Shown here: positions 1 to 64,000 of the stretch, in pieces | Numbering within the stretch: the first letter of the stretch is position 1 | Layout of the letters: each line of letters begins with the position of its first letter | Origin: a phage | DNA length: 64,000 nt | NCBI GenBank assembly: GCA_025823825.1 | Contig: GCA_025823825.1_4720.1 | Reading direction: 5' to 3' (one strand) | Made by a program: the position numbers and the translations under genes | Notes under the pieces: model-generated | The model's input: only the letters and a program-made list of their open reading frames with translations | Told to the model about the DNA's origin: nothing | The model's database searches: none

Positions 1-1070
1 CCACCTGACGCATGCATACCCCAACCACGCATCCAATCTTTATCACGCAGGTAGTGGTATTCCGTTAATGATGGTTTAACCCCTTCGCTCTGACTAACCA
101 CAATCGGGAACGGTAAGCCGGTGGGTCCGTTTTTAGCGCGCATGTTAAAGACTTGAATCAACTGCAGATCGGTATCCCCGATAAGGTTGTCACCAGGCCC
201 ACGCGGATAAAGGACGCGTTTATCCGCGTTCTGAAGAATCGTCAGTTTATCGATTTTCCAGAGGTTATTCGTATAAAACGTGAAGCGTTCCGGGACGTTC
301 TTAAACTTCTCATCGCCCTTAAACCCTTTCAGTTTTCGTACCGGTTGCTGTCCCGGCATACCACCAACGTTTACACCGTCACCAAGGTGGGCGGTCATGG
401 TAATGTAGATACCCGCCGACGCTGTGAGTACTGGCATCTGTGATAGAATCTGGCTTTTCGCAGCTGCTGAACGCATCGCTTCAGCATTCAGTTTTGCGCC
501 ACCCGCGGTTTCTTTATCGAACAGTGCATCAACGGCATCGATTGGTAATCCAGAGAAACTGTCGATGAGTACAACGGTCGGCAACCACCAGGTATAGTTC
601 TCACCATGTTTATTAATAAACGGAACGGCTTTGCGTTGAGATTTATCTTTGACCTTGTCGTCACGGAATTTCTTAATCGCATCAAACCAAATGTTACCGC
701 TCATCTGAACAGCATCGGTGATAAACACACGTTCTTCTTCGAAAAGATCGACACCGGCGATATTAGACATGTTCATCGCAAGCGTTAAGATACGTGTTGT
801 CGTTAACGACATTTCTGTGTCGTAAACGCTACTATTGCTGTTTGCGTAACGATCGATAACGCGTAACAAGCGAAACATTATGAACGTGGTTTTGTTCATG
901 TTGCCGCGAGCGCCTGCGCCCTCAACAAGCATCATACCGCCGTTACAAATGCTTTCACCGTGTTTACCGACATAGTACCGACCACCAGATGTGGGAATAT
1001 CCATTAAGCAACCAATGTTGAGATTAAAACGCATCTCTTCACCAGGAGAAAGGTACTTATTAAGATTCAT
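1..1070 (-). CDS. RecA-fold (RecA/UvsX-like) protein, 3' end cut by window edge
   Basis: Minus-strand ORF from ATG at 1068-1070 (GGAG upstream) stays open to position 1; absent from the ORF track because its stop lies outside the window. Motifs ...GGMMLVEGAGARGNMNKTTF... and ...VVLIDSFSGL... resemble the RecA P-loop and Walker B regions, but the P-loop is non-canonical. Confidence 0.4.
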   Translation of the reverse strand, partial: MNLNKYLSPGEEMRFNLNIGCLMDIPTSGGRYYVGKHGESICNGGMMLVEGAGARGNMNKTTFIMFRLLRVIDRYANSNSSVYDTEMSLTTTRILTLAMNMSNIAGVDLFEEERVFITDAVQMSGNIWFDAIKKFRDDKVKDKSQRKAVPFINKHGENYTWWLPTVVLIDSFSGLPIDAVDALFDKETAGGAKLNAEAMRSAAAKSQILSQMPVLTASAGIYITMTAHLGDGVNVGGMPGQQPVRKLKGFKGDEKFKNVPERFTFYTNNLWKIDKLTILQNADKRVLYPRGPGDNLIGDTDLQLIQVFNMRAKNGPTGLPFPIVVSQSEGVKPSLTEYHYLRDKDWMRGWGMHASG

Positions 1071-1168
1071 TGGGTAAAGACTCCTTCGATTCTTCGACTA
1101 ATTCTTAGTGTTCAGAGAATAACTATTTTTAGTTAAGACTGACAACCGCTATTTCCACGAGGACAATC

Positions 1169-2011
1169 ATGCATAAATTTACCATTCCTGAAGACCCGAT
1201 TACACTGCAGACCCTTTGGGATTCACATCGTGCTTTATCAATGGAAGGCTTTGCGCAAGACTTCGCTTCACTTACCGCAGTAACGAACCTTCGTAGTATG
1301 TTTACCAACGGTAAGAAGTTTGTTACCGATTGGCTTAAGAAACGTGATGTGACGGTTTATCCTAAAGTCTTCGATGACCTCGACACCATCTTTAGCAACA
1401 ACGCTTACAGCGAGCTCATTGGGTATCGCGCTTTTATTCCGAATGGTTTAAATGCGCCGATGTCAGATTATGTTGTTGCTTTAACCCAGAGCCTGGATAG
1501 CGTGATCGGTACCATCCTACCTGATTTGGATAAGTTGACCGTAACGTGCGCTAAAGCCGTCAACGACGTTAACTTCCGTCGTAGTAGTGGTATGGCTCAA
1601 ACGCTACCTAAAAACGATCCAGAGAACGTTCTAGAGACGTTACGTGCGATGTTCAAACAAGGGACGGTAACACAGACCACTGTAGGCCGTGCATATAAGA
1701 ACGAAGACGATATTCGTCAGATCGGAAAAGATCTGGATGCTTCCCGTATCCGTGCGCTTGACGTTAATCCTAAAGACGTGAAGAAGGCAATCGAACGTTT
1801 CATGGAGGTAGCTGACCGTTTAACCGAAATCCTGGTTCAAGACTACAATGAAGGTGCGGTGAGCAACGCGATGATTCGCGATATTAGTGACGCTATCTAC
1901 CAAACAGCCAAGCAGGCTGAACTGTATGCGTTTCTCGTGAACGCTTTGGCTGAGGCGATCATCGCATATAACGACACTTGGGACGCTGTTAAAAAGAACG
2001 CGAAAAAATAA
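1169..2011 (+). CDS. hypothetical protein (280 aa)
   Basis: Track ORF; GAGGA Shine-Dalgarno 6 nt upstream of ATG; followed by hairpin terminator. Confidence 0.6.
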   Translation: MHKFTIPEDPITLQTLWDSHRALSMEGFAQDFASLTAVTNLRSMFTNGKKFVTDWLKKRDVTVYPKVFDDLDTIFSNNAYSELIGYRAFIPNGLNAPMSDYVVALTQSLDSVIGTILPDLDKLTVTCAKAVNDVNFRRSSGMAQTLPKNDPENVLETLRAMFKQGTVTQTTVGRAYKNEDDIRQIGKDLDASRIRALDVNPKDVKKAIERFMEVADRLTEILVQDYNEGAVSNAMIRDISDAIYQTAKQAELYAFLVNALAEAIIAYNDTWDAVKKNAKK

Positions 2012-2019
2012 CATAATAA

Positions 2020-2055
2020 CCCACCCTACTACCCCGTTAAGGGCGGTAGGGTGGG
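2020..2055. terminator. GC-rich hairpin between convergent genes (putative bidirectional terminator)
   Basis: CCCACCCTAC...GTAGGGTGGG inverted repeat between the stop of 1169..2011 (+) and the stop of 2063..2494 (-). Confidence 0.5.
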
Positions 2056-2062
2056 ATAAGGT

Positions 2063-2494
2063 TTATTTGCCGTATAGTTGTACCACTCGTTGTGTCGTAG
2101 GAACGCAGACTCTTACCAGAAGCTTTTTAATCTCCTGACGAATCGTTGCTTTATCATCATAATAAAGCCATGGTGGAACGCGTTGCATTATGCACTGCAC
2201 GGCTTCATCGTAGTTCGTCGTCTCATTAAGTAACGTCTCACTATCCAGATCTTTCCATGCAGTAATACCAAGTCGCGCAGCAAACATCAACGCTGAAACC
2301 GACTCAGCTATCTCCAATCGCTCATTCATATCCGCAAGACCTTTCAGCATGATGTAATTATCGTCATGCTGGTGCAGGGTACCATACAAACTTCCGAAGA
2401 GAAGTATGCGTTTAGCTTTTGCGGTTAAGAGGAATGACAGGAGAGCGTATTTCAACGGTTGTTTCTCACGTTCTACCTGTTCGACCATCACCAT
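2063..2494 (-). CDS. hypothetical protein (143 aa)
   Basis: Track ORF immediately downstream of the RNase H gene on the same strand. Confidence 0.5.
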   Translation of the reverse strand: MVMVEQVEREKQPLKYALLSFLLTAKAKRILLFGSLYGTLHQHDDNYIMLKGLADMNERLEIAESVSALMFAARLGITAWKDLDSETLLNETTNYDEAVQCIMQRVPPWLYYDDKATIRQEIKKLLVRVCVPTTQRVVQLYGK

Positions 2495-2497
2495 TGA

Positions 2498-4036
2498 TTA
2501 CTCCAACACATAACGTGGGTTACTGTATATGTTAGCCCATATACCAACGTCGTCGCCTGATTCAATAATCACAGCGAAACGAAACGCAACATCAGACTCA
2601 CGATAGGTTACCGCGTACGCTTTCGTTTCTGGCGATGCTAAATAGCTCAAGTTCAGACGTTGAGGCAGGTCTAACCCCAAGGACATGGTACAAGACGTAA
2701 CGCCCTGCTTATCGGGGTTCAGTCTGTAATTCACATCCACCTTCAGGCTTTTCGTAACCTGCGTAATCGCACTATGCACTTTGGTAACCGTTTTGCCTTT
2801 CTTATCCTTTTCTGTTTCGAAAAGAACGTCGGTAATTTCGGTTACAACCAGGCGCGGTGTGGATTCGCGGTTAGCGTCAAGCCATTCATCCAGTAACGTC
2901 TTTAAGAAGTTCAAAGAATCAATCGCGCGCCAAGCAAGGTTAGGTGGATTGCACGCTTCCATTAGAATGGCTGTGTTGGATCCACCTAGCGGAAGATGCA
3001 CGCTCTTACCGAGGCCCGTCGGACGCATCGTAAGATCGCACTCGCCCTCAAGAATATCGCGATGATATTGACGATGATGAAGGTTATCCGTGTATGCGAT
3101 ATACACTGACTCCGTTGTCCCATGCTCTAATACCCGAGATGCATGCGTACGCATAATCTCAACAGCGTCATCCGGCTTGCTTAAATAGATAACACTATAC
3201 GCACTATCGCTAATCCTTTTCCCTAACTCAAGACGTCCCTTGTTGTCTTTATCAGTGTTACCACCGAAATAGATGTAGCGGCCATCTTTCGCACGCTCTT
3301 GCTGCTGGTTGGTGGTAAAGTAGCAGCGTGAGAACGTAAAGAACGGGCTTATTTCCGGTTCGGGGCTCCAATACCCCTTAGCCGGAAGTTCGCGGCGTAT
3401 TTGGGTTCTTACAGCCCAGTCCTGGTTTTGTGACAGATATGTTCCACGCGTCGCCAGCATATCCGCACGTTCGTTACCTACATTGCCCTCATGTCCAGGA
3501 ACGTAGCGCAGCGAAATATCGATAGCGTCGCGCTTCGCATCCCTTATCGCGCTATCGAGTTTCCGCCACCGTTCCGCATTCATTAACGGTTTATTGTCGG
3601 ATTTAACCCAGTTGTTCTCTCGCCAATTAGCAAGATGGTTGGTGGCACCTACAACAACATATTGGCTGTCCGACAACAGCTGGATCCGTTTTGCCCCCTT
3701 TGCTTTTCCAAGTTCAATCGCACGTATTGCGGCATCCAACTCAGCCTGATTGTTCGTTACGTTGAAACCCAAAGCCTCTAACTCATCCACGTATTCCTTG
3801 GGTTCGACCAGCACAGCGTCTTTAGGAAAGTCGAGTTTAGGGTCAACATAACCGTATTGCGTTGGTTTGGGCTTCCCACTTTTTGAGGGTTCCAAGGTGC
3901 CTTTTATTTCTTTCACCATATCGTAGGTGTAGCCATGCACGCCGTAGCCACCATACCCACTCGATGTTGGACGGGATCCTCCATCGCAGTAGAAAACGGC
4001 ACCAAGCTCAGTATTTCCTGCCATTGTAAACCTCAT
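2498..4036 (-). CDS. rnh: ribonuclease H domain protein with ~300-aa C-terminal extension
   Basis: N-terminal ~200 aa carry RNase HI hallmarks: ...VFYCDGGSRP... (Asp), ...NNQAELDAAIRAIE... (Glu), ...LLSDSQYVV... (Asp), ...HEGNVGNERADMLA... (Asp). Probable true start is the second ATG at 4024 (GAGG 7 nt upstream). Confidence 0.85.
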   Translation of the reverse strand: MRFTMAGNTELGAVFYCDGGSRPTSSGYGGYGVHGYTYDMVKEIKGTLEPSKSGKPKPTQYGYVDPKLDFPKDAVLVEPKEYVDELEALGFNVTNNQAELDAAIRAIELGKAKGAKRIQLLSDSQYVVVGATNHLANWRENNWVKSDNKPLMNAERWRKLDSAIRDAKRDAIDISLRYVPGHEGNVGNERADMLATRGTYLSQNQDWAVRTQIRRELPAKGYWSPEPEISPFFTFSRCYFTTNQQQERAKDGRYIYFGGNTDKDNKGRLELGKRISDSAYSVIYLSKPDDAVEIMRTHASRVLEHGTTESVYIAYTDNLHHRQYHRDILEGECDLTMRPTGLGKSVHLPLGGSNTAILMEACNPPNLAWRAIDSLNFLKTLLDEWLDANRESTPRLVVTEITDVLFETEKDKKGKTVTKVHSAITQVTKSLKVDVNYRLNPDKQGVTSCTMSLGLDLPQRLNLSYLASPETKAYAVTYRESDVAFRFAVIIESGDDVGIWANIYSNPRYVLE

Positions 4037-4074
4037 TAATCATTGTCCGTATGATAGCCCAAAGTTGTACGGTA

Positions 4075-4626
4075 TTACCGATTACCGTCGGTTGACGTTG
4101 GTTGATTGCGATTGACTTTCATTGACCGCAGTTTTCCGCCGTTAATTACGCATTGATTGCGTTGTTCGACGGAGGTCAGACTATTACAAACATAATAGGT
4201 ATCGATAAAACGATCAACGCGTTCTTGAAACTTCCTCTCGTCAACTTGCTCTTTTTCAAAAGTTCGTAACGCTCGATCAACCTCACCCTGGAGAATCCGG
4301 TTCTGTTCAACCATACTGTCGATTAAACGGCCTCGTACTTCGTTCGATGTGTAGAGTTGACGAATCAGTTCTCGGTTGGTGTCTCGCGCATAACGCAATG
4401 TTGTATTTTCCTGACGTAAACTATTCACATCAGCCATCAAGGTAATGATTTTTTCGCCAGCAAATAACGTCACGATACCCAATACGATGAAAAAACCCGT
4501 AATCAAGAATATCGAGGACTGTCGAGCTCCATCTCGACGAGAACGTGTAGGCGGTCGCTTACTTCGCCGAAACAACTCGCGAAGAAAAGGGAAAAGCCAG
4601 GGCAACGCCTTGAGTGTAGTAAACAT
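4075..4626 (-). CDS. membrane-anchored coiled-coil protein (184 aa)
   Basis: Start moved to internal ATG at 4626 (AAGGA upstream), because the longer ORF would overlap the divergent gene. Basic N-terminus, one predicted TM helix (SSIFLITGFFIVLGIVTLFAG), then a heptad-rich charged region. Confidence 0.5.
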   Translation of the reverse strand: MFTTLKALPWLFPFLRELFRRSKRPPTRSRRDGARQSSIFLITGFFIVLGIVTLFAGEKIITLMADVNSLRQENTTLRYARDTNRELIRQLYTSNEVRGRLIDSMVEQNRILQGEVDRALRTFEKEQVDERKFQERVDRFIDTYYVCNSLTSVEQRNQCVINGGKLRSMKVNRNQPTSTDGNR

Positions 4627-4680
4627 GCGTGTGTCCTTGATAGTATGAAATTTCCAATACAACTTAACCGAGGACGTCGA

Positions 4681-6021
4681 ATGATTAGTATTTTTGGTTT
4701 TTATACGTACAAAGGGTACGCTAATAACCACCCAAAAACCACGGCGAAATTCGGTGAGTTCAGTCAGCACAGTGCTACGTTCAGTCGCGAGATCGGCATC
4801 TATACCAACACGGCGTACGCACGTACGACCTTATTAGTGTTGAATGCAGAAAACGAAGCTGGTGAGGCACAAACGCTGGATGACGACACCGCAGGCCGCA
4901 TTCTTCAGGTTGGTCAATGGTTGCTGGAAAAAGCCTCATCGGGCGAAATCCAGGAAGACCGAGACCAAGTTATCAGCTACCTAAAAGACGACTTCACAAC
5001 GTATCTGGATTCTATCGACATCCCAACACCCACCACCGATGGGAAAGTCTATCTACCGGCGTGGATCAGTTTCAAGATAACAGCCACCGGCGATGTTGTC
5101 AAGATTTGGTTGTCTGATAGCGTATTCCAAAGTCAATATCCAAAATACGAATATGAAGTCGTTCCTCCTGTTCCTAAGGATCAGTTAGATACCTTCTTCG
5201 AAGATCTGGCAACATTGAAGAAACTGGTTGACAGTCGAAGCAGCGAGAAACTGACCGAAGAAATCAACGAGGTGCGCGACCAATTCCCAGACACACAATT
5301 GTGGACGAAAACCTATAAAGCGTACGATTACACCGACGATTCGAAATACATTAATACCGATTGGACGGTGATTATCTACGGTGCAGCAGGTAACAACATT
5401 GATAATATCAAGGAGTTCCTGCAAAACTGGATTCTTAGCAATAGCACGCACGGACGTCCAGACTGGGAAATCGTTCTGCCGGATCTTTTTATTCCGACAG
5501 AACACATCTTCATCCCAATCTGGAACCGCCACAGTGCGCCAGAGATGACCAATCAGGCACGTATCTATAGCCCTATCTTCGATGATTCGTTGATGGATAC
5601 CTACCTGAAAAACTTTGCTGATGGTTACGGCGAAACCGCCGAAGTCCGTAAAACGCTTCAAGCGGTGCCGACGTTGTGGCGTTCGATCGGTTTCTTAAGC
5701 GTTGGTAACTCACGTAACCGTGACGGTAAACTTAAGTTCTACGATCGTTGGCCGCAATACGCGCTCATCAGCACAACCAGCATCGACATTAACCGTATCG
5801 ACGATGCGACACGTGAATTCATCACGTTCACTTACGAAATGCTGAAACTGGCAGAATCGCTCACCGAAGACGACCCGGTACCGTTGGGTTATAGTCGTGT
5901 TACGCGCGGTAGCAATAGCTTCTTAGCGAAAAGCCACAACGATGTTCAGTATCTCTTCTTAACAAAAGAAGCGTTCCTGAAGAAAATGCCGGATGAAGCC
6001 GACACGCCTGTTGGAGGTTGA
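4681..6021 (+). CDS. hypothetical protein (446 aa)
   Basis: Track ORF 4645..6021 trimmed to ATG at 4681, which has GAGGA 8 nt upstream; divergent from 4075..4626. Confidence 0.6.
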   Translation: MISIFGFYTYKGYANNHPKTTAKFGEFSQHSATFSREIGIYTNTAYARTTLLVLNAENEAGEAQTLDDDTAGRILQVGQWLLEKASSGEIQEDRDQVISYLKDDFTTYLDSIDIPTPTTDGKVYLPAWISFKITATGDVVKIWLSDSVFQSQYPKYEYEVVPPVPKDQLDTFFEDLATLKKLVDSRSSEKLTEEINEVRDQFPDTQLWTKTYKAYDYTDDSKYINTDWTVIIYGAAGNNIDNIKEFLQNWILSNSTHGRPDWEIVLPDLFIPTEHIFIPIWNRHSAPEMTNQARIYSPIFDDSLMDTYLKNFADGYGETAEVRKTLQAVPTLWRSIGFLSVGNSRNRDGKLKFYDRWPQYALISTTSIDINRIDDATREFITFTYEMLKLAESLTEDDPVPLGYSRVTRGSNSFLAKSHNDVQYLFLTKEAFLKKMPDEADTPVGG

Positions 6022-6023
6022 TT

Positions 6024-6650
6024 ATGGCTGTAACACGCATGACGCCAAGTCCCGGTGCGGTCGGGGTATTCACAGTATCAGCGCCGTTCTCCGTTGGTGC
6101 GTCAACGCTATATACTGTTACAGCGTTGCGAAGATTCAGCGAAGTCATCGGTAGTGGAATCGATCTATTTACGGAACTGTACGAACCGTTATCAATAGAC
6201 AAATCCACTTTCGAAGCGCATCTCGAAGCGAATGCTTATCTCGTCACGTTGCAACCGGATTACGGTGCACCCGTACTGGTACCTGATACGTATATCACGT
6301 CGTACCCAAAGAACGATTCCTTGCGGTATCGTCGCATTATTCTGGGTATCGATTTCGGGCCTCTTCCTCCCGGTCTTGACCTTTCGTATTTAACAACGAT
6401 ATTGAAAGGTAAGGCTAGTGATATTCTTGGTGTCGAACCTGAAGTTAAAACGATGGAAATCACTCTCGATGATACCGTTACTCAGGAACAGCATCAGATA
6501 AACGAAGCCCGTCGTCAGGCTGCGATAAAAGAGCGAGATACCATTTACGCACGCTGTGAAACGCAAGAGAAGCAGATAACGGCTTTACTTGCAACCCAAA
6601 AGCAACTTATCAAATTGCTTCAAGACGCCGGTATCAATCCGACACCTTAA
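6024..6650 (+). CDS. hypothetical protein (208 aa)
   Basis: Track ORF begins at a TTG; the ATG at 6024 has GGAGG 6 nt upstream and overlaps the stop of the upstream gene. Confidence 0.55.
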   Translation: MAVTRMTPSPGAVGVFTVSAPFSVGASTLYTVTALRRFSEVIGSGIDLFTELYEPLSIDKSTFEAHLEANAYLVTLQPDYGAPVLVPDTYITSYPKNDSLRYRRIILGIDFGPLPPGLDLSYLTTILKGKASDILGVEPEVKTMEITLDDTVTQEQHQINEARRQAAIKERDTIYARCETQEKQITALLATQKQLIKLLQDAGINPTP

Positions 6651-6656
6651 CATATT

Positions 6657-6688
6657 CCCTCCTCCTTCCCTGACGGGTTGGAGGAGGG
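6657..6688. terminator. conserved CCTCC/GGAGG hairpin element (family member 1)
   Basis: CCCTCCTCC-TTCCC-TGAC-GGGTT-GGAGGAGGG; flanked by CATAT on the 5' side and TTATG on the 3' side. Confidence 0.6.
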
Positions 6689-6702
6689 TTATGCCGTCAA
6701 GC

Positions 6703-6717
6703 AAAAAAAAAAAAAAA
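6703..6717. repeat. A15 homopolymer tract
   Basis: 15 consecutive A between the two hairpins; on the minus strand it is a U15 run, but it lies downstream of the second hairpin in minus-strand transcription, so it is not the U-tract of a canonical intrinsic terminator. Confidence 0.9.
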
Positions 6718-6722
6718 TGATA

Positions 6723-6755
6723 GTCACAGGCCCTCCAATGAAGGAGAGCCGTGAC
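6723..6755 (-). terminator. hairpin immediately after stop of 6763..7482
   Basis: GTCACAGGCCCTCC-AATGAA-GGAGAGCCGTGAC imperfect inverted repeat; the A15/T15 run is adjacent. Confidence 0.55.
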
Positions 6756-6762
6756 CGTCAGT

Positions 6763-7482
6763 TTAGGATGCGGATAATCTAGCGTACTTCTGTCGAATAT
6801 AGTTCTTACGGCGAACTTCGTCATCCTCGTCACGCCATTCGAGATAAGCAACGAAACGGCGTAACTGTGCCGCAGTCATCGTTGACGATCGGTCTTTTAC
6901 ATCTAGAACGACGTAACGAACGTCATCAACGCCGTCGCAACCAACATAACGGAATACCAAAAGACCGTTATCGTATTCAATGATGATAACTTCGAATCGT
7001 TTCTCGAACAAATAAAACAGTTCTGATTCAATGATCATCGGAACTACGCATTTATCATCATGATCGATGATTTTCATCATCACCCGTAACGCGCGAGGAG
7101 TATGACGAGCGAACTGACCGTCGAAACGTTGTTTCATCGTTTGTTCCACGTCGTCTGTTTTTGTTCCAGGCCAAGGACGCACTACAGATTTCGGTGGTGT
7201 AAGACGGCAGCGGTACGCTTGTATAAACAACAGAATATCAGCAACATTAGGAAATTCATCCTGGTCTTTGTATAGCTTACGGATAATATCCGGGATCGTA
7301 GTCAACAAATATTTCTTATCGCCTCCCACTTTCTCGAGATTAGCGATATGTCCTTCTACCACAGGCTGGTAAACAAAATTATACCAGTGGTGGTATTTTG
7401 CAACGTGTTGGTATTTCGGGATGAGATTAAGAACAGTATTTACTGCGCGTTTTAATGGGTTCATCAGAAGAATCCTTCTCAT
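6763..7482 (-). CDS. hypothetical protein (239 aa)
   Basis: Track ORF; ATG overlaps the stop of the upstream gene (ATGA); last gene of an operon behind the promoter-like motif at ~9.2 kb. Confidence 0.6.
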   Translation of the reverse strand: MRRILLMNPLKRAVNTVLNLIPKYQHVAKYHHWYNFVYQPVVEGHIANLEKVGGDKKYLLTTIPDIIRKLYKDQDEFPNVADILLFIQAYRCRLTPPKSVVRPWPGTKTDDVEQTMKQRFDGQFARHTPRALRVMMKIIDHDDKCVVPMIIESELFYLFEKRFEVIIIEYDNGLLVFRYVGCDGVDDVRYVVLDVKDRSSTMTAAQLRRFVAYLEWRDEDDEVRRKNYIRQKYARLSAS

Positions 7483-7913
7483 GTTTTAATATGCACATCG
7501 TCAATCCCCTCGGTAATCCAGCCGATGGGAAGGACAATCGTTGTTATCGTGTTATGTGTGTAAGGATTAAGAAAATGGAAATAGTAATTTGTGTTGGATT
7601 GTTCGATACGTAGGTCGAGCTGTGCGTCTTCAGGTAACCGTAACCAAGCACCGTACAGTTCATTAAACTTACGCTGAATTTTACCGGGGTTCATTGGAAC
7701 CCCACGACCACGTTGATGCAGCTGACGTAATGATTCAATCAAACACTCAGAGATACCCGTTGTCGTTCCGTTATCGCTCGTATCAACAACGATGAACTCT
7801 CGTGACCCACGACCAAGATAAAAACCAGCAACAAAAGCTGCAGCAACAAAAAATATCGTACCGATACCAATATACCAGTAGTAAGCATCCATAACGGCCT
7901 CACTTATACCCAA
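7479..7913 (-). CDS. membrane protein (144 aa)
   Basis: Track ORF; N-terminal hydrophobic helix YYWYIGIGTIFFVAAAFVAGFYLG. Confidence 0.6.
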   Translation of the reverse strand: MGISEAVMDAYYWYIGIGTIFFVAAAFVAGFYLGRGSREFIVVDTSDNGTTTGISECLIESLRQLHQRGRGVPMNPGKIQRKFNELYGAWLRLPEDAQLDLRIEQSNTNYYFHFLNPYTHNTITTIVLPIGWITEGIDDVHIKT

Positions 7914-8437
7914 TAGTCGGCAAGCGGTTTCACCTTATTAATGGGCAACTGTACTTTACCGATGTTCTCTACATCCGCATCCGCATAGAGAACAATTTTA
8001 TCATCGTCTCTTTCCCAACGAATAATGAATCGACCAGGAAGAAGATTACCCTGTTCAAGAGACGCAGTAACCTGTTGTGTTAAAACAGACAACCAAGCAG
8101 GCATCAGTGTTGCGATGTCTAAGTCATTTGACCACTCAGCGCGTTGCTCCACTGGACGTAACATACGTTCGACGGTGCGTTGAACTGTTGCGGTGATATA
8201 GCCTTTATCTTCGTCACTGATTGGATCAGGGCGAGACACAAAACGTTCAGCAGGCTTGTGGGTAATATACTCATGCAAATCGATGAGTGGTGTTGTCATA
8301 GTACTCGCTCCATCAGAATGTAATTGGGTAACCCGTAGGGTTGTCTGCATGCTATTCAGCAGCGCAAAAGCGCCATAAACAACAATGATACTAAGTACGA
8401 CCAAAACAGAAATCATTAATGTGTATTGCATTGCCAT
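7904..8437 (-). CDS. membrane protein (177 aa)
   Basis: Track ORF; N-terminal hydrophobic helix LMISVLVVLSIIVVYGAFALL. Confidence 0.6.
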   Translation of the reverse strand: MAMQYTLMISVLVVLSIIVVYGAFALLNSMQTTLRVTQLHSDGASTMTTPLIDLHEYITHKPAERFVSRPDPISDEDKGYITATVQRTVERMLRPVEQRAEWSNDLDIATLMPAWLSVLTQQVTASLEQGNLLPGRFIIRWERDDDKIVLYADADVENIGKVQLPINKVKPLADYWV

Positions 8438-8498
8438 CTCCTACTCACACGTATCTTGAAGATTAGTTAAAATCAACAAAAGAAAAAACGATATAAAG

Positions 8499-8526
8499 CA
8501 AGGTCCTCTGATATCAGAGGACCTTG
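8499..8526. terminator. perfect 28-nt palindrome (13-bp stem) inside the operon
   Basis: CAAGGTCCTCTGA-TA-TCAGAGGACCTTG between the genes 8533..9189 and 7904..8437; on the minus strand it is followed by a T-rich run (CTTTATATCGTTTTTTCTTTTG). Confidence 0.55.
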
Positions 8527-8532
8527 GATCAA

Positions 8533-9189
8533 TTAGCTTGCAGCTTCTTCATTTGTATCAGGTTTGCTTCCCCCTAACAAACCGTCAAACAGACCCGTAT
8601 GTTTCAGGTAGAAGAGAGCGATAGCACCCATTGCCGCTGCGCTCGTCGCCGTTAACGCAACCCCAGCACGATACTGCCATTTACGGTCAGGCTTTTGATC
8701 AAGCGCCATACGACGCATGTATTCAGCCTCTGCTTCATTCCGATGAATTTCGGATTCAGCCAAGCGGGCTAAGGTATCGCGGTCAAGGTTATCATAACGT
8801 ACGTTCATGGTGGTTTCCTCTTGTTTGGAAGTTGATTGCTTAGTGGATTCTTGGTCAACAGTCGTTTCAGATGGTTCAAACGGCTGGTTGTTCATTTTCT
8901 TATCTTTATCGGACATGATGGACTCCTTCGATTTTTGAGATGAAATTGATTTAAACCATCGTGGATGGCGGTATTCTGTTTTACATGTACAGTTAAGTTT
9001 CTCGTGCAGGAAAGCGTAAAAACGTTTTGCGCCTACACGTAAGGCTTTCAGCATTACCCATCCACGAGCACTCAAACGGTGTAGCTGTTGCGGTATGTCT
9101 AGTTTCCTAGCCAAGCGAAAGTATCTTTCAATCACTTCGATAGGAAACCATTGTTGTTCCACATCGGTGAGACTGAAAGTCTTATCCAT
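8533..9189 (-). CDS. C-terminally membrane-anchored protein (218 aa)
   Basis: Track ORF; C-terminal hydrophobic segment GVALTATSAAAMGAIALFYL. An in-frame internal ATG at 8916 has a strong AAGGAG upstream and could be the real start (127 aa). Confidence 0.5.
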   Translation of the reverse strand: MDKTFSLTDVEQQWFPIEVIERYFRLARKLDIPQQLHRLSARGWVMLKALRVGAKRFYAFLHEKLNCTCKTEYRHPRWFKSISSQKSKESIMSDKDKKMNNQPFEPSETTVDQESTKQSTSKQEETTMNVRYDNLDRDTLARLAESEIHRNEAEAEYMRRMALDQKPDRKWQYRAGVALTATSAAAMGAIALFYLKHTGLFDGLLGGSKPDTNEEAAS

Positions 9190-9212
9190 GAATGAAATCT
9201 CGCTGGCTTACT

Positions 9213-9237
9213 TCACCTAAGTAATATAGCCGTGAAA
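9213..9237 (-). promoter_or_regulatory. promoter-like motif, copy 1 (TATATTAC core)
   Basis: Minus-strand reading TTTCACGGCTATATTACTTAGGTGA, about 25 nt upstream of the ATG at 9189; near-identical to the copies at 21.76 kb and 58.6 kb. Confidence 0.55.
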
Positions 9238-9339
9238 AATGTTGGATTAAGTTAAATACTGCAACCGTAACTGATTTTATGGGCTTTTAGCCTAAACCAA
9301 TCATCTTCGGAATCATCATCTTTGAAACAGGAATCTATC

Positions 9340-10161
9340 ATGGAAAAAGTATTTGTTTGTAAGTTGTTTACCAACGGCAATAGCCAACCAATGTATCTGA
9401 CCGATCCTGTTCTAGGTAATCGGAACAGTACCGTATTCAAAGAAGCTTTCGAATACGCTAAAAATAAAGCCGTGAGAACACTGACGTCTGATGACTGTAT
9501 CAACGGTATCACGTGGGCAGAGTTATTCGGTGATGCTGTTAGACACTTCGTTCAGGACGCAAGAAAACAGGAAATCAGTCTCACGACTATCGTTGTGCGC
9601 GAAAACGCAGAAATTTTATCAAACGTTTTGGTTGATTTTAATGACGTTTGCGTGTTTAATCCAGAGAACACGTTTGAACAATATCTTACTGCCCTGAACA
9701 ACCAGCTCGGTAAAGATATTCATCCCGAATTCGCCAAGTTAACGTATCAAGTGCTTTTTAACGACGTCGATCCAAACACAAAGATCAACACCAGCTTATC
9801 GCCCCTGGTAAAGAAATACGGATCGGTTCTTGCTACGGCAACACCCACCACCGATGGCGGTTACGATATCGAATTGGATGGTCCATTAAAAGAACAAGAG
9901 CCTACTGGGGTTCGGGCGGTACATCACAACCTCGTCGTTAAATCTGATGGATGCGATGAACATTACGCTATGATGAACGATGAAAACAATTACCGTTTAA
10001 GTCAAGCGATTGGTGTTCTACGCTATACCGAACCCACTGTTGTAGACGATTATACATCGACAACAACACACACCACATGTTTCATTTTCATCTACCCCAA
10101 TGAAAGTGTGTACATTACTGACTGCTACGGCAACACTGTAGATAGCTTACGTCGTTACTAA
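9340..10161 (+). CDS. hypothetical protein (273 aa)
   Basis: Track ORF 9322..10161 trimmed to the first ATG (MEKVFV...); followed by a terminator. Confidence 0.6.
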   Translation: MEKVFVCKLFTNGNSQPMYLTDPVLGNRNSTVFKEAFEYAKNKAVRTLTSDDCINGITWAELFGDAVRHFVQDARKQEISLTTIVVRENAEILSNVLVDFNDVCVFNPENTFEQYLTALNNQLGKDIHPEFAKLTYQVLFNDVDPNTKINTSLSPLVKKYGSVLATATPTTDGGYDIELDGPLKEQEPTGVRAVHHNLVVKSDGCDEHYAMMNDENNYRLSQAIGVLRYTEPTVVDDYTSTTTHTTCFIFIYPNESVYITDCYGNTVDSLRRY

Positions 10162-10167
10162 TCGTCG

Positions 10168-10194
10168 AGCCTGTCCTTCGGGGCAGGCTTTTAT
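10168..10194 (+). terminator. intrinsic terminator
   Basis: AGCCTGTCC-TTCG-GGGCAGGCT followed by TTTTAT, directly after the stop at 10161. Confidence 0.7.
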
Positions 10195-10269
10195 GCTGTT
10201 AAATATCAGGAATAAGAATTAACAAAATAGGAAAATGGTGTGTATATAACACAAAGGAGGGAGATGATT

Positions 10270-10386
10270 ATGTTACTCATTCTAATGGAGAGAGCATTGC
10301 TGGCGGGTATCTGCGCATTCTCTGTTAAACACGCTGTTGCTATCATGGCTGAAGAAAGGCGTAATACGCATAATGTATTACGCTGA
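10270..10386 (+). CDS. small hydrophobic protein (38 aa), below the ORF-track size cut-off
   Basis: AAGGAGG 8 nt upstream of ATG; translation MLLILMERALLAGICAFSVKHAVAIMAEERRNTHNVLR. Confidence 0.4.
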   Translation: MLLILMERALLAGICAFSVKHAVAIMAEERRNTHNVLR

Positions 10387-10495
10387 AAACACTGTGTGCA
10401 TTAGTGTATGACGAGAAATCGTCGAGGCCCCCGTCTTCACGAGGGCCAACACCTATGCATGATTATCCATCGTCTGTTAAACAAAGGTTATAAAT

Positions 10496-10804
10496 ATGAG
10501 CAATTTGAACGTTGAATTTACTTCAACAACGCCTGTCATGAATGGTGTTGGCACTGAAACCAAAATCGTATTAGAACCCATTCCAGGGTTACGTGATCTC
10601 GGTGATTTTTATCAACTGATGCCGCGTATACGGAAGGCCTTAAACAGCATCGATCTTGATTCCAATAAAGATTTCCAACACGATACAGAAAATACTGATC
10701 ATGTATTGCTACCATCGGGGATCGCAAAATTCACCTACACGCAAACATTGAAAGCCTCCGATGGTGAAATCCGTCGTTTTATCGTTGAAGTAGAAAGCGC
10801 ATAA
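10496..10804 (+). CDS. hypothetical protein (102 aa)
   Basis: Track ORF, followed by a conserved hairpin. Confidence 0.55.
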   Translation: MSNLNVEFTSTTPVMNGVGTETKIVLEPIPGLRDLGDFYQLMPRIRKALNSIDLDSNKDFQHDTENTDHVLLPSGIAKFTYTQTLKASDGEIRRFIVEVESA

Positions 10805-10808
10805 AAAC

Positions 10809-10840
10809 CATCCTCCCAACCCGTAAGGGAAGGGAGGATG
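10809..10840. terminator. conserved CCTCC/GGAGG hairpin element (family member 2)
   Basis: CATCCTCCC-AACCC-GTAA-GGGAA-GGGAGGATG between convergent genes; flanks CATAA ... ATATG. Confidence 0.6.
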
Positions 10841-10857
10841 AAATATGCCGTTAAACG

Positions 10858-11487
10858 TTATTCAACAAACCCTGCGTTCAACAGATTGTCGTAAACACGA
10901 TTAGCGACATCAACAGGAGAATGTGTGTTACTGGTGTCTATACACAACGTTTTCGCGTCGCCGAGATAGTCCATAAAATCCATGTAACGATAACGTCGTT
11001 TATTGAATGTCGCTTCATCGATGTTATCAAACATCTGATGTTTAGCGTGACGAACACGGAACCGTCTTAAATACGTAGGATAGTCGATATCCAGATAAAC
11101 ATAGTAAGACGGCATGATAATCGACGGTAGGTTCGGCAACAATGCGTCAAACAACTTAACGTTGGCATCATTAACCTGATAAACATACGTCGAAGCAATC
11201 GAACGATCGCTAAGCACAGTCTTCCCTTCGTTAAGGGCTGGATGAATCACCTTGTTGAAGAGATGATTGCGTTGCGACATCATCGCCAATAGCTCAGTTT
11301 CTGGATCGAATCTGTTCGTTGGCGTCTGATCTTCCAGGATAAGTTTACGAATGGCTTCTCCGTAGAGTGTACCGCCGGGTTCGCGTACGACACAAACATT
11401 GTTTAAACGACTGTGTAAAGACGAGATAACCGAACTCTTTCCTGAATAATCCAGGCCTTCAATAACGATATATTTATTACGAGACAT
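10858..11487 (-). CDS. tmk: thymidylate (dTMP) kinase
   Basis: N-terminal P-loop KYIVIEGLDYSGKSS matches the Tmk signature (E. coli IVIEGLEGAGKTT); size about 210 aa; start placed at the ATG with GGAG upstream. Confidence 0.8.
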   Translation of the reverse strand: MSRNKYIVIEGLDYSGKSSVISSLHSRLNNVCVVREPGGTLYGEAIRKLILEDQTPTNRFDPETELLAMMSQRNHLFNKVIHPALNEGKTVLSDRSIASTYVYQVNDANVKLFDALLPNLPSIIMPSYYVYLDIDYPTYLRRFRVRHAKHQMFDNIDEATFNKRRYRYMDFMDYLGDAKTLCIDTSNTHSPVDVANRVYDNLLNAGFVE

Positions 11488-11503
11488 TCCCCGCTCCAAT
11501 TAA

Positions 11504-12727
11504 CTACTTCGTTTTCGCCGTTATCGGCTGCGATACTGTAATCTCGACACGATTTTCATCGGTACGTTTAACGATGATAAGGTTGCGTTCATCACCGAAC
11601 GGTTCTGAGATCTTACAAGCCTCTTTAAGATTTTCGAGAATCTTGCCATGGGGTTCAAACACCGCAAAACCGGAACTAGCGTCTATTCTTATTAGACTTA
11701 CACGCGTGCCGTTTACGGTAATAACATCTTCCGTCTTGAATTCACAACAGGAGGGTAGACGGAACTGGCCGGGAATACCGGCTACGTATGCCTCACCACC
11801 GAACATTTCTATTAATGTCACCGGTTTGAATGTTTTCTCTGGGAAAGCATTATTGAGGATATCGTTTCCATTCACAAACCAGATCGTTACTTTATCTTCA
11901 GAATACGCTAGTCGGTACGGTTGGGTTGCGGACGCTTGCGCTTTATGCTGGTTAAATAACTTTGATTTTGTCGCAATCACGGCACGACCTTCGGCGTCGA
12001 AGTACAGAACTTCATATCCAACACATCCGATAAACACGCGACGGTTATTAAGTTCCGGAATTCTGACTACTAACGCATTACCATCTTCCGTCGGTGTAAT
12101 ACCACGTAGGATGATAGATTCATTGTTCAATGTTGAGTTGCTCACGATGACGCTTCGCATTACCGCTGGCGACACTATTTTATCTGCTGCAGGTTCAAGT
12201 TGCTCCGCTGTTACAGTCATGGATCTGTCTTCGTTTTCAACTGGCCGGTTGAAAAGGATTGTTTTATTAAGACAAACAATTGGGGTAATTTCGCCGATAC
12301 TCCGTATCTTGACTGAGGGGCAATTGCACACATACGGAACAAAAACATCAATATCGTTGGTCGCTTCTTCAAGCATGCTAGCATACGCCATTGCTTCGGG
12401 ACGATCGGTGAGATGAATAACAGCATAGACGATATCGTCTTTTAACCACGCACGTTTCACTCGTCCTATAACACGATTGATGTCTACAATAACTCTCTGA
12501 GCTTTCATCTCCCATTTTACTGCATCAGTACCACCCGCAACCACGTTTGGTTTATCCGTGTTTACACGATGAAGGAAACTATTGATTATTTCCTCATTGA
12601 TCTGGATATCCTTTCTCGCAAAATTCAACAACGGAATAACGAACTCATTGTTACCGCACTTCTCTGCTCCGCGAATGATAGGAGTACACTTCTTGTTCTC
12701 ATCTGATCCCCAGATAACTTTAGTCAT
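11504..12727 (-). CDS. hypothetical protein (407 aa) in recombination cluster
   Basis: Track ORF between tmk and the RuvC-like gene; no calcineurin-type phosphoesterase or other motif recognised. Confidence 0.6.
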   Translation of the reverse strand: MTKVIWGSDENKKCTPIIRGAEKCGNNEFVIPLLNFARKDIQINEEIINSFLHRVNTDKPNVVAGGTDAVKWEMKAQRVIVDINRVIGRVKRAWLKDDIVYAVIHLTDRPEAMAYASMLEEATNDIDVFVPYVCNCPSVKIRSIGEITPIVCLNKTILFNRPVENEDRSMTVTAEQLEPAADKIVSPAVMRSVIVSNSTLNNESIILRGITPTEDGNALVVRIPELNNRRVFIGCVGYEVLYFDAEGRAVIATKSKLFNQHKAQASATQPYRLAYSEDKVTIWFVNGNDILNNAFPEKTFKPVTLIEMFGGEAYVAGIPGQFRLPSCCEFKTEDVITVNGTRVSLIRIDASSGFAVFEPHGKILENLKEACKISEPFGDERNLIIVKRTDENRVEITVSQPITAKTK

Positions 12728-12760
12728 TTTCTGTTTCCTTCTTGGGTTTTGTACATGTTG

Positions 12761-13375
12761 CTAACGGCGTTTTGTACCGACCTTCCCATTTCGATGGTCA
12801 TCAAGAATACGCCATTCTTCGAACAGGAGTTCGGCTGCGAAATAACCTACAGCGATGCTGTCTATCGCATGCTCATCAAGATTCGCTAACACAACACCGT
12901 TTCTGGGTGTGATGTTCATGAGGTTCAACACTTTCTGGCGAACATCGTCCTTACCGACACGGGACGTCATGATCCCAACAGCGCGTTTTGCGCTTCGGTT
13001 ATCAACTCCTAAGAAAGACACCGTAGGGTCAAAATCGATAACCGTTGTCTGAATCGCTGAAAACAGCTCGCTGAGCGCCATACCGCTTTGCTTGAAACGA
13101 CCGATGAACGGTGTCTCACAAGCAACCGCTTGCGGCTGGTACTCTTGTAATAACGATGTCAGCGAACGACGGTGTTCTTGGATACGTGCGGCACGATTAC
13201 CGTATCCAAGCGCAATATCGCCATCAGGATCATATCGACGCGAAGCGTGCCATGTCCCCGCATACAGCAGTTCAATATCTTCGACACGCACGTCCAAACG
13301 TAGTAACGACGCACCGAGTGTATCGGTGCCAGGGTCGATTGCCAGAATATCGTAAGCGTATTCTGGTGGGATCAT
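12761..13375 (-). CDS. RuvC-like Holliday junction resolvase
   Basis: N-terminal YDILAIDPGTDTLGASL and C-terminal LDEHAIDSIAVGYF resemble the acidic catalytic motifs of RuvC-family resolvases; ATG overlaps the stop of the upstream gene (ATGA). Confidence 0.7.
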   Translation of the reverse strand: MIPPEYAYDILAIDPGTDTLGASLLRLDVRVEDIELLYAGTWHASRRYDPDGDIALGYGNRAARIQEHRRSLTSLLQEYQPQAVACETPFIGRFKQSGMALSELFSAIQTTVIDFDPTVSFLGVDNRSAKRAVGIMTSRVGKDDVRQKVLNLMNITPRNGVVLANLDEHAIDSIAVGYFAAELLFEEWRILDDHRNGKVGTKRR

Positions 13376-14187
13376 GGTGTTACAACAGCCTCTACTGACC
13401 ATGGGAAGGTTTTCGCAACAACACCTTCCAGGAAGCGTTCAACTTCCGATTGCTCATACACCGAAAGCTTTTCGAACGGCGTTTGGTCTTCGGTTAAACC
13501 TACCGAATGAATAGGACCCAGGTCTTTAACCAGGGTAACTTCGCCTTTAACGCCTTCGCGCTTAACGATGATCGCATGATCATTAACCTTGGGATCGTAC
13601 AGCACGCGCATCATGGTTACTGCATCATCCGGTTCATAACCGAAATCGATGGCAACACGAGCATTCGTCCCTTCATCGTCCAGAAGCTTGCTTAGCGCTT
13701 TACAACGGTCTTCAATCCAATCCAACGCGACCACGGTTTCTTGGCGTAGCTGAACCTCAACCTCTTTTCCTTGTTCGTCGATACGTTTCACGGTAACAAA
13801 ATCGTGTAATAAACGGTCAGGAAGGAGAGAAGCAATAAGCTCAACGTCGGGTTCAGGTTTTTCGTTTTCCAGAATGATGGTCGCTTGTGCGTCCAGATGT
13901 TCTTTAAAACGGATATAGCGTGTTAATCGCAGAACTTCGTCTTGGGATTTTGCGTCTTCGGGAATAATCTCCGTCATGACGTTATAAATCTTTTCAGCGA
14001 ACGTCGGAATTACGGTGATTGTAATTCGTGCTGGTGTACCACGCTCCTGGTACTCATCGGCTAACTTCTTCGCCATCCCGTTAAAGTAGGTCTGGAGAAA
14101 CGGTTGCTGCGTTAAAAACATTTTCTCCAGATCGGAATAGCGATGCTTGCGTGCATGGCCTAGCTTCTTCATGGGTTTTTTCATCAA
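13372..14187 (-). CDS. hypothetical protein (271 aa)
   Basis: Track ORF directly downstream of the Rad50-like gene; no nuclease motif recognised. Confidence 0.55.
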   Translation of the reverse strand: MMKKPMKKLGHARKHRYSDLEKMFLTQQPFLQTYFNGMAKKLADEYQERGTPARITITVIPTFAEKIYNVMTEIIPEDAKSQDEVLRLTRYIRFKEHLDAQATIILENEKPEPDVELIASLLPDRLLHDFVTVKRIDEQGKEVEVQLRQETVVALDWIEDRCKALSKLLDDEGTNARVAIDFGYEPDDAVTMMRVLYDPKVNDHAIIVKREGVKGEVTLVKDLGPIHSVGLTEDQTPFEKLSVYEQSEVERFLEGVVAKTFPWSVEAVVTP

Positions 14188-14205
14188 CAGAAATCCTTAT
14201 TTGTC

Positions 14206-16662
14206 TTAAATAATCGTGACGTGTTCGTTATATGTTTCAGGGAGAATGATGTTCGTTTTATCAAGAACCATACACTCGGCTTTACGGAATGATGCATGGT
14301 TGATCACGTAGTGACTGATGAACCACACCTGGCTTACGCGGTGACCATCAACCAGACGACGAACAAAATCCATGGCATTAGATTGGTGCTGCGGATCAAA
14401 TGTTGATGCGAATTCATCTAACATCAACGGATAATCCGTAAACCCCTTGTAATGCATCATCGCGATGATGAACGCGATATTGATAATTTCCTTTTGTCCC
14501 TTACTCCCATAAACAATATCTTTTCGCGGTGTCGGATACTTCTCAGTTAAAAGCGGAAAACGATAGTTCAATCCTTGCGCGTCGATAGCACACGGGAGTA
14601 TCTGAAGTTGGTATTCCCAAATACTCGCAATGATACCATTCATGTATTCGACGAACGCGTTGATGGGACCCGCAATTGTTTCGGCAATCAGTCCGTTGGA
14701 TGGACTCAACTCATCCAGAACAAGTTGTGCGTAACTGAGCTGTTCTTCCACCTCTTTTTGTGTCGTTTCCAACTGAGCCAGAAGCTGCTGGTCGGTTTTA
14801 GCTTCCTGTAGTTGCTGTTCGACATGACTTATTCGGCGAACTGTATCAGACATCGCAGCACGTAACGATTTCGTGTAGAGGTGTTGCAGATACTCTAACC
14901 ACAGTTGCGTTAACGCTTTATCGCTGTTATCAGAACGCACCTGATCTTCCATAACCGCCGTAATGGTTTCCAATCTACCTTCCGTAGCTGTGATGGCTTG
15001 TGTTAACCGCTCAACGGTTGTTAACAACTCTGTCCTGTTCTTATAAAGCAATTCTCGACGTTGCTGTAACGGTTCAACATCAACCGCTTGTACCCGTTCG
15101 AGCATGCCTTGAAGATGCTTCCGTTCCTGTTCGGCTTGTGTGTAACGCGCAAGTTTCTCAAACGCAAGCAACCAATCGTTAATGATGCCAATGCTGCGGA
15201 ATCCTAAACCGTTTTTGCGGCCTTCTTCCAGCAGATTATCCCACATGGGTTTAATAGCGTAATAATCTTTCGTCCAACGTGTTAACTGACGATGTTGTTC
15301 CATCCAAAGCGTATAGCGCTGCACCTTCTCACTAAGCTCAGCTAACGATTTCTCCTGTTCTTCAACCCAGGCATGGCCCTTCTGAATACGTTGTTCAATA
15401 CCCGCTTTGCTGGTCTTTTCTGTCTCACCAACATGAAAGCGATAATTGCATTTTGGACAGCTGGTCTGGGGTTGATGGTTAAGGTGGTCGAGATGCGCTT
15501 CCAAATCGGCTAACGCATGTTTCGCGTTACGCAAACGCATTCTTGCCGCCTCTTCCTCCTTGATGTAAGCTTCAGCATCGTAAACATGATAGGTGTTGTC
15601 GGTATCAATCCATTCTTGGAGTAATTCCGTTAACGGAGCCTGAACTTGCGTGAGCTGTTGTAAACAAACCGCAGCGTCCAGATTCATCGTTAAAAGCTCG
15701 CCTGGATGATCTTGCTGAAGTTGTTCGTCCAAACGTGCGAGGCGGGCTTTAATCTGATCGATATCACCTTCACCAGACTGTTTCAACTGGTCAAGGATAT
15801 TATCGATACCCAACAGCTCGTCAACCTGACTTTCGAGTTTCGCATTCGCATTCGCGAGTTGCTCTCTTAGTTCAGCCAGATTCTGCTGTTCTTGTTGCGA
15901 TGTTCCTCCTTGGTAACGAACAACCGCATGAAGAAGCTCGCGATTAAAATGATGAGCACGTTGTGCGGATTCCAGAAGCTGTCGTTGATCAACATCACTA
16001 TCGAATAACGGCAATCCCATCATCGCTTCGAGCGCTGAGCGTTGCTGCTTTAACTCCGCTTCCAATCCCTGGTGGTCGGTTCCGGTGTATTTCGCTTCAA
16101 TGCGCTGTGATGTTTCAACCAACTTATTCAATGTATGCTCATTCACCGCTTTCAGTGAACGTACTTGTTGCTTAACAACCTGAAACAACTCGAGCGCATA
16201 ATCGACGTTAACCGGGCATATCTGCGTTAATCGTTCGCGACGTTTCATCGGTCCCATTTCGGTGAACTGGTAAGCTGTTTCGTAACCTAACAACAAACGA
16301 ATGGTGTCGTCATTAAGTTCGAAATGTTCTTCGATCAGTTTCCACTGGGCCGGTTGTGTGCCACCACCATTCAGGTTCTCGCTATCGTTAACGTAGAACT
16401 CATGCTTAAACCCTTTTTCTAAACGACTGATAAGACGGTATTGCTTATTACGGTGTTCGCAGCGGTACTCGTAATACCCGTCTTTATCAAAATCGGCACG
16501 CTCAGGAACGGTCGGATACAGCAAAGGCAATAGACTACTCTTACCCGAACCATTACTGCCTAAAATGAGTTGTACGGGATTATCTGGCCGGATGACCAGC
16601 TCCCGAATCATCCCGGTATCAAAACGATTGAATCCACGTAAGTGGAGATAGGTGCATCGCAT
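14206..16662 (-). CDS. Rad50/SbcC-like ATPase with zinc hook
   Basis: Walker A LILGSNGSGKSS; long central coiled coil with CPKC hook at mid-length; C-terminal signature-like GSKGQKE, Walker B LMLDEF and H-loop FISHY. Start set to the ATG at 16662 (MRCTYLHLRGF, AAGGA upstream). Confidence 0.85.
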   Translation of the reverse strand: MRCTYLHLRGFNRFDTGMIRELVIRPDNPVQLILGSNGSGKSSLLPLLYPTVPERADFDKDGYYEYRCEHRNKQYRLISRLEKGFKHEFYVNDSENLNGGGTQPAQWKLIEEHFELNDDTIRLLLGYETAYQFTEMGPMKRRERLTQICPVNVDYALELFQVVKQQVRSLKAVNEHTLNKLVETSQRIEAKYTGTDHQGLEAELKQQRSALEAMMGLPLFDSDVDQRQLLESAQRAHHFNRELLHAVVRYQGGTSQQEQQNLAELREQLANANAKLESQVDELLGIDNILDQLKQSGEGDIDQIKARLARLDEQLQQDHPGELLTMNLDAAVCLQQLTQVQAPLTELLQEWIDTDNTYHVYDAEAYIKEEEAARMRLRNAKHALADLEAHLDHLNHQPQTSCPKCNYRFHVGETEKTSKAGIEQRIQKGHAWVEEQEKSLAELSEKVQRYTLWMEQHRQLTRWTKDYYAIKPMWDNLLEEGRKNGLGFRSIGIINDWLLAFEKLARYTQAEQERKHLQGMLERVQAVDVEPLQQRRELLYKNRTELLTTVERLTQAITATEGRLETITAVMEDQVRSDNSDKALTQLWLEYLQHLYTKSLRAAMSDTVRRISHVEQQLQEAKTDQQLLAQLETTQKEVEEQLSYAQLVLDELSPSNGLIAETIAGPINAFVEYMNGIIASIWEYQLQILPCAIDAQGLNYRFPLLTEKYPTPRKDIVYGSKGQKEIINIAFIIAMMHYKGFTDYPLMLDEFASTFDPQHQSNAMDFVRRLVDGHRVSQVWFISHYVINHASFRKAECMVLDKTNIILPETYNEHVTII

Positions 16663-16776
16663 GCTATGATAATCCTTCTTCGATACCTTCTGAACCCGTG
16701 GTTCAGAATGCGAAGCTGAAGCCATACTTCAGCGTTATTTTCTATATCGTTATTTAAATCAGTAGGAGATTACAGC

Positions 16777-17865
16777 ATGAGCGATCTGGCAACAGACAAT
16801 CGCACAAAAGGGAGTCAGCTAGCTCCAGACAACAACGTAAGCGTTTTCCGTATCTTTGCCTTGGGTACTGTTGCTGCCGACTTTTCCAATAAAAGTCTGG
16901 AGGAAGATCCTAACCAAACGCTGGAGGTCTTTCTTGATGAGATGATGTCGGGCGCTGATGGGAAAGTTGAAGCGGCGGGAAGCGTTAAAGAAGTCAGTGC
17001 AACAGACGCTCAAGGGAACAGCTATACGGCGAAAGCGGCAACAACAACCAGCGTACAGTGTTACTGGTTACCCTTCGGCAGTAACCGGATGACAGCACCT
17101 AACTTGAGGAAAGGTCAGCGTGTGGTGGTCTGGCGTACCGCCGATGAAGAACAACTCTACTGGCAGCCCAAAGGAGGGGATAGCGAGCTGATGACCATGG
17201 AATCGGTTATCCTCACCGTCAGCGCACGTCCTAGCGCTAAGAAGGACCGTAAATCGATTTCAACGGAAGACTGCTATTACCTAATGGTTGATACCTTCCT
17301 CAAGAAAGCGGTTATCGGTACCAGCGCACAGCTTGGTGAAGTTACCCAAGTTTACATGGAACTTAATCTGGACGAGGGTTACCTACAGGTTGCGGACAGC
17401 GTCCATCAAAATCTGCTGTTACTCCATTTCGTTGAACATATGCTGCGTTATCAAAACCAGGACGACAGCATCATCGACGTGACAAAAAAGAACATCACAT
17501 TCCAGTGCGAGGATACGCTCAAAGCAATTGCTAAGAACGATATCCGAATGAAAGCAAAAAATATTTATACGGAATGTGAGAACTTCGAGCGTACCAGCAA
17601 AACAGAAAGCGTTACGAGTCAGAATGTTTCTTTGAAGTGTGATCGTTACACCGCGCAAGTATCAGGACAGACCACGTTTAAATGTCCGAATACGGTATTC
17701 ACTGGAGCTGTAAGCTTCACAGGTGAAGACGGAAACACGATGACGTTGAATGGGAACTTCATACACGTCGCAGGCTCTTGGCGTTCACCAACCGGAACAA
17801 ACGTATACACCCACGATCACGGTGGTGTAGATCGTGGCAGCGGTCGTACAGACCCATTCCAATAA
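16777..17865 (+). CDS. hypothetical protein (362 aa) with C-terminal HxH motif
   Basis: AGGAGA Shine-Dalgarno; C-terminus ...NVYTHDHGGVDRGSGRTDPFQ; followed by an A11 run and a conserved hairpin. Confidence 0.6.
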   Translation: MSDLATDNRTKGSQLAPDNNVSVFRIFALGTVAADFSNKSLEEDPNQTLEVFLDEMMSGADGKVEAAGSVKEVSATDAQGNSYTAKAATTTSVQCYWLPFGSNRMTAPNLRKGQRVVVWRTADEEQLYWQPKGGDSELMTMESVILTVSARPSAKKDRKSISTEDCYYLMVDTFLKKAVIGTSAQLGEVTQVYMELNLDEGYLQVADSVHQNLLLLHFVEHMLRYQNQDDSIIDVTKKNITFQCEDTLKAIAKNDIRMKAKNIYTECENFERTSKTESVTSQNVSLKCDRYTAQVSGQTTFKCPNTVFTGAVSFTGEDGNTMTLNGNFIHVAGSWRSPTGTNVYTHDHGGVDRGSGRTDPFQ

Positions 17866-17888
17866 AAAAAAAAAGAAATGCTATACAA

Positions 17889-17923
17889 CCTCCTTCCCCG
17901 GCCTTGACGGCTAGGGAAGGAGG
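17889..17923. terminator. conserved CCTCC/GGAGG hairpin element (family member 3)
   Basis: CCTCCTTCCCC...GGGAAGGAGG; on the minus strand it is followed by a T11 run, so it is an intrinsic terminator for the gene 17939..18328. Confidence 0.65.
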
Positions 17924-17938
17924 ATTATAGTTTATTTA

Positions 17939-18328
17939 TTAACGCGTTGCATTCTGGATGATTTCTTTTCCGATCTTAACCAAAGCGGGTATCTGTACAG
18001 CGGTTGCGCCTCGATGACGAAACGCGGTCGTTAACGCGGTATCGATACTCACCGCACGTCCGTGAAGACGATCGAAATAGACTTGAGTGATTGCAGCAGC
18101 ATAATCCTTTCGCTGTTTCTTGGTTTGGTTCAACAGCGTCGCACTATGACTAACGATGAAGTAAGCGATTAAGAAGAACGCCGCTGAACGCGAACCGGGT
18201 AGAAAACCTTGTCGCTTAGGAAGCATCTCACAATCGCGAACAGAATTATCGTTCGCGAGCTCTTCCATGTCAACACAGCATAATTTTGCATAGGTGTGGA
18301 GATAGTGGGTAAAAGTTGAATTTAACAT
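17939..18328 (-). CDS. hypothetical protein (129 aa)
   Basis: Track ORF; GAGGA Shine-Dalgarno. Confidence 0.55.
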   Translation of the reverse strand: MLNSTFTHYLHTYAKLCCVDMEELANDNSVRDCEMLPKRQGFLPGSRSAAFFLIAYFIVSHSATLLNQTKKQRKDYAAAITQVYFDRLHGRAVSIDTALTTAFRHRGATAVQIPALVKIGKEIIQNATR

Positions 18329-18433
18329 TTTCTTTCCTCGATTGCCATGAGTTCAATGTATAGCTTAAACGTCACAGAACGACGTATAACGGTTTGTTTT
18401 AATTTCTAAGGGGTTTCCTTATCTACGATTGAA

Positions 18434-18796
18434 TTAAAGCGTTCTGAAGAGTTCTGTAGCGTTCTCGTCACGTAGACAGGCTTCGTTCAACAATTCAGCT
18501 AACAGCTTCGACCGAACTTCAACAAATGTCCTGAGGCGATGCTCCCATTCTAAACGGATAGTGTACGTATTATCCAGGTTTTTGTAATCAACGACAGATG
18601 TAGAACAACGGGCTTCGCGTTTGTTCACAGCACTCCAAACATCACGGATAACCGTCACGCCTTTCTTGGTACACGTAAACGTTAAAATAAAGCGATTATT
18701 CGCTGCTTCTTCACGGACATGACTAAATTCACTTCGTAACGATGAGACTTTGATCAGTCGGTCAATAGCTAACGATAAACCGATACGTTGTTGCAT
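18434..18796 (-). CDS. hypothetical protein (120 aa)
   Basis: Track ORF in the operon behind the promoter-like motif at 21.76 kb. Confidence 0.5.
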   Translation of the reverse strand: MQQRIGLSLAIDRLIKVSSLRSEFSHVREEAANNRFILTFTCTKKGVTVIRDVWSAVNKREARCSTSVVDYKNLDNTYTIRLEWEHRLRTFVEVRSKLLAELLNEACLRDENATELFRTL

Positions 18797-18797
18797 A

Positions 18798-19223
18798 TCA
18801 AATTCCTTCTTTCAAAATCTCATTAAGACCGTCAGTAATCCAGTCGAACTTCGTCTTAATCATGGCTGGGTTCAATCCATATACTTCCCACACAAGCTGG
18901 GGTTTATGTGTTCCATCGTCCAAACAAAGCACATCGATTGAGAGTACCATACCACCCGTCAATTTCATGTTCTCGCAACTACGAAGATATGCGGATTCTA
19001 GCAATACTTTCCCTAACGCAGTGCAAGCAAATGTTAACCGGGAAGAGTACAGGTACGATGACGTTTTACAGTAGGTTGCTGATATCGGTTGAATATGTTT
19101 GCGGAGTTTGGCGTCTTCACGTAAAAGCAATAACGTGTGATGTAACCGCGTATGCTCGGTAACCGATGAGCTATACTCACCGATACACTCTTCGGCGACT
19201 GATTTAGGCCATTTAATTTGCAT
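18798..19223 (-). CDS. hypothetical protein (141 aa)
   Basis: Track ORF, adjacent to the stop of the upstream gene. Confidence 0.5.
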   Translation of the reverse strand: MQIKWPKSVAEECIGEYSSSVTEHTRLHHTLLLLREDAKLRKHIQPISATYCKTSSYLYSSRLTFACTALGKVLLESAYLRSCENMKLTGGMVLSIDVLCLDDGTHKPQLVWEVYGLNPAMIKTKFDWITDGLNEILKEGI

Positions 19224-19238
19224 GTTCGATTCCCCTTA

Positions 19239-19682
19239 TTAGCAGTACGTGTCGTTCAACACGCGACTCACGTCTAAATGTTCTAGTTGATGTATAATGC
19301 CATCAGCAATGCGTTGTAGATAGGCTGTCTTATCCAATACCGAATCCGATGAAATCGCCCAGTAGGCTTCTGATACCCGATATTCGCTACCTTCACCGAG
19401 ACTGACCTGATTAACCAGCTTCACATCAGCGTATCTCGTCCCACGTTCAGCGTACCAGTAGATGTTTTCCAGTACGTCCTTTCCCGTTTGTGAAAACACA
19501 AACCAAAGCTTCACGTCTAAGCCGGATACTTCGACATCAACGCAGCGAAGATGATTCTCCAAAGGCGCAAAAGAGGCTAAACGTTCCAGCGCGTTTTGCA
19601 GCGTGGGGTGATTAAGCTTTTCTAGATCTTTAGCGGGTTGTTTAGATGATAGCGCGATCGATTTACAGAATTTGGTTTCCAC
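19239..19682 (-). CDS. hypothetical protein (147 aa), GTG start
   Basis: Track ORF; GTG start with AGAGGAA 7 nt upstream. Confidence 0.5.
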   Translation of the reverse strand: METKFCKSIALSSKQPAKDLEKLNHPTLQNALERLASFAPLENHLRCVDVEVSGLDVKLWFVFSQTGKDVLENIYWYAERGTRYADVKLVNQVSLGEGSEYRVSEAYWAISSDSVLDKTAYLQRIADGIIHQLEHLDVSRVLNDTYC

Positions 19683-19712
19683 GGTAGGTTCCTCTTGATA
19701 GATGGTAGTAAC

Positions 19713-19732
19713 GGGGATACCGCGGTATCCCC
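19713..19732. promoter_or_regulatory. perfect 20-nt palindrome GGGGATACCGCGGTATCCCC
   Basis: Lies about 30 nt upstream of the start of 19239..19682; the half-site GGGATACC recurs at 33.06 kb. Confidence 0.5.
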
Positions 19733-19790
19733 TAAGTCTTTATAACACATTCCAAGCCATATTGGATACAGGCTCGTTACGTTCGATGAA

Positions 19791-20192
19791 TCACATCAGT
19801 TGTTCTTTAAGTTGGGTTAACTTATTCGCAACGATGGTCTCAACATCGATGATCTTGTTCATGTTGTCGAGGGTATCCTGCCAGATGAAAATATCCACAG
19901 AACGGGTTCCGGCTAACCCGTTCTCAGGACGATGGTCGCGGGTCACGTAGCGTGGTCTCTGCGGGCAGGTTTGTAACTCGATCCAAAGCGCATCTAACGG
20001 ACCACGGTCCGTGACACCTAAGGCGAAGAATTCACCTCGTACGACCAGAACATCATCAGCCGTCCTGACACGGGTTGATCCTTCGTACACCAATTCCATC
20101 TTTGCTCGGCAGGCTGGGTTCTCGTTCCACGCCTGGACGGCATCGGCAAGGGCTATTGACGTTGCGGTGGTGTTCGTTTGATCATGTTGCAT
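19791..20192 (-). CDS. hypothetical protein (133 aa)
   Basis: Track ORF. Confidence 0.5.
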   Translation of the reverse strand: MQHDQTNTTATSIALADAVQAWNENPACRAKMELVYEGSTRVRTADDVLVVRGEFFALGVTDRGPLDALWIELQTCPQRPRYVTRDHRPENGLAGTRSVDIFIWQDTLDNMNKIIDVETIVANKLTQLKEQLM

Positions 20193-20269
20193 TCTAAGCT
20201 CCTGTAACGCTCTCTAAGCGTCGTTTTAAGTTAAGGTATAGTTTCCCTTCTTTGGATTCGTTTATTGCG

Positions 20270-20545
20270 TTATACGGCTTTTCTGTGCGCGTAGAACGCC
20301 TTCGTTCCGTTGTTGATTGCTTCAACCACATCCCGGGTTAACACAACGGCGTTATCGCTTCGAGACGACGGTGCGTAATACCCTTCACCGTTCTCGGTAA
20401 TCAGGCGATAACGGACTAAGCCTATGCTCGGTTCAACACGTAGCACCTTTTCAAGTTTGTATTTGATGATCTTCGTCAGGCTGACTGTGTCTGACGCGTA
20501 GATTGCTTTATAAACCTTGTTCTTTGCTGTCGGTTTCATCAACAT
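20270..20545 (-). CDS. hypothetical protein (91 aa)
   Basis: Track ORF. Confidence 0.45.
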   Translation of the reverse strand: MLMKPTAKNKVYKAIYASDTVSLTKIIKYKLEKVLRVEPSIGLVRYRLITENGEGYYAPSSRSDNAVVLTRDVVEAINNGTKAFYAHRKAV

Positions 20546-20585
20546 GATTTCTGTTGTACTTTCCTTTTCGCTTGTTGGTGTTGGA

Positions 20586-20885
20586 TTAAGGTTTAGGTTC
20601 CGTTTTGTGTTGTGTGAGTAGTGTGTTGATCTGCTCCCGTTGTTCTTTTAAGTATGCGGGAAGCTGGTCTTCCCATACCGTTCCGATTTCCAACGTGATG
20701 TACCAGCGTTGTTCGGAAGCCAGCCATTGAAAACCGCTCTGTAAACGAAGGATGCTAGGATCACGTACCTTGCTTGCGCTGTAACGGTTGAACCAATCCA
20801 GGTATTCTGCTTTCCCTTCATCGTCGGCAACGTAACGCTGCACGCTGTTCTTCCCTTTGTTCTCGTATCCCGTTGCACGTATCAT
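20586..20885 (-). CDS. hypothetical protein (about 100 aa)
   Basis: Track ORF 20586..20939; the internal ATG at 20885 gives an ATGA overlap with the upstream stop; start choice is uncertain. Confidence 0.45.
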   Translation of the reverse strand: MIRATGYENKGKNSVQRYVADDEGKAEYLDWFNRYSASKVRDPSILRLQSGFQWLASEQRWYITLEIGTVWEDQLPAYLKEQREQINTLLTQHKTEPKP

Positions 20886-21664
20886 GCGAGCGTTGCTCCC
20901 GTATCGTGTTGCGTATGGCGTAGCATGGTAGCATCCCATTGTACGATCCGGCTCCGGCTTACCCGCATCATGATGGATTCGTCATCAAGCCCTGGTTGCA
21001 CAACCGGCAACCAACGTTCGTTAAGCACCTTCGCTTCAACGCGTTTCTTGCGGGGATTGTAACGCACCTCGCTAACCCAAGCGAATCCAAGTGGATGCAC
21101 AACCCGTGGATAATACATGCGGAGCAATTGATGCATCCGATCTGTCACCTCCAGGTTAACATCCACCATGTAAGGTTTCACCATGGTAAGCTTTTTGGTG
21201 TAATACGTTCCAACGGTATGGTTACGCCAGCATGGCAAGGCATGATCCCCTTCTCTCAGTTTGCTATCCGGGTTCATCGGCCAGAACTGCTGTTCACCGC
21301 CCAGCATCGCGTGCCGCCGATCAACGCAACGAACCTGATCGGCGAACAATGGATCCAGGATATCATCCACCGCGCCCTTATTGCGATAACCGTGATGTAC
21401 CACCAACCTGCTTGCGCTCATCCGTTGCGGATGCTGGCTCTTATGCGCATACAGTCCTCCATCACCGCGCGTGTCGTAAAGATAGCCGCATGCGCCACGC
21501 CATATCACCTTGCCTACGGTTCTCTCGTTTTCAAGCAGCATCGTCGGCCCATCAAGCAAATTGGTGAACCACTGCACCTTCACGCATTCCGCTTGGACAT
21601 GCTCAGGTAATGCCTGATACTCTTTTTGGGTGTATAAGGTATCAAAAATGATTTCATCGTTCAT
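20882..21664 (-). CDS. hypothetical protein (260 aa), first gene of the operon
   Basis: AGAGGA about 10 nt upstream of ATG; the promoter-like motif lies about 100 nt upstream. A 223-aa antisense ORF on the plus strand was rejected. Confidence 0.55.
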   Translation of the reverse strand: MNDEIIFDTLYTQKEYQALPEHVQAECVKVQWFTNLLDGPTMLLENERTVGKVIWRGACGYLYDTRGDGGLYAHKSQHPQRMSASRLVVHHGYRNKGAVDDILDPLFADQVRCVDRRHAMLGGEQQFWPMNPDSKLREGDHALPCWRNHTVGTYYTKKLTMVKPYMVDVNLEVTDRMHQLLRMYYPRVVHPLGFAWVSEVRYNPRKKRVEAKVLNERWLPVVQPGLDDESIMMRVSRSRIVQWDATMLRHTQHDTGATLA

Positions 21665-21754
21665 TTAAAAGATCCTCTGTTTTTCACGTTAATTAAACAA
21701 CGTATTGATTTCTATTCGATAGCAATACGAACATCGTACGTATGCATCATGAAG

Positions 21755-21771
21755 GTAATATAGCCGTGAAA
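21755..21771 (-). promoter_or_regulatory. promoter-like motif, copy 2 (TATATTAC core)
   Basis: Minus-strand reading TTTCACGGCTATATTACCTTCATGA; identical 17-nt core to copy 1. Confidence 0.55.
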
Positions 21772-22464
21772 GGATTTGTGTTACAGAAGGGTTTTGTTGT
21801 TTTTAAGAAGGGATGGATTTAGAAGAGGTGTTTCAAGGAAGGTAAACGAGGATAGGTATTTTGATTTAAGTAAGTAAGATGTTATCTGTATTTGTTAAAA
21901 GTGTATTGTTTATCTTAGGTTATGTCTTATTGTTTAATCGTTTAATATTTTTATCTACGTAGGTTTAACTCTATCTTGTTTGTATATTTAAATTAATTTA
22001 AAAGTAAGTCAATAAGCGTATCTTCAAAACAATGGATAACATGTGTTTACTACCTTAACGGTAACACATGTCATCTGTGCATTACACTCCGTTACATGCT
22101 GGTTAAATCGGATAACTCAAAAAAACATTTGTGATACTCTTCTTCACGTTGTTCATCAGAGTATCTCGTCTATACTCATTGCATTCGTATACGACATAAC
22201 CGTTATACGCTAACGCTACGCTTATAGCTTGATAACTCTAAGGATAAAAACATAAACTCGCTTCGCTCGTTTAGTTTTTCTTTTTCTTAGAGTTATCCTG
22301 TTGCTCGTCTCTAAAGGACTTCGCTCCTCCCCCGTCCCCCGAAGGGGCCGAGGTCGTGGAAATTTTACTTTCCAAATACATTTACAACATCTGTAAACTT
22401 TTACTCCAGGTACTTAATCTTATCATTAGAAATTATAAAAGAGAAGAATAAACATAAACATAAA

Positions 22465-22496
22465 CCTTCCTCCAACCCAGCAGGGAAGGAGGAAGG
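22465..22496. terminator. conserved CCTCC/GGAGG hairpin element (family member 4)
   Basis: CCTTCCTCC-AACCC-AGCA-GGGAA-GGAGGAAGG, 12 nt downstream of the stop of 22508..23401; CATAAACATAAA on the 5' flank. Confidence 0.6.
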
Positions 22497-22507
22497 GAGA
22501 GATTAAA

Positions 22508-23401
22508 TTATTCGGAAACGTTATAGCCGAATACTGCTTTACCGTAGGTGTGGGTACCGTCAGCTAACGACACCACTAACACATTGCTGTACGTAGCGTT
22601 AACACCATTGTCGGTAGAACTGGTGGTAGCACCGTTATAGACAAAGGTAGCTGTTTGCAGATTGGTTTTCAGTTCATTGATGATATCATCACTTACGCCG
22701 GTCTGCTCTTTGATCAGGGTGGTCAGGTTACCTGCTAAGCTTGCATCGATCTTGGTGTCGTTACTGGTAATAGCTTGTAAACCTGCAGTGTAGGTGCTGA
22801 AGTCTAACGGATAGGTTAACAGACGCGCTGAGGTCTTGGTACCATCGCCTTCATCAACGTAGGTTAAGTTACCCAGGTTGGTAACCTCGATGATGTTAGC
22901 CAGATCCAGCGTGGTGTTATAAACTTTAACTTGAACAGAGCCATACCACGCCAACGAATCTTCTTTGGCTTCCAGGGTGATCGTCTGGATACCAGACTGA
23001 TCGAAGGTAACCGGAGTAGCTAACGTTTCGGCTTTGATGTCTTTCGCTTTATCCAGGAACTTCTCACCGGAAGGCGTGATCATACCGTAGCGTTGAGCTA
23101 CAAGGTCAACCACATCACCGATGGTGGTGTTCGCCTCAACGTTAACACGTACGGCGATCTTCTGGAACCACTTAGCCAGATCCAGACGATGGTAGGTAAC
23201 ATCGCGGTTATTGAAGTAAGGGGTACCTTCACCAGGACTAAGTGTTAAAGTTGCTTCTGGAGCAGAAGGATTCTTTTCTTTAAGGACGTATTTAAGGTCG
23301 GTATATTTAAAGCTGGCACCAGTGTCAGCGTTAAGCTGGTTGATCTCATCAACGATAAGTTGCCAAGGTGTTTTTAAAGTAAGCGATACTTGAGCAGTCA
23401 T
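22508..23401 (-). CDS. abundant Thr/Ser/Asn-rich protein, probably structural (297 aa)
   Basis: Track ORF 22508..23677 trimmed to the ATG at 23401 (GAGGAAG upstream); codon usage is biased toward E. coli-preferred codons. Confidence 0.6.
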   Translation of the reverse strand: MTAQVSLTLKTPWQLIVDEINQLNADTGASFKYTDLKYVLKEKNPSAPEATLTLSPGEGTPYFNNRDVTYHRLDLAKWFQKIAVRVNVEANTTIGDVVDLVAQRYGMITPSGEKFLDKAKDIKAETLATPVTFDQSGIQTITLEAKEDSLAWYGSVQVKVYNTTLDLANIIEVTNLGNLTYVDEGDGTKTSARLLTYPLDFSTYTAGLQAITSNDTKIDASLAGNLTTLIKEQTGVSDDIINELKTNLQTATFVYNGATTSSTDNGVNATYSNVLVVSLADGTHTYGKAVFGYNVSE

Positions 23402-23540
23402 TTTCTTCCTCGATAGTTGGTACATCACTCTCAAAAGATGTAAGTGTTTACAGAAATTAATATATTTTATATTAAATGTGAATATTATGGAGAACGACTC
23501 CGAATCTCCTTTTCGACCATCAAAATCAGAGGACACGAAC

Positions 23541-24086
23541 ATGTCTACTTTAGACTTTAACAAAGCAGCGAAATCCCTTCTGCTTGATCTTATTAACACC
23601 AAAGCGACCCGCACATTGGCTGAAGAAGAACTGCAGTTCGGTACTCCGCAGGAATCTTCCGAACATGAAAAGAACACCGTTATTCAGCTGGACGCGGCGG
23701 CTGAAGCAGCTAACCTGCAGGGTACTCAGCAGTTCTACTACGATCGTCTGGCTCTGTCTGACGTTTTCGCTGATGTAACTGGTGATGTTACTTTCGAACT
23801 GCCGCACGGTACTGACAGCATTCAGGCTTCTGAGCTGGTAAGCAAGCTGGTCACCAAATTCGGTCTGGCTTCCCTGAATGGTGAAATCAGAGAAGAAACC
23901 TTCCAGCTGTCTGCCGGTACTGTTGGTGAGGTAATTCTGAATGCGATCGAGGGTGGCCTGGTATACACTGGTACTCTGCGAGTTGCCCTGACCTACGCAC
24001 TGGCACCAAAAGACGAACTGGCAACCGTTCTGGCGAATAACGTAGCTGAAGGTTTCGAGAAACCGACCGTTAGCGTTGTTGGCTAA
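23541..24086 (+). CDS. abundant small protein, probably structural (181 aa)
   Basis: ATG with AGAGGA 8 nt upstream; very strong codon bias (CTG, GGT, CGT, ACC, CCG); the antisense ORF 23550..24095 was rejected. Confidence 0.65.
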   Translation: MSTLDFNKAAKSLLLDLINTKATRTLAEEELQFGTPQESSEHEKNTVIQLDAAAEAANLQGTQQFYYDRLALSDVFADVTGDVTFELPHGTDSIQASELVSKLVTKFGLASLNGEIREETFQLSAGTVGEVILNAIEGGLVYTGTLRVALTYALAPKDELATVLANNVAEGFEKPTVSVVG

Positions 24087-24284
24087 TAAGCACATAGAGC
24101 AATAGTATGGGTTTTGTACAGCTCGGCTATTGATCTTCTACAATTTGGTTGTAACAATCTGCGTGGTTGCACGCTTATCTTTCTCATTGAACGCTTCGTA
24201 TGAAGCGTGGTGTTGAAAGGGTTGTGGATCTCCTCAAGCGGCCAGGGACCCAGACCAACCTGAATAAACACAAACACATGTTAA

Positions 24285-24318
24285 GCCCCTCCTCATCCGT
24301 TATTGGGTGGGGAGGGGT
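24285..24318. terminator. GC-rich hairpin between convergent genes (divergent family member)
   Basis: GCCCCTCC ... GGAGGGGT around a longer loop. Confidence 0.4.
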
Positions 24319-24380
24319 CTTATACGTCTTTATGCGTTCCGTTCGTTCTGGATCGTTTTAGGACGGTTTATGATGGTGTT

Positions 24381-25016
24381 TTACTCAACACTGAACCCGT
24401 TCAAGATGATCGCTTCATAACGCTTACGTTCACGACGTTTGCGTGCCTGCCAACCGTAGATGAATTTCTCATCTTTCTCACGACGTTCCGCTAATTCGAT
24501 GTAATAGGTGCTCTGCATATCCAGCATCGCGTCGATGAGATAATCCTTACCGGTTGCACCACGCTTAGCGATGTAAGCATCAAGAGCTGCCAGTGATTTG
24601 GGACCCATTGCACCATCAGCATCAATATCTTTCCAGTAAGTTTGACGGTTGTTCATGACGTTCAGGTAACGCTGGAGGTTCTTAACTGCGACTGATTTGC
24701 CTGCGTTGATACCCAGGTCAAAGAGACGGTCAGCTAAAAACACAGAACGTTTCATGACTTCATCAAGCTTCATCTTATCCCAGAAGTGGGTCTTGTAGAT
24801 AAAGAACGCCATTTCCGTGGTAAGGTTACGCATGTTACCGTTCCAGCCGAATTTCGTTTTCAGTGTGGTTTTGTATTGATTGGCAAGCGCTTGCGTAATG
24901 CCGTGGTTTGTGATTCCGCCCGAATCATCGGGATCGTCGACGTAACCTGCTTCGATGCTGGTTTTGTCGCGAATGATAAATTCGCACGTAAAATCTTTTT
25001 CAGTAATCTTAGCCAT
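24381..25016 (-). CDS. endolysin, GH108-type muramidase with probable peptidoglycan-binding domain
   Basis: N-terminal ...EAGYVDDPDDSGGITNHGIT... matches the GH108 signature; no signal peptide. Confidence 0.75.
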   Translation of the reverse strand: MAKITEKDFTCEFIIRDKTSIEAGYVDDPDDSGGITNHGITQALANQYKTTLKTKFGWNGNMRNLTTEMAFFIYKTHFWDKMKLDEVMKRSVFLADRLFDLGINAGKSVAVKNLQRYLNVMNNRQTYWKDIDADGAMGPKSLAALDAYIAKRGATGKDYLIDAMLDMQSTYYIELAERREKDEKFIYGWQARKRRERKRYEAIILNGFSVE

Positions 25017-25059
25017 TAGAACTCCTCGTTGGAATAACGATTTAGAGGAATAGGAAGGG

Positions 25060-25132
25060 TCTAGAACGCGATAAACGATTTAATCCAGGCAAACCCCAGG
25101 TTAAACTTTTCTAAGCGTTAGAACGCGTTCTA
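25060..25132. promoter_or_regulatory. repeated half-site TAGAACGCG, including palindrome TAGAACGCGTTCTA
   Basis: One direct copy at about 25060-25070 and a perfect 14-nt palindrome at 25119-25132, upstream of the endolysin start. Confidence 0.45.
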
Positions 25133-25142
25133 GAGCGCAATA

Positions 25143-27191
25143 TCAAATACCTTTGGTTCCCTTCACGTGATGTGCGATTTCTTCAACCATTGCACGCAGA
25201 GCACGAAGCTGTTGGTCGTGTTCGTACCAACCGCCTAACAGAACCCCGCTATACACCATGGTGTCAAGACTTAACAGTCCTTTATCTGATACGTTGATCA
25301 TTTCAGGGAACTGTTCTTGAACACGCTGTGCGATAACACCGATCTTCTCTACATCAGGATCGTAGTTGTGGCGGAAACGGGCAAGCCCGCTGCGCGCCAT
25401 TTCGCGTAAACGCTCACTAAGAGACTCTGGGTGGTCTTTCAGATAACGGATGTCGTGTTTACTGCGCTCATCCGAGCGAATGTATGCGTTAGGAACATCG
25501 ATGTTGCTGTTGAAGTACAACGCACTACCACCACCTGCAGAGTTCCCCCAATAGAAGCGTGTGATCTCACCGCCGCCATTCTCCGTGATGATGACATGTT
25601 TACCTAAACGCGTACCACCATTACCATCAACGAAGACCAGTTTGTTTCCGCTGTAAGAACCCCAGAACAAGCGTGTATCGATGATGTGTGTTGCAGCGAG
25701 ACGGGCGTTACGTGGTGTAGAATACACGGTGTTAACATCTTGCTGTGCATGCGCATCGGAAGCGATACCGTAGTTCTGTACGTTACCTAACCCAACCTGC
25801 GCTTTCGTAACAGCATGAGGGTTATCCCGACGGTTAGCGTGAGCGTTAACCAGATCGCCCGCTAATTTCTGAATTGCCCAGTTGGTAGACTGTGGTGTCA
25901 TGTAACGGTTAGTTGCAGAACCACCTTGCGCTTCAGCTTGGTTAGCGGTTGGGTAGTTCTCAACACTTCCTAACCCTACTTGTGCTTTAGACACTTGGTG
26001 TGGGTTATTCTTGTCAGCGATGTGTGCATTAAGCGGAACTAACGCAAAGGTCTCAATGGACGCTTTGGTTGTGTTCGGTGCCATTAATCGGTTAGCTGCA
26101 ACACCGGCACGCGCTTCTTCTTCAGAAGCCATTGGGTAGTCTTGCACATTCCCCAACCCAACCTGCGCTTTGGTTACCCTGTGTGGGTTGTTGTAATCGG
26201 CTTTATGCGCATTAAGTGGGATCAATGCGAACTGTTCAATCGCTGCAGCGGTGCGTAGCGGCGTCATGAAACGGTTGTTCGCTGTTCCGGCTTTCGCCTC
26301 ATCATCCGAAGCGGTCGGGAAGTTATCAACGTTCCCAAGGTTAACCTGCGCTTTCGTAACAGCATGAGGGTTATCCCGACGGTTAGCATGCGCGTCGACT
26401 AGATCGCCTGCCAGTTTAGCAATCGCCCATCCAACCGTCTGTGCCGTCATGTAACGGTCAGGTGCAGTACCGGCTTCTGCCTCCGCCTTGTTTGCGGTAG
26501 GATAGTTCTGTACGTTACCTAGTCCGACTTGGGCTTTTGTTACTTCGTGCGGGTTATCGGTACGGTTAGCGTGAGCGTAATGCAGATCGGTCAGATCTTT
26601 ATCCGCCGCTTGCATGTCTTTGCGTAGCTGATCGATTGCCGCCCAGAGACGGTTATCGGACGCAGCATCACCGATAAGTATTGCGGCCTTCAGTGAGTAG
26701 ATCGCTAAGCAAAGATGTTCGGTACCGTAAATAGCACTAACGTGGTGGATGTGTGGTTCAGGCGGATAGAGTTCCGGTTTGTTCTTGATGTCGTCCCAGT
26801 TGATCGGACGATCGTCAAGTTTGAGTTCTTCGATAGCCTGATATAACGCGTCAATAAGACTTACGTAAACACCACCGATGATACGATAGTCGTTAATTAA
26901 CGTCCCCTCGATATCATCGTTGATGATGGCGATCGCCGCACAGATTTCTTTACCTGCGTAAAGCGTCGCATCCTGATACAAGAAGATGGGTTTATAATCC
27001 ACGCCTCGTACCAGTGTCTTACCGGTAAGCTTTTCAGTGATGACCAGACTTTCGGTAAAGAACGGTCCGCCATCAAGGGCGTAACATTTATTCTCGGTTC
27101 GTGGAACGGTATGCTCTTCACCAACGATGTGGTTGCTGGCGAGTGTACCGGTCCAGTCCTCGGGGTACTTCAGGGTAATTGGTGTCGACAT
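25143..27191 (-). CDS. tail fibre protein with repeat array and C-terminal intramolecular chaperone domain
   Basis: Five repeats of about 55 aa, each with NPH.VTKAQVGLGNV.N[YF]P.A...EA.AGT; C-terminal ...SDERSKHDIRYL... resembles the autoproteolytic chaperone domain (peptidase S74-like) of tail fibres and spikes. Confidence 0.75.
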   Translation of the reverse strand: MSTPITLKYPEDWTGTLASNHIVGEEHTVPRTENKCYALDGGPFFTESLVITEKLTGKTLVRGVDYKPIFLYQDATLYAGKEICAAIAIINDDIEGTLINDYRIIGGVYVSLIDALYQAIEELKLDDRPINWDDIKNKPELYPPEPHIHHVSAIYGTEHLCLAIYSLKAAILIGDAASDNRLWAAIDQLRKDMQAADKDLTDLHYAHANRTDNPHEVTKAQVGLGNVQNYPTANKAEAEAGTAPDRYMTAQTVGWAIAKLAGDLVDAHANRRDNPHAVTKAQVNLGNVDNFPTASDDEAKAGTANNRFMTPLRTAAAIEQFALIPLNAHKADYNNPHRVTKAQVGLGNVQDYPMASEEEARAGVAANRLMAPNTTKASIETFALVPLNAHIADKNNPHQVSKAQVGLGSVENYPTANQAEAQGGSATNRYMTPQSTNWAIQKLAGDLVNAHANRRDNPHAVTKAQVGLGNVQNYGIASDAHAQQDVNTVYSTPRNARLAATHIIDTRLFWGSYSGNKLVFVDGNGGTRLGKHVIITENGGGEITRFYWGNSAGGGSALYFNSNIDVPNAYIRSDERSKHDIRYLKDHPESLSERLREMARSGLARFRHNYDPDVEKIGVIAQRVQEQFPEMINVSDKGLLSLDTMVYSGVLLGGWYEHDQQLRALRAMVEEIAHHVKGTKGI

Positions 27192-27204
27192 AACCTGGAG
27201 GTCC

Positions 27205-29802
27205 TTATAACGTGACTGTACCTAATTTGGTTGTCTTATTGAGATTAATGACAGAGATCTGGGTATCGCTGGTCGTAATCGTTCCGATATTAACGCGCTG
27301 TCCTTTATCATCTTCTTGCTTGTAGATGGTTAACTCCAGTTCTAACTGGTCGCCATTAGGAACAACGGAAACGTACCATGTTTTATTACCTGGTGAACTA
27401 TTATAGTCTTTTAGGTTATAATGGCCTTTAGGTAAGGTCATGGCCTTACCGGCAAACAAACATGAAATGTCCTCGTTGATATAAACGTCGAAACCGGAAG
27501 AAGCGATGACTGTTGAGGCCATTATTCGAGACGCGACGATACCACGATTATAGTCGTCGATTGTGGTACCTATGACATTGAATACTTGCCCCCCGTTACC
27601 CATAATGGTCGATTCGCTAGTGTTTACGTAGCCGATACCCCAAGTCGGATGAATGTTCCAGCGGTACCCACTGTTTTGTAAATACGTATACAAGTCTTCA
27701 TAGGCCGCATTCACCCAACTACCATCACTTTTTCGTCCAGCCCTAAATTGGAATGTGTTGCTATTTCCAGATGTTCCTCGGCCAAGAGGGACATGTCCCG
27801 CCACCAACCAACCATCTGTACTTTGCATATACGCGAACGAACCGTACGCTCTGTTATCGGCCCAAATATTCACGGTATCAACACGTTCAACGTAGGCGAT
27901 CACCTTTTGTACGCCGGTTATAGCGATTGAACCCTTGCGTGCCGACACATTAACTTCAGCAATTACGACACCCATTTTCCGCTGGCTGCTGTTAAATCCC
28001 AATACGACCATTAAACACGGTGCGTTTGTTGTTTCTGGAGGAATCGTTATCGATTGTTTCCAGTCGGTGATTCCGCTGAGTTTCGTTCCAGTATATGCGT
28101 TCCAGACGGTTTGTCCAGCCGATTTCAGATTCTGTTCAGAAATAGAAATGGCCTCGCCCTCAGGGATTAACGTGTCGTAATTGAGACCAATGTTGCTGGA
28201 TAGACGAAGGTCGTTTAAGTAAGATCCGCTGAGTGTGACGTTACCGTTACGATAAATTGTCAAGAATGGCGCAGCCAGGGAGTTTAATACCGTAAAGTTA
28301 CTCGATGGCATGAAACCATAGACATCGATGCCATTACCGTGGTAATGGTAGTTTGTCCAACTACCTTGATAACTTACGGTACGTGCATCGTAGTGGCCTT
28401 GTCCAAGACCGCTGCTGGATAACGTGTATATCTTGGTTGCTGATAGAAATGCGAGATATCCATGCGCTGCCAGAGCTCCAACTACCCTGTCTTTTATCTT
28501 TAACCAAGCTGAAGTATATAACGTACTGTCGGGATTCATTTTGGCTATTTCATCGTAAGCCGTGCCTGCGAAGTTTCCGATAGTGTACGTACGTATATCC
28601 GGCTGTCCGTTATTGTCGTTTTGTACAGCAATTACTTGCCCAGAATCATTGATATCGATATTACCGATACAGTTGTGAGCCCCCCACACCCAATATCCAT
28701 CTTTATAATTGGATTCTCCTTGTGTAAATGTCGACGGTCCTCGCCACGCGATGCCGTTCGATTCGGCGTAGTATGTAGCTTGTCCCGATCCTGGATTCAT
28801 GGCGTATCTGTTATTGGTCGGGTCAAAATCGATGTAAAAATGATGCATTCCTTGACGTTGACGGTTGTCCCGATCATTTGTCCACCACGACGAACCGACC
28901 AGAATTCGCGCTTTACCATTTTTTACAGTGGACCATAAACGTATTGCGGCGCGCCAGACGATTTGACCGATCCCGTTGGACGGGAAACTATTCGCACTGA
29001 TGCTGTTGCAGACAACGAGCTCGCTGCTGTTGTTTATTTGAGTCCCTTCAATTGTAACGCCGTTTATGTTAGTAATCAGTGTTGCCGATACGCTACCCCC
29101 TGTAGGGGCGATAGAGGAACGTTGAACGGTGTAAATTTTTAGTGATAATTTATAGCCGCTCCGAATAGCTATACCAATGTAAATAGTTCCGTTAATTTCC
29201 CAACAACAAACATCGGGCATTGTTTCTTTGAAATCGGATAAAGCACCGTCGATATACATCGCAACGTGTTTGCTGGCGTCGAATGTGCCGTCCGTTAACG
29301 CGATGAACATTTTGGCATTATTACCGTTGATATCAGCCGCTAATCCGAGTAGTATGTTGTTCTGATGACAGTAAATGGCTTTAGGCGCTAGATCCAACAT
29401 AGCTGGTTGGTACTGTCGGCTTGTTGGTATTACGCTAGTAACTGCGCCATTTTGATCCGTTTTACAAATAACGTAATATACACCGTGTATGATGCTGTTT
29501 GTCGCTGACCTCAGTAGGACGATCGTCCCGTCAGATTCACGACATATACCGTAATGGCGATAGTCGGTGATTAAACCGATAGCGCCATCGGCCGAACCTT
29601 CGATTGCCAGAGGAAAATAACTTTGGTCCCCAACCTGTTCGATATCGGTTACGCCAATATCGATGTATTTTTCCATCTCGGTGTTGAACTCAGCGGTACT
29701 GTAGGCACCGAGATCGCTCGCCTTTAGTCCCGTTGGGTTGTCACGACTGGCGATACGTGTAGTAACGCTACTCACCAGTTCGCTGAACTTTTTCATTGCC
29801 AT
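27205..29802 (-). CDS. large tail fibre or tail spike candidate (865 aa)
   Basis: Sits in the tail-fibre block; N-terminal ...RDNPTGLKASDLGAY... is related to the NP..VT.AQ motif of neighbouring fibre genes. Confidence 0.45.
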   Translation of the reverse strand: MAMKKFSELVSSVTTRIASRDNPTGLKASDLGAYSTAEFNTEMEKYIDIGVTDIEQVGDQSYFPLAIEGSADGAIGLITDYRHYGICRESDGTIVLLRSATNSIIHGVYYVICKTDQNGAVTSVIPTSRQYQPAMLDLAPKAIYCHQNNILLGLAADINGNNAKMFIALTDGTFDASKHVAMYIDGALSDFKETMPDVCCWEINGTIYIGIAIRSGYKLSLKIYTVQRSSIAPTGGSVSATLITNINGVTIEGTQINNSSELVVCNSISANSFPSNGIGQIVWRAAIRLWSTVKNGKARILVGSSWWTNDRDNRQRQGMHHFYIDFDPTNNRYAMNPGSGQATYYAESNGIAWRGPSTFTQGESNYKDGYWVWGAHNCIGNIDINDSGQVIAVQNDNNGQPDIRTYTIGNFAGTAYDEIAKMNPDSTLYTSAWLKIKDRVVGALAAHGYLAFLSATKIYTLSSSGLGQGHYDARTVSYQGSWTNYHYHGNGIDVYGFMPSSNFTVLNSLAAPFLTIYRNGNVTLSGSYLNDLRLSSNIGLNYDTLIPEGEAISISEQNLKSAGQTVWNAYTGTKLSGITDWKQSITIPPETTNAPCLMVVLGFNSSQRKMGVVIAEVNVSARKGSIAITGVQKVIAYVERVDTVNIWADNRAYGSFAYMQSTDGWLVAGHVPLGRGTSGNSNTFQFRAGRKSDGSWVNAAYEDLYTYLQNSGYRWNIHPTWGIGYVNTSESTIMGNGGQVFNVIGTTIDDYNRGIVASRIMASTVIASSGFDVYINEDISCLFAGKAMTLPKGHYNLKDYNSSPGNKTWYVSVVPNGDQLELELTIYKQEDDKGQRVNIGTITTSDTQISVINLNKTTKLGTVTL

Positions 29803-29814
29803 TATTCACCTCGA

Positions 29815-30300
29815 TTAAATAGGCGAGTCGGGTAGCTGACCATCATCGATCTCGATGGTGGCCACCTTACGTGTTGCAGCAAGATGTGATGTACCCTGGA
29901 TTTTGTTCCAGGTGCCGATACGCATGGCGTTTTTGTAGCTGCTATCGCTATCGTTCAGCGTGTAAACAAAACCGCTATCGGTTACGGCAAGATAGATCCA
30001 GCCTACAGACTCACTGATGCCTGACACGTCCAAAGTTGCTGCTGGCACCGTCCCTACCACCGTGTTGTATTCCGCTGTACCTTGACCAATGCTGATCCGT
30101 CCGTTGCTGTAACTGGCTGCTGGAAGCGTTTTATTTCGACTGAAGAAAAGAAACGGAAGGTAACGCTGGGTAACAAGCGGTGCAAGTTTAGGAGCCACTT
30201 CGGTCTTAACGTAGACATCTGTTTGTGCTGGCGTTACCTCGTGAGGGTTCTTTTGGGTAAGATACGTCCCCCATTCAGAAAGCAGTGTTGATAGCTTCAT
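29815..30300 (-). CDS. small tail-fibre-related protein (161 aa)
   Basis: N-terminal ...QKNPHEVTPAQTDVY... shares the fibre repeat motif. Confidence 0.5.
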   Translation of the reverse strand: MKLSTLLSEWGTYLTQKNPHEVTPAQTDVYVKTEVAPKLAPLVTQRYLPFLFFSRNKTLPAASYSNGRISIGQGTAEYNTVVGTVPAATLDVSGISESVGWIYLAVTDSGFVYTLNDSDSSYKNAMRIGTWNKIQGTSHLAATRKVATIEIDDGQLPDSPI

Positions 30301-30304
30301 GCGG

Positions 30305-30820
30305 TTACCCCATGTAACGTTTTTGGCCGAGGATGAAGACTTTGTTAAATACCACCGAAGTGATTCCTGTTGCGTTACAGCTCACCTGCCCGACGCGAAT
30401 TGCTGTTGACGTATCGACCCCAGCACTACTCTGCCAGATCCAATCGATCGATCCGTCTTTCTGACGAATGAAAAGATAACCGGTTTTGTTCGCCCAGTCG
30501 GAAGTAAGTTTTTTGATGTCTAGCGTTCCCTTCGCCAGAATATAGTCGGTACCGGCGATCATGACGGGTATTTCAGGATACGAGATTACCGTACCGCTGG
30601 CAGTAACGTTGCTGATGCGTTCGCTACGAATATCGGTACAGTCACCGAAATACGCTACGGGGAGTATCCCCTTAAGGAGCTTTTTGCCGATTCTCGTATC
30701 GATCGTGTTTTTATCGGGTGCGTCGATTTGCGCTGCGGTGACTTGGTTAGGGTTATCCTTCCTTGCGTACCATGTCGTCATGCGAGCACCCAATTCACTC
30801 ATTTTTGTGCCCATTTTCAC
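30305..30820 (-). CDS. small tail-fibre-related protein (171 aa)
   Basis: N-terminal ...RKDNPNQVTAAQIDAP... shares the fibre repeat motif. Confidence 0.5.
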   Translation of the reverse strand: MKMGTKMSELGARMTTWYARKDNPNQVTAAQIDAPDKNTIDTRIGKKLLKGILPVAYFGDCTDIRSERISNVTASGTVISYPEIPVMIAGTDYILAKGTLDIKKLTSDWANKTGYLFIRQKDGSIDWIWQSSAGVDTSTAIRVGQVSCNATGITSVVFNKVFILGQKRYMG

Positions 30821-30871
30821 ATCCTATCGAAAAATAAAAAGAAGGAAAGGTGGGTAGAACCCACCCATCCG

Positions 30872-33025
30872 TTATAACGTTTCGAAGTCGGTTGCTTTGA
30901 TAACCGCGTTGAAGTTGGCAAGGAATTCCTTAAGCAGTGCTTGGAAGACATCACGAAACGCTGTGTTCGTCTGCAAGCTGGTTAAATAATCGTTCTTAAG
31001 GTAATCGCTCAGCTTACCGATCTTCTGCATCTTCTCGCCGTCTTGGTTCTCTCCAGGTTCTTGGCTGTTGATGTTAACCCATTTGATCCCTTCGAGATCG
31101 CCATCGGCAAGGAAGTTGGCGGGTGTCTCATCGTCGTTCAGGATTTTAATCGTATCACTGGATTCAATGCCACCGTAAGCTTCCAGAAGCTGGTTGACTG
31201 TTAGCTTATTGGTGTTGATTGAACCATTGACACCATCGATACCGATGCCTGCACCTGTGATGGATGTCGCCGAAAGATCGATCGGTCCGGTTAACTTACC
31301 ACCGTTGATCGGTAACGCACCAACTTGCTCAGCGGTGTGTGTGTGGCCAGCTAACGCCGCAAACGCCACGATAGACTTATACGTCGAATACGGCGTCATA
31401 TACGCTGATTGGTTGGTGTTGTCAGCCGCTTCAGTATCGGTAGCAACATTAAAGTTCTGCACGTTGCTGAGACCGACCTGCACCTTCGTTACTTCATGCG
31501 GGTTGCTCTTATTGACAACGTGTGCTGCAAAACCATCACCAGCTAAAGCAGTGATTGCCGCTTTTGTCGCAGCCGGTGTCATATAGCGGTTGGTTGCTTC
31601 ACCCGTTTGCGCCTCTTCGTCGGAAGCAACAGGATAGTTCTCAACGCTTCCCAAACCGACCTGAGATTTTGTTACTTGGTGTGGGTTTTCGGTATTCGCA
31701 ATATGACTACTGAACCCTTGACCCGCCAGTTGCTCGATTGCGTAACGAACAAGTATTGGTGTCATGTACTTGTTGTTAACTTGACCATCGATAGCTTCTT
31801 GGGTGGTGGCAACCCCGAAGTTTTGCACGCTCCCCAACCCAACTTGCGCTTTCGTAACAGCGTGGGGGTTATTGGTGTTACCGATGTGATCGGTAACCGT
31901 TGGGGTGATTAATCCTGCGATAGCGGCTGCCGTGGTCGCAGGGGTCATGTATTTATCGTTAGCAACACCCGCAGCAGCTTCTACGTTAGATGCTACACCG
32001 TAGTTCAATACATTTCCTAACCCAACCTGAGCCTTGGTTACCCCATGTGGGTTATTGGTGTTGCCGGTATGGGTTGTCAACGTAGCGTTAACGTTATCGA
32101 TACGCGTGCTTAAGCCATCGGTGATTGCTTTGATTGCGGCTCGTACGCCCGCTGGTGTTGTGTACAGATTTGTGGCCGTACCGGTAATGGTTGTATTACT
32201 ATCAGCTACACCGTAGTTCTCAACGTTTCCGAGTCCCACCTGGGCTTTCGTTACCTTGTGTGGGTTGTTGTAGTTGCTGATGTGCGCAGCAGCACTATCA
32301 CCACTCAGGTTAGCGATCATCTTACGCGTCATCGCCAACGTCATGTACAGATTTTCACCGATGGTTTCCAGATCGCTCTCGGTCGCCGTTGTGAAGTTCT
32401 GAACATTCCCCAATCCAACTTGAGCCTTGGTTACCCCGTGGGGGTTATCGCGACGATTCTCGTGCTGCAGCAATGCGGTCATTGCTTTATTGAACCCTTC
32501 TTCAAGCGGTTCTTTCAATGATTCGATTGCCGCCACCACATCGTCCCACGTCATTGTGTCGGTTTCGACATTATGTTGGTGGTTGATTGGTGGGAATACG
32601 GAAGGAACGTCGGCAACCTTTTCCCAGAACGTAACGCGGGGATCGTAAAGGTTGTTGGCTAAAACGTTAAGAATTTGTTGTTGATCAAGTGTAAACTCAC
32701 CCCCCAGTGAATAGTAGTTCAGTTGCAACTGTCCACTGAATGCGGTGTCCAACAGCATGATGGAACCGTATAATTCCAGGCCGGTCAGCGCAGCCATGGC
32801 ACGGAAGGGGTGAGTGCATAAAAAGTCAACGCCTTCTTCCAGATACGCGTTTGTTTCATGGTTGTAGATCTTTAACCCATTACGGAAATATGGCGCGTAT
32901 TTAGGAACGAGAAAGTTAAATCCGGTCCCCGTGGAAGGACGGACAGTGACGAGTTCTTCTGGAACCCATGCGCCATCCAAATTCCCCTGCGGGTTATACG
33001 GAAGGCGTTTAATTTCATCTGTCAT
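30872..33025 (-). CDS. tail fibre protein with about 7 tandem repeats (717 aa)
   Basis: Repeats NPH[GA]VTKAQVGLGNV.NF/Y...A.AG..N.YMTP; C-terminal HTHTAEQVG. Confidence 0.7.
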   Translation of the reverse strand: MTDEIKRLPYNPQGNLDGAWVPEELVTVRPSTGTGFNFLVPKYAPYFRNGLKIYNHETNAYLEEGVDFLCTHPFRAMAALTGLELYGSIMLLDTAFSGQLQLNYYSLGGEFTLDQQQILNVLANNLYDPRVTFWEKVADVPSVFPPINHQHNVETDTMTWDDVVAAIESLKEPLEEGFNKAMTALLQHENRRDNPHGVTKAQVGLGNVQNFTTATESDLETIGENLYMTLAMTRKMIANLSGDSAAAHISNYNNPHKVTKAQVGLGNVENYGVADSNTTITGTATNLYTTPAGVRAAIKAITDGLSTRIDNVNATLTTHTGNTNNPHGVTKAQVGLGNVLNYGVASNVEAAAGVANDKYMTPATTAAAIAGLITPTVTDHIGNTNNPHAVTKAQVGLGSVQNFGVATTQEAIDGQVNNKYMTPILVRYAIEQLAGQGFSSHIANTENPHQVTKSQVGLGSVENYPVASDEEAQTGEATNRYMTPAATKAAITALAGDGFAAHVVNKSNPHEVTKVQVGLSNVQNFNVATDTEAADNTNQSAYMTPYSTYKSIVAFAALAGHTHTAEQVGALPINGGKLTGPIDLSATSITGAGIGIDGVNGSINTNKLTVNQLLEAYGGIESSDTIKILNDDETPANFLADGDLEGIKWVNINSQEPGENQDGEKMQKIGKLSDYLKNDYLTSLQTNTAFRDVFQALLKEFLANFNAVIKATDFETL

Positions 33026-33056
33026 GATGCGCCCTTTACAAGTTGTTAGTAAGTAT

Positions 33057-33075
33057 GGGATACCCTGGGGTATCC
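33057..33075. promoter_or_regulatory. palindrome GGGATACC-CTG-GGTATCC in divergent intergenic region
   Basis: Between the divergent starts 33025 (-) and 33130 (+); AAATATTACT lies 30 nt upstream of the plus-strand ATG. Confidence 0.45.
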
Positions 33076-33129
33076 TGTGTTAACAGCGGTAAAATATTAC
33101 TGTAACTATAAAATAAGGGGGCCTCTCCC

Positions 33130-34410
33130 ATGTATACATTGGTAAAAACTTACGGGTTACCCGTAGGTTCTGGCACGGCCTGGACAGCGCTTGAGGCGGG
33201 TGAAAGTGTCCTGAGTACGTTGTTCTCAACGTATCAAAAACTCAAGATCCAGGTCCACGAAAGCTATGCTGACCAGCAACAAGTTATTGATCTGTACACA
33301 TTTCAATCCGAGCTTCAAAACAGCAGCGATACGCTCAATGCGTGGTTGAAAGCGAAATCGGATGCGCATACCAACCTTCGTGGACAGCCCGGCGAGCTGT
33401 CGATTAAAACCCACAAGCTTTATTGTCACGACGCTATTACTGTAGGCTTTCTCCCTAAAGTCGGTAATAGTGGCTATCATCCGAGCAACGCGATCCCTGA
33501 GTCGGAACGCACTGATATCCTGTTGACGAAAGCGAATACGAATTACGAAAATATCGGCAAACACTGCTTGTTCACCGTAGGCGGTTATGTTCATCCTCAT
33601 GTTTACGGTAAAGACGTTGGTGTCTATATCCAGGGCGGGTTCAAGACGGCACAGCGCGGCCAAGAAAACGATATCGGCATGATTGATTTTAGCCGTATCG
33701 GGAGTTTGGAAATTCATGCTATCACAGAAGAGATGATTGCTGATTCCACGAAGCTCTTGCCGTATAAGGACGAGATGTATTTACGGCTACCGCGCAAGGT
33801 CGCCGAAGATGAAACCGTCGCGCTGGTGTTCGGGGGATATTTACATCTTCTTGACGATTGTTACACGATCGTTAGCGACACGACGGCGAAAATAAACTGC
33901 ATTAACATGTTTCTCTATGAACGATACTTCCGTTCCCGTAAATACCTTGATCTAACATCTCTTGGTATTCTGTTGAACGAAGAAGACCCACAGTCCGACA
34001 TTGTTGCCAATCGTTTATTGTCCGATAAAGCATTAAAAGCGTGGGTGACGCATCCTTGCAGTTTCTGGGTGTATATCAAAGCAACATCAATTCAGGTTAC
34101 GCAAGAACCTTTACCACGAAGTGGTGTACCAGGACAATATTTCTTAGGTAAGAAACCGGAAGGATTGATTCGAGCCGATCTTGGTGAGTTACCGGCTTAC
34201 GTGCAGACCTATGAAAAACCGTTATGGGTACTTCACTCGCGCTGGGGACTTCGTAAGAATATGTTGTTTGAAAATACGTTGTACAAACATACCCGCGTTA
34301 AGCGACTTAACGATACGCCTTATCTTCACCAGGTTTGGTTGGAAACGCATGCAACGTTGCAGACAGTACACAAGCTCGAATTGATCGATTCCAGTCAGAA
34401 AAACAAATAA
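33130..34410 (+). CDS. hypothetical protein (426 aa)
   Basis: Track ORF; AAGGGGG upstream; the only plus-strand gene in this block. Confidence 0.6.
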   Translation: MYTLVKTYGLPVGSGTAWTALEAGESVLSTLFSTYQKLKIQVHESYADQQQVIDLYTFQSELQNSSDTLNAWLKAKSDAHTNLRGQPGELSIKTHKLYCHDAITVGFLPKVGNSGYHPSNAIPESERTDILLTKANTNYENIGKHCLFTVGGYVHPHVYGKDVGVYIQGGFKTAQRGQENDIGMIDFSRIGSLEIHAITEEMIADSTKLLPYKDEMYLRLPRKVAEDETVALVFGGYLHLLDDCYTIVSDTTAKINCINMFLYERYFRSRKYLDLTSLGILLNEEDPQSDIVANRLLSDKALKAWVTHPCSFWVYIKATSIQVTQEPLPRSGVPGQYFLGKKPEGLIRADLGELPAYVQTYEKPLWVLHSRWGLRKNMLFENTLYKHTRVKRLNDTPYLHQVWLETHATLQTVHKLELIDSSQKNK

Positions 34411-34420
34411 CCAAACATAA

Positions 34421-34452
34421 CCCTCCTCCAACCCATCAGGGAAGGAGGAGGG
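34421..34452. terminator. conserved CCTCC/GGAGG hairpin element (family member 5)
   Basis: CCCTCCTCC-AACCC-ATCA-GGGAA-GGAGGAGGG; flanks CATAA ... AATATG. Confidence 0.65.
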
Positions 34453-34461
34453 AATATGCTG

Positions 34462-35367
34462 TTATGCTACATATAACGTTAGATAACCGTCGATGAGCGT
34501 ATTCATCACACTGAGTTGAAGTACGACAGCTTTACTAACATCCGTACGTACACCAAACGGGAGTGTTTTGAATTGCTCTGGATCGGCTATTACTTTCGCG
34601 TTCTGCAAGTTGAGTGGTCCAGGCATTGACGACAATACCCAGCGATCGTTGACCATAAGGCCGTCGATCTCTTCAGAGAGACCCAATTGCAGTGCGTTCA
34701 TTTCTGCGATTAGTGCCTCCGATTGCGTATCACCTGAGGTTAACGTATACCCATCGGTAAGTGACGCCAGAACACCAGCAGATACGAACCAGTTGTACGA
34801 AACAATAGCGCCTGGGAGTTTACTGCTATCTCGATCGATGATATAATTCAACCCAGCCAACATATTGTTGCGAACGAGGTTGTTGAGGTCGTTATGTCCT
34901 GAAGTTAACTCAACAAGTAATTGACCAACCCATACTTGGTTACCGGGTTTAGGTGTTATCGCAACCTGTATCGGTGACCTGGACTTATCCAGATCCGCGT
35001 CGACAATCTCGGTTTTGTTGAGAAGGATACCGTACGTCGATGCTAAGACAGGTAGGATCTCAGAGACCTTGGTTAATGCATCTAAGGTTTCGATCTCGAT
35101 GGGCCAGTGGTGCTGTCCGCCAGACCAAGTACCCAGTTTACCAAGATCGATGCGGTTATAATAGATGTCGACAGAGTTCACCAGCCCTGAACCAGGTTGG
35201 GGATGCACGGTTAACTTGCTGTTACGCTTGTACCCTGTGCTTTCAGAAGCTTCACCGATAACCAGTTTATCCAGCGTTACGCCTCGAGCATCGAAATCGC
35301 TATGCTTTCGAATCAGCCGAAAGAGGATTTCTTTCGATTCTAACCCCAGGATTTCACTGTACTCCAT
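34462..35367 (-). CDS. paralogous virion-type protein, family member A (301 aa)
   Basis: Shares STYGI, RWVL, NLQNAKV and a C-terminal L..Y motif with 36284..37135 and 37146..38081. Confidence 0.6.
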   Translation of the reverse strand: MEYSEILGLESKEILFRLIRKHSDFDARGVTLDKLVIGEASESTGYKRNSKLTVHPQPGSGLVNSVDIYYNRIDLGKLGTWSGGQHHWPIEIETLDALTKVSEILPVLASTYGILLNKTEIVDADLDKSRSPIQVAITPKPGNQVWVGQLLVELTSGHNDLNNLVRNNMLAGLNYIIDRDSSKLPGAIVSYNWFVSAGVLASLTDGYTLTSGDTQSEALIAEMNALQLGLSEEIDGLMVNDRWVLSSMPGPLNLQNAKVIADPEQFKTLPFGVRTDVSKAVVLQLSVMNTLIDGYLTLYVA

Positions 35368-35382
35368 TTAACACCTCTTAGG

Positions 35383-36267
35383 TTACGGTAGGATTTCTGC
35401 GCCCGTCGGGCCTGCCTTACGAGCTTCCAACGCACCAAGGTCGTATTTCAGTGTCAGCGTATCGTTGGTGGTATAAAGGTTGTGGTAAGTCGAAATCAGA
35501 TCGGTAACCTGCGCGCCGACGATTTCGTTCATGTCGAAGGTAGAACCTTGACCATCATCAGCACGAACGATTTTATCGCCAGCAGAGACCATCCCAATTT
35601 CAGAAATAACCGCGTACTCTTCACCACCTTCTGTGAGTTTAGCCACATTGAGATATTCGTTAATATCCCATGGCGTCCAAACCAAAGAGACTTTACAGCT
35701 GTAGTCGTAGTACTCCCCGGTCGCTACCAGAATTCCGGTTGTTGGAATATCCGGTCGGGCGGGGTTGAGGTTCGCGTCGGTTGGATGCCATTCGATGGTC
35801 TGAGCGACGCCGTCGACGTATTTGGTATAACGCATGGAGCGGACAACGTTATCGAAATCGATGCGACGACCGTAATAACAGATATACTTTTTACCGCTTT
35901 CCAGTGTCTCAATACGACGTAACCCAAATTTAGCGCGTTCGTCTGTGGTTAAGTCGTTACCAACCTCACGCATTACGAAAGGTTTGATTTTCCACGGTGA
36001 AAGATCGCTTGCTTCGTGAGCGATCGGCATCGAGGAAGGGATACCGTTAGCGTTGCGGATGAATTCGTGACCCTGGTTGCCGATACAGAAGTAACGTACA
36101 GCAGGATTACCCTCGGGGTAAACCTTTGATTGAATCTGAAGCTTTTCATTCAAGGTGCTGTGTTCTTCCCACGCATGAGGAAGACCGAGCGTAAGGTTAG
36201 TTTGTACTTGACCGCCGATAATCGTACGGACGATACGATCGGTAGCACGGATTTGTGTAGAAGCCAT
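35383..36267 (-). CDS. hypothetical protein (294 aa) in the same operon
   Basis: Track ORF; no clear similarity to its neighbours. Confidence 0.6.
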   Translation of the reverse strand: MASTQIRATDRIVRTIIGGQVQTNLTLGLPHAWEEHSTLNEKLQIQSKVYPEGNPAVRYFCIGNQGHEFIRNANGIPSSMPIAHEASDLSPWKIKPFVMREVGNDLTTDERAKFGLRRIETLESGKKYICYYGRRIDFDNVVRSMRYTKYVDGVAQTIEWHPTDANLNPARPDIPTTGILVATGEYYDYSCKVSLVWTPWDINEYLNVAKLTEGGEEYAVISEIGMVSAGDKIVRADDGQGSTFDMNEIVGAQVTDLISTYHNLYTTNDTLTLKYDLGALEARKAGPTGAEILP

Positions 36268-36283
36268 GTCTTTTCCTATTTAA

Positions 36284-37135
36284 TCAGTTATATTGCATCA
36301 ACAGGATACCGCCGTAGTTCGTGCAGTAATCTTGGCTAAGCGTAACGATAACAGCGTTAGCGAACGCGGGGTTAACAGGATAACCCTGTGCGATAAGTTC
36401 TGTTGTTTTACCGGTTGCAAGCACGGTGGCTCCGTAAAGGTTGTTTTCGTCTTCACGGCCGTTATAAACCCACGGGGTTGGTGCAACGTTGTTGAATAAG
36501 CTAACCAATGCGCTTAAGTTACCACCAACTTTTAACCCAGCAAGATCGGAACGGATCGCTGTACAGTCTATAGCGTAACTGTAGACCAGTGCCTGGATAC
36601 GATTTGCGGTGTAGTACGGGAAATTGAGACCGGTCATCACCGTGGTCTTCATCATCCCCGCAATATCGTGGGCACTATCGAGAAGATAGAACGTAACGCT
36701 CCCCGTCCAAGCCAATCCGGTTGTTTTCAATTCTACGGTGTGTGGGAACGGATATTCATCGCCTCGTACAATCGGAGAATCGACGCAGCTATCCTGATCG
36801 ATAACGATACCGTACGTTGATTGAATCAGAGGGATAAGATCGTGTGTCGTTTTAACCCCGGCATCGATAGCAAGCTTCGGTTCCATCCCCAAGAAGAAGT
36901 CTTGAATAGGGATACGATCGTACCACACGTAGCTGCTTTCACGGTATTGTGCTGGTGTTACTGTTGCCGAAGGCGATACTTTCGCGCGGGTGTTCCGTTT
37001 ATACGCATGGTTTCCGTTTTCAGCAACATCCGTGATATCAAGTGCATCGAAGTTAAAGTCGAAGTCAGGATTGGCTGCCTGAATAAGTTCAGCGACCAGT
37101 ACTTTAGGACTTTTGTTTAACAATTTCTGACTCAT
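36284..37135 (-). CDS. paralogous virion-type protein, family member B (283 aa)
   Basis: Motifs QSTYGIVID, NLYGATV and LSQDYCTNYGGILLMQYN parallel members A and C. Confidence 0.6.
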   Translation of the reverse strand: MSQKLLNKSPKVLVAELIQAANPDFDFNFDALDITDVAENGNHAYKRNTRAKVSPSATVTPAQYRESSYVWYDRIPIQDFFLGMEPKLAIDAGVKTTHDLIPLIQSTYGIVIDQDSCVDSPIVRGDEYPFPHTVELKTTGLAWTGSVTFYLLDSAHDIAGMMKTTVMTGLNFPYYTANRIQALVYSYAIDCTAIRSDLAGLKVGGNLSALVSLFNNVAPTPWVYNGREDENNLYGATVLATGKTTELIAQGYPVNPAFANAVIVTLSQDYCTNYGGILLMQYN

Positions 37136-37145
37136 TGTTTATTCC

Positions 37146-38081
37146 TTAGCCTTGTTCTTCTGGAGAACGACCCTGGAGGCTTGCGGTATGTCCGTCGACG
37201 TTGTAATAGAAAATCAATGGACCGCCAACGGCAGTACAGTAGTTTTCATCCAGACTGATCTCGATACCGTATTGGTAACCTGCTCTTGCTGGAATACGTC
37301 CGCCTAACTCACCGTTGAAAGCCACTTTAGCATTATACAGGTTATACGGTGCGACATTGTCGTCTAATACCCAACGATCGGTAGTCATTTCAGCCAGAAG
37401 ATCGGCAACCACCACATCGCTAATAACTGTACCTGTTACCAGCGAAGCCAGCAGTTCACCGTAATCAGAGGTATCACGACTGTAACTGTAAATCTCACCG
37501 CTAGCGCGTACGCCTTGACCAAAGAACTTAAGACCATCCAGCTCCTTGATCGCGATAATATCATCAAGATTCGGTACACGCGACTTCATCAAGATACGAA
37601 CGCTCCCCGTCCAAGCCAGGCAGTTAGATGCGACACGAAGCAATTGTCCGTTAACAGTATCCCAGTTAAGTTCGTCGTTGACGATTTCTTCCGCGGTAAG
37701 ACCAAGACCGAAACGTTCTTTGATGATAGGCCAGATATCACGCATCTTGGCGGCGTCTGGCGCATCGATAAGAATAGGAGCTACGTTACGCAGATACGCA
37801 CCGATGTTAATACGGTCGTAATACAGTGTCGTCGAACCTTCGTAATCGTCTAACTCGGTAAGCTTAGCGGTTGCTGTCGCCGTAATCTGGGTGTCGCGCT
37901 CATAGGCGCTTTGGTTGGTGGTTGGTGTTCCTAAAACCAATAATTCAGGGGTTAGGATATGCTCTCCGTTCTGAGGTGGGTTATCGTGGTTGATAAGACC
38001 ATACACGAGATCGGATGAGGGTAAAGAGACGTCGACCGGGTAAAGTTCGGTGTCGTCAATAGTTGTTACCGTATCACTCAC
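37146..38081 (-). CDS. paralogous virion-type protein, family member C (311 aa)
   Basis: Motifs ERFGLGL, TDRWVLDDN, NLYNAKV and LDENYCTAVGGPLIFYYN. Confidence 0.6.
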   Translation of the reverse strand: MSDTVTTIDDTELYPVDVSLPSSDLVYGLINHDNPPQNGEHILTPELLVLGTPTTNQSAYERDTQITATATAKLTELDDYEGSTTLYYDRINIGAYLRNVAPILIDAPDAAKMRDIWPIIKERFGLGLTAEEIVNDELNWDTVNGQLLRVASNCLAWTGSVRILMKSRVPNLDDIIAIKELDGLKFFGQGVRASGEIYSYSRDTSDYGELLASLVTGTVISDVVVADLLAEMTTDRWVLDDNVAPYNLYNAKVAFNGELGGRIPARAGYQYGIEISLDENYCTAVGGPLIFYYNVDGHTASLQGRSPEEQG

Positions 38082-38140
38082 GGTGACCTCCTCGCCAGGA
38101 ATTAGATAAAAAAGACTTTACGATTTGCTGCGCTATCACG

Positions 38141-40552
38141 TTAAACGTCCTCGATAGGCAAAGGTTTAACAATCAAACGATTGAGCGGATTCGATAGACG
38201 CATACTGATAGGCTTATACGCAACATGATTCGTCTCACTTAGAGCCACTGATCTGAAACGACCGTTCAACCGTTTGTAAATCGGTTCTATCCAGAGACCT
38301 CGAAGATCACGTTTACGGAAACGTTGTTCGAACGGTTTGATTGGGGTTACGGTTAACCCACGCAACGACTCTGATGGCAGACGCTCACGAAGGTCGCGTG
38401 GTGCCCGACCTGGGAACGGTGCAAGCCACAAACCATCGAGCGGATTTTTACGGAAACGCAACGAGACAGGATCGCTAATGACTTGTGCCCAATATTGCGT
38501 ACTGAATCGAACGGTTTGGGTGTTCTCGTAACCACTACAATCACACCAGGTTGGTTTCGGAGGCGCTTCCAAACTTTCAACCGCCGATTCACGCCAGTTC
38601 GTCATCGGGTTGTTATCATGTACGAATTTGATAACTTCCGTAGCCTGGTTATCCGTATCATGAACGTTTGCCTGTGCCCAGTCTTCCCACAGTTCTTCAC
38701 TACCACTTACTAAACTCGAACCGAGACGAACGGCGATTTTATTTAGTGGTTTGATTGGGTCACTGTTGATTGTCTGGATAAAATGGATGGTGTAACTGCT
38801 CAATGTCTTAAGCAGCTGCAGCATTCCGTATTGAATATCCTTAAGACTGGTGACATCTTCCAAATCCTGGCCGGTGGCCTTTGTGAAGATATCGAGAGCC
38901 AGAATACCCGCCTCTTCTTGACTGATTGCGTCAAGCTCCCAATCCATCGATAAGAACCATTCCTTGTAAAGCTGTCCAATACCGAAGTCGACACCAACAT
39001 CCATGTAGAAGTTTTCAACGATTGCTTCAGCCATGCCTCGAGCTTGATAATGTTCTTGGAGCTGATACATGAACTGATGGCGACGCCAGCCCTGGTAAAT
39101 CTCGGTAACGGCGCTCAGAAACTCTTCAGTACTGACGACAGCACGCAGCGTCACTTGCTTATCCAAACACCACCAGATCAGTTTATCGGGAATGATAGCA
39201 GGATCGGTAATGCTACGGAGATGGTCGAATGTCGGTAGCGTTAACACCCTGACGTGGTTAGCATGGATCTTAGGTACTTCAATCAGCGTCATGCCCATCG
39301 AATAGTTCAGCAAATACAAGAACAGCTTGTATGCATCTTTCATCGACATCGTCATGGTATCACCCGTCACCGGGTTGGTTGTCGTTAACCGTGACTGATA
39401 CATGCCTATCGCGCTAAGATGAATCCATTCGTTCAGCAGGAAATCATACTTAGGATACAGTTCACTGTCTGTAAGGTCTTCGGCTTCACTTTCCAACACC
39501 TTGGTCGTTAAGGTATTGTTGTCATGCATCGACATCTTCTCTATCGTGCGGTTAAGCTCGGTATAATACTCCGCTTCGTTATCCCGCGCTAGAGGGAACT
39601 GTTGCTGCATCACGGTGGTGACCTTACGTCTTACCGTGCCATTACCGACGATCTCTTGAAGGTTAAGCGGTTTACGCTCCATGTAAACTGCGGGTTTTAA
39701 CGTCTGGGGTATCTCGGAAGCGTCTTGTTTGATCGAGAACGCACCGATTGGAATTCCACGATCGGTTAATACCTTTTGAATGAGCTTATCGTAGTTTTCC
39801 GTTCTGCCCATGTTTCTTTCAACGTAAGCGATGTTACGATAGAACCAGAGCATTTGGGATTCGGTCATGTATCGCTTGAATCGATCGAGACCTTGATGGC
39901 TTGCCAGATAACTCCAGATATGGAAGCTATGGGCATAATGGGTATGACAGTTTTCCCAACGAATACCTTTTATCATCTCAGGTATTTGTGTGAATAGGAT
40001 GGCGTATAGCGCAGGCCAATGAAGCATATCGACGCTCTCATATGCCGGATGTTCCCAGCGTCTGAAGTAATCGTCGATTTCTTGCTGTAAACGTGGAATA
40101 AGATTGGCCTCGCGTGACTCAACCTCTTGTGTATCGTACCAGAGAATCTCATGATTGCGTGCCGCAATTGCTTTCTCGATATCGATGGGGTTAAGGATAC
40201 CCAAGATCAACATACGTTGTTCCGGGTACCGCGCAATTAAACGATTGAAATAATCTCCACCATACGCGTATTCCCTTGCCGTCATGCGATGCCGTAACAT
40301 GTTTTCCTTGGTGAACTCGATCTCTTCGAGCGTATCCAGGGAATTTACGGTCATCATTGTCTGACAAGGATGATACTCGCCAGCGAGATTCATGTAGTAT
40401 AACCACGTGCGTGGGTCGTCCCCGACGGCCATCTGGTAGACTTCGGAAACCTTGAGGTTTAACCGTTCTGCCGTGATGTCGCTTTTAATAATCAGGGTGT
40501 CCGTTAGACGCTGCACGCTTTCCGAATAAAGCTGATAGTCAGTGTTGGACAC
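38141..40552 (-). CDS. large hypothetical protein with C-terminal RFRK..GLW repeats
   Basis: Track ORF 38141..40621 (TTG start); GTG at 40552 has GGAGGA 6 nt upstream and avoids overlap with the divergent gene. C-terminal repeats LRFRKNPLDGLWLAPFP / RFRKRDLRGLWIEPIYK / GRFRSVALSE. Confidence 0.55.
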   Translation of the reverse strand: MSNTDYQLYSESVQRLTDTLIIKSDITAERLNLKVSEVYQMAVGDDPRTWLYYMNLAGEYHPCQTMMTVNSLDTLEEIEFTKENMLRHRMTAREYAYGGDYFNRLIARYPEQRMLILGILNPIDIEKAIAARNHEILWYDTQEVESREANLIPRLQQEIDDYFRRWEHPAYESVDMLHWPALYAILFTQIPEMIKGIRWENCHTHYAHSFHIWSYLASHQGLDRFKRYMTESQMLWFYRNIAYVERNMGRTENYDKLIQKVLTDRGIPIGAFSIKQDASEIPQTLKPAVYMERKPLNLQEIVGNGTVRRKVTTVMQQQFPLARDNEAEYYTELNRTIEKMSMHDNNTLTTKVLESEAEDLTDSELYPKYDFLLNEWIHLSAIGMYQSRLTTTNPVTGDTMTMSMKDAYKLFLYLLNYSMGMTLIEVPKIHANHVRVLTLPTFDHLRSITDPAIIPDKLIWWCLDKQVTLRAVVSTEEFLSAVTEIYQGWRRHQFMYQLQEHYQARGMAEAIVENFYMDVGVDFGIGQLYKEWFLSMDWELDAISQEEAGILALDIFTKATGQDLEDVTSLKDIQYGMLQLLKTLSSYTIHFIQTINSDPIKPLNKIAVRLGSSLVSGSEELWEDWAQANVHDTDNQATEVIKFVHDNNPMTNWRESAVESLEAPPKPTWCDCSGYENTQTVRFSTQYWAQVISDPVSLRFRKNPLDGLWLAPFPGRAPRDLRERLPSESLRGLTVTPIKPFEQRFRKRDLRGLWIEPIYKRLNGRFRSVALSETNHVAYKPISMRLSNPLNRLIVKPLPIEDV

Positions 40553-40579
40553 GATCGGTCCTCCAAGGAGCCAGTGTAA

Positions 40580-43489
40580 ATGAACGATATAAATAAAGGG
40601 CGCGTCGCCCTCGAACGTCAAATGAGCAATAATGACGTTGCGAAGGCACTCATGAACAAATTTGTCGCTCCTGCTCCGCAGTCACGTCTTTATAATACAC
40701 GTGATGCGGAAGGAGCGAACGGTCGTTTCGGGTTAGTTGTTCCCGACCAAATGACGATGAACACGGTTACGCGTGCGACCGCGACAAACATCGAGGATAA
40801 TAAAAACATCCTCGAGTTGTTCCCTGAACTTAAACGCGTGATGCAGATCTATGTTGCCGCGTTGACGAACCCTAACGATCTTAAGACGGTCGAGATGTTT
40901 ATCGACAGCGAAGATTTCCCCGGCAGAGTCGCAGAAATCGTTCAGCCGATGATCGATACCATCGACACGCATTTTAAGAATATCTATAAAATAAAGACGC
41001 TTATCCCTCGTATCATCGAAGACGTCTTCTTTATCAAGGGCAGTTATAACTTCGTTGTTCTGCCGGAAAGCACGCTCGACCGCGCCATTAATGGTAACGG
41101 TCAACTGAAACTTGAAGAATACGGATTTAAAGACAACCATTTTGCAAGTTGGGGGCTTCTAGGTAACGACAGTCGCAAACGCCACGAAAATCAATTACCT
41201 GCGACGGTTTCGATGGAAGATTATTTCTCGGGTGTTAATGAAACCATACCGTACGATCCTGTTGTTCGCATAGACAGCATCAAGTTTACCAATACCCTGC
41301 TTCGCGATAAGGACGGTAAATTCATTGAAGCGAAGATCGATATTCCGGATATGGTTACGGTTGTCGATAACCCAGACATCCTCCGCATGCCTATTCTGCA
41401 TCAACGTCGAGCAGCGACAGCAGTGCAGCGTGCGTTACGCGCAAACACGTTAGGAGGTAGTGGTTTGGTAACGCTGTCAGGCGATCCGACCCTAACCGCT
41501 AACCGACGTGAGCTGTCGCAAGAACAGGTTAACGAGATCTGGAATAAGCTCAACATCCAGCGCCACACCAAGGTATCGCCCGTTTACGCGCTGGCAACCC
41601 CAGATACGCTTGATCGTCAAAGCGTTGGCCATCCTGGCGTGATGCATGTACCACCTGAGGCATTAGAACCCGTACATGCGCCCGGTGATCCTGAGAACCA
41701 TATCGGGTATTTGGTTCAGTTGGATGAGTTTGGTTATCCAGTACGTTTGGTTGAAGATGCGGCGTATTACAAGCAGTTGGAAGGTCGGTTGTCGAAGATC
41801 ACCGCAGATATCGCAGGTACGTCAAGCAACGGCATGGCGAGCGAGATGATTGGTGCAGCCAAGAACATGATCCAAGGTACGTCATGTAATCAGGTAGACA
41901 TGTCGGCCTTCGTATCATCGTACGAATCGCTGATGCAACGTTACATTGTCGAACGTATCGTTAACGGTTATCTTGGCAGTGCGGTGGAGATCGGTGCGAC
42001 ATCGTCGTTTTATCTGTCGATGCTTGCTCGTAGCCTCGCTCACAAGCAGACCCGTGTTTTGTTTATTCCTCGAGAGATGGTGACTTACATCGCCTATGAA
42101 TACAACAAATACGGTATCGGTCGTTCGCTGCTTGAAAGTACGAAGATGATCTCATCGCAACGAGCCATGCTCATGGTTCAAGAACTGATGGCAAAAATCA
42201 AAAGTTCGTTGAACTATACGACGCTAAGCGTAATGCTTGAAGACACCGACAGAAACCCGGTCGATACCGTCGAACAAGCGCTGCATAGTTTCGCTCGTGT
42301 CTACCAGTCTGGTTTCCCGTTGGGTGAAACTAACCCGATGGATATCATCAACGCGTACGAACGAAGCTCGATTCGATTGAAGGTTGAGGGGAATAACCCA
42401 CGCTTCCCGAAATTGAATACAGACGTCAGTGTTGAGCAGCGTAACTATCAGTCTCCTGATAATGAGCTGATGGATCGTTACCGTCGTGACCATTTCATGG
42501 GCTTGGGTGTGTCTCCGGAGATTATCGATACTTCCTACCAATCTGAATTCGCAGCTTCTGTGATTACAGCTAACGCGATGCAAGAGAAACAGTTCACGGT
42601 TTGTCGTGAGGTGATCACGAATGGGTTATCGGACCACATCAAGAAATATACGGCATACAGTCCCGTGTTGTTGACGTCGTTACGAAACACGGTTCGTGCG
42701 AACATGTCTAAGCTTTCCCAGGCACAATTGAAGCAGCTTTTTGGTAGCGATTTCGAAAACGGTGTTATCCGTAACGTTAACGCCTATCAGGAGATTGACG
42801 ACCAATCAGCAACAATGGATCTGGATTACACTAAACCAGAAGTCCAGGAAGTTATTGCCGATGCTTATGTGTCCATGTTCTTAAACAGCCTGCGTGTGCG
42901 TTTACCGGATAGCAATGCTCGTCGCCTTGAAGATCAGGTACGTGAATATAATCAGTACAAGGAAGCGATTACTGCGCAACTTGATGATTATTTAACGCCC
43001 GATTACGTCATGGGTCTGGGTGGGGTTGATGAAACAACGCTGCAGATGATCCGCGCATGCATTATTGGTACCGCGATGCGTACGTGGGCAAAAGAGAACA
43101 ACTTCAATCAGGAGCTGGCTGATCTCTTCAGTCTTGACGATAAGAAGAATGCCGTGCAAGATTGGAAACGTATGTCCATGGAACATATTGAAGTCATGGG
43201 TAAATGCATGGGTGATTTTGCATTGTATATTCAGAATCTGACGAAGAAGATTGAAGAGAAGATGGGAGCTCAAGCACAGGACGGTAGCGTTTCATCTGAT
43301 GGTTCGTGGTCATCCGATTCAAGTAGCGATACCGGTTCTTCTGATGACTTCGGTGGCGGTGACGATTTCGGAGATACCGATTTCGATACCGAAACGATGG
43401 AGGAAACCTCAACAGAAGAAACAACCACATCTGAGGATACGACGACCGACACAACGTCAGAAGACGATACTTCAGGTGACATTGTCTAA
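40580..43489 (+). CDS. large hypothetical protein with acidic Ser/Thr/Asp-rich C-terminal tail (969 aa)
   Basis: AAGGAG 10 nt upstream of ATG; the last about 70 aa are ...SSDGSWSSDSSSDTGSSDDFGGGDDFGDTDFDTETMEETSTEETTTSEDTTTDTTSEDDTSGDIV. Confidence 0.6.
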   Translation: MNDINKGRVALERQMSNNDVAKALMNKFVAPAPQSRLYNTRDAEGANGRFGLVVPDQMTMNTVTRATATNIEDNKNILELFPELKRVMQIYVAALTNPNDLKTVEMFIDSEDFPGRVAEIVQPMIDTIDTHFKNIYKIKTLIPRIIEDVFFIKGSYNFVVLPESTLDRAINGNGQLKLEEYGFKDNHFASWGLLGNDSRKRHENQLPATVSMEDYFSGVNETIPYDPVVRIDSIKFTNTLLRDKDGKFIEAKIDIPDMVTVVDNPDILRMPILHQRRAATAVQRALRANTLGGSGLVTLSGDPTLTANRRELSQEQVNEIWNKLNIQRHTKVSPVYALATPDTLDRQSVGHPGVMHVPPEALEPVHAPGDPENHIGYLVQLDEFGYPVRLVEDAAYYKQLEGRLSKITADIAGTSSNGMASEMIGAAKNMIQGTSCNQVDMSAFVSSYESLMQRYIVERIVNGYLGSAVEIGATSSFYLSMLARSLAHKQTRVLFIPREMVTYIAYEYNKYGIGRSLLESTKMISSQRAMLMVQELMAKIKSSLNYTTLSVMLEDTDRNPVDTVEQALHSFARVYQSGFPLGETNPMDIINAYERSSIRLKVEGNNPRFPKLNTDVSVEQRNYQSPDNELMDRYRRDHFMGLGVSPEIIDTSYQSEFAASVITANAMQEKQFTVCREVITNGLSDHIKKYTAYSPVLLTSLRNTVRANMSKLSQAQLKQLFGSDFENGVIRNVNAYQEIDDQSATMDLDYTKPEVQEVIADAYVSMFLNSLRVRLPDSNARRLEDQVREYNQYKEAITAQLDDYLTPDYVMGLGGVDETTLQMIRACIIGTAMRTWAKENNFNQELADLFSLDDKKNAVQDWKRMSMEHIEVMGKCMGDFALYIQNLTKKIEEKMGAQAQDGSVSSDGSWSSDSSSDTGSSDDFGGGDDFGDTDFDTETMEETSTEETTTSEDTTTDTTSEDDTSGDIV

Positions 43490-43522
43490 ACGGATGTAAA
43501 AAAAAAAATAACACATAGTTAA

Positions 43523-43557
43523 CCTTCTCCCCAACCCGATGAGGGAAGGGGAGAAGG
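43523..43557. terminator. conserved CCTCC/GGAGG hairpin element (family member 6)
   Basis: CCTTCTCCCC-AACCC-GATGA-GGGAA-GGGGAGAAGG, preceded on the plus strand by an A10-12 run; flanks CATAG ... CTATG. Confidence 0.65.
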
Positions 43558-43574
43558 GCTATGCGCTATTTAAT

Positions 43575-43850
43575 TTATTTCGAGGTTAACCACGATTCAA
43601 TTATGGTGAGTTTGCTTCTCAGTACGCGCCAACTAGGGTGTGGTGGGATCACAGCGCCATTGTCGATTACGGTTAGCTGAACCTGGTACTTCTGTTGCAT
43701 ACGCGCTACCGTGTCGCTTATCGAGAGGAAAAGCTGGTAACGTTCATATGCCGTCAGTTCACTGTCCTGTTGAACTGCGTTGGCTGCTAACGTAATTTCG
43801 CGTAAGTCCTTTGCATCCACAGAGACGGTAATGAGTTTATATTGACTCAT
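43575..43850 (-). CDS. hypothetical protein (91 aa)
   Basis: Track ORF. Confidence 0.5.
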   Translation of the reverse strand: MSQYKLITVSVDAKDLREITLAANAVQQDSELTAYERYQLFLSISDTVARMQQKYQVQLTVIDNGAVIPPHPSWRVLRSKLTIIESWLTSK

Positions 43851-43869
43851 ACGGTTTCCTTATCAACTA

Positions 43870-43891
43870 GGGTATTGCAAATACAATACCC
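43870..43891. promoter_or_regulatory. palindrome GGGTATTG-CAAATA-CAATACCC
   Basis: 8-bp perfect stem between genes, about 30 nt upstream of the start at 43850. Confidence 0.4.
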
Positions 43892-43911
43892 ACCGTCGGA
43901 CGATAAGTTAA

Positions 43912-46470
43912 TTACTGCTCTTCACGTTCCAGCAGATACTCGGAAGCGGTAATACCGTTTACCGTACGTACTGCTTTCAGACGAGTATCATCGCTCAGAA
44001 TTACAGTAACAGATTGCAGACCTTTTACTTTGGTTTCGAAGGTCTTGAACACCTGATCCAGCATACGAGCAATGCTTGGGTTGGTTGCAGCCGATGCGTG
44101 AGTGTAACCGCTCTGATTCAGCTTCAGAATCTTGGCGTTGGTCGGTACGCGAACAACAACATGTGGGCGCATCGCGAATACGCTGTGATTGAACCAGTAA
44201 GCGTCGTTACTATCTTCGTCGGTAACGATGTCTGGATTAACACGCATATCCTCGACAGCCGCATCCGCCAAACGACGTTCGATTTCATCGGCGTCCAGAG
44301 AGCCATCTTTCTCCAGTTCTGCACGATACTCACTCATGGCAACCAGATGACGTTCACGATTCGCTGCAGATTTTTCGTGAGCGGCTTTCAGGTAGTCATG
44401 CATGTTGTACAGTTCAGCCATGGAAAGACGAATGTTCCACTGACCTTCGCCATCACGATTGCAGTAGAGACACTTCAGCATGTTGACCCAGGTGTAGTAG
44501 CAATTGGCGAATTCATCTTCAATGAACTTCTGGTCCATTTTAAGATCGTGAATCAGCCAACCGGACAGTTCTCCGATATCATCAACGAAGCTAGAGATGG
44601 TGGTTTCAGAGAAGTTCTTCGGTACGATACGTTTGATCAGCTTATTGACGTCTTTGGTCATGCTATCGTTCAGGAAATGCCAGATACGCAGAGGAATGAC
44701 ATCTCGATACTGTTGCATGATCTGACGATAAGCTTTGATATCGTCGCTACGACCTTTATCAATAGACAACGCATCCAGGAATTCATGGATTGCATCCAGC
44801 TCTTTGTCGGTATAGGTTCCCAGATAGGAATTGACGGTGGCCAGGAATGCTAATGCGTCGTTTTGGTTGACGTCGGTGTTGGTCTGCTGAATGATCGCCA
44901 CTGCAGCTTTAGTTTCAGCATCCTCAACGCTTGACGCTGCGATCGCGTCGGTGACGGTAAACAGTTTCATTTCGCGCTGTTCACCGACAACGATTGGCTC
45001 ACGCTGAACCGGCTTGTTAAGACTAACGCGAACAACTTCTGCTTGCGCGATACGATCCAGTTTTGCCATTTCCTGCTCTGCCATACGACGAGCGGTTGGA
45101 TCTGATTCAAGTTCGATGTATTCCACTTCTTCCTCCGTGAGGGATGTAATGTCAACAATGGTTTCATGAAGAATTCCGTTTTCGTCGATACGTGCCCGAC
45201 GAGCGAAGTGCCTGAAGTCATACAACGTCGGCCAACGACAATTAGGCGCATAGTCTTTGGCTTTCAGACGCATCTGCATAAATTCATCATGTTGAACAAC
45301 ACGACCGTAACGCTTAGCATCTTCGGTCGCATCAATTGGATTAACGGTCTTTGTTGCCGTAGCGGAACGAGCCGTACGAACCGGTTCCGGTTTCACCTGT
45401 GCCGGTTCAGGTTGAACGGGTTTCTGCTGTCCAGCCTTAACATGCCATTCTGGCTCTTCGTACTGTTCAGCAAATTGCTCAGCCGCTGCAAAGATATCGT
45501 TGATACCACCAATATCTCCTTCAGGATTTGTCGAGTAAATCCGTGGTTGCGGTGCCTCGTAACGCGGCGCTGTAGCAGCAGGTGCCTCATCAACGTTATG
45601 ATCGTCATCACCAACATCATACAAACGGTTGAACGCACAATCCTTCGAATCAATGTACGATGGTGTTTGTGGTTGGACAACCGTAGGCCGAGGTTGTGCG
45701 CCGTATCCTGGTGTTGTTGGAGCCATACCACGCATAACTGCCGGGTTAGGTTGGTATTGTGGTTGCGGGTAGGTTCCACCATACGTGGCGTACGCAGGCT
45801 GTTGCGGTTGACCGTATCCACCACCAACCATCGCACTTGCTTGCGGCCCACGATAAGTCATCCCCATCTGCATCACCTGCTGCTTCAAACCGCGTGACTT
45901 CTGAGCGATTTGCGCTAGGCTTCCGCTTTTATTCAGCTGCGTGTACTTATTCGCGGCTTCCGGGTTAATGCGTGATAATTCGATCGCGCGATAATATTCC
46001 GGGTACTGATTAGGTTCAAAGAGCCACGTTACAAGATGATACAGCGCAACTGTGCTCACAGCAGCAGAGACGATCTGGTCGTCGGACGCGTTCTGTGGCA
46101 TCGGGTTGATGTAAGAGAACACGTTCCAACAACAGTCTTCAACAAGCGATTCCATCATCATATCGTTATTGGTATAACGTGCGACGAACTCGGTTTGTAT
46201 TTTGTCTTGCTGAGCGAAGTCTTTCAGGACATTAAAGATGGCTTGACGGATTTTGACGATCGTCGCTTCTTGGGTGATGAAGTTATAGTTCTGCTGATAT
46301 GAGGGTTGTTGGTATTGTGGTGGTTGATAGGCGTTATTCGGGTATGCGCCGTACGGCGATTGCTGATACTGTTGCTGACGAACCTGTTCAGCCGCATGAT
46401 TAATCGTGCTCGTATAAGGGTTTTCGCTATAGCCCATTTGCTGATACATGTTGTTACTGCCATTATACAT
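43912..46470 (-). CDS. protein with Gln/Tyr/Pro-rich low-complexity regions (852 aa)
   Basis: AAGGA Shine-Dalgarno; N-terminus QQYQQSPYGAYPNNAYQPPQYQQPSYQQNY and a second stretch GGGYGQPQQPAYATYGGTYPQPQYQPNPAVMRGMAPTTPGYGAQPRPTVVQPQTPSY. Confidence 0.65.
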   Translation of the reverse strand: MYNGSNNMYQQMGYSENPYTSTINHAAEQVRQQQYQQSPYGAYPNNAYQPPQYQQPSYQQNYNFITQEATIVKIRQAIFNVLKDFAQQDKIQTEFVARYTNNDMMMESLVEDCCWNVFSYINPMPQNASDDQIVSAAVSTVALYHLVTWLFEPNQYPEYYRAIELSRINPEAANKYTQLNKSGSLAQIAQKSRGLKQQVMQMGMTYRGPQASAMVGGGYGQPQQPAYATYGGTYPQPQYQPNPAVMRGMAPTTPGYGAQPRPTVVQPQTPSYIDSKDCAFNRLYDVGDDDHNVDEAPAATAPRYEAPQPRIYSTNPEGDIGGINDIFAAAEQFAEQYEEPEWHVKAGQQKPVQPEPAQVKPEPVRTARSATATKTVNPIDATEDAKRYGRVVQHDEFMQMRLKAKDYAPNCRWPTLYDFRHFARRARIDENGILHETIVDITSLTEEEVEYIELESDPTARRMAEQEMAKLDRIAQAEVVRVSLNKPVQREPIVVGEQREMKLFTVTDAIAASSVEDAETKAAVAIIQQTNTDVNQNDALAFLATVNSYLGTYTDKELDAIHEFLDALSIDKGRSDDIKAYRQIMQQYRDVIPLRIWHFLNDSMTKDVNKLIKRIVPKNFSETTISSFVDDIGELSGWLIHDLKMDQKFIEDEFANCYYTWVNMLKCLYCNRDGEGQWNIRLSMAELYNMHDYLKAAHEKSAANRERHLVAMSEYRAELEKDGSLDADEIERRLADAAVEDMRVNPDIVTDEDSNDAYWFNHSVFAMRPHVVVRVPTNAKILKLNQSGYTHASAATNPSIARMLDQVFKTFETKVKGLQSVTVILSDDTRLKAVRTVNGITASEYLLEREEQ

Positions 46471-46504
46471 TTCTTACGATCCTTTTTATTTATTCGGTTA
46501 TGTG

Positions 46505-48301
46505 TCAATCGATTATGTCACGATCGTTAATTTCTACAATTTCTTCATCGAATCGACCGACGTCTTTCTTCAATCCTGCATTGGTTGCTGCAACGTCATT
46601 TGCAATTTGTGGGGTAATGATTAACCGACCACGTTCGTCGATAGGTGCGTACATACTGAACTTCTGACGTCCGGTTGGTTCGGAGTGTGGAAGATTCAGA
46701 TAGCTTGCACAGAACGGGATGGAACCACTAACCAAACGACTCTCGTCAGCCAATGCAGCACCGCCTGCGTTTTGGCTCTGGAGAACAACATGCGTGCTCA
46801 CTTTGAACAGCATGCAATCACCAGGTGACTGAATCGATGTTGCCACTTTCTCACGTTTATCACGATTGCTCTGGATATTGAGAATCGCTTCCGTTGCAAC
46901 TTGATTTCGCAACGCCTTCTGTACATCGCGATTGGTCATCTCTTTACGGTTGTTCTGTCGTTTACCACGTTCTGTGGTTTTAAGATGGAACCCCAGTTTA
47001 AAGATGCTCTTACGCACATCCTCCATGACATATTCCAACACCATCAATTCCTTACCGAACATCGTCGTGGTATCAACACGACTCATTTCGATAGTGACAT
47101 TGTCAATCAGATACGCCATAAATTCGTAGAAGTCGTCGCAAGGAATATTTTCCTGTTTGAACTTCTTCTGCTGAATCTCGTCAACGTAAAGATCGAGACT
47201 GTCGATGTGGTGGTTTACATCACGCAACAAACGTGCATCCGCGTTGTTGTTATTAAAGATAATCAAACCGAGTAATGTACGCCAATGGTCTGGCGCATTC
47301 GCGAACTCCTCAACCGGATAGTCTTCCGGAAAACGATCGTAATAACGGTCGATGAGATACAAGAATGCACCGACAAGGCCAAGAACAATACGTTCCGTGC
47401 CTCCACGTCTTACAGCAATTTGAATATCAGGATGTTTGTAACGTACAGCGCTAGCGCTACGGCTTTTACCGCTTTTGCTGATACTAAAACCTTTAGGAAT
47501 AACCCCCATGGTGCGATAGATTACCCATTGGTCACGCGGAAAATCACGTTCAGCAAGGTTCCGTCCGGTTACGGCTTCGACACCTGCAAAACGTCGGAAA
47601 CACTCACCCACACCGTACTTCGCAAAGAGATAGTGACCCAGTGTGGTTACGCTGGTGTGGTTGATGTTGTCACCGTTCACTTTACTTTGTTTGGTAAGAT
47701 GATAGATTTGTGACCAGGGTAATGACAGGTAATGACGATAATCGATACCGGTCGGTGTATCATTGCTCAGGAACTGATACGGCGTACGTTTAACCGTGAT
47801 TTTATCACGCGGAAGCATGATGAACGCCATGTCTTTCGTGTAACTGATTACGGGGTCAGCGAGTACCGCACTGAGAATGAAGTTCGCACCACGTAGACGC
47901 ATTTTACCACCCTGACCTACCGCGGGTAATAGGAGAGGATGTCGGATAATGCAGTAGTCCTTTCCTGGTTCACGACGGTCACCTGATTCCATCGCGCCGT
48001 ACCAGCGGAATTCCAGCATCACCATAAACACATCGGAAGGCGCAAGGTCGAAGGTCAGCTTACCGCTATCCTTCCCTTTGGTTTTCTTTCCTCCGCTTAA
48101 GTAGTGGAACTGTTCGCGGGCCATACAACGACGCAGGCCATGATACACCAGATCCTTAGGTAAACTATCTTTGCTGTTCCGCCAAAGACGATCAACATAG
48201 GACTCAACATCTTGCATCTTATCGACGACGATGTTGCGTGCTATCTTCTCGTTCATCTTCGGTGCAAGCTCAGCGACAGCTTTGCAGAATCTAGGATCCA
48301 T
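46505..48301 (-). CDS. hypothetical protein (598 aa)
   Basis: Track ORF starts at GTG 48304; the ATG at 48301 has AAGGAG 6 nt upstream. Confidence 0.6.
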   Translation of the reverse strand: MDPRFCKAVAELAPKMNEKIARNIVVDKMQDVESYVDRLWRNSKDSLPKDLVYHGLRRCMAREQFHYLSGGKKTKGKDSGKLTFDLAPSDVFMVMLEFRWYGAMESGDRREPGKDYCIIRHPLLLPAVGQGGKMRLRGANFILSAVLADPVISYTKDMAFIMLPRDKITVKRTPYQFLSNDTPTGIDYRHYLSLPWSQIYHLTKQSKVNGDNINHTSVTTLGHYLFAKYGVGECFRRFAGVEAVTGRNLAERDFPRDQWVIYRTMGVIPKGFSISKSGKSRSASAVRYKHPDIQIAVRRGGTERIVLGLVGAFLYLIDRYYDRFPEDYPVEEFANAPDHWRTLLGLIIFNNNNADARLLRDVNHHIDSLDLYVDEIQQKKFKQENIPCDDFYEFMAYLIDNVTIEMSRVDTTTMFGKELMVLEYVMEDVRKSIFKLGFHLKTTERGKRQNNRKEMTNRDVQKALRNQVATEAILNIQSNRDKREKVATSIQSPGDCMLFKVSTHVVLQSQNAGGAALADESRLVSGSIPFCASYLNLPHSEPTGRQKFSMYAPIDERGRLIITPQIANDVAATNAGLKKDVGRFDEEIVEINDRDIID

Positions 48302-48340
48302 CACACACTCCTTTCAGAAAGTTGCTTAAGCAGATTAAAG

Positions 48341-49777
48341 TTACTTTTTCGATGACGCCTTCTCAAGAATCTTGAAAAAGGTCATACCTATACCGACAAC
48401 AGCCGCGGTTATGCTTGCAGCGGCTTTCCAAACATCGACGTTACGTTGACGTCGCGCTTCTTCCGCTTCACGTTGTCTTTTTGCCTCTTCATCACGTCGA
48501 CGTATCTCAGCAGCAAACTCGTCGTGCTTACGTTTGGATTCTTCGTCTCGACGACGAAGTTCAGCGACGAATTCTTCATGTTTGCGTTTAGCCTCGTCAT
48601 CACGACGTTTTAAATCAGCTTGATAATCTTCATGTATTTGTCTACGTAGATCATCTTGACGTTTCATTTCGGCTTGGTGTTGTTCCATCCTACGTTTTTG
48701 TTCGTCTTTAAGCTGATCGAGTTCGGCTTTATGTTGTTCATCACGCAGCTTTGCATCAGCGCGATGCGCCTCATGCATCTGTGCGATAACTGCCTTGTGT
48801 TCATCCGCCATACGTCGCATTTCAGCCATCACCCCTTTAAGGGTTTCTTCTGATGCCTTACGTTCGTAGCTACGCTGGTCGAAATCATTTTTGTAGGCTT
48901 CTTTTTGGATGGGGTCGCGCCAATGCAATGCCGACTCACGTGTCGGAAAAACATTGTACTTCCACATCTCTTTTTCCAAATCTTCGACCGGTACGAAGAT
49001 GGAGTCATTATTCCCGAAGGTAACCAACATACCTGGCGCGCCTGCTCCATTCGTTGGTTTTATTTCGAACGCTTTCCCCAACACGTTAACCCATAAGCTA
49101 TACGGATTATGAAAGTCGGGCGGCGTCCAATGGATAGTGAGTTGTGTTCCGAGAATCCGGAAACCCTCTGTTTTTCCCGTCAAGCTCCGCGCGCACGTTG
49201 CGATGTAGGGGTGATCAATCCCTTTCGTAACGTGGTCTGCGCTTTTGTATTCTCCTTTAACTTTTACGATTGCCACGTTGATTTGCGCGACATAAGCAGG
49301 TTGATTAAAGTTCAACGTGTTGAGGTCAATTTGACATATTTCATCCAGCGTATCGTACCAGTCTTGCTGGTCTAATAGACGCGGCATTTTCTCTGTGTTA
49401 ACAATACGACGGATATGCGGTTTCCTTATCGCATAACCTGTGCCGTTTTTAACACGGAGTATATCCCGACGTCTACCCGCGTAGACGAAGTTTCTGAATG
49501 CACCATTCGCATTAGATACGTCATGGCTGTCAACTATTACAGGACTACGAAATTTTGAACGTCGTACGATCCTGAATGTATTGCCGTCCTCAACCCTACC
49601 AGGAATGTACTGGAACATATTGTCGGAGGTGATAACCAACACGGTATGGCCAGATTCGTTAATACATGCCCATCCTAATTCCAGGTCATATAACGGTTCA
49701 GCATAACCGTCAATGCGATAAGCGTGCGTACCATCCCACGGTTCGAACGCGGTATCACATATTGGCATGGAGGGCAT
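48341..49777 (-). CDS. tail-anchored protein with long Glu/Arg/Lys-rich helix (478 aa)
   Basis: ATG at 49777 with GGAGG 6 nt upstream; about 120 aa of ...RRDEEAKRKHEEFVAELRRRDEESKRKHDEF...; then a C-terminal hydrophobic segment AAASITAAVVGIGMTFF. Confidence 0.6.
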   Translation of the reverse strand: MPSMPICDTAFEPWDGTHAYRIDGYAEPLYDLELGWACINESGHTVLVITSDNMFQYIPGRVEDGNTFRIVRRSKFRSPVIVDSHDVSNANGAFRNFVYAGRRRDILRVKNGTGYAIRKPHIRRIVNTEKMPRLLDQQDWYDTLDEICQIDLNTLNFNQPAYVAQINVAIVKVKGEYKSADHVTKGIDHPYIATCARSLTGKTEGFRILGTQLTIHWTPPDFHNPYSLWVNVLGKAFEIKPTNGAGAPGMLVTFGNNDSIFVPVEDLEKEMWKYNVFPTRESALHWRDPIQKEAYKNDFDQRSYERKASEETLKGVMAEMRRMADEHKAVIAQMHEAHRADAKLRDEQHKAELDQLKDEQKRRMEQHQAEMKRQDDLRRQIHEDYQADLKRRDDEAKRKHEEFVAELRRRDEESKRKHDEFAAEIRRRDEEAKRQREAEEARRQRNVDVWKAAASITAAVVGIGMTFFKILEKASSKK

Positions 49778-49927
49778 CGTCAACCTCCATCAGATTGAAA
49801 ACTATCACGCATAATACATTTCCCTTTTTCTTGTTCTTATCAAGCCGACAGCCGACGGTTTCAGCATCGTTCCTAGCGCGAGAACGACCTTACGTGTTGT
49901 CTATGCCTTATTCATCGCAGGCGTCTG

Positions 49928-49952
49928 TCACCTAGGTAATGTAAGCGTCAAA
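49928..49952 (-). promoter_or_regulatory. degenerate copy of the promoter-like motif
   Basis: Minus-strand reading TTTGACGCTTACATTACCTAGGTGA matches the consensus at 19 of 25 positions, about 150 nt upstream of the start of 48341..49777. Confidence 0.35.
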
Positions 49953-49986
49953 TTTTTTCTATTCGCAACGATAAACGGCATAGAAA

Positions 49987-50016
49987 CCTCCCCCAACCCT
50001 TACGGGCTGAGGGAGG
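49987..50016. terminator. conserved CCTCC/GGAGG hairpin element (family member 7)
   Basis: CCTCCCCC-AACCC-TTACGGGCTGA-GGGAGG, downstream of the 740-aa gene; on the minus strand it is followed by TTTCTATGCCGTTTATCG. Confidence 0.55.
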
Positions 50017-50115
50017 CTGACTTATGTATCACGGTGCCGGATGAATGTCCGGTGCAATGAAACCATCCGCAACGTTGTCGTCAAGAATATCATCCAACGA
50101 AGCAGCTACGGTAGT

Positions 50116-52338
50116 TCAGTTAGTCTGAACCGGCAGCTTGATGTTTTCGGTGTAGACCTTACGCAGGTTCACAACGTTAATCAGACCCAGCAGCGGGCAG
50201 TTGTTAACGAAGCGGCAGCGCGGCTGAACCATGGTTTCTTTAGAAACCTGACCGTTACGGGTAACCTGAGCAACAGATACCAGTTCCGGTACATACAGGA
50301 ACATACCGAAGGTCAGCGGATCCGGAGAACCCTGGATACCACGAGACAGGGTCACGAAGATCTTATCGCGCAGCATGACGTTCGGGTTATCTACAACCAC
50401 GAAGTTGAAGCTTACACCAACGGTACGGAAATCGCCATCGGTCTGCAGGAACTGCGGGATGTAGTTGTCAGTTGCTACTACGCAACGCGGTTTCTCATCA
50501 GCGTTGGAAGACAGCAGCTGCAGAGCTGGCTGATAACCAGACTCGGAGTACATGCGGTATGCCATCTCACGAATCACGTTCATGATCGCAGCAGACACTT
50601 CAGCACGACGTTCTGCAGTGGTGGTACCCTGAACAGATTTCTCCAGGTCCAGATTGATTTCTTCGAACCACGGACGGATCAGGTAACGACCGAAACCTTC
50701 GATCTGGATGTCACCGAACTGACGGAAGCGAGAGGTCGCAACCGCTTTCAGTGCGTCTTTGTAGCTGAACAGTTTCTCAACCATCAGGTTGTCGAAACGT
50801 GCGTTAGCAGCTTGGATCAGAACGTCCAGGTCAGCAGCGTTTTCTTCCCAATCCAGCGGACGAGGAATGGAGAACGGAGCCAGCAGGCCGATTGCGTAAC
50901 GTTCTTGCTTCATGTTGAAGTCAAGGTGCTTACCGCGCTCACGACGGTTGCTGTTGTTACGGCGGATACGCAGTTCGTAACCAACCAGTTTGAAGCTCAG
51001 GTCTTCAGCCAGTTGTTTGAACTCTTCGCTCTTACGCGGTTGTTCGATGTTGTCCTGATCAACCAGGCGATACAGTTCAGCGTTAGCGCCGTTAACACGC
51101 AGACCCGCTTTCTCTACGTTGGAAGAACCGTAAACTTCGATCGCCAGCTGAGCAGCGGATTTCGCATCGATGATGTCCTGCAGCGCTTCAGCTTTCGCAC
51201 CTTTAACGTCTTTGGTGTTCTCATCAACGAAGATGGAGTGGGTGTCGAACGCCAGGGTCATTTTGCGGAAGTCGCCTTCCAGGGATTTCTGGAAACCGTT
51301 GGTGATCAGACCAGATACGTCGAACGGTACGTAAGAGGTTTTGCTGTGCTTGGTAGATTTGATTTCTACCAGGATTTTGGTCAGCGTGATCTGGGCGTCC
51401 AGCGCGTCGGTGTTGTCGCTGTAACCGTTAGCCAGAATGCTGTCGTCTTCAGCGATACCGATCATGTCGATCAGTTTATCAACAGCCAGGTAAGACGTTT
51501 TATAAGTTACGCCTTTAATTTCGATGTCGCGCGGAGCAACGATCGTTTTATCAACGAAGTACTGCGCGTTGGCATCGTCAGCACGATAGATCGGATGCAG
51601 ATCGGTCACGTCGTTGGACAGAACGTCGTTGTACATGAACGCATCCAGCAGCGGACGACGTACCCAATCAGCCGGAGTACCGTCAGCGTTACGACGCAGG
51701 TGGTTGAACACCAGCGGGCGACGGAAAGATACGTCGTAACCGATCTGGTTCGGAGCCAGAACGATGGTGTTATACAGTTCGTTACCCATGCGGCTCAGAC
51801 GAGAAGCCTTCACGTTGAACACAACGGAGTACGGCATCATGTCACGCAGTTCTTTCTGGTCGTAGGACAGCTGAACCAGTTCTTCAGATTCGCAACCGCA
51901 GGAATCAGCAGCCATCATGACGAAGTTAGAGCTGTCAACTTCACGACCTGACGGAGTGGTGCTGATGTTCATGGAACGTGCTTGTTTAGCATATTCTACC
52001 GGGTTACCATGAGCCAGCATGATCAGTGCTGCTGCACGAGCCTGCTGTGCGTTCATGGTGAACAGCTGTTCTTCAATACGCTGCTTCTCTTCCGGAGTGG
52101 TGGTTTCGAAGCCCAGCATGGACAGAACCGGTTCTTCGGCTTTACGGATGTCGCTGCTGAAGCTCTTAACATCCATTTCGTTAACCAGTTTGTCCATGGA
52201 TTTGAAATCAACCTTAGAAGCAGATTCCATAGACAGGAAGGTGTTCTCCAGACCTTTGTCTGCTGGTTTGCTACCATTAGCGGTCAGGAACTGGCGAGTG
52301 GCCGCGACCTGTTGGCTAAGAAGGGTTTTATCATTCAT
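50116..52338 (-). CDS. putative major capsid protein (740 aa)
   Basis: The strongest codon optimisation in the window (CTG, CGT, GGT, ACC, GTT, TCT, CCG); AAGGA Shine-Dalgarno; terminator downstream; size is in the range I recall for phiKZ-type major capsid proteins. Assignment is by inference, without a homology search. Confidence 0.5.
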   Translation of the reverse strand: MNDKTLLSQQVAATRQFLTANGSKPADKGLENTFLSMESASKVDFKSMDKLVNEMDVKSFSSDIRKAEEPVLSMLGFETTTPEEKQRIEEQLFTMNAQQARAAALIMLAHGNPVEYAKQARSMNISTTPSGREVDSSNFVMMAADSCGCESEELVQLSYDQKELRDMMPYSVVFNVKASRLSRMGNELYNTIVLAPNQIGYDVSFRRPLVFNHLRRNADGTPADWVRRPLLDAFMYNDVLSNDVTDLHPIYRADDANAQYFVDKTIVAPRDIEIKGVTYKTSYLAVDKLIDMIGIAEDDSILANGYSDNTDALDAQITLTKILVEIKSTKHSKTSYVPFDVSGLITNGFQKSLEGDFRKMTLAFDTHSIFVDENTKDVKGAKAEALQDIIDAKSAAQLAIEVYGSSNVEKAGLRVNGANAELYRLVDQDNIEQPRKSEEFKQLAEDLSFKLVGYELRIRRNNSNRRERGKHLDFNMKQERYAIGLLAPFSIPRPLDWEENAADLDVLIQAANARFDNLMVEKLFSYKDALKAVATSRFRQFGDIQIEGFGRYLIRPWFEEINLDLEKSVQGTTTAERRAEVSAAIMNVIREMAYRMYSESGYQPALQLLSSNADEKPRCVVATDNYIPQFLQTDGDFRTVGVSFNFVVVDNPNVMLRDKIFVTLSRGIQGSPDPLTFGMFLYVPELVSVAQVTRNGQVSKETMVQPRCRFVNNCPLLGLINVVNLRKVYTENIKLPVQTN

Positions 52339-52487
52339 TGAAAGTATCCTTTACAGAATTAACTTATATAAGTCGGTCGATAGACCATAGCGTACACGCG
52401 TGCATGCGCCACTATAGTATCAGTAAACACTTACCGTTATTGAGGTCGTGATACAACACTAAAAATGCCGCATAACTTTTCCCTACG

Positions 52488-53108
52488 TCATAAACGACGC
52501 AGGCGATAATGGATGGAACGATTGGTGCAATATGAACGGAACAGCGGCAATTGCGCAACTTCCGCAAGACTCATATTAATTCGCAGGTGTTCAATAACGG
52601 CGCTGTAGTTATCAGCAATACGATCGCTCAATAACTCTTCTGCCAATAAAGGAAGACAATCGACAACAATCGCGATCACATCCTCATTAACATAACGCAC
52701 CCGAACACTCAACGGACGTTTGTCTGGGCTGTAAGTTGGATCCGCCAAACGTCGTTCAATATCACGCGGATAGCTCGTCAGTAAATGGTAATAACCATTG
52801 TCATAACGATTGATGTACTCGCACAGCACATCAACATTCTTCTCTGGCGGCAAACCTGTTTCGTCATAGTGATACGCAAACATACCACCAAGCAGGTTGT
52901 TAAGATGAACTGCAGGGTTCGCTTGTTCGTGTTCTTTCGTGATGAAGAAAGGCACGTTTTGAGCTGCGAAATAAAAACCTACATCATTGGGCGATAGTAT
53001 GCCGAAAAGACTTTTAGGATCTAATAACACCTGTAAGTCATCACGCGCATTTCGAATGATCGCGTGTTCTACCCAATTCGGAACGACGAGATATCGGAGT
53101 TCCTTCAT
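52488..53108 (-). CDS. hypothetical protein (206 aa)
   Basis: Track ORF, divergent from 53148..54758. Confidence 0.55.
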   Translation of the reverse strand: MKELRYLVVPNWVEHAIIRNARDDLQVLLDPKSLFGILSPNDVGFYFAAQNVPFFITKEHEQANPAVHLNNLLGGMFAYHYDETGLPPEKNVDVLCEYINRYDNGYYHLLTSYPRDIERRLADPTYSPDKRPLSVRVRYVNEDVIAIVVDCLPLLAEELLSDRIADNYSAVIEHLRINMSLAEVAQLPLFRSYCTNRSIHYRLRRL

Positions 53109-53147
53109 TATGATTACCTCTTTGCAAGTATCGAAAGGATTGAGTCG

Positions 53148-54758
53148 ATGGACCCAAAACAGATAGCCATTAAGATTATTACGTTACTGTTTCGTAATGC
53201 ACAATTGAACCATCCCGATCCCAGTACGATCGAACATGTTAAATCCGTCTTAGATAAAGTCGAACCCCCGAAAAACCATCTCGCTACAGACGTAGATAGA
53301 GAGGTTTTCAGCAACCTGATGAACACCATTCATTGGATGCTGGAACAACCGTTATCGGAACCTTTCGATAAACAACAGTTGTTACAAAGGATACGTTTAG
53401 ATTGCCTTGAACAAAGCAATCTTTACGAGATTCTTGCCGACGGACTGTACGATATCGAAGACGACGCTCATATCAGTAAGGTCTGTTCGCTCTATTACAA
53501 TGAATTACGTAATCTGATTACTCGTCGTCGTGTTTTCGAAACCTTTAGAAACACGTACATGGATATCAGTAACGGGCGACTTGGGGATAAAGAATTTTTC
53601 GATGCGATGGCGAATTTGAAATTATCGCTAGACAGTATCGAAATGGATACCGAAAATCCCGAAGAGATGTCGTGTATGATTGACGGCTTTATCGCTGACA
53701 GCGAAGACGATATCGAGAAAGTTGAACGTATGTTCGTCAAAGCGATGGAACGTAACAGTCCTGAAGGTGGATTTGTAACCGGCTGGCAAGGCTTTAATAA
53801 AATGTTGGGGTCGGTCGGTGTTTTACGTCGCGGTACCTTAGGACTGATTGGTGCAATGCAGCACCGGAACAAGTCAGGTGTGTTGTTAAAACTGTTCACG
53901 CATCTGGCATTGTACAATAAACCCCATTTCTTTTTTCCGGAGCGAGCAAAGAAAGCACTACTGATTCACTTGTCAACAGAAAACGAAGTAGAAGAAAACA
54001 CGCTTCAGATATACAAGAACATGCGAGAACAGGAAACAGGCGAATATGTCGATATTCGTAAGATTGACCCTCGCGAGGCATCACGTTATGTGTTGAAGGT
54101 GTTCAACGATGCGGGTTTCTCTGTTTGTATGCGTCGTGTTGATGGGATGAGTTATAAACAACTCGCTAATCTCATCGACCATTTCGAACGCATGGGTTAT
54201 GAAGTCATGGCGTTGTTCATTGACTATCTGAAAATGTTCTCATCGGAAGGGTTGGATAGAAATGGACCGACCGGCGCATGGCTCCAAGAACTCTTCAACA
54301 AAGTACGTAACCTCTGCAGCGTTAAACGTATTTTAGGTATGACCGTACACCAGCTGTCATCTGATGCGAAGATGCGTGCGCGTGATGGCAACGATGAAGA
54401 GTTCGTTGACCAAGTCGCGGGTTTAAGTTACTGGGATGGTTGTAAAGGGATTGACCGTGAGATTGACCTCGAAGTGATTGTTGATATCGTTAAGGAACCG
54501 GGCAAACGTCAAAGCTGGCAAGTCTTTGCGTTAGGGAAAGACCGTCAACCGGATAACGGCTCAACGAAACCTGAAGACAAACACTTCGCGATGCCATTCC
54601 AAACCATCGGGATGCTTCCTGATGATTACGGTAAGAAAGCAGTGTATTGCCGCAAGGTTGGCGGACAACCTGTCTCCGAGGGAGGTAAAGGTCCGTGGAA
54701 CAAGTTCGATGAAAACGCAGCACCGAGTAATGAATTACAATTTGACTTAGAATTTTAA
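53148..54758 (+). CDS. hypothetical protein (536 aa)
   Basis: Track ORF 53064..54758 trimmed to the ATG at 53148 (AAGGA 10 nt upstream) to remove overlap with the divergent gene. Confidence 0.6.
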   Translation: MDPKQIAIKIITLLFRNAQLNHPDPSTIEHVKSVLDKVEPPKNHLATDVDREVFSNLMNTIHWMLEQPLSEPFDKQQLLQRIRLDCLEQSNLYEILADGLYDIEDDAHISKVCSLYYNELRNLITRRRVFETFRNTYMDISNGRLGDKEFFDAMANLKLSLDSIEMDTENPEEMSCMIDGFIADSEDDIEKVERMFVKAMERNSPEGGFVTGWQGFNKMLGSVGVLRRGTLGLIGAMQHRNKSGVLLKLFTHLALYNKPHFFFPERAKKALLIHLSTENEVEENTLQIYKNMREQETGEYVDIRKIDPREASRYVLKVFNDAGFSVCMRRVDGMSYKQLANLIDHFERMGYEVMALFIDYLKMFSSEGLDRNGPTGAWLQELFNKVRNLCSVKRILGMTVHQLSSDAKMRARDGNDEEFVDQVAGLSYWDGCKGIDREIDLEVIVDIVKEPGKRQSWQVFALGKDRQPDNGSTKPEDKHFAMPFQTIGMLPDDYGKKAVYCRKVGGQPVSEGGKGPWNKFDENAAPSNELQFDLEF

Positions 54759-54781
54759 ACACAAAAAAAGATTGTACGGTT

Positions 54782-54813
54782 CCCTCCTCCAACCCGTAAG
54801 GGAAGGAGGAGGG
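54782..54813. terminator. conserved CCTCC/GGAGG hairpin element (family member 8)
   Basis: CCCTCCTCC-AACCC-GTAA-GGGAA-GGAGGAGGG between convergent genes; T7 run on the minus strand; GGGGTTATG on the 3' flank. Confidence 0.65.
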
Positions 54814-54829
54814 GTTATGACCGCTTTGA

Positions 54830-55156
54830 TTAACTTATTGTCGTGAATTCATTAGGTGAAAATTTCCAGCCGTTCTCAGTGAGAAGCGTGTTGAGTTTCG
54901 CTGCAACGATAAGCCATGCATGCATGGCCGTTACATCGTATTGGCGATTCACTCGACGTTGGTTTTCGATATTGATTTGCTCCTGTTCGGTGATGTTTGG
55001 ATAAAGTGCGATAGCGCTAGGTTTACCCAGCGCGCTAGTCATCACCGCCGTACATTCACTGATAATGTTGTTTAAGTGGTAGTTATACACCGTTCCACGC
55101 ATGACGCGATGACGGCATTCGATAATAGCGTCGTAAATGATTTCTCGAGTAATCAT
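54830..55156 (-). CDS. hypothetical protein (108 aa)
   Basis: Track ORF; last gene of the operon behind the promoter-like motif at 58.6 kb. Confidence 0.5.
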   Translation of the reverse strand: MITREIIYDAIIECRHRVMRGTVYNYHLNNIISECTAVMTSALGKPSAIALYPNITEQEQINIENQRRVNRQYDVTAMHAWLIVAAKLNTLLTENGWKFSPNEFTTIS

Positions 55157-55162
55157 GATAAT

Positions 55163-55564
55163 TTAAAACATACGGTCGTTTTTAGCACGGGCGTCCATTA
55201 CCAGATCGTAGATGCCTGCGGTTCGTAAGCACTCTTCGTAGTAACGATGTGTGCCTTCCTCAGCCATCCACGATAACCCTCGGCTATCCGCAACGATAAC
55301 CAGTTTGTTATTGTTGAACGCACACACCACACGGTAGGTCGCGTTGTTATTCGGATCGCGAGTGATAAGTTCGTAAACGCCGTTAACAGGTTTACTGAAT
55401 TCACCGTTTAACGGGATGAGTTCGGTAGTACCTTCAGCAAACGTTACGTTGATCGGTGATGGATCTTTGGCGATAACAGTATATTCCACATTGTGTTCTT
55501 TACTGGTCATGATACCGAAGTAAGAACTGACAGGGGAACGCGGTACACTAAGAATATTAAACAT
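55163..55564 (-). CDS. hypothetical protein (133 aa)
   Basis: Track ORF. Confidence 0.5.
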   Translation of the reverse strand: MFNILSVPRSPVSSYFGIMTSKEHNVEYTVIAKDPSPINVTFAEGTTELIPLNGEFSKPVNGVYELITRDPNNNATYRVVCAFNNNKLVIVADSRGLSWMAEEGTHRYYEECLRTAGIYDLVMDARAKNDRMF

Positions 55565-55633
55565 AAATGTTGTCCTCTTAATTGGATTTAGATTGTTGGG
55601 TATGTGATTGGAAATGAAAACGTTGTTTCGGTT

Positions 55634-56203
55634 TTAGACGATGAGCGACCAGGTGGTAAGCACCCCGCTTGCGAATTCGAGCTTAAGACGTTTACCGATA
55701 AGTTGTTGTTGGATCATCTTCTCGGTGATGCGTCGATCTTGCTGAACCGCTTTATCAAACGCTTCTTTTGCTTCAGCTTGGTAGAAGTTCGTTTCTTCGT
55801 TTTCGTCGATCTCTTCGAGCGTATCCTCGTCGATGTCGGCAAGTTTCACTCGACCGTTTTCATCAGGTTGTTCTGCAGGTTCATTGTCATACGGCGTGTC
55901 TTTTGTTGGTGCGACACGATGTTGCAACTCGACCTGTGTTAACATGATCTCCATCTCACCATCGATAGGAATGATTTCATCGGCGCTGCCGTTTTCGGTT
56001 AGCTCTCGACTTTCCAGTAATGTCGTGGTAACAGAGAACACCTCTTCAACAGGAACCTCGTCATCGTCGATGGTGTTAACCGTGTTGCTGGTAACTTCGG
56101 CAACGACCATCAAATCAAATGCGTGAGGGTCACCTGGCATTTTGATGCCTGGAAGTTTGTTGAGGTACCAAGGATCAAGAATCATGATTTCTGGATTAAA
56201 CAT
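55634..56203 (-). CDS. highly acidic protein (189 aa)
   Basis: Runs of Asp/Glu: DDDEVPVEEV, DNEPAEQPDENG, DIDEDTLEEIDENEETN. Confidence 0.55.
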   Translation of the reverse strand: MFNPEIMILDPWYLNKLPGIKMPGDPHAFDLMVVAEVTSNTVNTIDDDEVPVEEVFSVTTTLLESRELTENGSADEIIPIDGEMEIMLTQVELQHRVAPTKDTPYDNEPAEQPDENGRVKLADIDEDTLEEIDENEETNFYQAEAKEAFDKAVQQDRRITEKMIQQQLIGKRLKLEFASGVLTTWSLIV

Positions 56204-56272
56204 CGTATTTTACCTTTCTATGTTAGGTGGATTGCGGATAGAAGAATCAATGCATAGGTTGATCGTTCTTTG

Positions 56273-56719
56273 TTAGAAATTATTGCCGAACTGGTTATGG
56301 TTATATGGTTGGTAGTGTCCGTAATTACCTGGGAAGCCACCATACGGCACAGGCTCCGGTTTAGGGATTTCCATGGTCGGATTTTTGGAATTGATTGCCA
56401 TCACGTAAATTGTTACGGGTGATACCGCGCGATTCATTTCGACGGCCACACGACGGATGTAGCCAACGTATGCTGTTATTGCAGGCATTAGCTTGTCCCC
56501 TTCGGTAGTTATAACGGTACCATCAGAAAGAATCTCGCGAACCGCGCACCATTTACCAAGATGAACGCCTTGCTGCGGCTTTATTCCAGTAGCGATAGAG
56601 AGATAGGTATCGTACGTCGTTTGATGATTCGGATGGCTATAGATAGATTCTGCTTTGGTTTCGTCTTTTCCTAAGTATTCGCCTTGCATGGGGGTAGGAG
56701 TTGATGAAGAATGTGGCAT
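56273..56719 (-). CDS. paralog-family protein, short member (148 aa)
   Basis: Shares HP..TTYD.YL.I, W..VREI..DGT and LAIDSKNP/MAINSKNP with the next two genes. Confidence 0.6.
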   Translation of the reverse strand: MPHSSSTPTPMQGEYLGKDETKAESIYSHPNHQTTYDTYLSIATGIKPQQGVHLGKWCAVREILSDGTVITTEGDKLMPAITAYVGYIRRVAVEMNRAVSPVTIYVMAINSKNPTMEIPKPEPVPYGGFPGNYGHYQPYNHNQFGNNF

Positions 56720-56830
56720 GTTCGATTCTCCTTCGAGTTGTTTGATCGATTGTTCAACTGGTACTGATTACGATTGGTTGATAACAGTAGAGCTACCGCT
56801 TAAAAACTCTACCGTTGTTTAGATACCGTA

Positions 56831-57691
56831 TTAGGATATACGGTGCATCGTCGGTGCGATTGGTCGTTGACCAAGGTAGAATGTATATCTCGGACGATTC
56901 TTCGGTGCCTGGTTTGGTTGAGGATTCTTCGAATCGATAGCTAACACATAGTACTGAAGTGTGGGGTTGAGTGTCGTCAGATAGTTTCTGATGAACTCCT
57001 TGTTTAAACTTTCAGTCGGGGTTAATACATGTCCGTTGATTGTAACGACGGTGCCGTCGGAACGTATTTCACGAACAATGCACCAGGCCCCCGCACCAAC
57101 ATCGGTAGGGATAGTCGTGCTGGGTGTGATGGTTAGATATTTATCGAAGAATTCGCAGCAAAGAGGATGCTTATAGACCGTTACGGTATCATCTCCTGGC
57201 GAGGTTCTCTCTTTTGTTACAAGATCCATTGCTGGTACGAAAGTGTTGATTTTGGCAACCTTATCGGCATCTTCGTTCGCTTCGATATAAATCTCTGCTT
57301 TACCGTACACGCTCTGAACTAAACGACGTAACTGTTCGTATGTTTTCGGTGAGGTTAGCTGCACCCGACTGAGCAGTTCATCGTACCAAGCTTCGAAGGT
57401 GCTTGTTGGTATCTTAACGTATGCCTTATTCCCGGTTTCATTTTCATCCCGGAAGATAATCGCAACGGTATCAGGCTCGTCAAGAGAGTCCAGGTAAACG
57501 ATGTGCTCGACCAACGCAGAAAATGTCTTACGTCCAATTCCCCCATAGTACGGGATTGCTGAATGAACCAGCCGCCAGTTACATGAAGTTTGGATATGAT
57601 CGAAGGCGTTGATCATGTTTTTACTATAACGAAAAATTTCAGTAAAATATTCTTTACGTTCTTTACTAAGACGTTTGTATATCTTGGTCAT
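56831..57691 (-). CDS. paralog-family protein (286 aa)
   Basis: C-terminal domain ...YKHPLCCEFFDKYLTITPS...WCIVREIRSDGTVVT...YVLAIDSKNP; N-terminus MTKIYKRL parallels MTDIYQKL in 57745..58545. Confidence 0.6.
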   Translation of the reverse strand: MTKIYKRLSKERKEYFTEIFRYSKNMINAFDHIQTSCNWRLVHSAIPYYGGIGRKTFSALVEHIVYLDSLDEPDTVAIIFRDENETGNKAYVKIPTSTFEAWYDELLSRVQLTSPKTYEQLRRLVQSVYGKAEIYIEANEDADKVAKINTFVPAMDLVTKERTSPGDDTVTVYKHPLCCEFFDKYLTITPSTTIPTDVGAGAWCIVREIRSDGTVVTINGHVLTPTESLNKEFIRNYLTTLNPTLQYYVLAIDSKNPQPNQAPKNRPRYTFYLGQRPIAPTMHRIS

Positions 57692-57744
57692 TTTTGTAGC
57701 TCCTCGATTAAAGTAAAGATGAACGCGATCATTTATTATCGCTT

Positions 57745-58545
57745 TTAGTTTTTACCATTCCCCCAGCTAGGTTCTTCGTAGAAATGATGCGGATAACCAG
57801 AGTAGGAACCCATGACACAAGAGGCCGTTTCTTTTCGTGAATCGATGACCAGCGCATAAAACTGTCTGAGGTTCGACAACATAGAGAAATAAGACGACAG
57901 CACTTTTTCGTTTAACGCATCGCACGGTAAGCAGGTGCGACCGCAAAACGTCACAATACGGCCATCAGGATAGATCTCACGAATCATTCGCCATTCACCG
58001 ATGTCGACCGGCGACGGTGTAGATGTACCGCCCGTTATTGTTAAATATCGGTCGTACGTAGTACGGCATTCAGGATGAACGTAAATCGGTTGGGCATCAA
58101 TACTATCGTTTTCTGTTTGATCTTTACTCACGTATACCTCAAGGTAGATTGTTGGTAACCCGGTTAGAACGCCAGTATCACGACGTTTTTTGGTAATCCG
58201 GGGACGGATATTATCGAGCACGCCTTCCAGTTTTTCTGCGACTTCGTCAGCCGGTAATATATACCCGTATGTTGGTTCTGGGTCATCATCGTGGCTAAAT
58301 AAGATACGACAGTCGTTTTTATTAAATTCTATATCTTCAGGTGGGAAGATGATGACGCGAACCGTATGGCGTTCTGCGATATAAAATCCTTCAGGCCCCT
58401 CAGTTTTGGTAAGTGTAAAGGACCAGGATGAATGATCTTCAAGTGACGTGCCTGCCAGGAAAAAGTCCGCCCGAATTGGTGCGTTCCATTTCGCGATCAT
58501 ATTGGCGTGACCAATAACGCCTAATTTTTGATAAATATCTGTCAT
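57745..58545 (-). CDS. paralog-family protein (266 aa), first gene of the operon
   Basis: C-terminal domain ...YVHPECRTTYDRYLTITGG...WRMIREIYPDGRIVT...YALVIDSRKE; the promoter-like motif lies about 60 nt upstream. Confidence 0.6.
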   Translation of the reverse strand: MTDIYQKLGVIGHANMIAKWNAPIRADFFLAGTSLEDHSSWSFTLTKTEGPEGFYIAERHTVRVIIFPPEDIEFNKNDCRILFSHDDDPEPTYGYILPADEVAEKLEGVLDNIRPRITKKRRDTGVLTGLPTIYLEVYVSKDQTENDSIDAQPIYVHPECRTTYDRYLTITGGTSTPSPVDIGEWRMIREIYPDGRIVTFCGRTCLPCDALNEKVLSSYFSMLSNLRQFYALVIDSRKETASCVMGSYSGYPHHFYEEPSWGNGKN

Positions 58546-58600
58546 GATTGTATCCTCGGTTATTAAGAGAAATTTACAGTGATAACAGTAACCGTTGTCA

Positions 58601-58625
58601 TCACCTTAGTAATATAGCCATGAAA
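58601..58625 (-). promoter_or_regulatory. promoter-like motif, copy 3 (TATATTAC core)
   Basis: Minus-strand reading TTTCATGGCTATATTACTAAGGTGA; differs from copy 1 at 2 of 25 positions. Confidence 0.55.
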
Positions 58626-58659
58626 TAAACTGGAGTAACGCGCTTAAGACAGCATAGAA

Positions 58660-58691
58660 CCCTCTCCCAACCCATAAGGGAAGGGAGAGGG
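58660..58691. terminator. conserved CCTCC/GGAGG hairpin element (family member 9)
   Basis: CCCTCTCCC-AACCC-ATAA-GGGAA-GGGAGAGGG just downstream of the stop of 58696..60063; CATAG on the 5' flank. Confidence 0.65.
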
Positions 58692-58695
58692 AATA

Positions 58696-60063
58696 TTAAA
58701 CGGTTGGACGAACGGTGTTGTCTTTTTCTGGTGCAAGCCATAACGTGACCGTACCATGACATGTCCACTGTGGTTCACGTACAGAAGAACCTGCCATTGT
58801 AACAGCGCAATCGGTACGCATGATAACCCCGTATGCTTCGCAGAGATTGTTATCCTGCATCCACACAACTTTAGCAGGCATGCCGGGATACAACATATCC
58901 ATGTTTGCGTACTCCCACACCAACTGCATTGTCCTGCCGCGTAATCCAGCAGTATTACTTAATTCACGCCATCGGTTATCGGTTACGCGTCCCATCCCTT
59001 TCGCCACCTTCACGTTATCGCTACGTTCTTCAGTTACGTACTCGCTAACGTTTACGGTACGACTGATTATTGTATCGCCCCCTTTTGATAATGTCATTCC
59101 CTGACTCATCTGACTTGCCGAAACAAAACGCCCACCCGCATTACCTAACAACGAAGCCGCGTTATTGATGTCGCTTACCGACGCCCCTCTCGTACAGGCG
59201 ATTTCCACGTATTTGTCACGATTGATCCAGGTCTTGTCCATACCCGGAAACATATCGGCAGGATAGTTGTAAAAGATAGCCGTACGGCGACCATCAGAGA
59301 AACGGGTTTCGTCGTAGAGAGGATAAATATACAGATACGGGGATTGATAATAACAACCGACGTCCGCTGAATAAATACCGACCTGGTTCTGGATTTTGTC
59401 TACGAGATCCATTGCGTTGGTGCCATGCGGAAGAATAAGCAACTTGAACAGGTTGTCGTTATTCGGTGCAACAATGTCTACACCCTGCATTTTGAATCCG
59501 GTGTCAGCTTCGACCGCAGAAAGTATCTTGCTGAATTCGAGTCGTAACACATCCAGAACTTTCGACCCAGTATAGTTTTCACCGGTTTCTGATTGCATGA
59601 AGCTTTCAAGAACAGGATCGAACAGTTGAAATTGAAGATCGACCATTTGTTCGTAGTCTTTCTTCGAAGAATCGGTTGCGGTACGTTCGTCGTTAGCAGA
59701 CATACGACTGTCTACGGTTGTTAAACAAACCGCTCGGTAGACGTAAGCTTGTGCAGCATCGTCTACGGTTTGGCGTTGTCCGCGCATCAGGCTGTACGCT
59801 TGCACGATGATGCGCATTTTAAGTTGTTGTTGGTACGGTAAGATGTATTTTCCGTAACTGCCTGGCGGGAACTTTACAGAGATATAAAGTTCATCTCCTG
59901 CGTTACGTTCATAGTCTCGATACGTGTGGACTTGAGTCACTAAAGGAACAGACACCGTCATTGACGGCGTGATTAATTCCGCGGTGACTTTATACGCAAC
60001 AGCAACTGCTTCCTGCGCAAATGTACCGATATACCGTCCTAACGGCGTCTGTTTGTAATCCAT
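58696..60063 (-). CDS. hypothetical protein (455 aa), last gene of a virion-type operon
   Basis: Track ORF; followed by a hairpin terminator; the upstream genes overlap it in series. Confidence 0.6.
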   Translation of the reverse strand: MDYKQTPLGRYIGTFAQEAVAVAYKVTAELITPSMTVSVPLVTQVHTYRDYERNAGDELYISVKFPPGSYGKYILPYQQQLKMRIIVQAYSLMRGQRQTVDDAAQAYVYRAVCLTTVDSRMSANDERTATDSSKKDYEQMVDLQFQLFDPVLESFMQSETGENYTGSKVLDVLRLEFSKILSAVEADTGFKMQGVDIVAPNNDNLFKLLILPHGTNAMDLVDKIQNQVGIYSADVGCYYQSPYLYIYPLYDETRFSDGRRTAIFYNYPADMFPGMDKTWINRDKYVEIACTRGASVSDINNAASLLGNAGGRFVSASQMSQGMTLSKGGDTIISRTVNVSEYVTEERSDNVKVAKGMGRVTDNRWRELSNTAGLRGRTMQLVWEYANMDMLYPGMPAKVVWMQDNNLCEAYGVIMRTDCAVTMAGSSVREPQWTCHGTVTLWLAPEKDNTVRPTV

Positions 60064-60065
60064 GT

Positions 60066-60671
60066 TTAACGACCCCGTTGCTGTTGTTGAATAATGAATT
60101 CTTCGATCTTCGTACCACGGAATTCGCTGTGACGAACCGCCTGAAGTTGCTCTTCAACGGTTGGGCCTGCATTGAGACCGCCGCGACGTGCGCGGTTGAT
60201 ACCGATTTTACGGCGCTGGCCGATTTCACGTAAACGTGAAGATAATCCGCTCATTTCGGTTGGGTCTTTAATGCGACCGCGTGCAACGTTCCACAGACCA
60301 CCCATGAACTCTTCGAGAATACGGCTGGCTTCGAGAGACGGTACGCGCGCGTTGGGATCGTTTTCAAGATTGTATTTAACGTATTCCGTGTGTTCCAGAA
60401 GAAGCATGAACATCTTCATGGCGTTCACGTCGGGATTTGCAATACGCATAGGAACACCACGAGAATGTTTTTCAGCAGCCTGCGGTACGGTAAGCTGTGC
60501 GGGCACCTCTTCGTTCATGGCCATATCGTCGATTTCTGCAACCCCTGAAGAGTAGACGCCGCTGACCTCATTGGTGTAATTGTCCACCATGAATTTACGG
60601 GGGATCCAGAATTCGAATTTACGTTCAAATAGACGTTTGGTTGGGGTATCTTTAACGTGTTGTAGACTCAT
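60066..60671 (-). CDS. hypothetical protein (201 aa)
   Basis: Track ORF; start overlaps the stop of the upstream gene. Confidence 0.55.
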   Translation of the reverse strand: MSLQHVKDTPTKRLFERKFEFWIPRKFMVDNYTNEVSGVYSSGVAEIDDMAMNEEVPAQLTVPQAAEKHSRGVPMRIANPDVNAMKMFMLLLEHTEYVKYNLENDPNARVPSLEASRILEEFMGGLWNVARGRIKDPTEMSGLSSRLREIGQRRKIGINRARRGGLNAGPTVEEQLQAVRHSEFRGTKIEEFIIQQQQRGR

Positions 60672-61984
60672 GGTTCAATAGCTCCTGCTCGTAACAGCAT
60701 AATAACGAACGGTGTGAAATAATAACGATCTAGCGGAGAAAGCAATGGTAATGCGTCAACCATCTGTTTCAGTGCTGGATGGCTGATCGCTTTCTCATCG
60801 ACCATATCACGTACCATACTCTCAATGATTGTCATTGGGGCTTGATTGCGATAGAAAGCCTCTGTGAAAACATAGTACGGATCGTCCGCTACTGATGGAA
60901 ATAACGGAACGCCGTCATACTCCATCGATGTAAGGTTGGTCACCAACGGATTTGTCGGTGGTGTGTTTTCAGGTACAGCCAACTCTTTACCTACGTCTTC
61001 ACCGAGCGACGTGGTCGCAGGCCACATACAGAATCGCGCCCCGCTAAAACGAATCCCACCTGCAGCCGGGTACTGATAGAAACGCTTTGTTGACAACAGT
61101 GTGAATTTCACCGTCAACCGCGCCTCGTCTTCCCGACGTCCGTCCATGACCCATTCAAAGACAGAAATTGCGTTCGCTTCCTGGTTGTCGTCTACGTTAA
61201 GGCGTCCGAAGTTCCATGATGGTTTTCCTTCAAGCGACGACCATAATTTCGTAAACGCATTAACACACCAGGGATCGTAGGTTGCCGCATCCTGACCAGG
61301 AACAAGTAGTGTGTTTAGTTCACGACTGTAGAATTCATGGTAATACGCATGACAAAGTCCCAGTGCACGACGGAGATAATCATACTTACGATTGTATTTC
61401 TCCGTTGCCATTACAGGATGTTTTCCGTGCTTTAACTGGTCTTGGTCGTATAGCGTATCCTCAACGATTTTCGCTTCCAGTTCGATAAGCTGTTTTTCGT
61501 CAAGAATACGTTGGAAGGAAATGTCGCATTCGTAAGCAGGTGCTAAGCTGATGTTCTTCGGCGTGATTCGGGTGATCGTGTACACCGCGATACGATGATC
61601 GAGACCGGAGATTAACAGCATGTTACCTAAAAGAGGAACCGATACCGCCGGAAGTATACACGTACCCTCGGATTGAAAACGTGCGGTCCCGTTGTCGTAC
61701 GACGGCGTCAATGACGACATTAACTTGATAGGGTAATGTCTGATACGGCGGTACTGCTGTTCAGCGATATCGCGGTTAGCTTGAAAACTGCTTTGTTCAT
61801 CGTCGCGACCGAGAATCTGTTCGTAATAATCGCATTCTACGGAATAACCGGATGCGTAATTCACCAGTCCGATTTGACTATTGTATTGCTCATCCACCAC
61901 CGCAGAACGATAAACATCGTCGCGAGCCTTCGCGGGTTGTTGGGGGTTGATGATGGGTTTCGCGGGCTTCTTAGCGAGCGCCAT
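60668..61984 (-). CDS. hypothetical protein (438 aa)
   Basis: Track ORF. Confidence 0.6.
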   Translation of the reverse strand: MALAKKPAKPIINPQQPAKARDDVYRSAVVDEQYNSQIGLVNYASGYSVECDYYEQILGRDDEQSSFQANRDIAEQQYRRIRHYPIKLMSSLTPSYDNGTARFQSEGTCILPAVSVPLLGNMLLISGLDHRIAVYTITRITPKNISLAPAYECDISFQRILDEKQLIELEAKIVEDTLYDQDQLKHGKHPVMATEKYNRKYDYLRRALGLCHAYYHEFYSRELNTLLVPGQDAATYDPWCVNAFTKLWSSLEGKPSWNFGRLNVDDNQEANAISVFEWVMDGRREDEARLTVKFTLLSTKRFYQYPAAGGIRFSGARFCMWPATTSLGEDVGKELAVPENTPPTNPLVTNLTSMEYDGVPLFPSVADDPYYVFTEAFYRNQAPMTIIESMVRDMVDEKAISHPALKQMVDALPLLSPLDRYYFTPFVIMLLRAGAIEP

Positions 61985-63536
61985 AGCGTTTCACTCCTAC
62001 GATGGTACCGACAAGAATTCTCGGTACGAATAAACTACGATGTTTGAACCATGAAGCGGTTGTTGGGATACGTTTGATGGCTTCGATAAGCCCGATTAGC
62101 GTATAGCATCCCCGACTGTTCTTCTTAGGCCAGTACTTTTTATCTAAACCTAATACCGCAAACAGTTCATCCACCAGATTGGGATAACAACACAATGCTT
62201 CAAGTGTTTCAACCTGTAACTGACTTAAATCTAACAGTATCGCCAGACGAACGTGGTAATCACTCCGTAGGTCTAATGGATCTTTCGCTTCAAGATCACC
62301 AACGTCGGTTAATGTCCACGCGTCTCTTGCGTAGCGGTATTTGCCCTTCCAAACCTCAAGGAAAAAAGGAGACTGGTAATGACATTTTGACCATTCCGGG
62401 TACTCACGGAACCACCGAACAAGATCGGGATGGAATTCACCTTCTTCGGCTAACGAGTCCAACGTCACCAACAGGTTAGGTTGTTCAGGATCGATGGCAA
62501 GCAGCGCGGTGAAAAGCGTGCTTGATGGAAGTTCGGTTTCCACACTTGATGGCGGTAGCCATTCATCCAAATCAGGATACCGATACGCTTGAATTGATGC
62601 ACCCTGTTCAGGCAAGAACGAATCACGAAGAATGTCCTGATACTGCACCACCATACCACCACGACGCGCACGGGATTTATCACGCACCGAAAGGCTCGGT
62701 TTGTAAAGGTACTCTTCGGGGAGTATCTGTTGGTGTACTTGAACAGGATACCGTGCTACGATATGTGTTGGTGTGTCGTATGTGTATCGGTAAGAGAAGG
62801 TTGCGTTGTACGAAGAACTGTTCTCATTCTTCTCGGGTTTCGGAGCGTCGGTGAAATCAAATTGACCAGAGATCTCTTCTTGCATTTCCCTGATAACCAA
62901 TTTAACGCTCTTACCGTCACCGGCAACTGTCGTCATGGTGGTTGCACGGTTGTCGAACCCGTCTCTAAGGTATTCGCTGAACTTATCCCCGTAACCCGCT
63001 ATTGCTTCTCGGTGTGTATGAATAACTTTTAACAACATGAGAAACTGTGTAGGGATCGCATAGCTGTATTCAGCACTAAGAAAGGCGGCGACATGCTGAC
63101 TTGTCAGCAAACGTTTCATGTCGTACCACCAACGTTCGGCAGTGACCTGATCTTCGAACCGTTTGGTGATCTGCATGGTTGCAACCATCGTACTGTAAAC
63201 AGGTACTAACGATACGCCAAGGTTACGGTCTTCAAATACGGGAAGACTGTTTCGTTTGTAAACGGTATCGTACATAGAGGCTTGTTCTTCGGGGACAATA
63301 TTAAGCTCAATTTGGATAAACCCATCAGCAGGCCCTTTTACATCCTGATCAACAACTTGCGGTGGTTGCTCGTTCGCAGCGCTCATTTTAGCGTGAAGCG
63401 CTTCCCCTCGAAAAAGAATGTTCTCCCGATTATAATCCCACCCGCAAAGCTCGCTGATCTGCCGTAACACCGCGATTGCAACCGGACGTGTTACCGTCGC
63501 GTATACGTCATTGATTTTTCGATCAAGTTTAGGCAT
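61971..63536 (-). CDS. hypothetical protein (521 aa)
   Basis: Track ORF 61971..63563 trimmed to the ATG at 63536 (GAGGA 8 nt upstream). Confidence 0.6.
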   Translation of the reverse strand: MPKLDRKINDVYATVTRPVAIAVLRQISELCGWDYNRENILFRGEALHAKMSAANEQPPQVVDQDVKGPADGFIQIELNIVPEEQASMYDTVYKRNSLPVFEDRNLGVSLVPVYSTMVATMQITKRFEDQVTAERWWYDMKRLLTSQHVAAFLSAEYSYAIPTQFLMLLKVIHTHREAIAGYGDKFSEYLRDGFDNRATTMTTVAGDGKSVKLVIREMQEEISGQFDFTDAPKPEKNENSSSYNATFSYRYTYDTPTHIVARYPVQVHQQILPEEYLYKPSLSVRDKSRARRGGMVVQYQDILRDSFLPEQGASIQAYRYPDLDEWLPPSSVETELPSSTLFTALLAIDPEQPNLLVTLDSLAEEGEFHPDLVRWFREYPEWSKCHYQSPFFLEVWKGKYRYARDAWTLTDVGDLEAKDPLDLRSDYHVRLAILLDLSQLQVETLEALCCYPNLVDELFAVLGLDKKYWPKKNSRGCYTLIGLIEAIKRIPTTASWFKHRSLFVPRILVGTIVGVKRYGAR

Positions 63537-63912
63537 CGGTGTCGTCCTCGCTAATTTCCTCACCTCCTTGTTGTCGATATCCGGTATAATGAATCAGACT
63601 GCTCTGTAGAAGCTCTTTAACGAGCCCTAGACGCGTTTTATCTGTTTCATTGGACGTTTCCATTAATGTTTCTATTTCGTTGTTTAAAACAGCGTATAGC
63701 GCTTCTAACGGCAATCCTTGGATGATTGGTTTGATGGTACCTTCCGGTAGTGCCGCAACAGGAATCTGCACGACGGTTTCGTGTGCGGTATGTGGGTTAA
63801 TACGGCAAATATACATACCGGGTACTGAATGTCGCGGGCACGCCGCTACCAAGCATGTCTGTTGCTGCGCACCGTTAAGTGCGAGTGAAAGAAATTTTGC
63901 TTCACGTGTCAT
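63529..63912 (-). CDS. hypothetical protein (127 aa)
   Basis: Track ORF. Confidence 0.5.
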   Translation of the reverse strand: MTREAKFLSLALNGAQQQTCLVAACPRHSVPGMYICRINPHTAHETVVQIPVAALPEGTIKPIIQGLPLEALYAVLNNEIETLMETSNETDKTRLGLVKELLQSSLIHYTGYRQQGGEEISEDDTDA

Positions 63913-63963
63913 CGCAGATTCCTGTTTGAAAGATAAGATATCACATGATGGTCGACAGCATAA

Positions 63964-63985
63964 AGCCCACCCCGAAGGGCGGGCT
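63964..63985 (-). terminator. hairpin, probably the terminator of a gene beyond the window end
   Basis: AGCCCACCCC-GAA-GGGCGGGCT; on the minus strand it is followed by CTTTATG. Confidence 0.4.
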
Positions 63986-64000
63986 GTTTATGCGTACGGA

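Follow-up and report, generated by a model that had tools for sequence, protein, structure and literature searches.

A 64,000-nucleotide stretch of phage DNA (assembly GCA_025823825.1, contig GCA_025823825.1_4720.1; hereafter the window) contains ten similar GC-rich hairpins, many flanked by CATA and TATG, and the question arises what these elements do. We regard it as likely that they are factor-independent bidirectional transcription terminators of the phiKZ type, read at the RNA level and serving the phage's own multisubunit RNA polymerases. The window matches the nucleus-forming jumbo phage Goslar (97.5% identity over 12 kb, 93-98% in blocks), a chimallivirus in which phiKZ-like RNA polymerase genes are present, and encodes a homologue of the TATG-binding subunit GP123 at 46505..48304.

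All ten hairpins were found where the preliminary description had placed them, and the arm motifs gave counts of 9 and 11 as against 0.73 and 0.44 expected from shuffles, with 0/100 shuffles reaching the observed values. Analysis with a covariance model narrowed the proposed ten-member family to eight true members scoring 35-61 bits, with the consensus CCYTCYYCC-AA-CCC-N4-GGG-AA-GGRRGARGG, while the elements at 17889 (17.6 bits) and 24285 (14 bits) are distant relatives only, the former representing a different sub-family with a CCUCCUUCCC stem that is paired throughout. Folded with their flanks, the elements reach -21 to -35 kcal/mol on each strand with z = -4.2 to -7.4, the single exception being the + strand of 49987 (z = -2.9). 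The combined fold and covariance check that had been proposed revealed co-varying stem positions: across 21 distinct copies 98% of the stem cells are paired, and both-sided changes occur in 5 of 12 stem pairs (29 cells), leading from C-G to U-A and never to G.U (0 intermediates), such that a strict pyrimidine/purine arm rule holds alongside the compensatory changes; the covariation score was reached by 0/500 shuffles. That the whole unit is a palindrome of about 45 nt is borne out by pairing of CAUA with UAUG in the predicted minimum-energy folds of 6657, 10809, 34421, 43523 and 49987. The invariant AACCC...GGGAA and the AA.AA mismatch are left unaccounted for by the terminator model.

With regard to gene context, the elements are indeed mostly located between convergent genes (7/10), the others after a - strand gene (3/10; Table 1). 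Hairpins at or below -24 kcal/mol are present at 8/8 convergent junctions in the window as compared to 5/40 '--' and 1/7 divergent junctions at a cutoff of -18, and the family does not occur at any divergent junction of the window. A genome-wide search in Goslar showed enrichment at convergent junctions, with family members at 9/29 convergent, 7/181 '--', 0/30 divergent and 0/12 '++' junctions (Fisher p = 7e-6). Although only 7% of the genome is non-coding, 30 of the 33 hairpins with energies of -24 kcal/mol or lower lie between genes. Three of the ten hairpins (17889, 24285 and 34421) carry a putative-terminator annotation in the Goslar record.

Table 1. Predicted terminator hairpins in the window; elements are named by position, paired energies refer to the two strands.
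Element	Type	Span (strand)	Core, flanks, tail	Gene context	Bits	Energy (kcal/mol)	Goslar record
6657	Bidirectional terminator hairpin (predicted), AA-family, AA version on - strand	6651..6693	core 6657-6688; CATA 6651-6654, TATG 6690-6693	between convergent 6018..6650(+) and 6763..7482(-)	60.9	-28.6/-29.0 (z = -5.4/-5.3)	
10809	Bidirectional terminator hairpin (predicted), AA-family	10799..10848	core 10809-10840; flanks GCATA...TATGC pair	between 10496..10804(+) and 10858..11499(-)	52.8	-26.9/-30.6	
17889	Bidirectional terminator hairpin (predicted), second sub-family	17880..17931	CCTCCTTCCC-CGGCC-TTGA-CGGCT-A-GGGAAGGAGG; TATA flanks, not TATG	between 16777..17865(+) and 17939..18328(-)	17.6	-31.4/-31.2	putative terminator, 11186-11220; apical part inverted relative to Goslar
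22465	AA-family hairpin	22453..22496 (-)	core 22465-22496; tail on - strand only (UUUAUGUUUAUG = CATAAACATAAA on +)	downstream of - strand gene ending at 22508; '--' junction	55.9	-24.5 (-)	
24285	Divergent-sequence terminator hairpin (predicted)	24278..24327	TTATA tails	between + gene homologous to Goslar_00023 (about 23537..24079) and 24381..25016(-)	14.1	-32.5 (+), -24.3 (-)	putative terminator, 17603-17637
34421	Bidirectional terminator hairpin (predicted), AA-family	34416..34458	core 34421-34452; CATA 34416-34419, TATG 34455-34458	between 33130..34410(+) and 34462..35367(-)	59.8	-26.0/-31.4	putative terminator, 27746-27777
43523	Bidirectional terminator hairpin (predicted), AA-family, 10-bp lower stem, 5-nt loop	43514..43563	core 43523-43557	between 40580..43489(+) and 43575..43850(-)	34.8	-31.9/-35.0	
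49987	Degenerate AA-family hairpin	49978..50027 (-)	core 49987-50016; - strand tail UUUCUAUGCCGU	99 nt downstream of major-capsid-like gene 50116..52338(-)	43	-31.3 (-), -21.4 (+)	
54782	Bidirectional terminator hairpin (predicted), AA-family	54777..54823	core 54782-54813; TTATG 54815-54819 on + strand; - strand without TATG, U7 run 12 nt past stem	between 53064..54758(+) and 54830..55156(-)	55.2	-30.0/-30.3	
58660	AA-family hairpin; descriptor match	58652..58691 (-)	core 58660-58691; tail on - strand only (UUCUAUGCUGUC)	downstream of - strand gene 58696..60063	60.6	-26.6 (-)	
2012	Further terminator hairpin (predicted), not listed in the preliminary description; same general class, different stem	2012..2055	CCCACCCTAC-TA-CCC-CGTTAA-GGG-CG-GTAGGGTGGG; CATAAT 5' flank	convergent junction 2011/2063	11.7	-27 to -28	annotation 232609-232644
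10167	Unidirectional terminator (predicted)	10167..10201 (+)	GAGCCTGTCC-TTCG-GGGCAGGCTT then TTATGCTGT	after gene 9322..10161			instance at 3489; annotation 3508-3527
63958	Terminator hairpin (predicted), different stem	63958..63993	GCATAAA-GCCCACCCC-GAA-GGGCGGGC-TGTTTATGC; CATA...TATG flanks	downstream of - strand gene(s) past window end			annotation 55080-55101

The flank counts given earlier proved exact. TATG follows within 10 nt 3' in six of the ten elements (6657, 10809, 34421, 43523, 49987, 54782) and CATA precedes in seven (6657, 10809, 22465, 34421, 43523, 49987, 58660), each with a binomial p of about 2e-6 to 3e-6 against a background of 5-8%. Alignment yields the tail consensus (T)T-TATG-C-Y-G-T, and the terminated strand as RNA consists of the hairpin plus (U)UAUGCYGU. 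Of 66 strands on which a gene ends upstream of the hairpin, 45 have TATG behind it, vs. 12 of 44 strands without such a gene (p = 3.5e-5; background 5-10%). CATA is the same tail for the opposite strand and the element is therefore bidirectional. At '--' sites the tail usually occurs on the downstream side only, and when the two strands are compared at these junctions, the transcribed one forms the more stable hairpin in 31 cases vs. 9 (median -2.05 kcal/mol, p = 7e-4). In unidirectional copies G.U pairs are confined to the transcribed strand; on the - strand of 49987, G.U and A-U pairs form within the internal loop and make the stem continuous over 15 bp. The minus-strand U-runs reported previously exist at 17889, 43523 and 54782 but start 12-15 nt past the stem and not directly behind it, and the T15 run at 6657 belongs to a separate upstream hairpin. 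A conventional scan for a hairpin plus T-run (at least 5 T in 8 nt) flags 0/10 elements.

The same kind of signal has been mapped in related phages. In phiKZ, ONT-cappable-seq, the 3' ends of which alone do not separate true termination from exonuclease trimming to a stable hairpin, identified 61 terminators that share the motif BCCYCCCCHWWDGGGRRGGBYTTATKYYGT, as well as six bidirectional terminator regions, each located between convergent genes (Putzeys et al., 2024, PMC10914365). The same motif (motif A) characterizes 59 terminators of 201phi2-1. Eight 201phi2-1 terminators were cloned between a pair of reporter genes and assayed in an in vivo terminator trap, function of several being confirmed according to the authors (PMC11512511). 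In agreement with the elements studied here, the motif in these chimalliviruses with two RNA polymerases of their own comprises a GC-rich hairpin whose 5' arm consists of pyrimidines only and whose 3' arm consists of purines only (CCYCC.../...GGRGG), is directly followed by YTTAT(G/T)YYGT in place of a U-tract, and recurs in near-identical form dozens of times per genome, at the 3' ends of genes and, bidirectionally, between convergent genes. One descriptor retrieves 6 sites from 50 kb of phiKZ sequence, where 0.1 would be expected; for the window the figures are 4 as against 0.25, and for Goslar 21 as against 0.6. In the previously suggested search of related genomes, a Goslar-built covariance model matches about 10 phiKZ loci at E < 0.05, albeit with weak scores of 15-20 bits; all are located 5-60 nt past annotated gene ends. 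The terminator of the phiKZ capsid gene reads CATAG-GCCCTCCC-TTCG-GGGAGGGC-TTTATGTTGT. On the other hand, the phiKZ stem is single with 7-8 bp, whereas the stem in the Goslar clade is longer and has two parts, 9 bp being separated by an invariant 2x2 internal loop (AA.AA or UU.UU) from the 3 bp CCC/GGG that carry a tetraloop, and the Goslar version is concentrated at convergent junctions with a tail symmetric on both sides. In addition, phiKZ terminators were mapped by transcript ends, while the Goslar elements are predicted. The terminator role deemed likely at the outset is thus supported by position, strand-coupled 3' tail, RNA-level strand asymmetry and motif identity with mapped phiKZ terminators, and by homology of the signal we infer termination at these hairpins in Goslar-like phages.

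In the mechanism proposed, the small apical hairpin (CCC-tetraloop-GGG, often with a GNRA loop) would form first in the nascent RNA, before the all-purine 3' arm pairs progressively with the all-pyrimidine 5' arm to form 9 bp and the conserved 2x2 AA.AA or UU.UU internal loop. The hybrid under the polymerase would by then be a weak A/U one (UUAU), with G-C-Y-G-U coming next, and the enzyme would pause and release, the short tail substituting for the long U-tract seen in bacterial terminators. Since a hairpin whose 5' arm is C-rich reads alike on both strands, a tail on both sides (CATA...TATG in + strand notation) would create one compact stop for both converging transcripts. The scheme is tentative as to which polymerase responds (virion or non-virion), where exactly release occurs and what the internal loop does. 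Bidirectional Rho-independent terminators of bacteria reportedly have an A-tract/hairpin/U-tract structure. They, too, place a single palindromic hairpin between convergent genes, the flanks of which are complementary to each other and can extend the stem, both strands reading as hairpin plus weak-hybrid tail, whereas the phage tail is a specific 8-9 nt UUAUGCYGU without U run and the polymerase is presumably that of the phage and not that of the host.

Alternatively, the hairpins could be 3'-end protection or processing elements, with read-through followed by trimming by a host 3'-to-5' exonuclease or by nearby cutting, and stabilization of the upstream mRNA as for REP elements and T7 RNase III sites. 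High stability (-22 to -35 kcal/mol), hairpins without U-tract, a position at gene 3' ends that is equally compatible, and the published phiKZ 3'-end mapping, which agrees with either mechanism, would all be in line with this. It is nevertheless unlikely, since a pure exonuclease barrier needs no conserved 3' sequence while (T)TATGCYGT is conserved and strand-coupled, several 201phi2-1 terminators were confirmed in the in vivo trap (PMC11512511), and polymerase collisions would be expected at every convergent junction without termination. It is very improbable that the elements combine terminator and promoter, the TATG behind the hairpin acting as a phiKZ-type late-promoter core at which transcription re-initiates after each stop, with antisense RNAs at convergent junctions. 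Promoters of the phiKZ non-virion polymerase require a TATG core with G as +1 (Yakunina, 2015, PMC4666361), a GP123 homologue is encoded in the window, and the next gene at '--' sites lies downstream of the tail (about 105 nt at 58660, about 195 nt at 49987). However, the promoter signal envisaged in the preliminary description is not supported in view of the absence of the family from Goslar divergent junctions and its enrichment at convergent ones, where TATG points into the 3' end of the opposing gene. Moreover, TATGs away from hairpins show no sense/antisense bias (53 vs. 50) and lack the CYGT extension, DNA upstream of the characterized phiKZ TATG promoter p119L is AT-rich and easily melted without any GC-rich hairpin as opposed to the GC-rich palindrome here, and the fourth position of the phiKZ terminator tail is G or T (PMC10914365). 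The elements share the tetranucleotide and the polymerase family with the phiKZ late promoter but reside at gene ends, not starts. A Shine-Dalgarno/ATG pair in both orientations, as which the flanks had also been read, is not supported because the purine arm is locked in a helix of -22 to -35 kcal/mol, ORFs starting at post-hairpin ATGs are no longer than random ATG ORFs (median 17 vs. 18 codons), and the G of the tail TATG is preferred, not required (41/57), in line with G or T in phiKZ. A dedicated RNA-binding protein may act at the hairpins; ChmC, the only chimallivirus RNA-binding protein with an eCLIP study, binds near start codons and has no motif.

Each genome harbors 16 near-identical copies, loops are exchanged among a common pool of loop sequences, and comparison of close strains reveals orthologous copies that are inverted with respect to their flanks (window 54780 vs. 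U2_L085, Goslar 134585 vs. U1_L058, window 17889 vs. Goslar 11186). Together with the lack of G.U pairs in bidirectional copies, this would suit DNA palindromes of a primarily selfish or recombinogenic nature, similar to REP or MITE elements, which are spread and homogenized by recombination and whose terminator-like position only reflects where insertions are tolerated. REP elements of enterobacteria are similar as multi-copy, imperfect palindromes of 35-45 nt, extragenic at operon ends in either orientation, and stabilization of upstream mRNA is likely as a side effect here as well. Such an origin is scarcely credible, though, given that compensatory C-G to U-A changes preserve the helix under the arm rule, that G.U pairs on the transcribed strand only are an RNA-level and not a DNA-level signal, and that the conserved strand-coupled tail is shared with phiKZ terminators, whose stems are not homologous copies. 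Furthermore, all orthologous sites are occupied in 4/4 Goslar-clade genomes examined, without clean presence/absence insertions among them, the Goslar annotation contains no transposase of the HUH or RAYT type, and the GTAG tetranucleotide conserved in REP is missing.

Sequence conservation does go beyond what a terminator needs, as stated originally, yet this is a known property of chimallivirus terminators (one motif for 61 terminators in phiKZ, 59 in 201phi2-1). As copies are near-identical, orthologs flipped and loops swapped, recombination or gene conversion contributes to this conservation, and not all of it therefore need be functional. Most likely, the hairpins represent the known class of chimallivirus terminators in the Goslar clade, and the finding is real but largely ordinary because the motif, here in a local version, had been mapped by experiment in phiKZ before; the bipartite stem with its conserved AA.AA internal loop is a lineage-specific elaboration of that class.

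A 12-kb piece of the window is 97.5% identical to Escherichia phage vB_EcoM_Goslar, and the whole window aligns with the genome of this phage in six blocks of 93-98% identity, positions 1-6717 matching the last part of the Goslar record and all further positions its first 55 kb. Goslar, a jumbo phage of the family Chimalliviridae, forms a nucleus and carries genes for a phiKZ-like split RNA polymerase, and such phages are transcribed by their own virion and non-virion polymerases (PMC4666361). Matches to sigma-70-like promoters are depleted at window positions 40001-60000 (14 vs. 30.3 +/- 4.8 in shuffles), as would fit transcription that does without the host polymerase.

All ten hairpins of the preliminary description, named here by their start positions, were found in place, and their arm motifs occur 9 and 11 times in the window, with fewer than one occurrence expected. 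The proposal of a single family of about ten holds for eight of them, which score 35-61 bits with R1, a covariance model trained exclusively on 21 distinct copies from the Goslar clade, while 17889 and 24285 are not true members (see table). Sixteen strong members are present in Goslar, and an exact-pattern scan of IMG/VR recovered the family in two further Goslar-like contigs, one of 237.5 kb and one of 183 kb. No part of the window matched Rfam 15 at the gathering threshold.

Coordinates of hairpins and other features in the window
Feature	Position	Strand	Remarks
Hairpin 6657	6657		family member
Hairpin 10809	10809		family member
Hairpin 17889	17889		second sub-family, 17.6 bits
Hairpin 22465	22465		family member; '--' junction (both neighbouring genes on the minus strand), one-sided tail
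Hairpin 24285	24285		distant similarity only, 14 bits
Hairpin 34421	34421		family member
Hairpin 43523	43523		family member
Hairpin 49987	49987		family member, 3' of capsid-like gene
Hairpin 54782	54782		family member
Hairpin 58660	58660		family member; '--' junction, one-sided tail
Other hairpin	2012-2055		same tail, unrelated stem
Other hairpin	10167-10201		same tail, unrelated stem
Other hairpin	63958-63993		same tail, unrelated stem
Tandem hairpin	6722-6760	-	directly past stop codon of gene 6763..7482; 5 nt, then 15-T run (A15 on +, 6700-6714)
Overlap of Goslar record ends	6664-6717		54 nt shared by both ends
GP123 homologue	46505..48304	-	599-aa ORF
AT-rich stretch	21665-22465		about 800 nt between two minus-strand genes; same gap in Goslar at 14971-15826
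C-rich hairpin	ca. 22325-22350		within AT-rich stretch
Insertion	56305-58541		2.2 kb, 41 nt in Goslar; ORFs 56831..57691, 57745..58545 and part of 56273..56719
Diverged segment	27504-28939		largest; within 865-aa gene 27205..29802
Diverged segment	12205-12734		
Diverged segment	21228-21573		

The family consensus, CCYTCYYCC-AA-CCC-N4-GGG-AA-GGRRGARGG, describes a 9-bp lower stem, a 2x2 internal loop, an apical stem of 3 bp (CCC/GGG) and a tetraloop, most commonly GUAA. The internal loop is invariant, consisting of A.A on one strand and U.U on the other, and the AACCC...GGGAA core with its AA.AA mismatch recurs in every copy from four genomes. In Goslar the AA version lies on the plus strand with a bias of 14:2 (p = 0.004), the U.U version in minus-strand RNA being about 2 kcal/mol more stable. 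Pairing holds in 98% of the stem cells of the 21 distinct copies, and the co-variation that had been suggested as a check was indeed observed: in five of twelve pairs C-G is replaced by U-A through changes on both sides (29 cells), without a single G.U intermediate, and no shuffle reached the covariation score of the family. In the alignment of distinct copies the 5' arm consists of C and U and the 3' arm of G and A throughout, a rule that, owing to the palindrome, is true of transcripts from either strand. Folding of the ten elements with their flanks gives -21 to -35 kcal/mol whichever strand is taken, and z-scores range from -4.2 to -7.4, the plus strand of 49987 excepted.

With regard to gene order, hairpins of -24 kcal/mol or better occupy all eight convergent junctions of the window (five family members, 17889, 24285 and the hairpin at 2012-2055), and at a cutoff of -18 kcal/mol hairpins are present at 5 of the 40 junctions between co-directional minus-strand genes and at 1 of the 7 divergent ones. 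Genome-wide in Goslar, the family is likewise more frequent at gene ends than elsewhere: it is found at 9 of 29 convergent and 7 of 181 '--' junctions and is absent from all 30 divergent and 12 '++' (both genes on the plus strand) junctions (Fisher p = 7e-6). The strongest Goslar hairpins are intergenic in 30 of 33 cases, with non-coding DNA making up just 7% of the genome.

The flanks had been described as palindromic, and the counts given for them, six of ten for TATG and seven of ten for CATA, proved right against a background of 5-8%. When intergenic hairpins were oriented by the strand that has an upstream gene end, TATG followed the hairpin on 45 of 66 strands with such an end and on 12 of 44 without (p = 3.5e-5). 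At most '--' sites, among them many of the GCATAAA-hairpin type in Goslar, the motif is present on one side alone, namely downstream of the hairpin in minus-strand RNA. Aligned on TATG, the tail reads (T)T-TATG-C-Y-G-T followed by T-rich sequence, with frequencies in 54 Goslar instances of T(.41) T(.61) TATG C(.59) Y(.79) G(.52) T(.46); purines reach 0.8-0.95 at positions -8 to -5 ahead of it. As TATG is coupled to the strand with an upstream gene end, CATA on the 5' side represents the tail of the opposite strand, and the palindrome of about 45 nt is the two-way form of hairpin plus tail.

Several asymmetries point to action as RNA. When both strands were scanned without bias, the transcribed strand gave the more stable hairpin at '--' junctions in 31 vs. 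9 cases (median -2.05 kcal/mol, p = 7e-4), and hairpins at divergent junctions had no such bias. In 49987 a continuous 15-bp stem that includes G.U pairs is formed by the minus strand alone (-31.3 kcal/mol, as against -21.4 kcal/mol for the plus strand). Bidirectional copies contain no G.U pair at all, which would be expected if both transcripts must fold.

Canonical Rho-independent terminators possess a U-tract, which is absent from the ten hairpins when at least 5 T within 8 nt, starting 0-2 nt 3' of the stem, are demanded; a hairpin plus T-run scan of this kind reported none of the ten, and its hits were not enriched overall (19 vs. 19.7 and 23 vs. 19.2). As the conventional scan misses them, just three of the ten are annotated in the Goslar record. 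Position 1 of that record lies inside hairpin 6657, so that the deposited genome start is arbitrary and splits the putative terminator. The hairpin at 6722-6760 appears to be a near-classical U-tract terminator in tandem with 6657.

A class of terminators with the same features has been mapped in related phages. Of 133 termination sites identified in phiKZ by ONT-cappable-seq, 61 carry the motif 5'-BCCYCCCCHWWDGGGRRGGBYTTATKYYGT-3', i.e., a hairpin followed by TTAT, and six regions between convergent genes are bidirectional (PMC10914365). In 201phi2-1 the same motif was found in 59 terminators, with 15 bidirectional sites, and of eight terminators put through an in vivo terminator trap the authors report several as confirmed functional (PMC11512511). 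The Goslar-clade family agrees with this type in its GC-rich hairpin with pyrimidine-only 5' and purine-only 3' arms, in the tail YTTAT(G/T)YYGT directly 3' of the stem and in its placement just 3' of genes with bidirectional copies between convergent ones, but has a lineage-specific bipartite stem, whereas phiKZ stems are shorter. The phiKZ capsid-gene terminator reads CATAG-GCCCTCCC-TTCG-GGGAGGGC-TTTATGTTGT. A strict descriptor (pyrimidine arm, loop, purine arm, 0-4 nt, TAT[GT]YYG) gave 6 matches in the initial 50 kb of phiKZ, where 0.1 were expected, 4 in the window (0.25) and 21 in Goslar (0.6). R1 detected about ten phiKZ loci at E < 0.05, all 5-60 nt past annotated stop codons, with weak scores of 15-20 bits because of the shorter stems. 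The shared motif together with the descriptor and R1 matches identifies the window family as the Goslar-clade form of the published class. Junction position, strand-coupled tail and the phiKZ/201phi2-1 motif thus uphold, at the level of sequence, the terminator role considered likely before, and the window hairpins are most likely terminators of the kind for which phiKZ and 201phi2-1 already offer a description and mapped sites.

The preliminary description had also pointed to a Shine-Dalgarno/ATG pair in the arms and flanks. This reading was rejected, since the frames that start at post-hairpin ATGs are random in length, with a median of 17 codons compared with 18 for random ATGs, and since the G, present in 41 of 57 cases, can be dispensed with. 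A promoter or combined terminator-promoter, equally proposed at the outset, draws on the phiKZ late-promoter core, which is TATG with G as +1 (PMC4666361), but it is highly unlikely as the main function: divergent junctions lack the family, seven of the ten sites have their TATG directed at the 3' end of an opposing gene, and TATGs without a hairpin have neither strand bias nor a CYGT tail. Moreover, a phiKZ late promoter has a sense TATG ahead of a gene and easily melted upstream DNA, whereas a GC-rich palindrome precedes TATG in the window, compared with AT-rich DNA in p119L. Hairpins that merely protect RNA 3' ends without terminating would leave the conserved tail 3' of the stem unaccounted for, and this explanation is unlikely.

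The homogenised copies, as well as orthologous copies flipped between strains, would suit a mobile palindrome resembling REP elements or MITEs. RNA-level strand asymmetry and compensatory changes speak against it, the flanks are CATA/TATG instead of the GTAG tetranucleotide of REP/RAYT systems, and no transposase, RAYT (Y1 HUH) type included, is annotated in the Goslar record, so that mobility is scarcely credible as the main explanation and is kept solely as a contributor to copy homogenisation. Inversions relative to the flanks affect 54782 compared with its orthologue in the related contig U2 (locus L085) and Goslar 134585 compared with contig U1 (L058); the apical part of 17889 is inverted relative to Goslar 11186, and loops swap among GTAA, GTCA, ATCA and AACA (window 17889-17923 and 54782-54813, L085, L058). 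These flips and swaps suggest strand-switch inversion or gene conversion among copies.

A wider family was considered for about 70 mostly AT-rich marine viral contigs in IMG/VR (L007-L103) with one copy each of CCCCC-AA-CCC-N4-GGG-AA-GGGGG, and was rejected: they share no proteins with Goslar, and the reverse strand of their element, a hairpin plus U7, has the form of a classical terminator. Judged from sequence, the bipartite shape with its tandem mismatch recurs independently there. In a small group of them (L015, L032, L039, L043) a GCATAAAAA flank yields a TTTTTATGC tail on the other strand.

As to mechanism, folding would be nucleated by the apical mini-hairpin, the purine arm would then close the lower stem, and the polymerase, holding by then a weak UUAU hybrid followed by G, could release the RNA without a long U-tract. 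The elemental pause consensus of multisubunit polymerases is reportedly G-10, Y-1, G+1 (work ascribed to Larson and to Vvedenskaya, both 2014), which the passage from U to G, with another G some 10 nt before it, would resemble. The apical module AACCC-N4-GGGAA and its AA.AA loop, which never vary, possibly serve as a protein-recognition site, e.g., for an anti-terminator or an mRNA-export/stability factor. ChmC, the sole candidate binder studied, was rejected, as its eCLIP yielded no motif and binding near start codons.

In phiKZ it is the core beta-like subunit GP123 that binds TATG in the non-template strand, not a releasable sigma factor (PMC12809450), so that the elongating polymerase retains the TATG pocket. 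The GP123 homologue of the window (24% identity, E = 2e-57) keeps three of seven pocket residues (S144, S334, Q466), N186, S330, N398 and S402 being replaced by H, H, R and F. The pocket would capture TATG in the transcription bubble as the hairpin forms, producing a sequence-specific pause in place of the U-tract. That terminator tail and late-promoter core are one signal read by one protein pocket is, in our estimation, rather improbable.

Further observations concern the surroundings of the hairpins. The AT-rich stretch at 21665-22465 contains no ORF above 56 aa and no Rfam match and could hold promoters or non-coding RNA. The right edge of the insertion lies about 120 nt from terminator 58660, whose left flank is present twice in contig U2 with differing right flanks, which suggests that gene cassettes are exchanged beside terminators. 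The three diverged segments, lacking BLASTN alignment to Goslar within DNA of 93-98% identity, may be host-range or mosaic regions.

Our findings add a chimallivirus of E. coli to the Pseudomonas phages (phiKZ, 201phi2-1) in which the conserved hairpin plus TTATG signal is present, which suggests that this signal is an old trait of the family, specific to its polymerases, rather than an adaptation to the host. They provide an annotation rule for the transcription units of Goslar-like genomes, in which standard terminator finders miss most sites, and compact bidirectional insulators for engineering such phages. The overlap of tail and promoter core in TATG, together with the GP123 structure, raises the question of how such polymerases stop; if a single pocket did read both, one tetranucleotide would mark starts as well as stops, and its surroundings, AT-rich DNA or a GC-rich hairpin, would decide which.

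Follow-up and report, generated by a model that had tools for sequence, protein, structure and literature searches.

The core of the early promoters of phage phiKZ is TATATTAC (PMC7058600 Table 2; PMC7598289; PMC8244752), a T-rich motif lies upstream of −19, and the primary start site mapped for PHIKZ054 carries the early motif (both PMC8244752). Early promoters of 201phi2-1 are conserved at −10, −20, and −30 (PMC11512511), and every RNAP-encoding jumbo phage has such an early motif, according to a review (PMC7598289). Among phages that form a nucleus, the chimallivirus Escherichia phage Goslar serves as the E. coli model. All five subunits of the virion RNA polymerase (vRNAP) were detected in its virions (10.64898/2026.04.21.720040), and transcription in Goslar infections arrested at the vesicle stage was ascribed by the authors to this enzyme, which was located in the vesicle (Armbruster et al.). 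No published promoter description for Goslar was found in the literature searched. Here, we report a 25-base motif that is very probably an early promoter read by the virion-carried RNA polymerase of a Goslar-like phage.

The window (the whole stretch of DNA analyzed, 64,000 nucleotides) was collinear with Goslar (92 to 98% identical) and contained no vRNAP gene; judged from sequence, its source is a Goslar-like E. coli jumbo phage, a chimallivirus. Each window copy of the motif consists of a core (TATATTAC at three window sites, TACATTAC at one), TTTCAYG directly 5′ of the core, and a preceding A-tract or AT-rich flank. The 17-mer TTTCAYGGCTATATTAC (≤3 mismatches) had four matches in the window (0.21 expected; 0/100 shuffles reached four). 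The 8-mer core alone was not significant there (six matches, 2.35 expected; 5/100 shuffles reached six), so it is the extended motif that carries the signal. A weight matrix trained on 12 Goslar motif copies (core columns invariant except Y12) found sites A, B, C, and D in the window, both strands scanned, and no others. Across the 237-kb Goslar genome, it found 13 core sites; each is a minus-strand site preceding minus-strand genes, and no site of comparable score turned up in shuffled genomes.

All four window sites are intergenic and aimed at minus-strand genes. Three minus-strand 25-mers had been reported in the preliminary description, and their coordinates proved exact: site A (TTTCACGGCTATATTACTTAGGTGA, 9237-9213), site B (TTTCACGGCTATATTACCTTCATGA, 21771-21747), and site D (TTTCATGGCTATATTACTAAGGTGA, 58625-58601), each found by the weight matrix and the 17-mer scan and orthologous to Goslar sites 2576, 15076, and 49741, respectively. 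Gaps to the first genes, given there as 25 to 100 nt, agreed with measured distances of 23 nt from the 3′ end of the 25-mer (ATG at 9189), 82 nt (21664), and 55 nt (58545). A fourth copy, site C (TTTGACGCTTACATTACCTAGGTGA, 49952-49928, minus strand; weight matrix), lies 150 nt from the ATG at 49777, follows an A6 tract, and does not differ from Goslar site 43275; its location stood, but its description as degenerate did not, since its core score (25.7) equals the other sites in strength and its Goslar orthologue opens an early block. At site A, the core occupies 9228-9221, and the start site is predicted within or adjoining GTGA (9216-9213). Window and Goslar differ at 6/25 positions of site D, every substituted base occurring in other copies; between the two phages, motif conservation is no higher than that of the flanks. 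On the minus strand, a GC-rich hairpin (CCCTCTCCC...GGGAGAGGG, then TTCTATGCTG; 58691-58660; −26.6 kcal/mol; z, −5.4) is the terminator of the late gene (gp48 homologue) that lies upstream of promoter D, ~35 nt away from this promoter, and Logan contig L024 has the same hairpin-plus-promoter module. Another GC-rich hairpin followed by TTTCTATGCCG (50018-49985, minus strand; −30.0 kcal/mol; z, −6.0) lies between the major capsid gene and promoter C, ~33 nt from the latter. A three-mismatch look-alike (TTGCATGAGTATATTAC, 8278-8262, minus strand) was rejected as a promoter; it falls within coding region 7904-8437, has no downstream GTGA, and is subthreshold in both weight-matrix scans.

Placement of the motifs at the heads of operons held, with one adjustment for the first. 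Operon A (9189-6763, minus strand) comprises four genes (8533-9189, 7904-8437, 7479-7892, and 6763-7482), homologues of Goslar gp4 to gp1 (82 to 98% amino acid identity), the first of which is followed at once by a strong hairpin terminator (8526-8499; −22.7 kcal/mol); reads in arrested Goslar infection drop ~3-fold past gp4, consistent with partial termination at this hairpin. Operon B (21664-17939, minus strand) has eight small genes homologous to gp21 to gp14, and its 3′ end abuts a convergent plus-strand late gene. Its first gene (gp21) is 62% and its fifth 64% identical to Goslar, their neighbors being 92 to 100% identical; relatives have 8 to 11 genes in this operon, and four relatives keep the motif ahead of their gp21-family gene (protein identity, 43 to 80%). 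Operon D (58545-54830, minus strand) has six genes, the last three homologous to gp46 to gp44 and the first three (57745-58545, 56831-57691, and 56273-56719) tandem paralogues that are not in Goslar, which has a 25-codon remnant in their place. Homology to Goslar stops at ATGAC of the first gene (58541, equivalent to Goslar 49657) and restarts at 56305; in one third relative, the operon opens with the second paralogue.

The earlier characterization of the operons as sets of small unknown genes fitted operons A, B, and D, in which 0/18 proteins had a Pfam or PHROG match and gene content differs between close relatives. It did not fit operon C (49777-43575, minus strand), where large genes follow the promoter, including one for a subunit of the non-virion RNA polymerase (nvRNAP). 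Its four products (478, 598, 852, and 91 aa) are homologues of gp40 to gp37 (99 to 100% identical to Goslar). The 598-aa product (46505-48301) matched PHIKZ123 (7OGP chain E) over its full length (phmmer against PDB; E = 1.2e-40) and phrog_2943 "polymerase" (E = 7e-120); GP123 is an nvRNAP subunit (PMC7618050), and by homology the operon C product is the beta-like subunit of this enzyme. A role for operons A, B, and D in host takeover or anti-defense, as previously proposed, is a guess.

Expression data were taken from Goslar rather than the window's phage and are knock-down versus control ratios at 30 min, not a time course (Armbruster et al., Sup. Table 2). In the arrested infection, 103 genes drop >4-fold, and the remaining genes form nine blocks, of which every one (9/9; P about 8e-14) has a motif site at its 5′ end, four of these sites being orthologues of those in the window. 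Site 2576 is the 5′ edge of early block gp4-gp1 (log2 fold change, +1.2, versus −6.7 for gp5), and sites 15076, 43275, and 49741 open blocks gp21-gp14, gp40-gp37, and gp47-gp44, each at ~+1, versus −4.8 for gp22, −4.1 for the major capsid gene gp41, and −3.2 for gp48. The upstream neighbors of these four blocks drop 8- to 100-fold on arrest. The remaining four Goslar sites sit within long early blocks, where the ratio rises by ~0.9 to 1.6 log2 units, to ~+1, at gp105, gp175, and gp189, and slightly (+0.98 to +1.26) at gp182. Goslar gp165, gp171, and gp188, annotated as RNAP beta/beta′-like and located in early blocks, also lie downstream of sites. Expression of the operons only late in infection does not occur in these data, since the orthologous Goslar blocks stay transcribed at arrest and their upstream neighbors drop. 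The claim that the operons are the first to be expressed was upheld for gp4-gp1, gp21-gp14, and gp47-gp44 (and gp40-gp37); for the first three genes of operon D, which are absent from Goslar, we infer early expression rather than measure it.

On the ratio data alone, "early" is inseparable from "early plus middle," and the motif might then be a middle-class promoter for nvRNAP or a modified vRNAP instead of an immediate-early one. A putative phiKZ middle motif (AAAATTACC) has ATTACC in common with the core, and Goslar variants at 187648 and 151643 are without the upstream TTTCA half. We nevertheless regard a middle-class assignment as very unlikely: the full layout of A-tract, TTT, and TATATTAC fits the early consensus and not the middle one centered near −22, the orthologous phiKZ chimallin promoter is an early primary start site (both PMC8244752), the arrested profile matches wild-type infection at 5 min and over 5 to 20 min (r > 0.93; Armbruster et al.), and an nvRNAP subunit is itself encoded behind site C.

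A reading in which the repeat is not itself a promoter, but serves chiefly as a junction for recombination or mobile cassettes or as the operator of a phage regulator, is highly improbable. Gene content does shift right at the module, with Goslar homology ending at the start codon of the first gene behind site D, relatives have differing first genes behind it, and motif copies group into subfamilies that share 12 to 16 nt of upstream flank. A junction would leave unexplained, however, the opening of all nine early blocks at a copy, the co-orientation of every copy with its downstream genes, and the match in layout to experimentally mapped phiKZ and 201phi2-1 early promoters; recombination may be better viewed as a possible secondary consequence. 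Reading of the early genes by E. coli RNA polymerase from a sigma-70 promoter, as in T4, is barely credible: TATATT looks like a −10 hexamer and a weak 9/12 sigma-70-type match exists at one site (21784-21757), but the conserved TTTCAY lies just 3 nt upstream of TATATT and not 16 to 18 nt, a −35 partner is missing at three of the four sites, the regions show no enrichment of sigma-70-like matches (24 versus 27.3 expected; 13 versus 25.1 expected), injected Goslar DNA is enclosed in a vRNAP-carrying vesicle (Armbruster et al.), and rifampicin does not stop phiKZ development (for Goslar, the literature search found no comparable experiment).

As an early promoter for vRNAP, the motif would act as follows. 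The phage would inject its DNA plus vRNAP into a membrane vesicle, where the polymerase would bind a composite promoter made up of an A/T-rich tract (~−30), TTTCAYG (~−20), TAYATTAC (~−10), and a conserved (G)TGA at or adjoining the start. Its transcripts of the minus-strand operons would end at a hairpin terminator or against a convergent late gene. Three operons would supply small, fast-evolving genes without recognizable families, and the fourth would supply the beta-like nvRNAP subunit, after which nvRNAP would take over middle and late transcription. The PHIKZ123 homologue in operon C agrees with the prediction from the phiKZ cascade. Binding of the motif by vRNAP itself and the exact start nucleotide are what we infer here; no report of direct in vitro vRNAP binding to the motif was found for any chimallivirus.

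More tentatively, the module of hairpin, early promoter, and 5′ untranslated region may also be a conserved anchor for swapping, duplicating, and deleting accessory early genes, comparable to the PeSL cassettes of T4-type phages. These cassettes, reportedly described by Arbiol and colleagues in 2010, are said to consist of an early promoter plus a stem-loop flanking hyperplastic genes. As in T4, a hairpin and then an early promoter bracket small accessory genes, and close relatives differ in which of these they carry; the T4 promoters differ in being of the sigma-70 type, and for the Goslar module a role in recombination is suggested only by the start-codon breakpoints. Hints in this direction are the breakpoint at ATGAC behind site D, the paralogue start in the third relative, the divergence and gene number of operon B, and the flanks of the subfamilies. 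If the module does act as an anchor, the first positions behind each early promoter would be a predictable hotspot for host-range or counter-defense genes.

The sites amount to a promoter map, complete and open to testing, for the polymerase that Goslar-type phages inject; for Goslar itself, RNA-targeting knock-down tools exist. The map accounts for the block structure of the published Goslar early transcriptome, corrects at least one gene call (Goslar_00047), and defines the genes made before the phage nucleus exists. Immune sensors in the cytoplasm have access to the products of these genes; one example is Avs5, which senses a jumbo-phage protein made early (PMC12931631). The near-identical layout in Pseudomonas, Erwinia, Proteus, Klebsiella/Serratia, and E. 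coli phages is a template for in vitro work on vRNAP-DNA recognition. Conceptually, the motif is not new; it aids annotation but is no surprise, because this kind of signal is already known in phiKZ-like phages.

Among known systems, AR9 (PBS1-like) is alike in that an overrepresented AT-rich motif near −10 marks the early genes of an injected multisubunit polymerase, and differs in its described consensus, its uracil-containing genome, and its lack of a nucleus (PMC5312081). Published consensus sequences of the phiKZ family fit the motif (PMC7058600 Table 2): those of 201phi2-1 (TTTRARR-BTATATTACDWHDGTG) and N1M2 (TTTCARRYAKATATTATYWAAGTGWA) match the window 25-mer nearly position by position, downstream GTG included, and the OBP early-promoter consensus fits as well, these being Pseudomonas and Klebsiella phages and not an E. 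coli Goslarvirus. In phiKZ, RAY, Proteus phage 10, KpHz_2, and Goslar, the chimallin gene is preceded by an A-tract, TTTNA, TATATTAC, and GTG, in this order; the distance to its start codon, taken for the four phages other than KpHz_2, is 62 to 72 nt. For chmA, the sequence displayed in Extended Data Fig. 4 starts at −91 according to the legend, a statement that would fit, without settling, a motif at −89 to −65 and a transcription start ~6 to 10 nt past the core. With phiKZ, which is vRNAP dependent (Ceyssens 2014, as cited in PMC8244752 and PMC7598289), the window motif shares the identical TATATTAC core named in the preliminary description and borne out by the published phiKZ promoters, the upstream T-rich element, the A-tract, and the position before early operons, and the distance from core to chimallin ATG is 72 nt in phiKZ and Goslar alike. 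In contrast to phiKZ, the upstream half of the Goslar-type motif is more fixed (TTTCAYGRC), TACATTAC is tolerated, (G)TGA is strongly conserved 4 to 5 nt past the core (the single phiKZ chmA copy examined has TTGA), and the motif occurs in 13 copies in Goslar versus 28 to 32 in phiKZ.

Escherichia phage vB_EcoM_Goslar (MK327938, 237,307 bp), a nucleus-forming jumbo phage (Chimalliviridae), matched a 4-kb probe from the window at 97.7% identity, and the entire window was collinear with Goslar 230,590-237,306 followed by 1-55,116 (identity, 92-98%). Five subunits of the RNA polymerase packaged in the Goslar virion (vRNAP; gp78, gp196, gp205, gp207, and gp210 by RefSeq numbers) have been detected in virions (10.64898/2026.04.21.720040). 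Homology to Goslar was lost in three patches (21228-21576, 12208-12734, and 27759-28613) surrounded by gene sequence 95-98% identical; they fall in the first gene of operon B (17939-21664, minus strand), the homologue of Goslar gene 9 (gp9), and the gp26 homologue (unannotated product), a pattern that suggests mosaic replacement. A run of 15 A (6703-6717) directly follows a hairpin and TTATGCCGT. Both ends of the linear Goslar record fall at the matching run (about 16-17 A there), with an overlap of ~54 nt between them in the window alignment. This run may be a physical terminus, or merely where the assembly was opened.

The preliminary description had listed three promoter-like 25-mers and a degenerate fourth copy on the minus strand, likening their core to that of phiKZ-like early promoters, and its coordinates were exact for all four: site A (9213-9237), site B (21747-21771), site C (the degenerate copy, 49928-49952), and site D (58601-58625). 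All are intergenic and directed at minus-strand genes (operons A, 6763-9189; B; C, 43575-49777; and D, 54830-58545). The short distances to the first genes claimed for sites A, B, and D also held (25-mer end to first start codon, 23, 82, and 55 nt); at site C, the distance was 150 nt. The 17-mer TTTCAYGGCTATATTAC (≤3 mismatches) matched four times in the window, versus 0.21 expected, and none of 100 shuffles reached four. The signal resides in the extended motif, because the bare 8-nt core TATATTAC was not significantly enriched (6 copies versus 2.35 expected; 5 of 100 shuffles also reached 6). A 3-mismatch match (8262-8278) was rejected as a promoter (intragenic, lacking GTGA, and under the matrix threshold).

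The complete Goslar record was scanned with the 25-mer (≤6 mismatches), a 17-nt core matrix (YTAYATTACYTNNNTGA), and a full 35-position matrix. The 25-mer scan gave 12 clear copies; the core matrix added a thirteenth at 187,648 (upstream half divergent) as well as a weak candidate (151,643). Every copy was on the minus strand, upstream of minus-strand genes. Applied to the window, both matrices recovered sites A to D and no others. Of five shuffled Goslar genomes, four had no match to the 35-position matrix at threshold 8, and the other had one, scoring 13.6, against 35-50 for true copies. The core matrix (threshold 12) gave 1-8 matches per shuffled genome, with scores not recorded; the 13 true copies scored 20.8-27.2. 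The consensus comprises an A/T-rich tract, TTTCAYGRC, TAYATTAC, YTNN, and (G)TGA, and the copies group into subfamilies with 12-16 nt of upstream flank in common. The core-only variants at Goslar 187,648 and 151,643, outside the window (GGAGATTAAAATAAACCTACATTACCTTCCTGA and GGAGATATATTAACACCTACATAACCTAAGGGA), have a common upstream GGAGAT and lack TTTCA; the former heads an early block at gp210, and the latter precedes gp165 (annotated as RNA polymerase beta-like). They may form a distinct promoter subclass.

Early-promoter consensus sequences have been published for N1M2, OBP, 201phi2-1, EL, and phiKZ (PMC7058600, Table 2), and the window motif fits them nearly position by position, downstream GTG included, which bears out the likeness drawn in the preliminary description. 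Upstream regions of chimallin genes from five genera were aligned on the core: phiKZ (gaaaaaaaTTTGAGATT-TATATTAC-TAAATTGA; core end to ATG, 72 nt), Goslar (gaaaaaaaTTTCAGGGT-TATATTAC-CTAGGTGA; 72 nt), RAY (caaaaaaaTTACAAGTC-TATATTAC-GTATGTGT; 69 nt), Proteus phage 10 (ccaaaaaTTTACATCCC-TATATTAC-TAAGGTGT; 62 nt), and KpHz_2 (gtaaaTTTACATAAACG-TATATTAC-TTAGGTGA; 129 nt). For PHIKZ054, the primary start site was mapped by experiment and is associated with the early motif (PMC8244752). In IMG/VR, the exact 17-mer occurred only in Goslar, a pair of near-identical Goslar-like contigs, and a 42-kb contig (L018) with a copy that is without GTGA and was judged probably unrelated, a set without phylogenetic depth. 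Depth was obtained from homologues of the gp21-family protein in four Goslar-like contigs of 240-250 kb (43-80% identical to that of the window). All four contained a single strong site within 20.8 kb, on the strand of the gp21-family gene and 100-140 nt upstream of its start codon, invariant save R8, Y12, and three spacer positions. The conserved footprint extends beyond the motif, since the 5′ untranslated region is likewise well conserved in these contigs.

Expression was assessed with data from Goslar infections arrested at the early vesicle stage by chimallin knock-down; the vRNAP is located in the vesicle, and the arrested transcriptome at 30 min matches the one seen 5-20 min into wild-type infection (r > 0.93) (Armbruster et al., bioRxiv 10.1101/2023.09.20.558163). 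Per-gene read counts (Supplementary Table 2 of that paper; 30-min knock-down versus control) carry RefSeq locus tags, which equal the GenBank numbers through 186 and run in reversed order beyond; tags were mapped by row order, with chimallin (gp246) and the capsid gene as checks on the mapping. In the arrested infection, 103 Goslar genes dropped >4-fold, in agreement with the 146 of 249 reported as unchanged. Genes that did not drop form nine contiguous blocks, each with its 5′ end at one of the 13 sites (9/9; chance, 8e-14). Sites A to D are orthologous to four of these block starts (gp4-1, gp21-14, gp40-37, and gp47-44), where log2 ratios are near +1 within the block and −3 to −7 for the gene across each site. 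The remaining four Goslar sites sit within long early blocks: at gp105, gp175, and chimallin gp189, the ratio goes up by ~0.9-1.6 log2 units to ~+1, and at the gp182 site there is a small rise from gp183 (+0.98 to +1.26). No plus-strand gene of the window has a site, and all of these genes are of the late class, as are all vRNAP subunit genes.

The window motif represents the phiKZ-family vRNAP early promoter in its Goslar-type form, and we infer that the vRNAP itself recognizes it. Genes of the window that are absent from Goslar would then be early as well. Reviews place the AT-rich element of such promoters at about −10 (PMC7598289), and 201phi2-1 early promoters are conserved at −2, −9, and −31 (PMC11512511); by this geometry, transcription would start in or adjoining the conserved GTGA. 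For the Goslar orthologues of sites A to D, the predicted minus-strand starts are about 2555, 15055, 43254, and 49720. The chmA “TSS sequence” of Armbruster et al. starts at −91 and the motif occupies −89 to −65, which is compatible but not decisive. A middle-class promoter is less likely: the two core-only Goslar variants might belong to a different class, but the layout of the motif and its orthology at chimallin agree with the early class. A purely recombination or operator role would leave the expression boundaries unexplained. A sigma-70 promoter is excluded by geometry (the conserved upstream element is only 3 nt from TATATT), sigma-70-like sites are not enriched, and the DNA is enclosed in the vesicle.

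Hairpin terminators were found at 8526-8499, 22496-22465, 50018-49985, and 58691-58660 (−22.7 to −30 kcal/mol). A second repeated element combines a GC-rich hairpin, whose stem is CCCTCYYCC...GGRRGAGGG in many copies, with T(T)(C)TATGCYGT 0-3 nt after it; it occurs on the minus strand (58691-58650, 50018-49975, the 34429 region, and 22496-22450) and, at about 6655-6697 and at about 54770-54820, on the plus strand. TTATGCYGT is present at 10191, 18283, 60702, and 63963, and its count for the window is five, versus 1.1 expected. Goslar has ~30 copies of the hairpin element, and the TTTATGCYGT tail is on nearly all annotated Goslar terminators, whatever the stem. Both phiKZ and 201phi2-1 are reported to have a conserved terminator motif (PMC11512511), to which the hairpin and tail probably correspond in Goslar. 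Within the tail is TATG, which is the phiKZ late-promoter motif (G as +1), and a combined terminator and late-promoter role for the tail is conceivable.

The largest noncoding gap among the window parts examined (21772-22464; Goslar 15077-15780) spans ~700 nt without an open reading frame, partly very AT-rich, from the hairpin that follows the gp22 homologue to promoter B. No Rfam family or tRNA was found there or elsewhere in the window. A block, ACCTTCCTTGAAAC.CCTCT, ~75-100 nt upstream of promoter B was conserved in all six aligned Goslar-like sequences. Some Goslar-like phages have a short hairpin element, rich in GC (GGCGACGCGTAAGCGTTACCT or a variant of it), inserted just downstream of several early promoters (about 9880-9925 in relatives L027 and L028, 6905-6935 in L024, and about 226,660-226,680 in Goslar); at site B, it is a 43-nt insertion in two relatives. 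It could serve stability or regulation in the 5′ untranslated region, or it could be a small mobile insertion.

The first three genes behind site D (266, 286, and 148 amino acids [aa]; 56273-58545, minus strand) are tandem paralogues of one another (38-40% identical across 80-100 aa) without a Goslar counterpart (compared with Goslar 49584-49772). Goslar homology stops at the ATGAC of the first gene and restarts 32 nt before the stop of the third, leaving a 25-codon remnant in Goslar. The 62-aa call there, Goslar_00047, is probably wrong, because its annotated start (49772) precedes its promoter (49741-49717). Logan contig L024 (ERR10140895), from a third relative, has the second paralogue driven directly by the same module of hairpin and promoter D. 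An additional 210-aa gene (6168-6800), absent from the window and Goslar and without a Pfam match, lies between that contig's gp48 homologue and the module. In operon B, identity to Goslar is 62-64% for the first and fifth genes and 92-100% for their neighbors; in relatives, the operon numbers 8-11 genes, among them further paralogues of the C-terminal domain encoded by the first gene. Profile comparison of the operon B and operon D paralogue families gave no relationship (hhalign probability, 0.1%). Such variability fits accessory, fast-evolving early genes, and it alone, in an indirect way, speaks for the candidate host-takeover or anti-defence role put forward in the preliminary description.

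The label “small unknown genes” was accurate for operons A, B, and D, where none of 18 proteins matched Pfam or PHROGs above threshold. AlphaFold2 modeling of the first operon B product (18-sequence alignment; mean pLDDT, 56; pTM, 0.39) was too poor for a fold search. In operon C, the sole Pfam matches were two below threshold, judged to be chance, and searching the PDB by sequence gave no match for the 478-aa or the 852-aa protein. The entries for the phiKZ second, nonvirion RNA polymerase (nvRNAP) were among those searched with the 478-aa protein, which could be the sigma-like fifth subunit.

According to reviews, every jumbo phage encoding RNA polymerases has such a motif upstream of its early operons (PMC7598289); our literature search found no paper describing the Goslar motif or tying it to RNA-seq blocks. 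The Goslar-type promoter will be no surprise to the specialist and is useful for annotation and vRNAP biochemistry. In the phiKZ cascade, genes for the second polymerase are transcribed by the injected one, and the content of operon C agrees with this prediction. Its 598-aa product (46505-48301) is homologous over the full length to PHIKZ123 (7OGP chain E; E = 1.2e-40), matches phrog_2943 “polymerase” (E = 7e-120), and so corresponds to a beta-like nvRNAP subunit (PMC7618050); gp165, gp171, and gp188, annotated as RNA polymerase beta/beta′-like and located in Goslar early blocks, are also downstream of sites.

Follow-up and report, generated by a model that had tools for sequence, protein, structure and literature searches.

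A Rad50/SbcC-type ATPase of a Goslar-like jumbo phage and its probable SbcD-type partner in a distant gene block

Introduction

Does a phage-encoded Rad50-like ATPase that has no evident nuclease gene beside it lack a partner, or is that partner encoded elsewhere? The question was raised by a 64,000-nucleotide stretch of phage DNA (GCA_025823825.1; hereafter the window), in which a gene with the hallmarks of a zinc-hook ATPase is followed by two ORFs of no evident family. The original prediction, made from the sequence alone, was that the ATPase has no recognizable Mre11/SbcD partner, and it offered two explanations: the partner lies elsewhere, or one of the two ORFs (13372-14187 and 11504-12727) encodes a non-canonical one. 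We followed up both explanations using profile searches, structure models and comparisons with related phages.

Results

The locus encodes a Rad50/SbcC-type ATPase

Comparison of the window with Escherichia phage Goslar (Chimalliviridae) revealed 97.3% nucleotide identity over the locus. At the amino acid level, the SbcC-like ATPase and the product of the adjacent ORF (gp11 in Goslar) are each 99.3% identical to their counterparts, the RuvC-like protein 99.5% and the thymidylate kinase (Tmk) 100%; with the exception of a 407-aa ORF, the cluster’s proteins are 99-100% identical to those of Goslar. These identities mark the source of the window as a close relative of Goslar, which belongs to the nucleus-forming jumbo phages of the Chimalliviridae.

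The ATPase gene (14206-16662, minus strand) encodes 818 aa and matches phrog_77, described as an ‘SbcC-like subunit’ (E = 4.4e-74), as well as Pfam SMC_N (40.2 bits, gathering score 40). Its orthologues are Goslar gp12, phiKZ gp165 and SPN3US gp186, and it is listed as core gene cg44 in a published core-genome table. The Rad50/SbcC hallmarks that had been claimed for this product were all located in its translation, and they are distributed as expected of a split ABC head: the N-terminal part carries the Walker A P-loop, GSNGSGKSS (residues 35-43; 16534-16560), and the Q-loop (Q106), while the C-terminal part carries a signature-like motif, YGSKGQK (residues 718-724; 14491-14511), Walker B, PLMLDE (residues 745-750; 14413-14430), a D-loop (FD, residues 755-756; 14392-14430 together with Walker B) and an H-loop, FISHY (residues 781-785; 14308-14322), all on the minus strand. 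The zinc hook, CPKC (residues 402-405; 15448-15459, minus strand), is found roughly midway between the two head halves, at the midpoint of a long coiled coil predicted from the heptad-rich, helix-favouring sequence. In a three-way alignment of orthologues that are only 26-27% identical, the P-loop, C402, P403, C405, S720, D749, E750, D756, S783 and H784 were invariant, and since these key residues are retained at such low identity, the motifs are not there by chance.

A search of solved structures (PDB) pointed in the same direction. While a single-sequence phmmer search with the SbcC-like protein gave nothing useful, a profile built from the window ATPase and its phiKZ-like and RAY orthologues had a Rad50 ATPase chain as its best match (3qku, E = 2.3e-7), and the top eleven matches were all Rad50. 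Judging by these motifs and matches, the product is an ordinary core Rad50/SbcC-type DNA-end-processing ATPase of a Goslar-like jumbo phage. Of note, phiKZ orf165 scores in an antisense oligonucleotide (ASO) knockdown screen and has no transposon insertions, and SbcC was shown to be essential (PMC5105663).

An SbcD-type gene lies outside the window

We then looked for the nuclease. A regular-expression search for the canonical Mre11 motifs in all window ORFs gave no match, yet this is an insufficient test, because the motif reads GT-x2-HD rather than GNHD in the SbcD-like proteins of chimalliviruses. It was therefore replaced by tblastn and by an HMM of 125 sequences, searched at maximum sensitivity. 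Among the 443 ORFs of the window, the HMM found no SbcD gene, the best score being 4.4 bits as compared with 392.8 bits for the Goslar control.

In Goslar itself, the calcineurin-like phosphoesterase for which a genome-wide search had been proposed was found. SPN3US gp27, annotated as SbcD, matched Goslar positions 162609-163751 by tblastn (E = 3e-21); this is the gene for gp178, and it lies outside the stretch that matches the window, ~153 kb from the SbcC gene on the Goslar map. Its product matches phrog_100 (‘SbcD-like’, E = 1.8e-40), and its equivalents are phiKZ gp065 and SPN3US gp27, listed as core gene cg8, ‘putative nuclease’, in the same core-genome table. The protein is named ‘hypothetical protein’ in both the GenBank and the RefSeq Goslar records.

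An alignment of 38 family members revealed invariant residues at all five phosphoesterase motifs: D20-x-H22, G56-D57-x2-D60, G96-T97-x2-H100-D101, H172-G173 and H210-x-H212. Motif III is a variant, in that GT-x2-HD differs from the canonical GNHD by a two-residue insertion and an N-to-T change, and it aligns to G--NHD of Thermotoga maritima Mre11. As a single sequence, gp178 scored 14.8 bits against Pfam Metallophos, under the gathering score of 21.5, and had no phmmer match in the PDB; precomputed PF00149 matches are present on several of its homologues. When the family profile was searched against the PDB, all 15 matches at E ≤ 0.01 were Mre11/SbcD chains, led by 2q8u (E = 9.7e-10, profile positions 9-245) and the Mre11 chain 3qg5 (E = 1e-8). 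The assignment thus draws on PHROG and profile searches, which place gp178 among the canonical Mre11/SbcD-type metallophosphoesterases, as a diverged member.

Because the SbcD gene lies outside the window and is known from Goslar and other Goslar-like genomes, it is from these that we infer its presence in the window’s own phage. In a Goslar-like Salmonella assembly, homologues of Goslar gp9 (the counterpart of the 407-aa ORF) and of SbcD carry the tags ACI5OW_003089 and ACI5OW_003249, the longest contig being 241,126 bp for each, and in a Goslar-like E. coli assembly they are AB9A94_14700 and AB9A94_20475. The common locus-tag prefixes and the equal longest contig suggest that both genes reside in the same genomes. 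Moreover, clustering at 90% identity yielded an SbcD cluster of 254 members, comparable to the 302 of the gp11 cluster.

The ORF following the ATPase gene

Between the SbcC and RuvC genes lies an ORF on the minus strand that had been read as 271 aa (13372-14187). The locus itself stood, but its start is most likely one codon later, as called in the Goslar annotation and on metagenomic contigs, giving 13372-14184 and 270 aa. This protein, Goslar gp11, is an ORFan of the Goslar clade whose gene invariably lies between those for SbcC and RuvC. As had been noted, both it and the 407-aa ORF lack calcineurin-type motifs. Neither matched any profile: gp11 had no Pfam or PHROG match, was aligned to the chimallivirus SbcD profile with a probability of 0.1% (hhalign) and was absent among the matches of the 125-sequence HMM. 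Its structure model had no metallophosphatase match and no nuclease fold. Both lines of evidence, sequence and model, indicate that gp11 is not an Mre11-type nuclease.

The search for relatives of gp11 was similarly sparse. An exhaustive HMMER search yielded only two real ones, at ~45% identity; weak matches to low-complexity repeat proteins, which had no informative Pfam content, were judged spurious. BFVD held one unnamed match of 414 aa (E = 2.4e-4), and hhalign detected no relationship to RAY gp24, which is encoded after SbcC in that phage.

The next gene, on the minus strand at 12761-13375, encodes a RuvC-like Holliday-junction resolvase of 204 aa (Goslar gp10, phiKZ gp140, core gene cg40), which matches phrog_159 (E = 2e-21) and Pfam RuvC (PF02075, 26.0 bits, cutoff 22.2) and in whose translation the putative acidic catalytic motifs AIDPGT, ACETPF and DEHAIDS are visible. 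Its start, which had been described as translationally coupled, is at 13375 and indeed overlaps the stop of the upstream ORF as ATGA.

This arrangement leaves room for a different role for gp11: it might serve the Rad50-like ATPase as a clade-specific accessory subunit that links the ATPase to RuvC or modulates the complex, beside or instead of the distant SbcD. The order SbcC, gp11, RuvC and the 4-nt overlap into RuvC are kept in relatives L018-L021, where SbcC is only ~50% identical, and gp11 diverges there at about the rate of its neighbours (44-45% identity, as against 49-50% for SbcC and 52-65% for RuvC). Within Goslar-like phages it is highly conserved, its 302 sequences forming one 90% cluster. 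Although the conserved order and overlap and the neighbour-like divergence speak for such a role, we consider it unlikely.

Split SbcC and SbcD genes in nucleus-forming phages

The distance between the two genes is not peculiar to Goslar. The core-genome table published for nucleus-forming phages has cg8 (gp178) and cg44 (gp012) as separate core genes in different conserved blocks, and in 2016 SPN3US, phiKZ and related phages were described as having ‘drastically separated’ SbcC and SbcD genes (PMC5105663). The same study noted that functionally linked genes are generally split in phiKZ-like genomes, e.g., those of the RNA polymerase subunits (PMC5105663). By tblastn, the two proteins occur in similar numbers of phage records (289 for SbcC, 301 for SbcD), and both sets break down by genus in nearly the same way.

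Taken together, these results indicate that the ATPase is very probably not partnerless, but a core Rad50/SbcC-type ATPase whose SbcD-type partner is encoded far away, in a gene block that the window does not include. Of the two explanations put forward in the original prediction, the one placing the partner elsewhere is thus supported by gp178. The apparent absence of a partner holds for the local neighbourhood only, and as an oddity it falls away, being a known feature of phiKZ-like phages (PMC5105663).

By analogy with T4 gp46/gp47, E. coli SbcCD and Mre11-Rad50, the SbcC-like and SbcD-like proteins would come together in trans as an Mre11-Rad50-like complex. In such a complex, the ATPase heads would clamp DNA ends and the zinc hook would join the coiled coils, while the nuclease would resect or open the ends for recombination-dependent replication and break repair; both the physical complex and this role in the phage cycle are what we infer, while the searches show the family of each protein, the co-occurrence of the two and the separation of their genes.

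Alternatively, the Rad50-like protein could act outside such a partnership, as a lone SMC-like DNA tether or organizer in the phage nucleus, with the SbcD-like protein acting independently. The two genes do belong to separate conserved blocks and are not transcribed together, and the divergent partner of the SbcC gene is in all cases a baseplate gene, never SbcD. In the window, this is the plus-strand gene at 16777-17865 for the baseplate spike or hub protein (phrog_3216, E = 3e-61; Goslar gp13, the spike protein; phiKZ gp164), and the pairing was kept in every chimallivirus context examined, as annotated in phiKZ-like phages, RAY and PhiPA3 and, via the label ORF164, in Eowyn. However, a tether without a nuclease accords poorly with the matching occurrence of the two genes over about 290-300 chimallivirus records, with the retention of the ATPase motifs and zinc hook on one side and the catalytic metal ligands of the nuclease on the other, and with the splitting of linked genes in general in these genomes. 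We therefore regard it as very unlikely.

The variable slot downstream of RuvC

The second ORF proposed as a partner (11504-12727, minus strand, 407 aa) has no Pfam or PHROG family, and its counterpart is Goslar gp9, to which it is 64% identical overall, whereas the neighbouring proteins are at 99-100%. Its N-terminal part is hypervariable (29% identical to gp9) and its C-terminal part conserved (94%). In relatives that keep SbcC, gp11, RuvC and Tmk, the gp9 slot is either empty or occupied by an unrelated ORF of 163 aa, and gp9 is absent from L018 and L019. Like gp11, the ORF was aligned to the chimallivirus SbcD profile with a probability of 0.1% (hhalign) and was absent among the 125-sequence HMM matches. 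The structure model of gp9 is poor (pLDDT 46); its best Foldseek match, the T4 prohead protease gp21 (probability 0.95, TM 0.38-0.40), was too weak to assign it as a protease, and no His or Ser is invariant in its N-terminal domain. The last gene of the cluster encodes a thymidylate kinase of 209 aa (10858-11487, minus strand, with the start most likely at 11487; Goslar gp8, core gene cg32; PF02223, E = 9.6e-28; phrog_761, E = 2e-36).

That the 407-aa protein serves the ATPase as a non-canonical partner nuclease, as its place in the same co-directional cluster with short intergenic gaps might suggest, is almost certainly wrong, given that it has no family match and is unrelated to the SbcD profile, that its slot varies where the rest of the cluster is retained, that its N-terminal half is unlike a conserved enzymatic partner, and that its weak fold match, from a poor model, is to a prohead protease and not a nuclease. 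The proposal that either ORF is such a partner thus found no support in the profile searches of both or in the model of gp11, and neither search identified a diverged Mre11 phosphoesterase.

Discussion

The pair described here is orthologous to phiKZ gp165/gp065 and SPN3US gp186/gp27 (tblastn E = 1e-53 to 1e-57 for SbcC and 3e-21 for SbcD), at an identity of only about 24-27%. Like the Goslar clade, phiKZ and SPN3US have split genes and an SbcC gene divergent from that of the baseplate spike. The clades differ downstream of SbcC, where the Goslar clade has gp11, RuvC, the variable slot and Tmk, and other genera have unrelated genes.

T4 gp46/gp47 is likewise a phage-encoded pair of Rad50-like ATPase and Mre11-like nuclease, and it is needed for recombination-dependent replication (cited in PMC5105663). 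The T4 genes are adjacent, with two small ORFs between them, whereas those of the Goslar clade are far apart; gp46 is 63.6 kDa and the window ATPase 94.8 kDa, and the SPN3US and T4 proteins have no BLASTP-level similarity (PMC5105663). With E. coli SbcCD and archaeal and eukaryal Mre11-Rad50, the window ATPase shares its domain plan, in which a split ABC head is combined with an antiparallel coiled coil and a CxxC zinc hook, but its signature motif reads S-K-G-Q, unlike that of cellular SbcC/Rad50. Similarly, gp178 has phosphoesterase motifs I, II, IV and V in common with cellular Mre11/SbcD and finds its best solved-structure matches in the T. maritima, Pyrococcus furiosus and E. coli proteins, yet differs from them in motif III. 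The cellular genes form an operon, while those of the phages lie in separate blocks.

Both genes and their separation were already known, the former as published core genes and the latter since 2016, so the discovery value of an ATPase with a distant SbcD-like partner is small. The locus does carry a caution for phiKZ-like genomes, in which paired genes are often scattered: an absent neighbour does not mean an absent partner. It also yields an annotation point, in that Goslar gp178, despite its name in the records, belongs by its profile matches to the SbcD/Mre11 nuclease family, with motif III in a variant form. Lastly, as a long shot, gp11 may represent a new accessory factor by which the Goslar clade couples Mre11-Rad50-like end processing to junction resolution.

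A Rad50-like ATPase in a five-gene cluster

The Rad50-like ATPase gene belongs to a cluster of five co-directional minus-strand genes separated by short gaps. The gene encoding the 818-aa SbcC-like ATPase (14206-16662) is followed by a 270-aa ORF (13372-14184), ruvC (12761-13375), a 407-aa ORF (11504-12727) and, as the last of the five, the thymidylate kinase gene (10858-11487). The start codon of ruvC and the stop codon of the preceding ORF overlap in an ATGA, consistent with the translationally coupled start originally predicted. The ATPase itself matched phrog_77 (E 4.4e-74) and, at the gathering score, Pfam SMC_N. In an alignment to the phiKZ-like and RAY orthologues (26-27% identical), the Walker A motif GSNGSGKSS, Q106 and the hook cysteines C402 and C405 were invariant in the N-terminal half, as were the signature S720, Walker B D749-E750, D-loop D756 and H-loop H784 in the C-terminal part. 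Searched against solved structures, the profile of this alignment found Rad50 ATPase chains as its best matches (E 2.3e-7), and together these results bear out the assignment of this gene as Rad50-like.

The start at 16662 agrees with the orthologue N-termini, and the alignment favors it over an alternative in-frame ATG at 16725. The latter lies inside a hairpin, GCTGAAGCCATACTTCAGC (16715-16733), annotated in Goslar as a terminator and located in the 114-nt intergenic region (16663-16776) that separates the ATPase gene from the divergent baseplate spike gene.

Previous genetic studies addressed two orthologues of this ATPase. SPN3US gp186 was shown to be essential (PMC5105663), and phiKZ orf165 is among the hits of an antisense knockdown screen and is without transposon insertions. 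The two data sets agree that the ATPase is important.

The window derives from a Goslar-like phage

Window positions 10858-16725 are 97.3% identical at the nucleotide level to positions 4198-10018 of Goslar (MK327938), with 91% of the length covered. Escherichia phage vB_EcoM_Goslar belongs to the nucleus-forming jumbo phages of the family Chimalliviridae. At the protein level, the ATPase and the 270-aa ORF are each 99.3% identical to their Goslar counterparts, RuvC 99.5% and thymidylate kinase 100%; only the 407-aa ORF falls below this, at 64%. An identical 407-aa protein is encoded, within the same gene order, on contigs of 235-239 kb from metagenomes and from assemblies of E. coli and Salmonella, one example being CATUQH010000002.1 (GCA_958331735.1; 238,033 bp). 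Given these contigs and the near-identical proteins, we conclude that the window is part of a Goslar-like phage genome.

On the Goslar map, window position 1 falls at the far end. Before the cluster lie genes for a 512-aa RNase H protein (2498-4036, minus strand; PF00075, E 1.9e-25) and a DUF7194 protein (6018-6650, plus strand; E 3e-67), whose positions relative to the cluster match those on Goslar-like contigs, indicating that the window spans the ends of the deposited map. The inferred Goslar counterparts are gp249 for the DUF7194 protein (phiKZ gp161) and gp246 for the RNase H protein (phiKZ gp155), with the phiKZ homologues as listed in PMC10299810. A 2026 preprint described phiKZ gp155 as the chimallivirus RNase H-clamp protein Rhc, of which the window's RNase H protein is probably a homologue.

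In Goslar, an SbcD-like protein is encoded at a distant locus

The original prediction held that the ATPase lacks a recognizable Mre11/SbcD partner, which would be either one of the flanking ORFs or a protein encoded elsewhere. A tblastn search with the SbcD-like SPN3US gp27 yielded matches in 301 phage records, and an SbcC query matched 289, with an almost identical genus breakdown. In Goslar, the gp27 match (E 3e-21) is gp178, a 380-aa protein encoded on the minus strand at NC_048170 162609-163751 (40610-41752 of L007, the Goslar stretch that we examined), outside the window; it also matched phrog_100, 'SbcD-like subunit', at 1.8e-40. All 38 aligned sequences of this family keep the metal-binding residues D20-x-H22, G56-D57-x2-D60, G96-T97-x2-H100-D101, H172-G173 and H210-x-H212. 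Motif III is thus invariably GT-x2-HD in place of GNHD, which is why a plain motif scan misses the chimallivirus family. Against solved structures, the family profile matched only Mre11/SbcD chains, the best being T. maritima 2q8u (9.7e-10, across the whole nuclease domain), with Mre11 3qg5 also matched at 1e-8. Judged by sequence, gp178, labeled 'hypothetical protein' in both the GenBank and RefSeq Goslar records, is an SbcD/Mre11-family protein. The original observation was correct in every part, including the lack of phosphoesterase motifs in the flanking ORFs, and of its two alternatives, a partner encoded elsewhere is the one supported, with Goslar gp178 as the putative partner.

The SbcD-like proteins of Goslar-like phages fall into a single 90%-identity cluster of 254 members. 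In one Salmonella assembly, homologues of the 407-aa ORF (ACI5OW_003089) and of SbcD (ACI5OW_003249) carry the same locus-tag series, and the longest contig listed for each is 241,126 bp. Goslar also encodes a second calcineurin-like protein, distinct from gp178: gp157, a 185-aa metallophosphoesterase-family protein of the COG4186 type (NC_048170 140999-141556; L007 19000-19557), likewise outside the window.

An independent listing of these genes is available in the core-genome supplementary table of Prichard et al. 2023 (PMC10299810), where gp178 is cg8 (phiKZ gp065, RAY gp238; 'putative nuclease') and the ATPase, Goslar gp012, is cg44 (phiKZ gp165, RAY gp023; 'putative SbcC-like protein'), in a different block. 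RuvC (Goslar gp010, phiKZ gp140) and thymidylate kinase (Goslar gp008) are listed as cg40 and cg32; gp009 and gp011, the counterparts of the 407-aa and 270-aa ORFs, are absent from the table.

The two non-core ORFs

We searched the 270-aa ORF against 5.8 billion clustered proteins and, exhaustively with HMMER, against 1.8 billion representatives. Taken together, the scans gave as real homologues only Goslar-like copies and two relatives ~45% identical; among deposited phages, no homologue was found besides that of Goslar. By these searches the ORF is an ORFan. Both relatives (L018 6756-7640 and L019 10001-10828, in stretches from related phages) lie between SbcC, there 49-50% identical, and RuvC, and a 4-nt ATGA-type overlap into RuvC is also present in relatives L019-L021. 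Since position and overlap are kept in distant relatives, there is a modest chance that the ORFan acts as an accessory factor specific to this clade. In other genera, SbcC is followed by an unrelated gene or by one on the opposite strand. The predicted structure has a long N-terminal helix followed by units of a helix and a three-stranded sheet, and gave no informative fold match; the N-terminus is basic (8 K/R in residues 1-30). A 414-aa BFVD entry, A0A7D7F5P9, matches the ORFan at E 2.4e-4.

As for the 407-aa ORF, its slot in distant relatives holds an unrelated 163-aa ORF or is empty, marking it, by gene content, as the occupant of a variable slot. Its homologues form 181 clusters at 90% identity, from Goslar-like phages in E. 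coli, Salmonella and Shigella assemblies. The ORF is also a mosaic hot spot: its neighbors are 99-100% identical to their Goslar counterparts, whereas its own residues 1-175 are 29% identical, versus 94% for residues 176-407. Across 44 Goslar-like homologues, the N-terminal 175 residues fall into discrete classes of ~94-99, 78, 56 and 29% identity to the window protein, independent of divergence in the C-terminal part (73-99% identical). This pattern suggests cassette-like exchange of the N-terminal module, or diversifying selection. The best Foldseek PDB match of the N-terminal domain, obtained from a low-confidence model, was the T4 prohead protease gp21 (5jbl; probability 0.95, E 0.01, TM 0.38-0.40), with VZV protease further down the list. 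No His or Ser is invariant in this domain; should the protease resemblance be real, the domain is therefore probably not catalytic.

Taken together, the ATPase and gp178 belong to the SbcC and SbcD families, their genes co-occur, and they are genomically separated, gp178 having been read in Goslar and the window covering 64 kb. [quoted passage not shown] Residual novelty is confined to the two non-core ORFs. If T4 gp46/gp47, E. coli SbcCD and Mre11-Rad50 are a guide, the ATPase would assemble in trans with the SbcD-like nuclease encoded far away, and the resulting complex may process DNA ends to support recombination-dependent replication and break repair.
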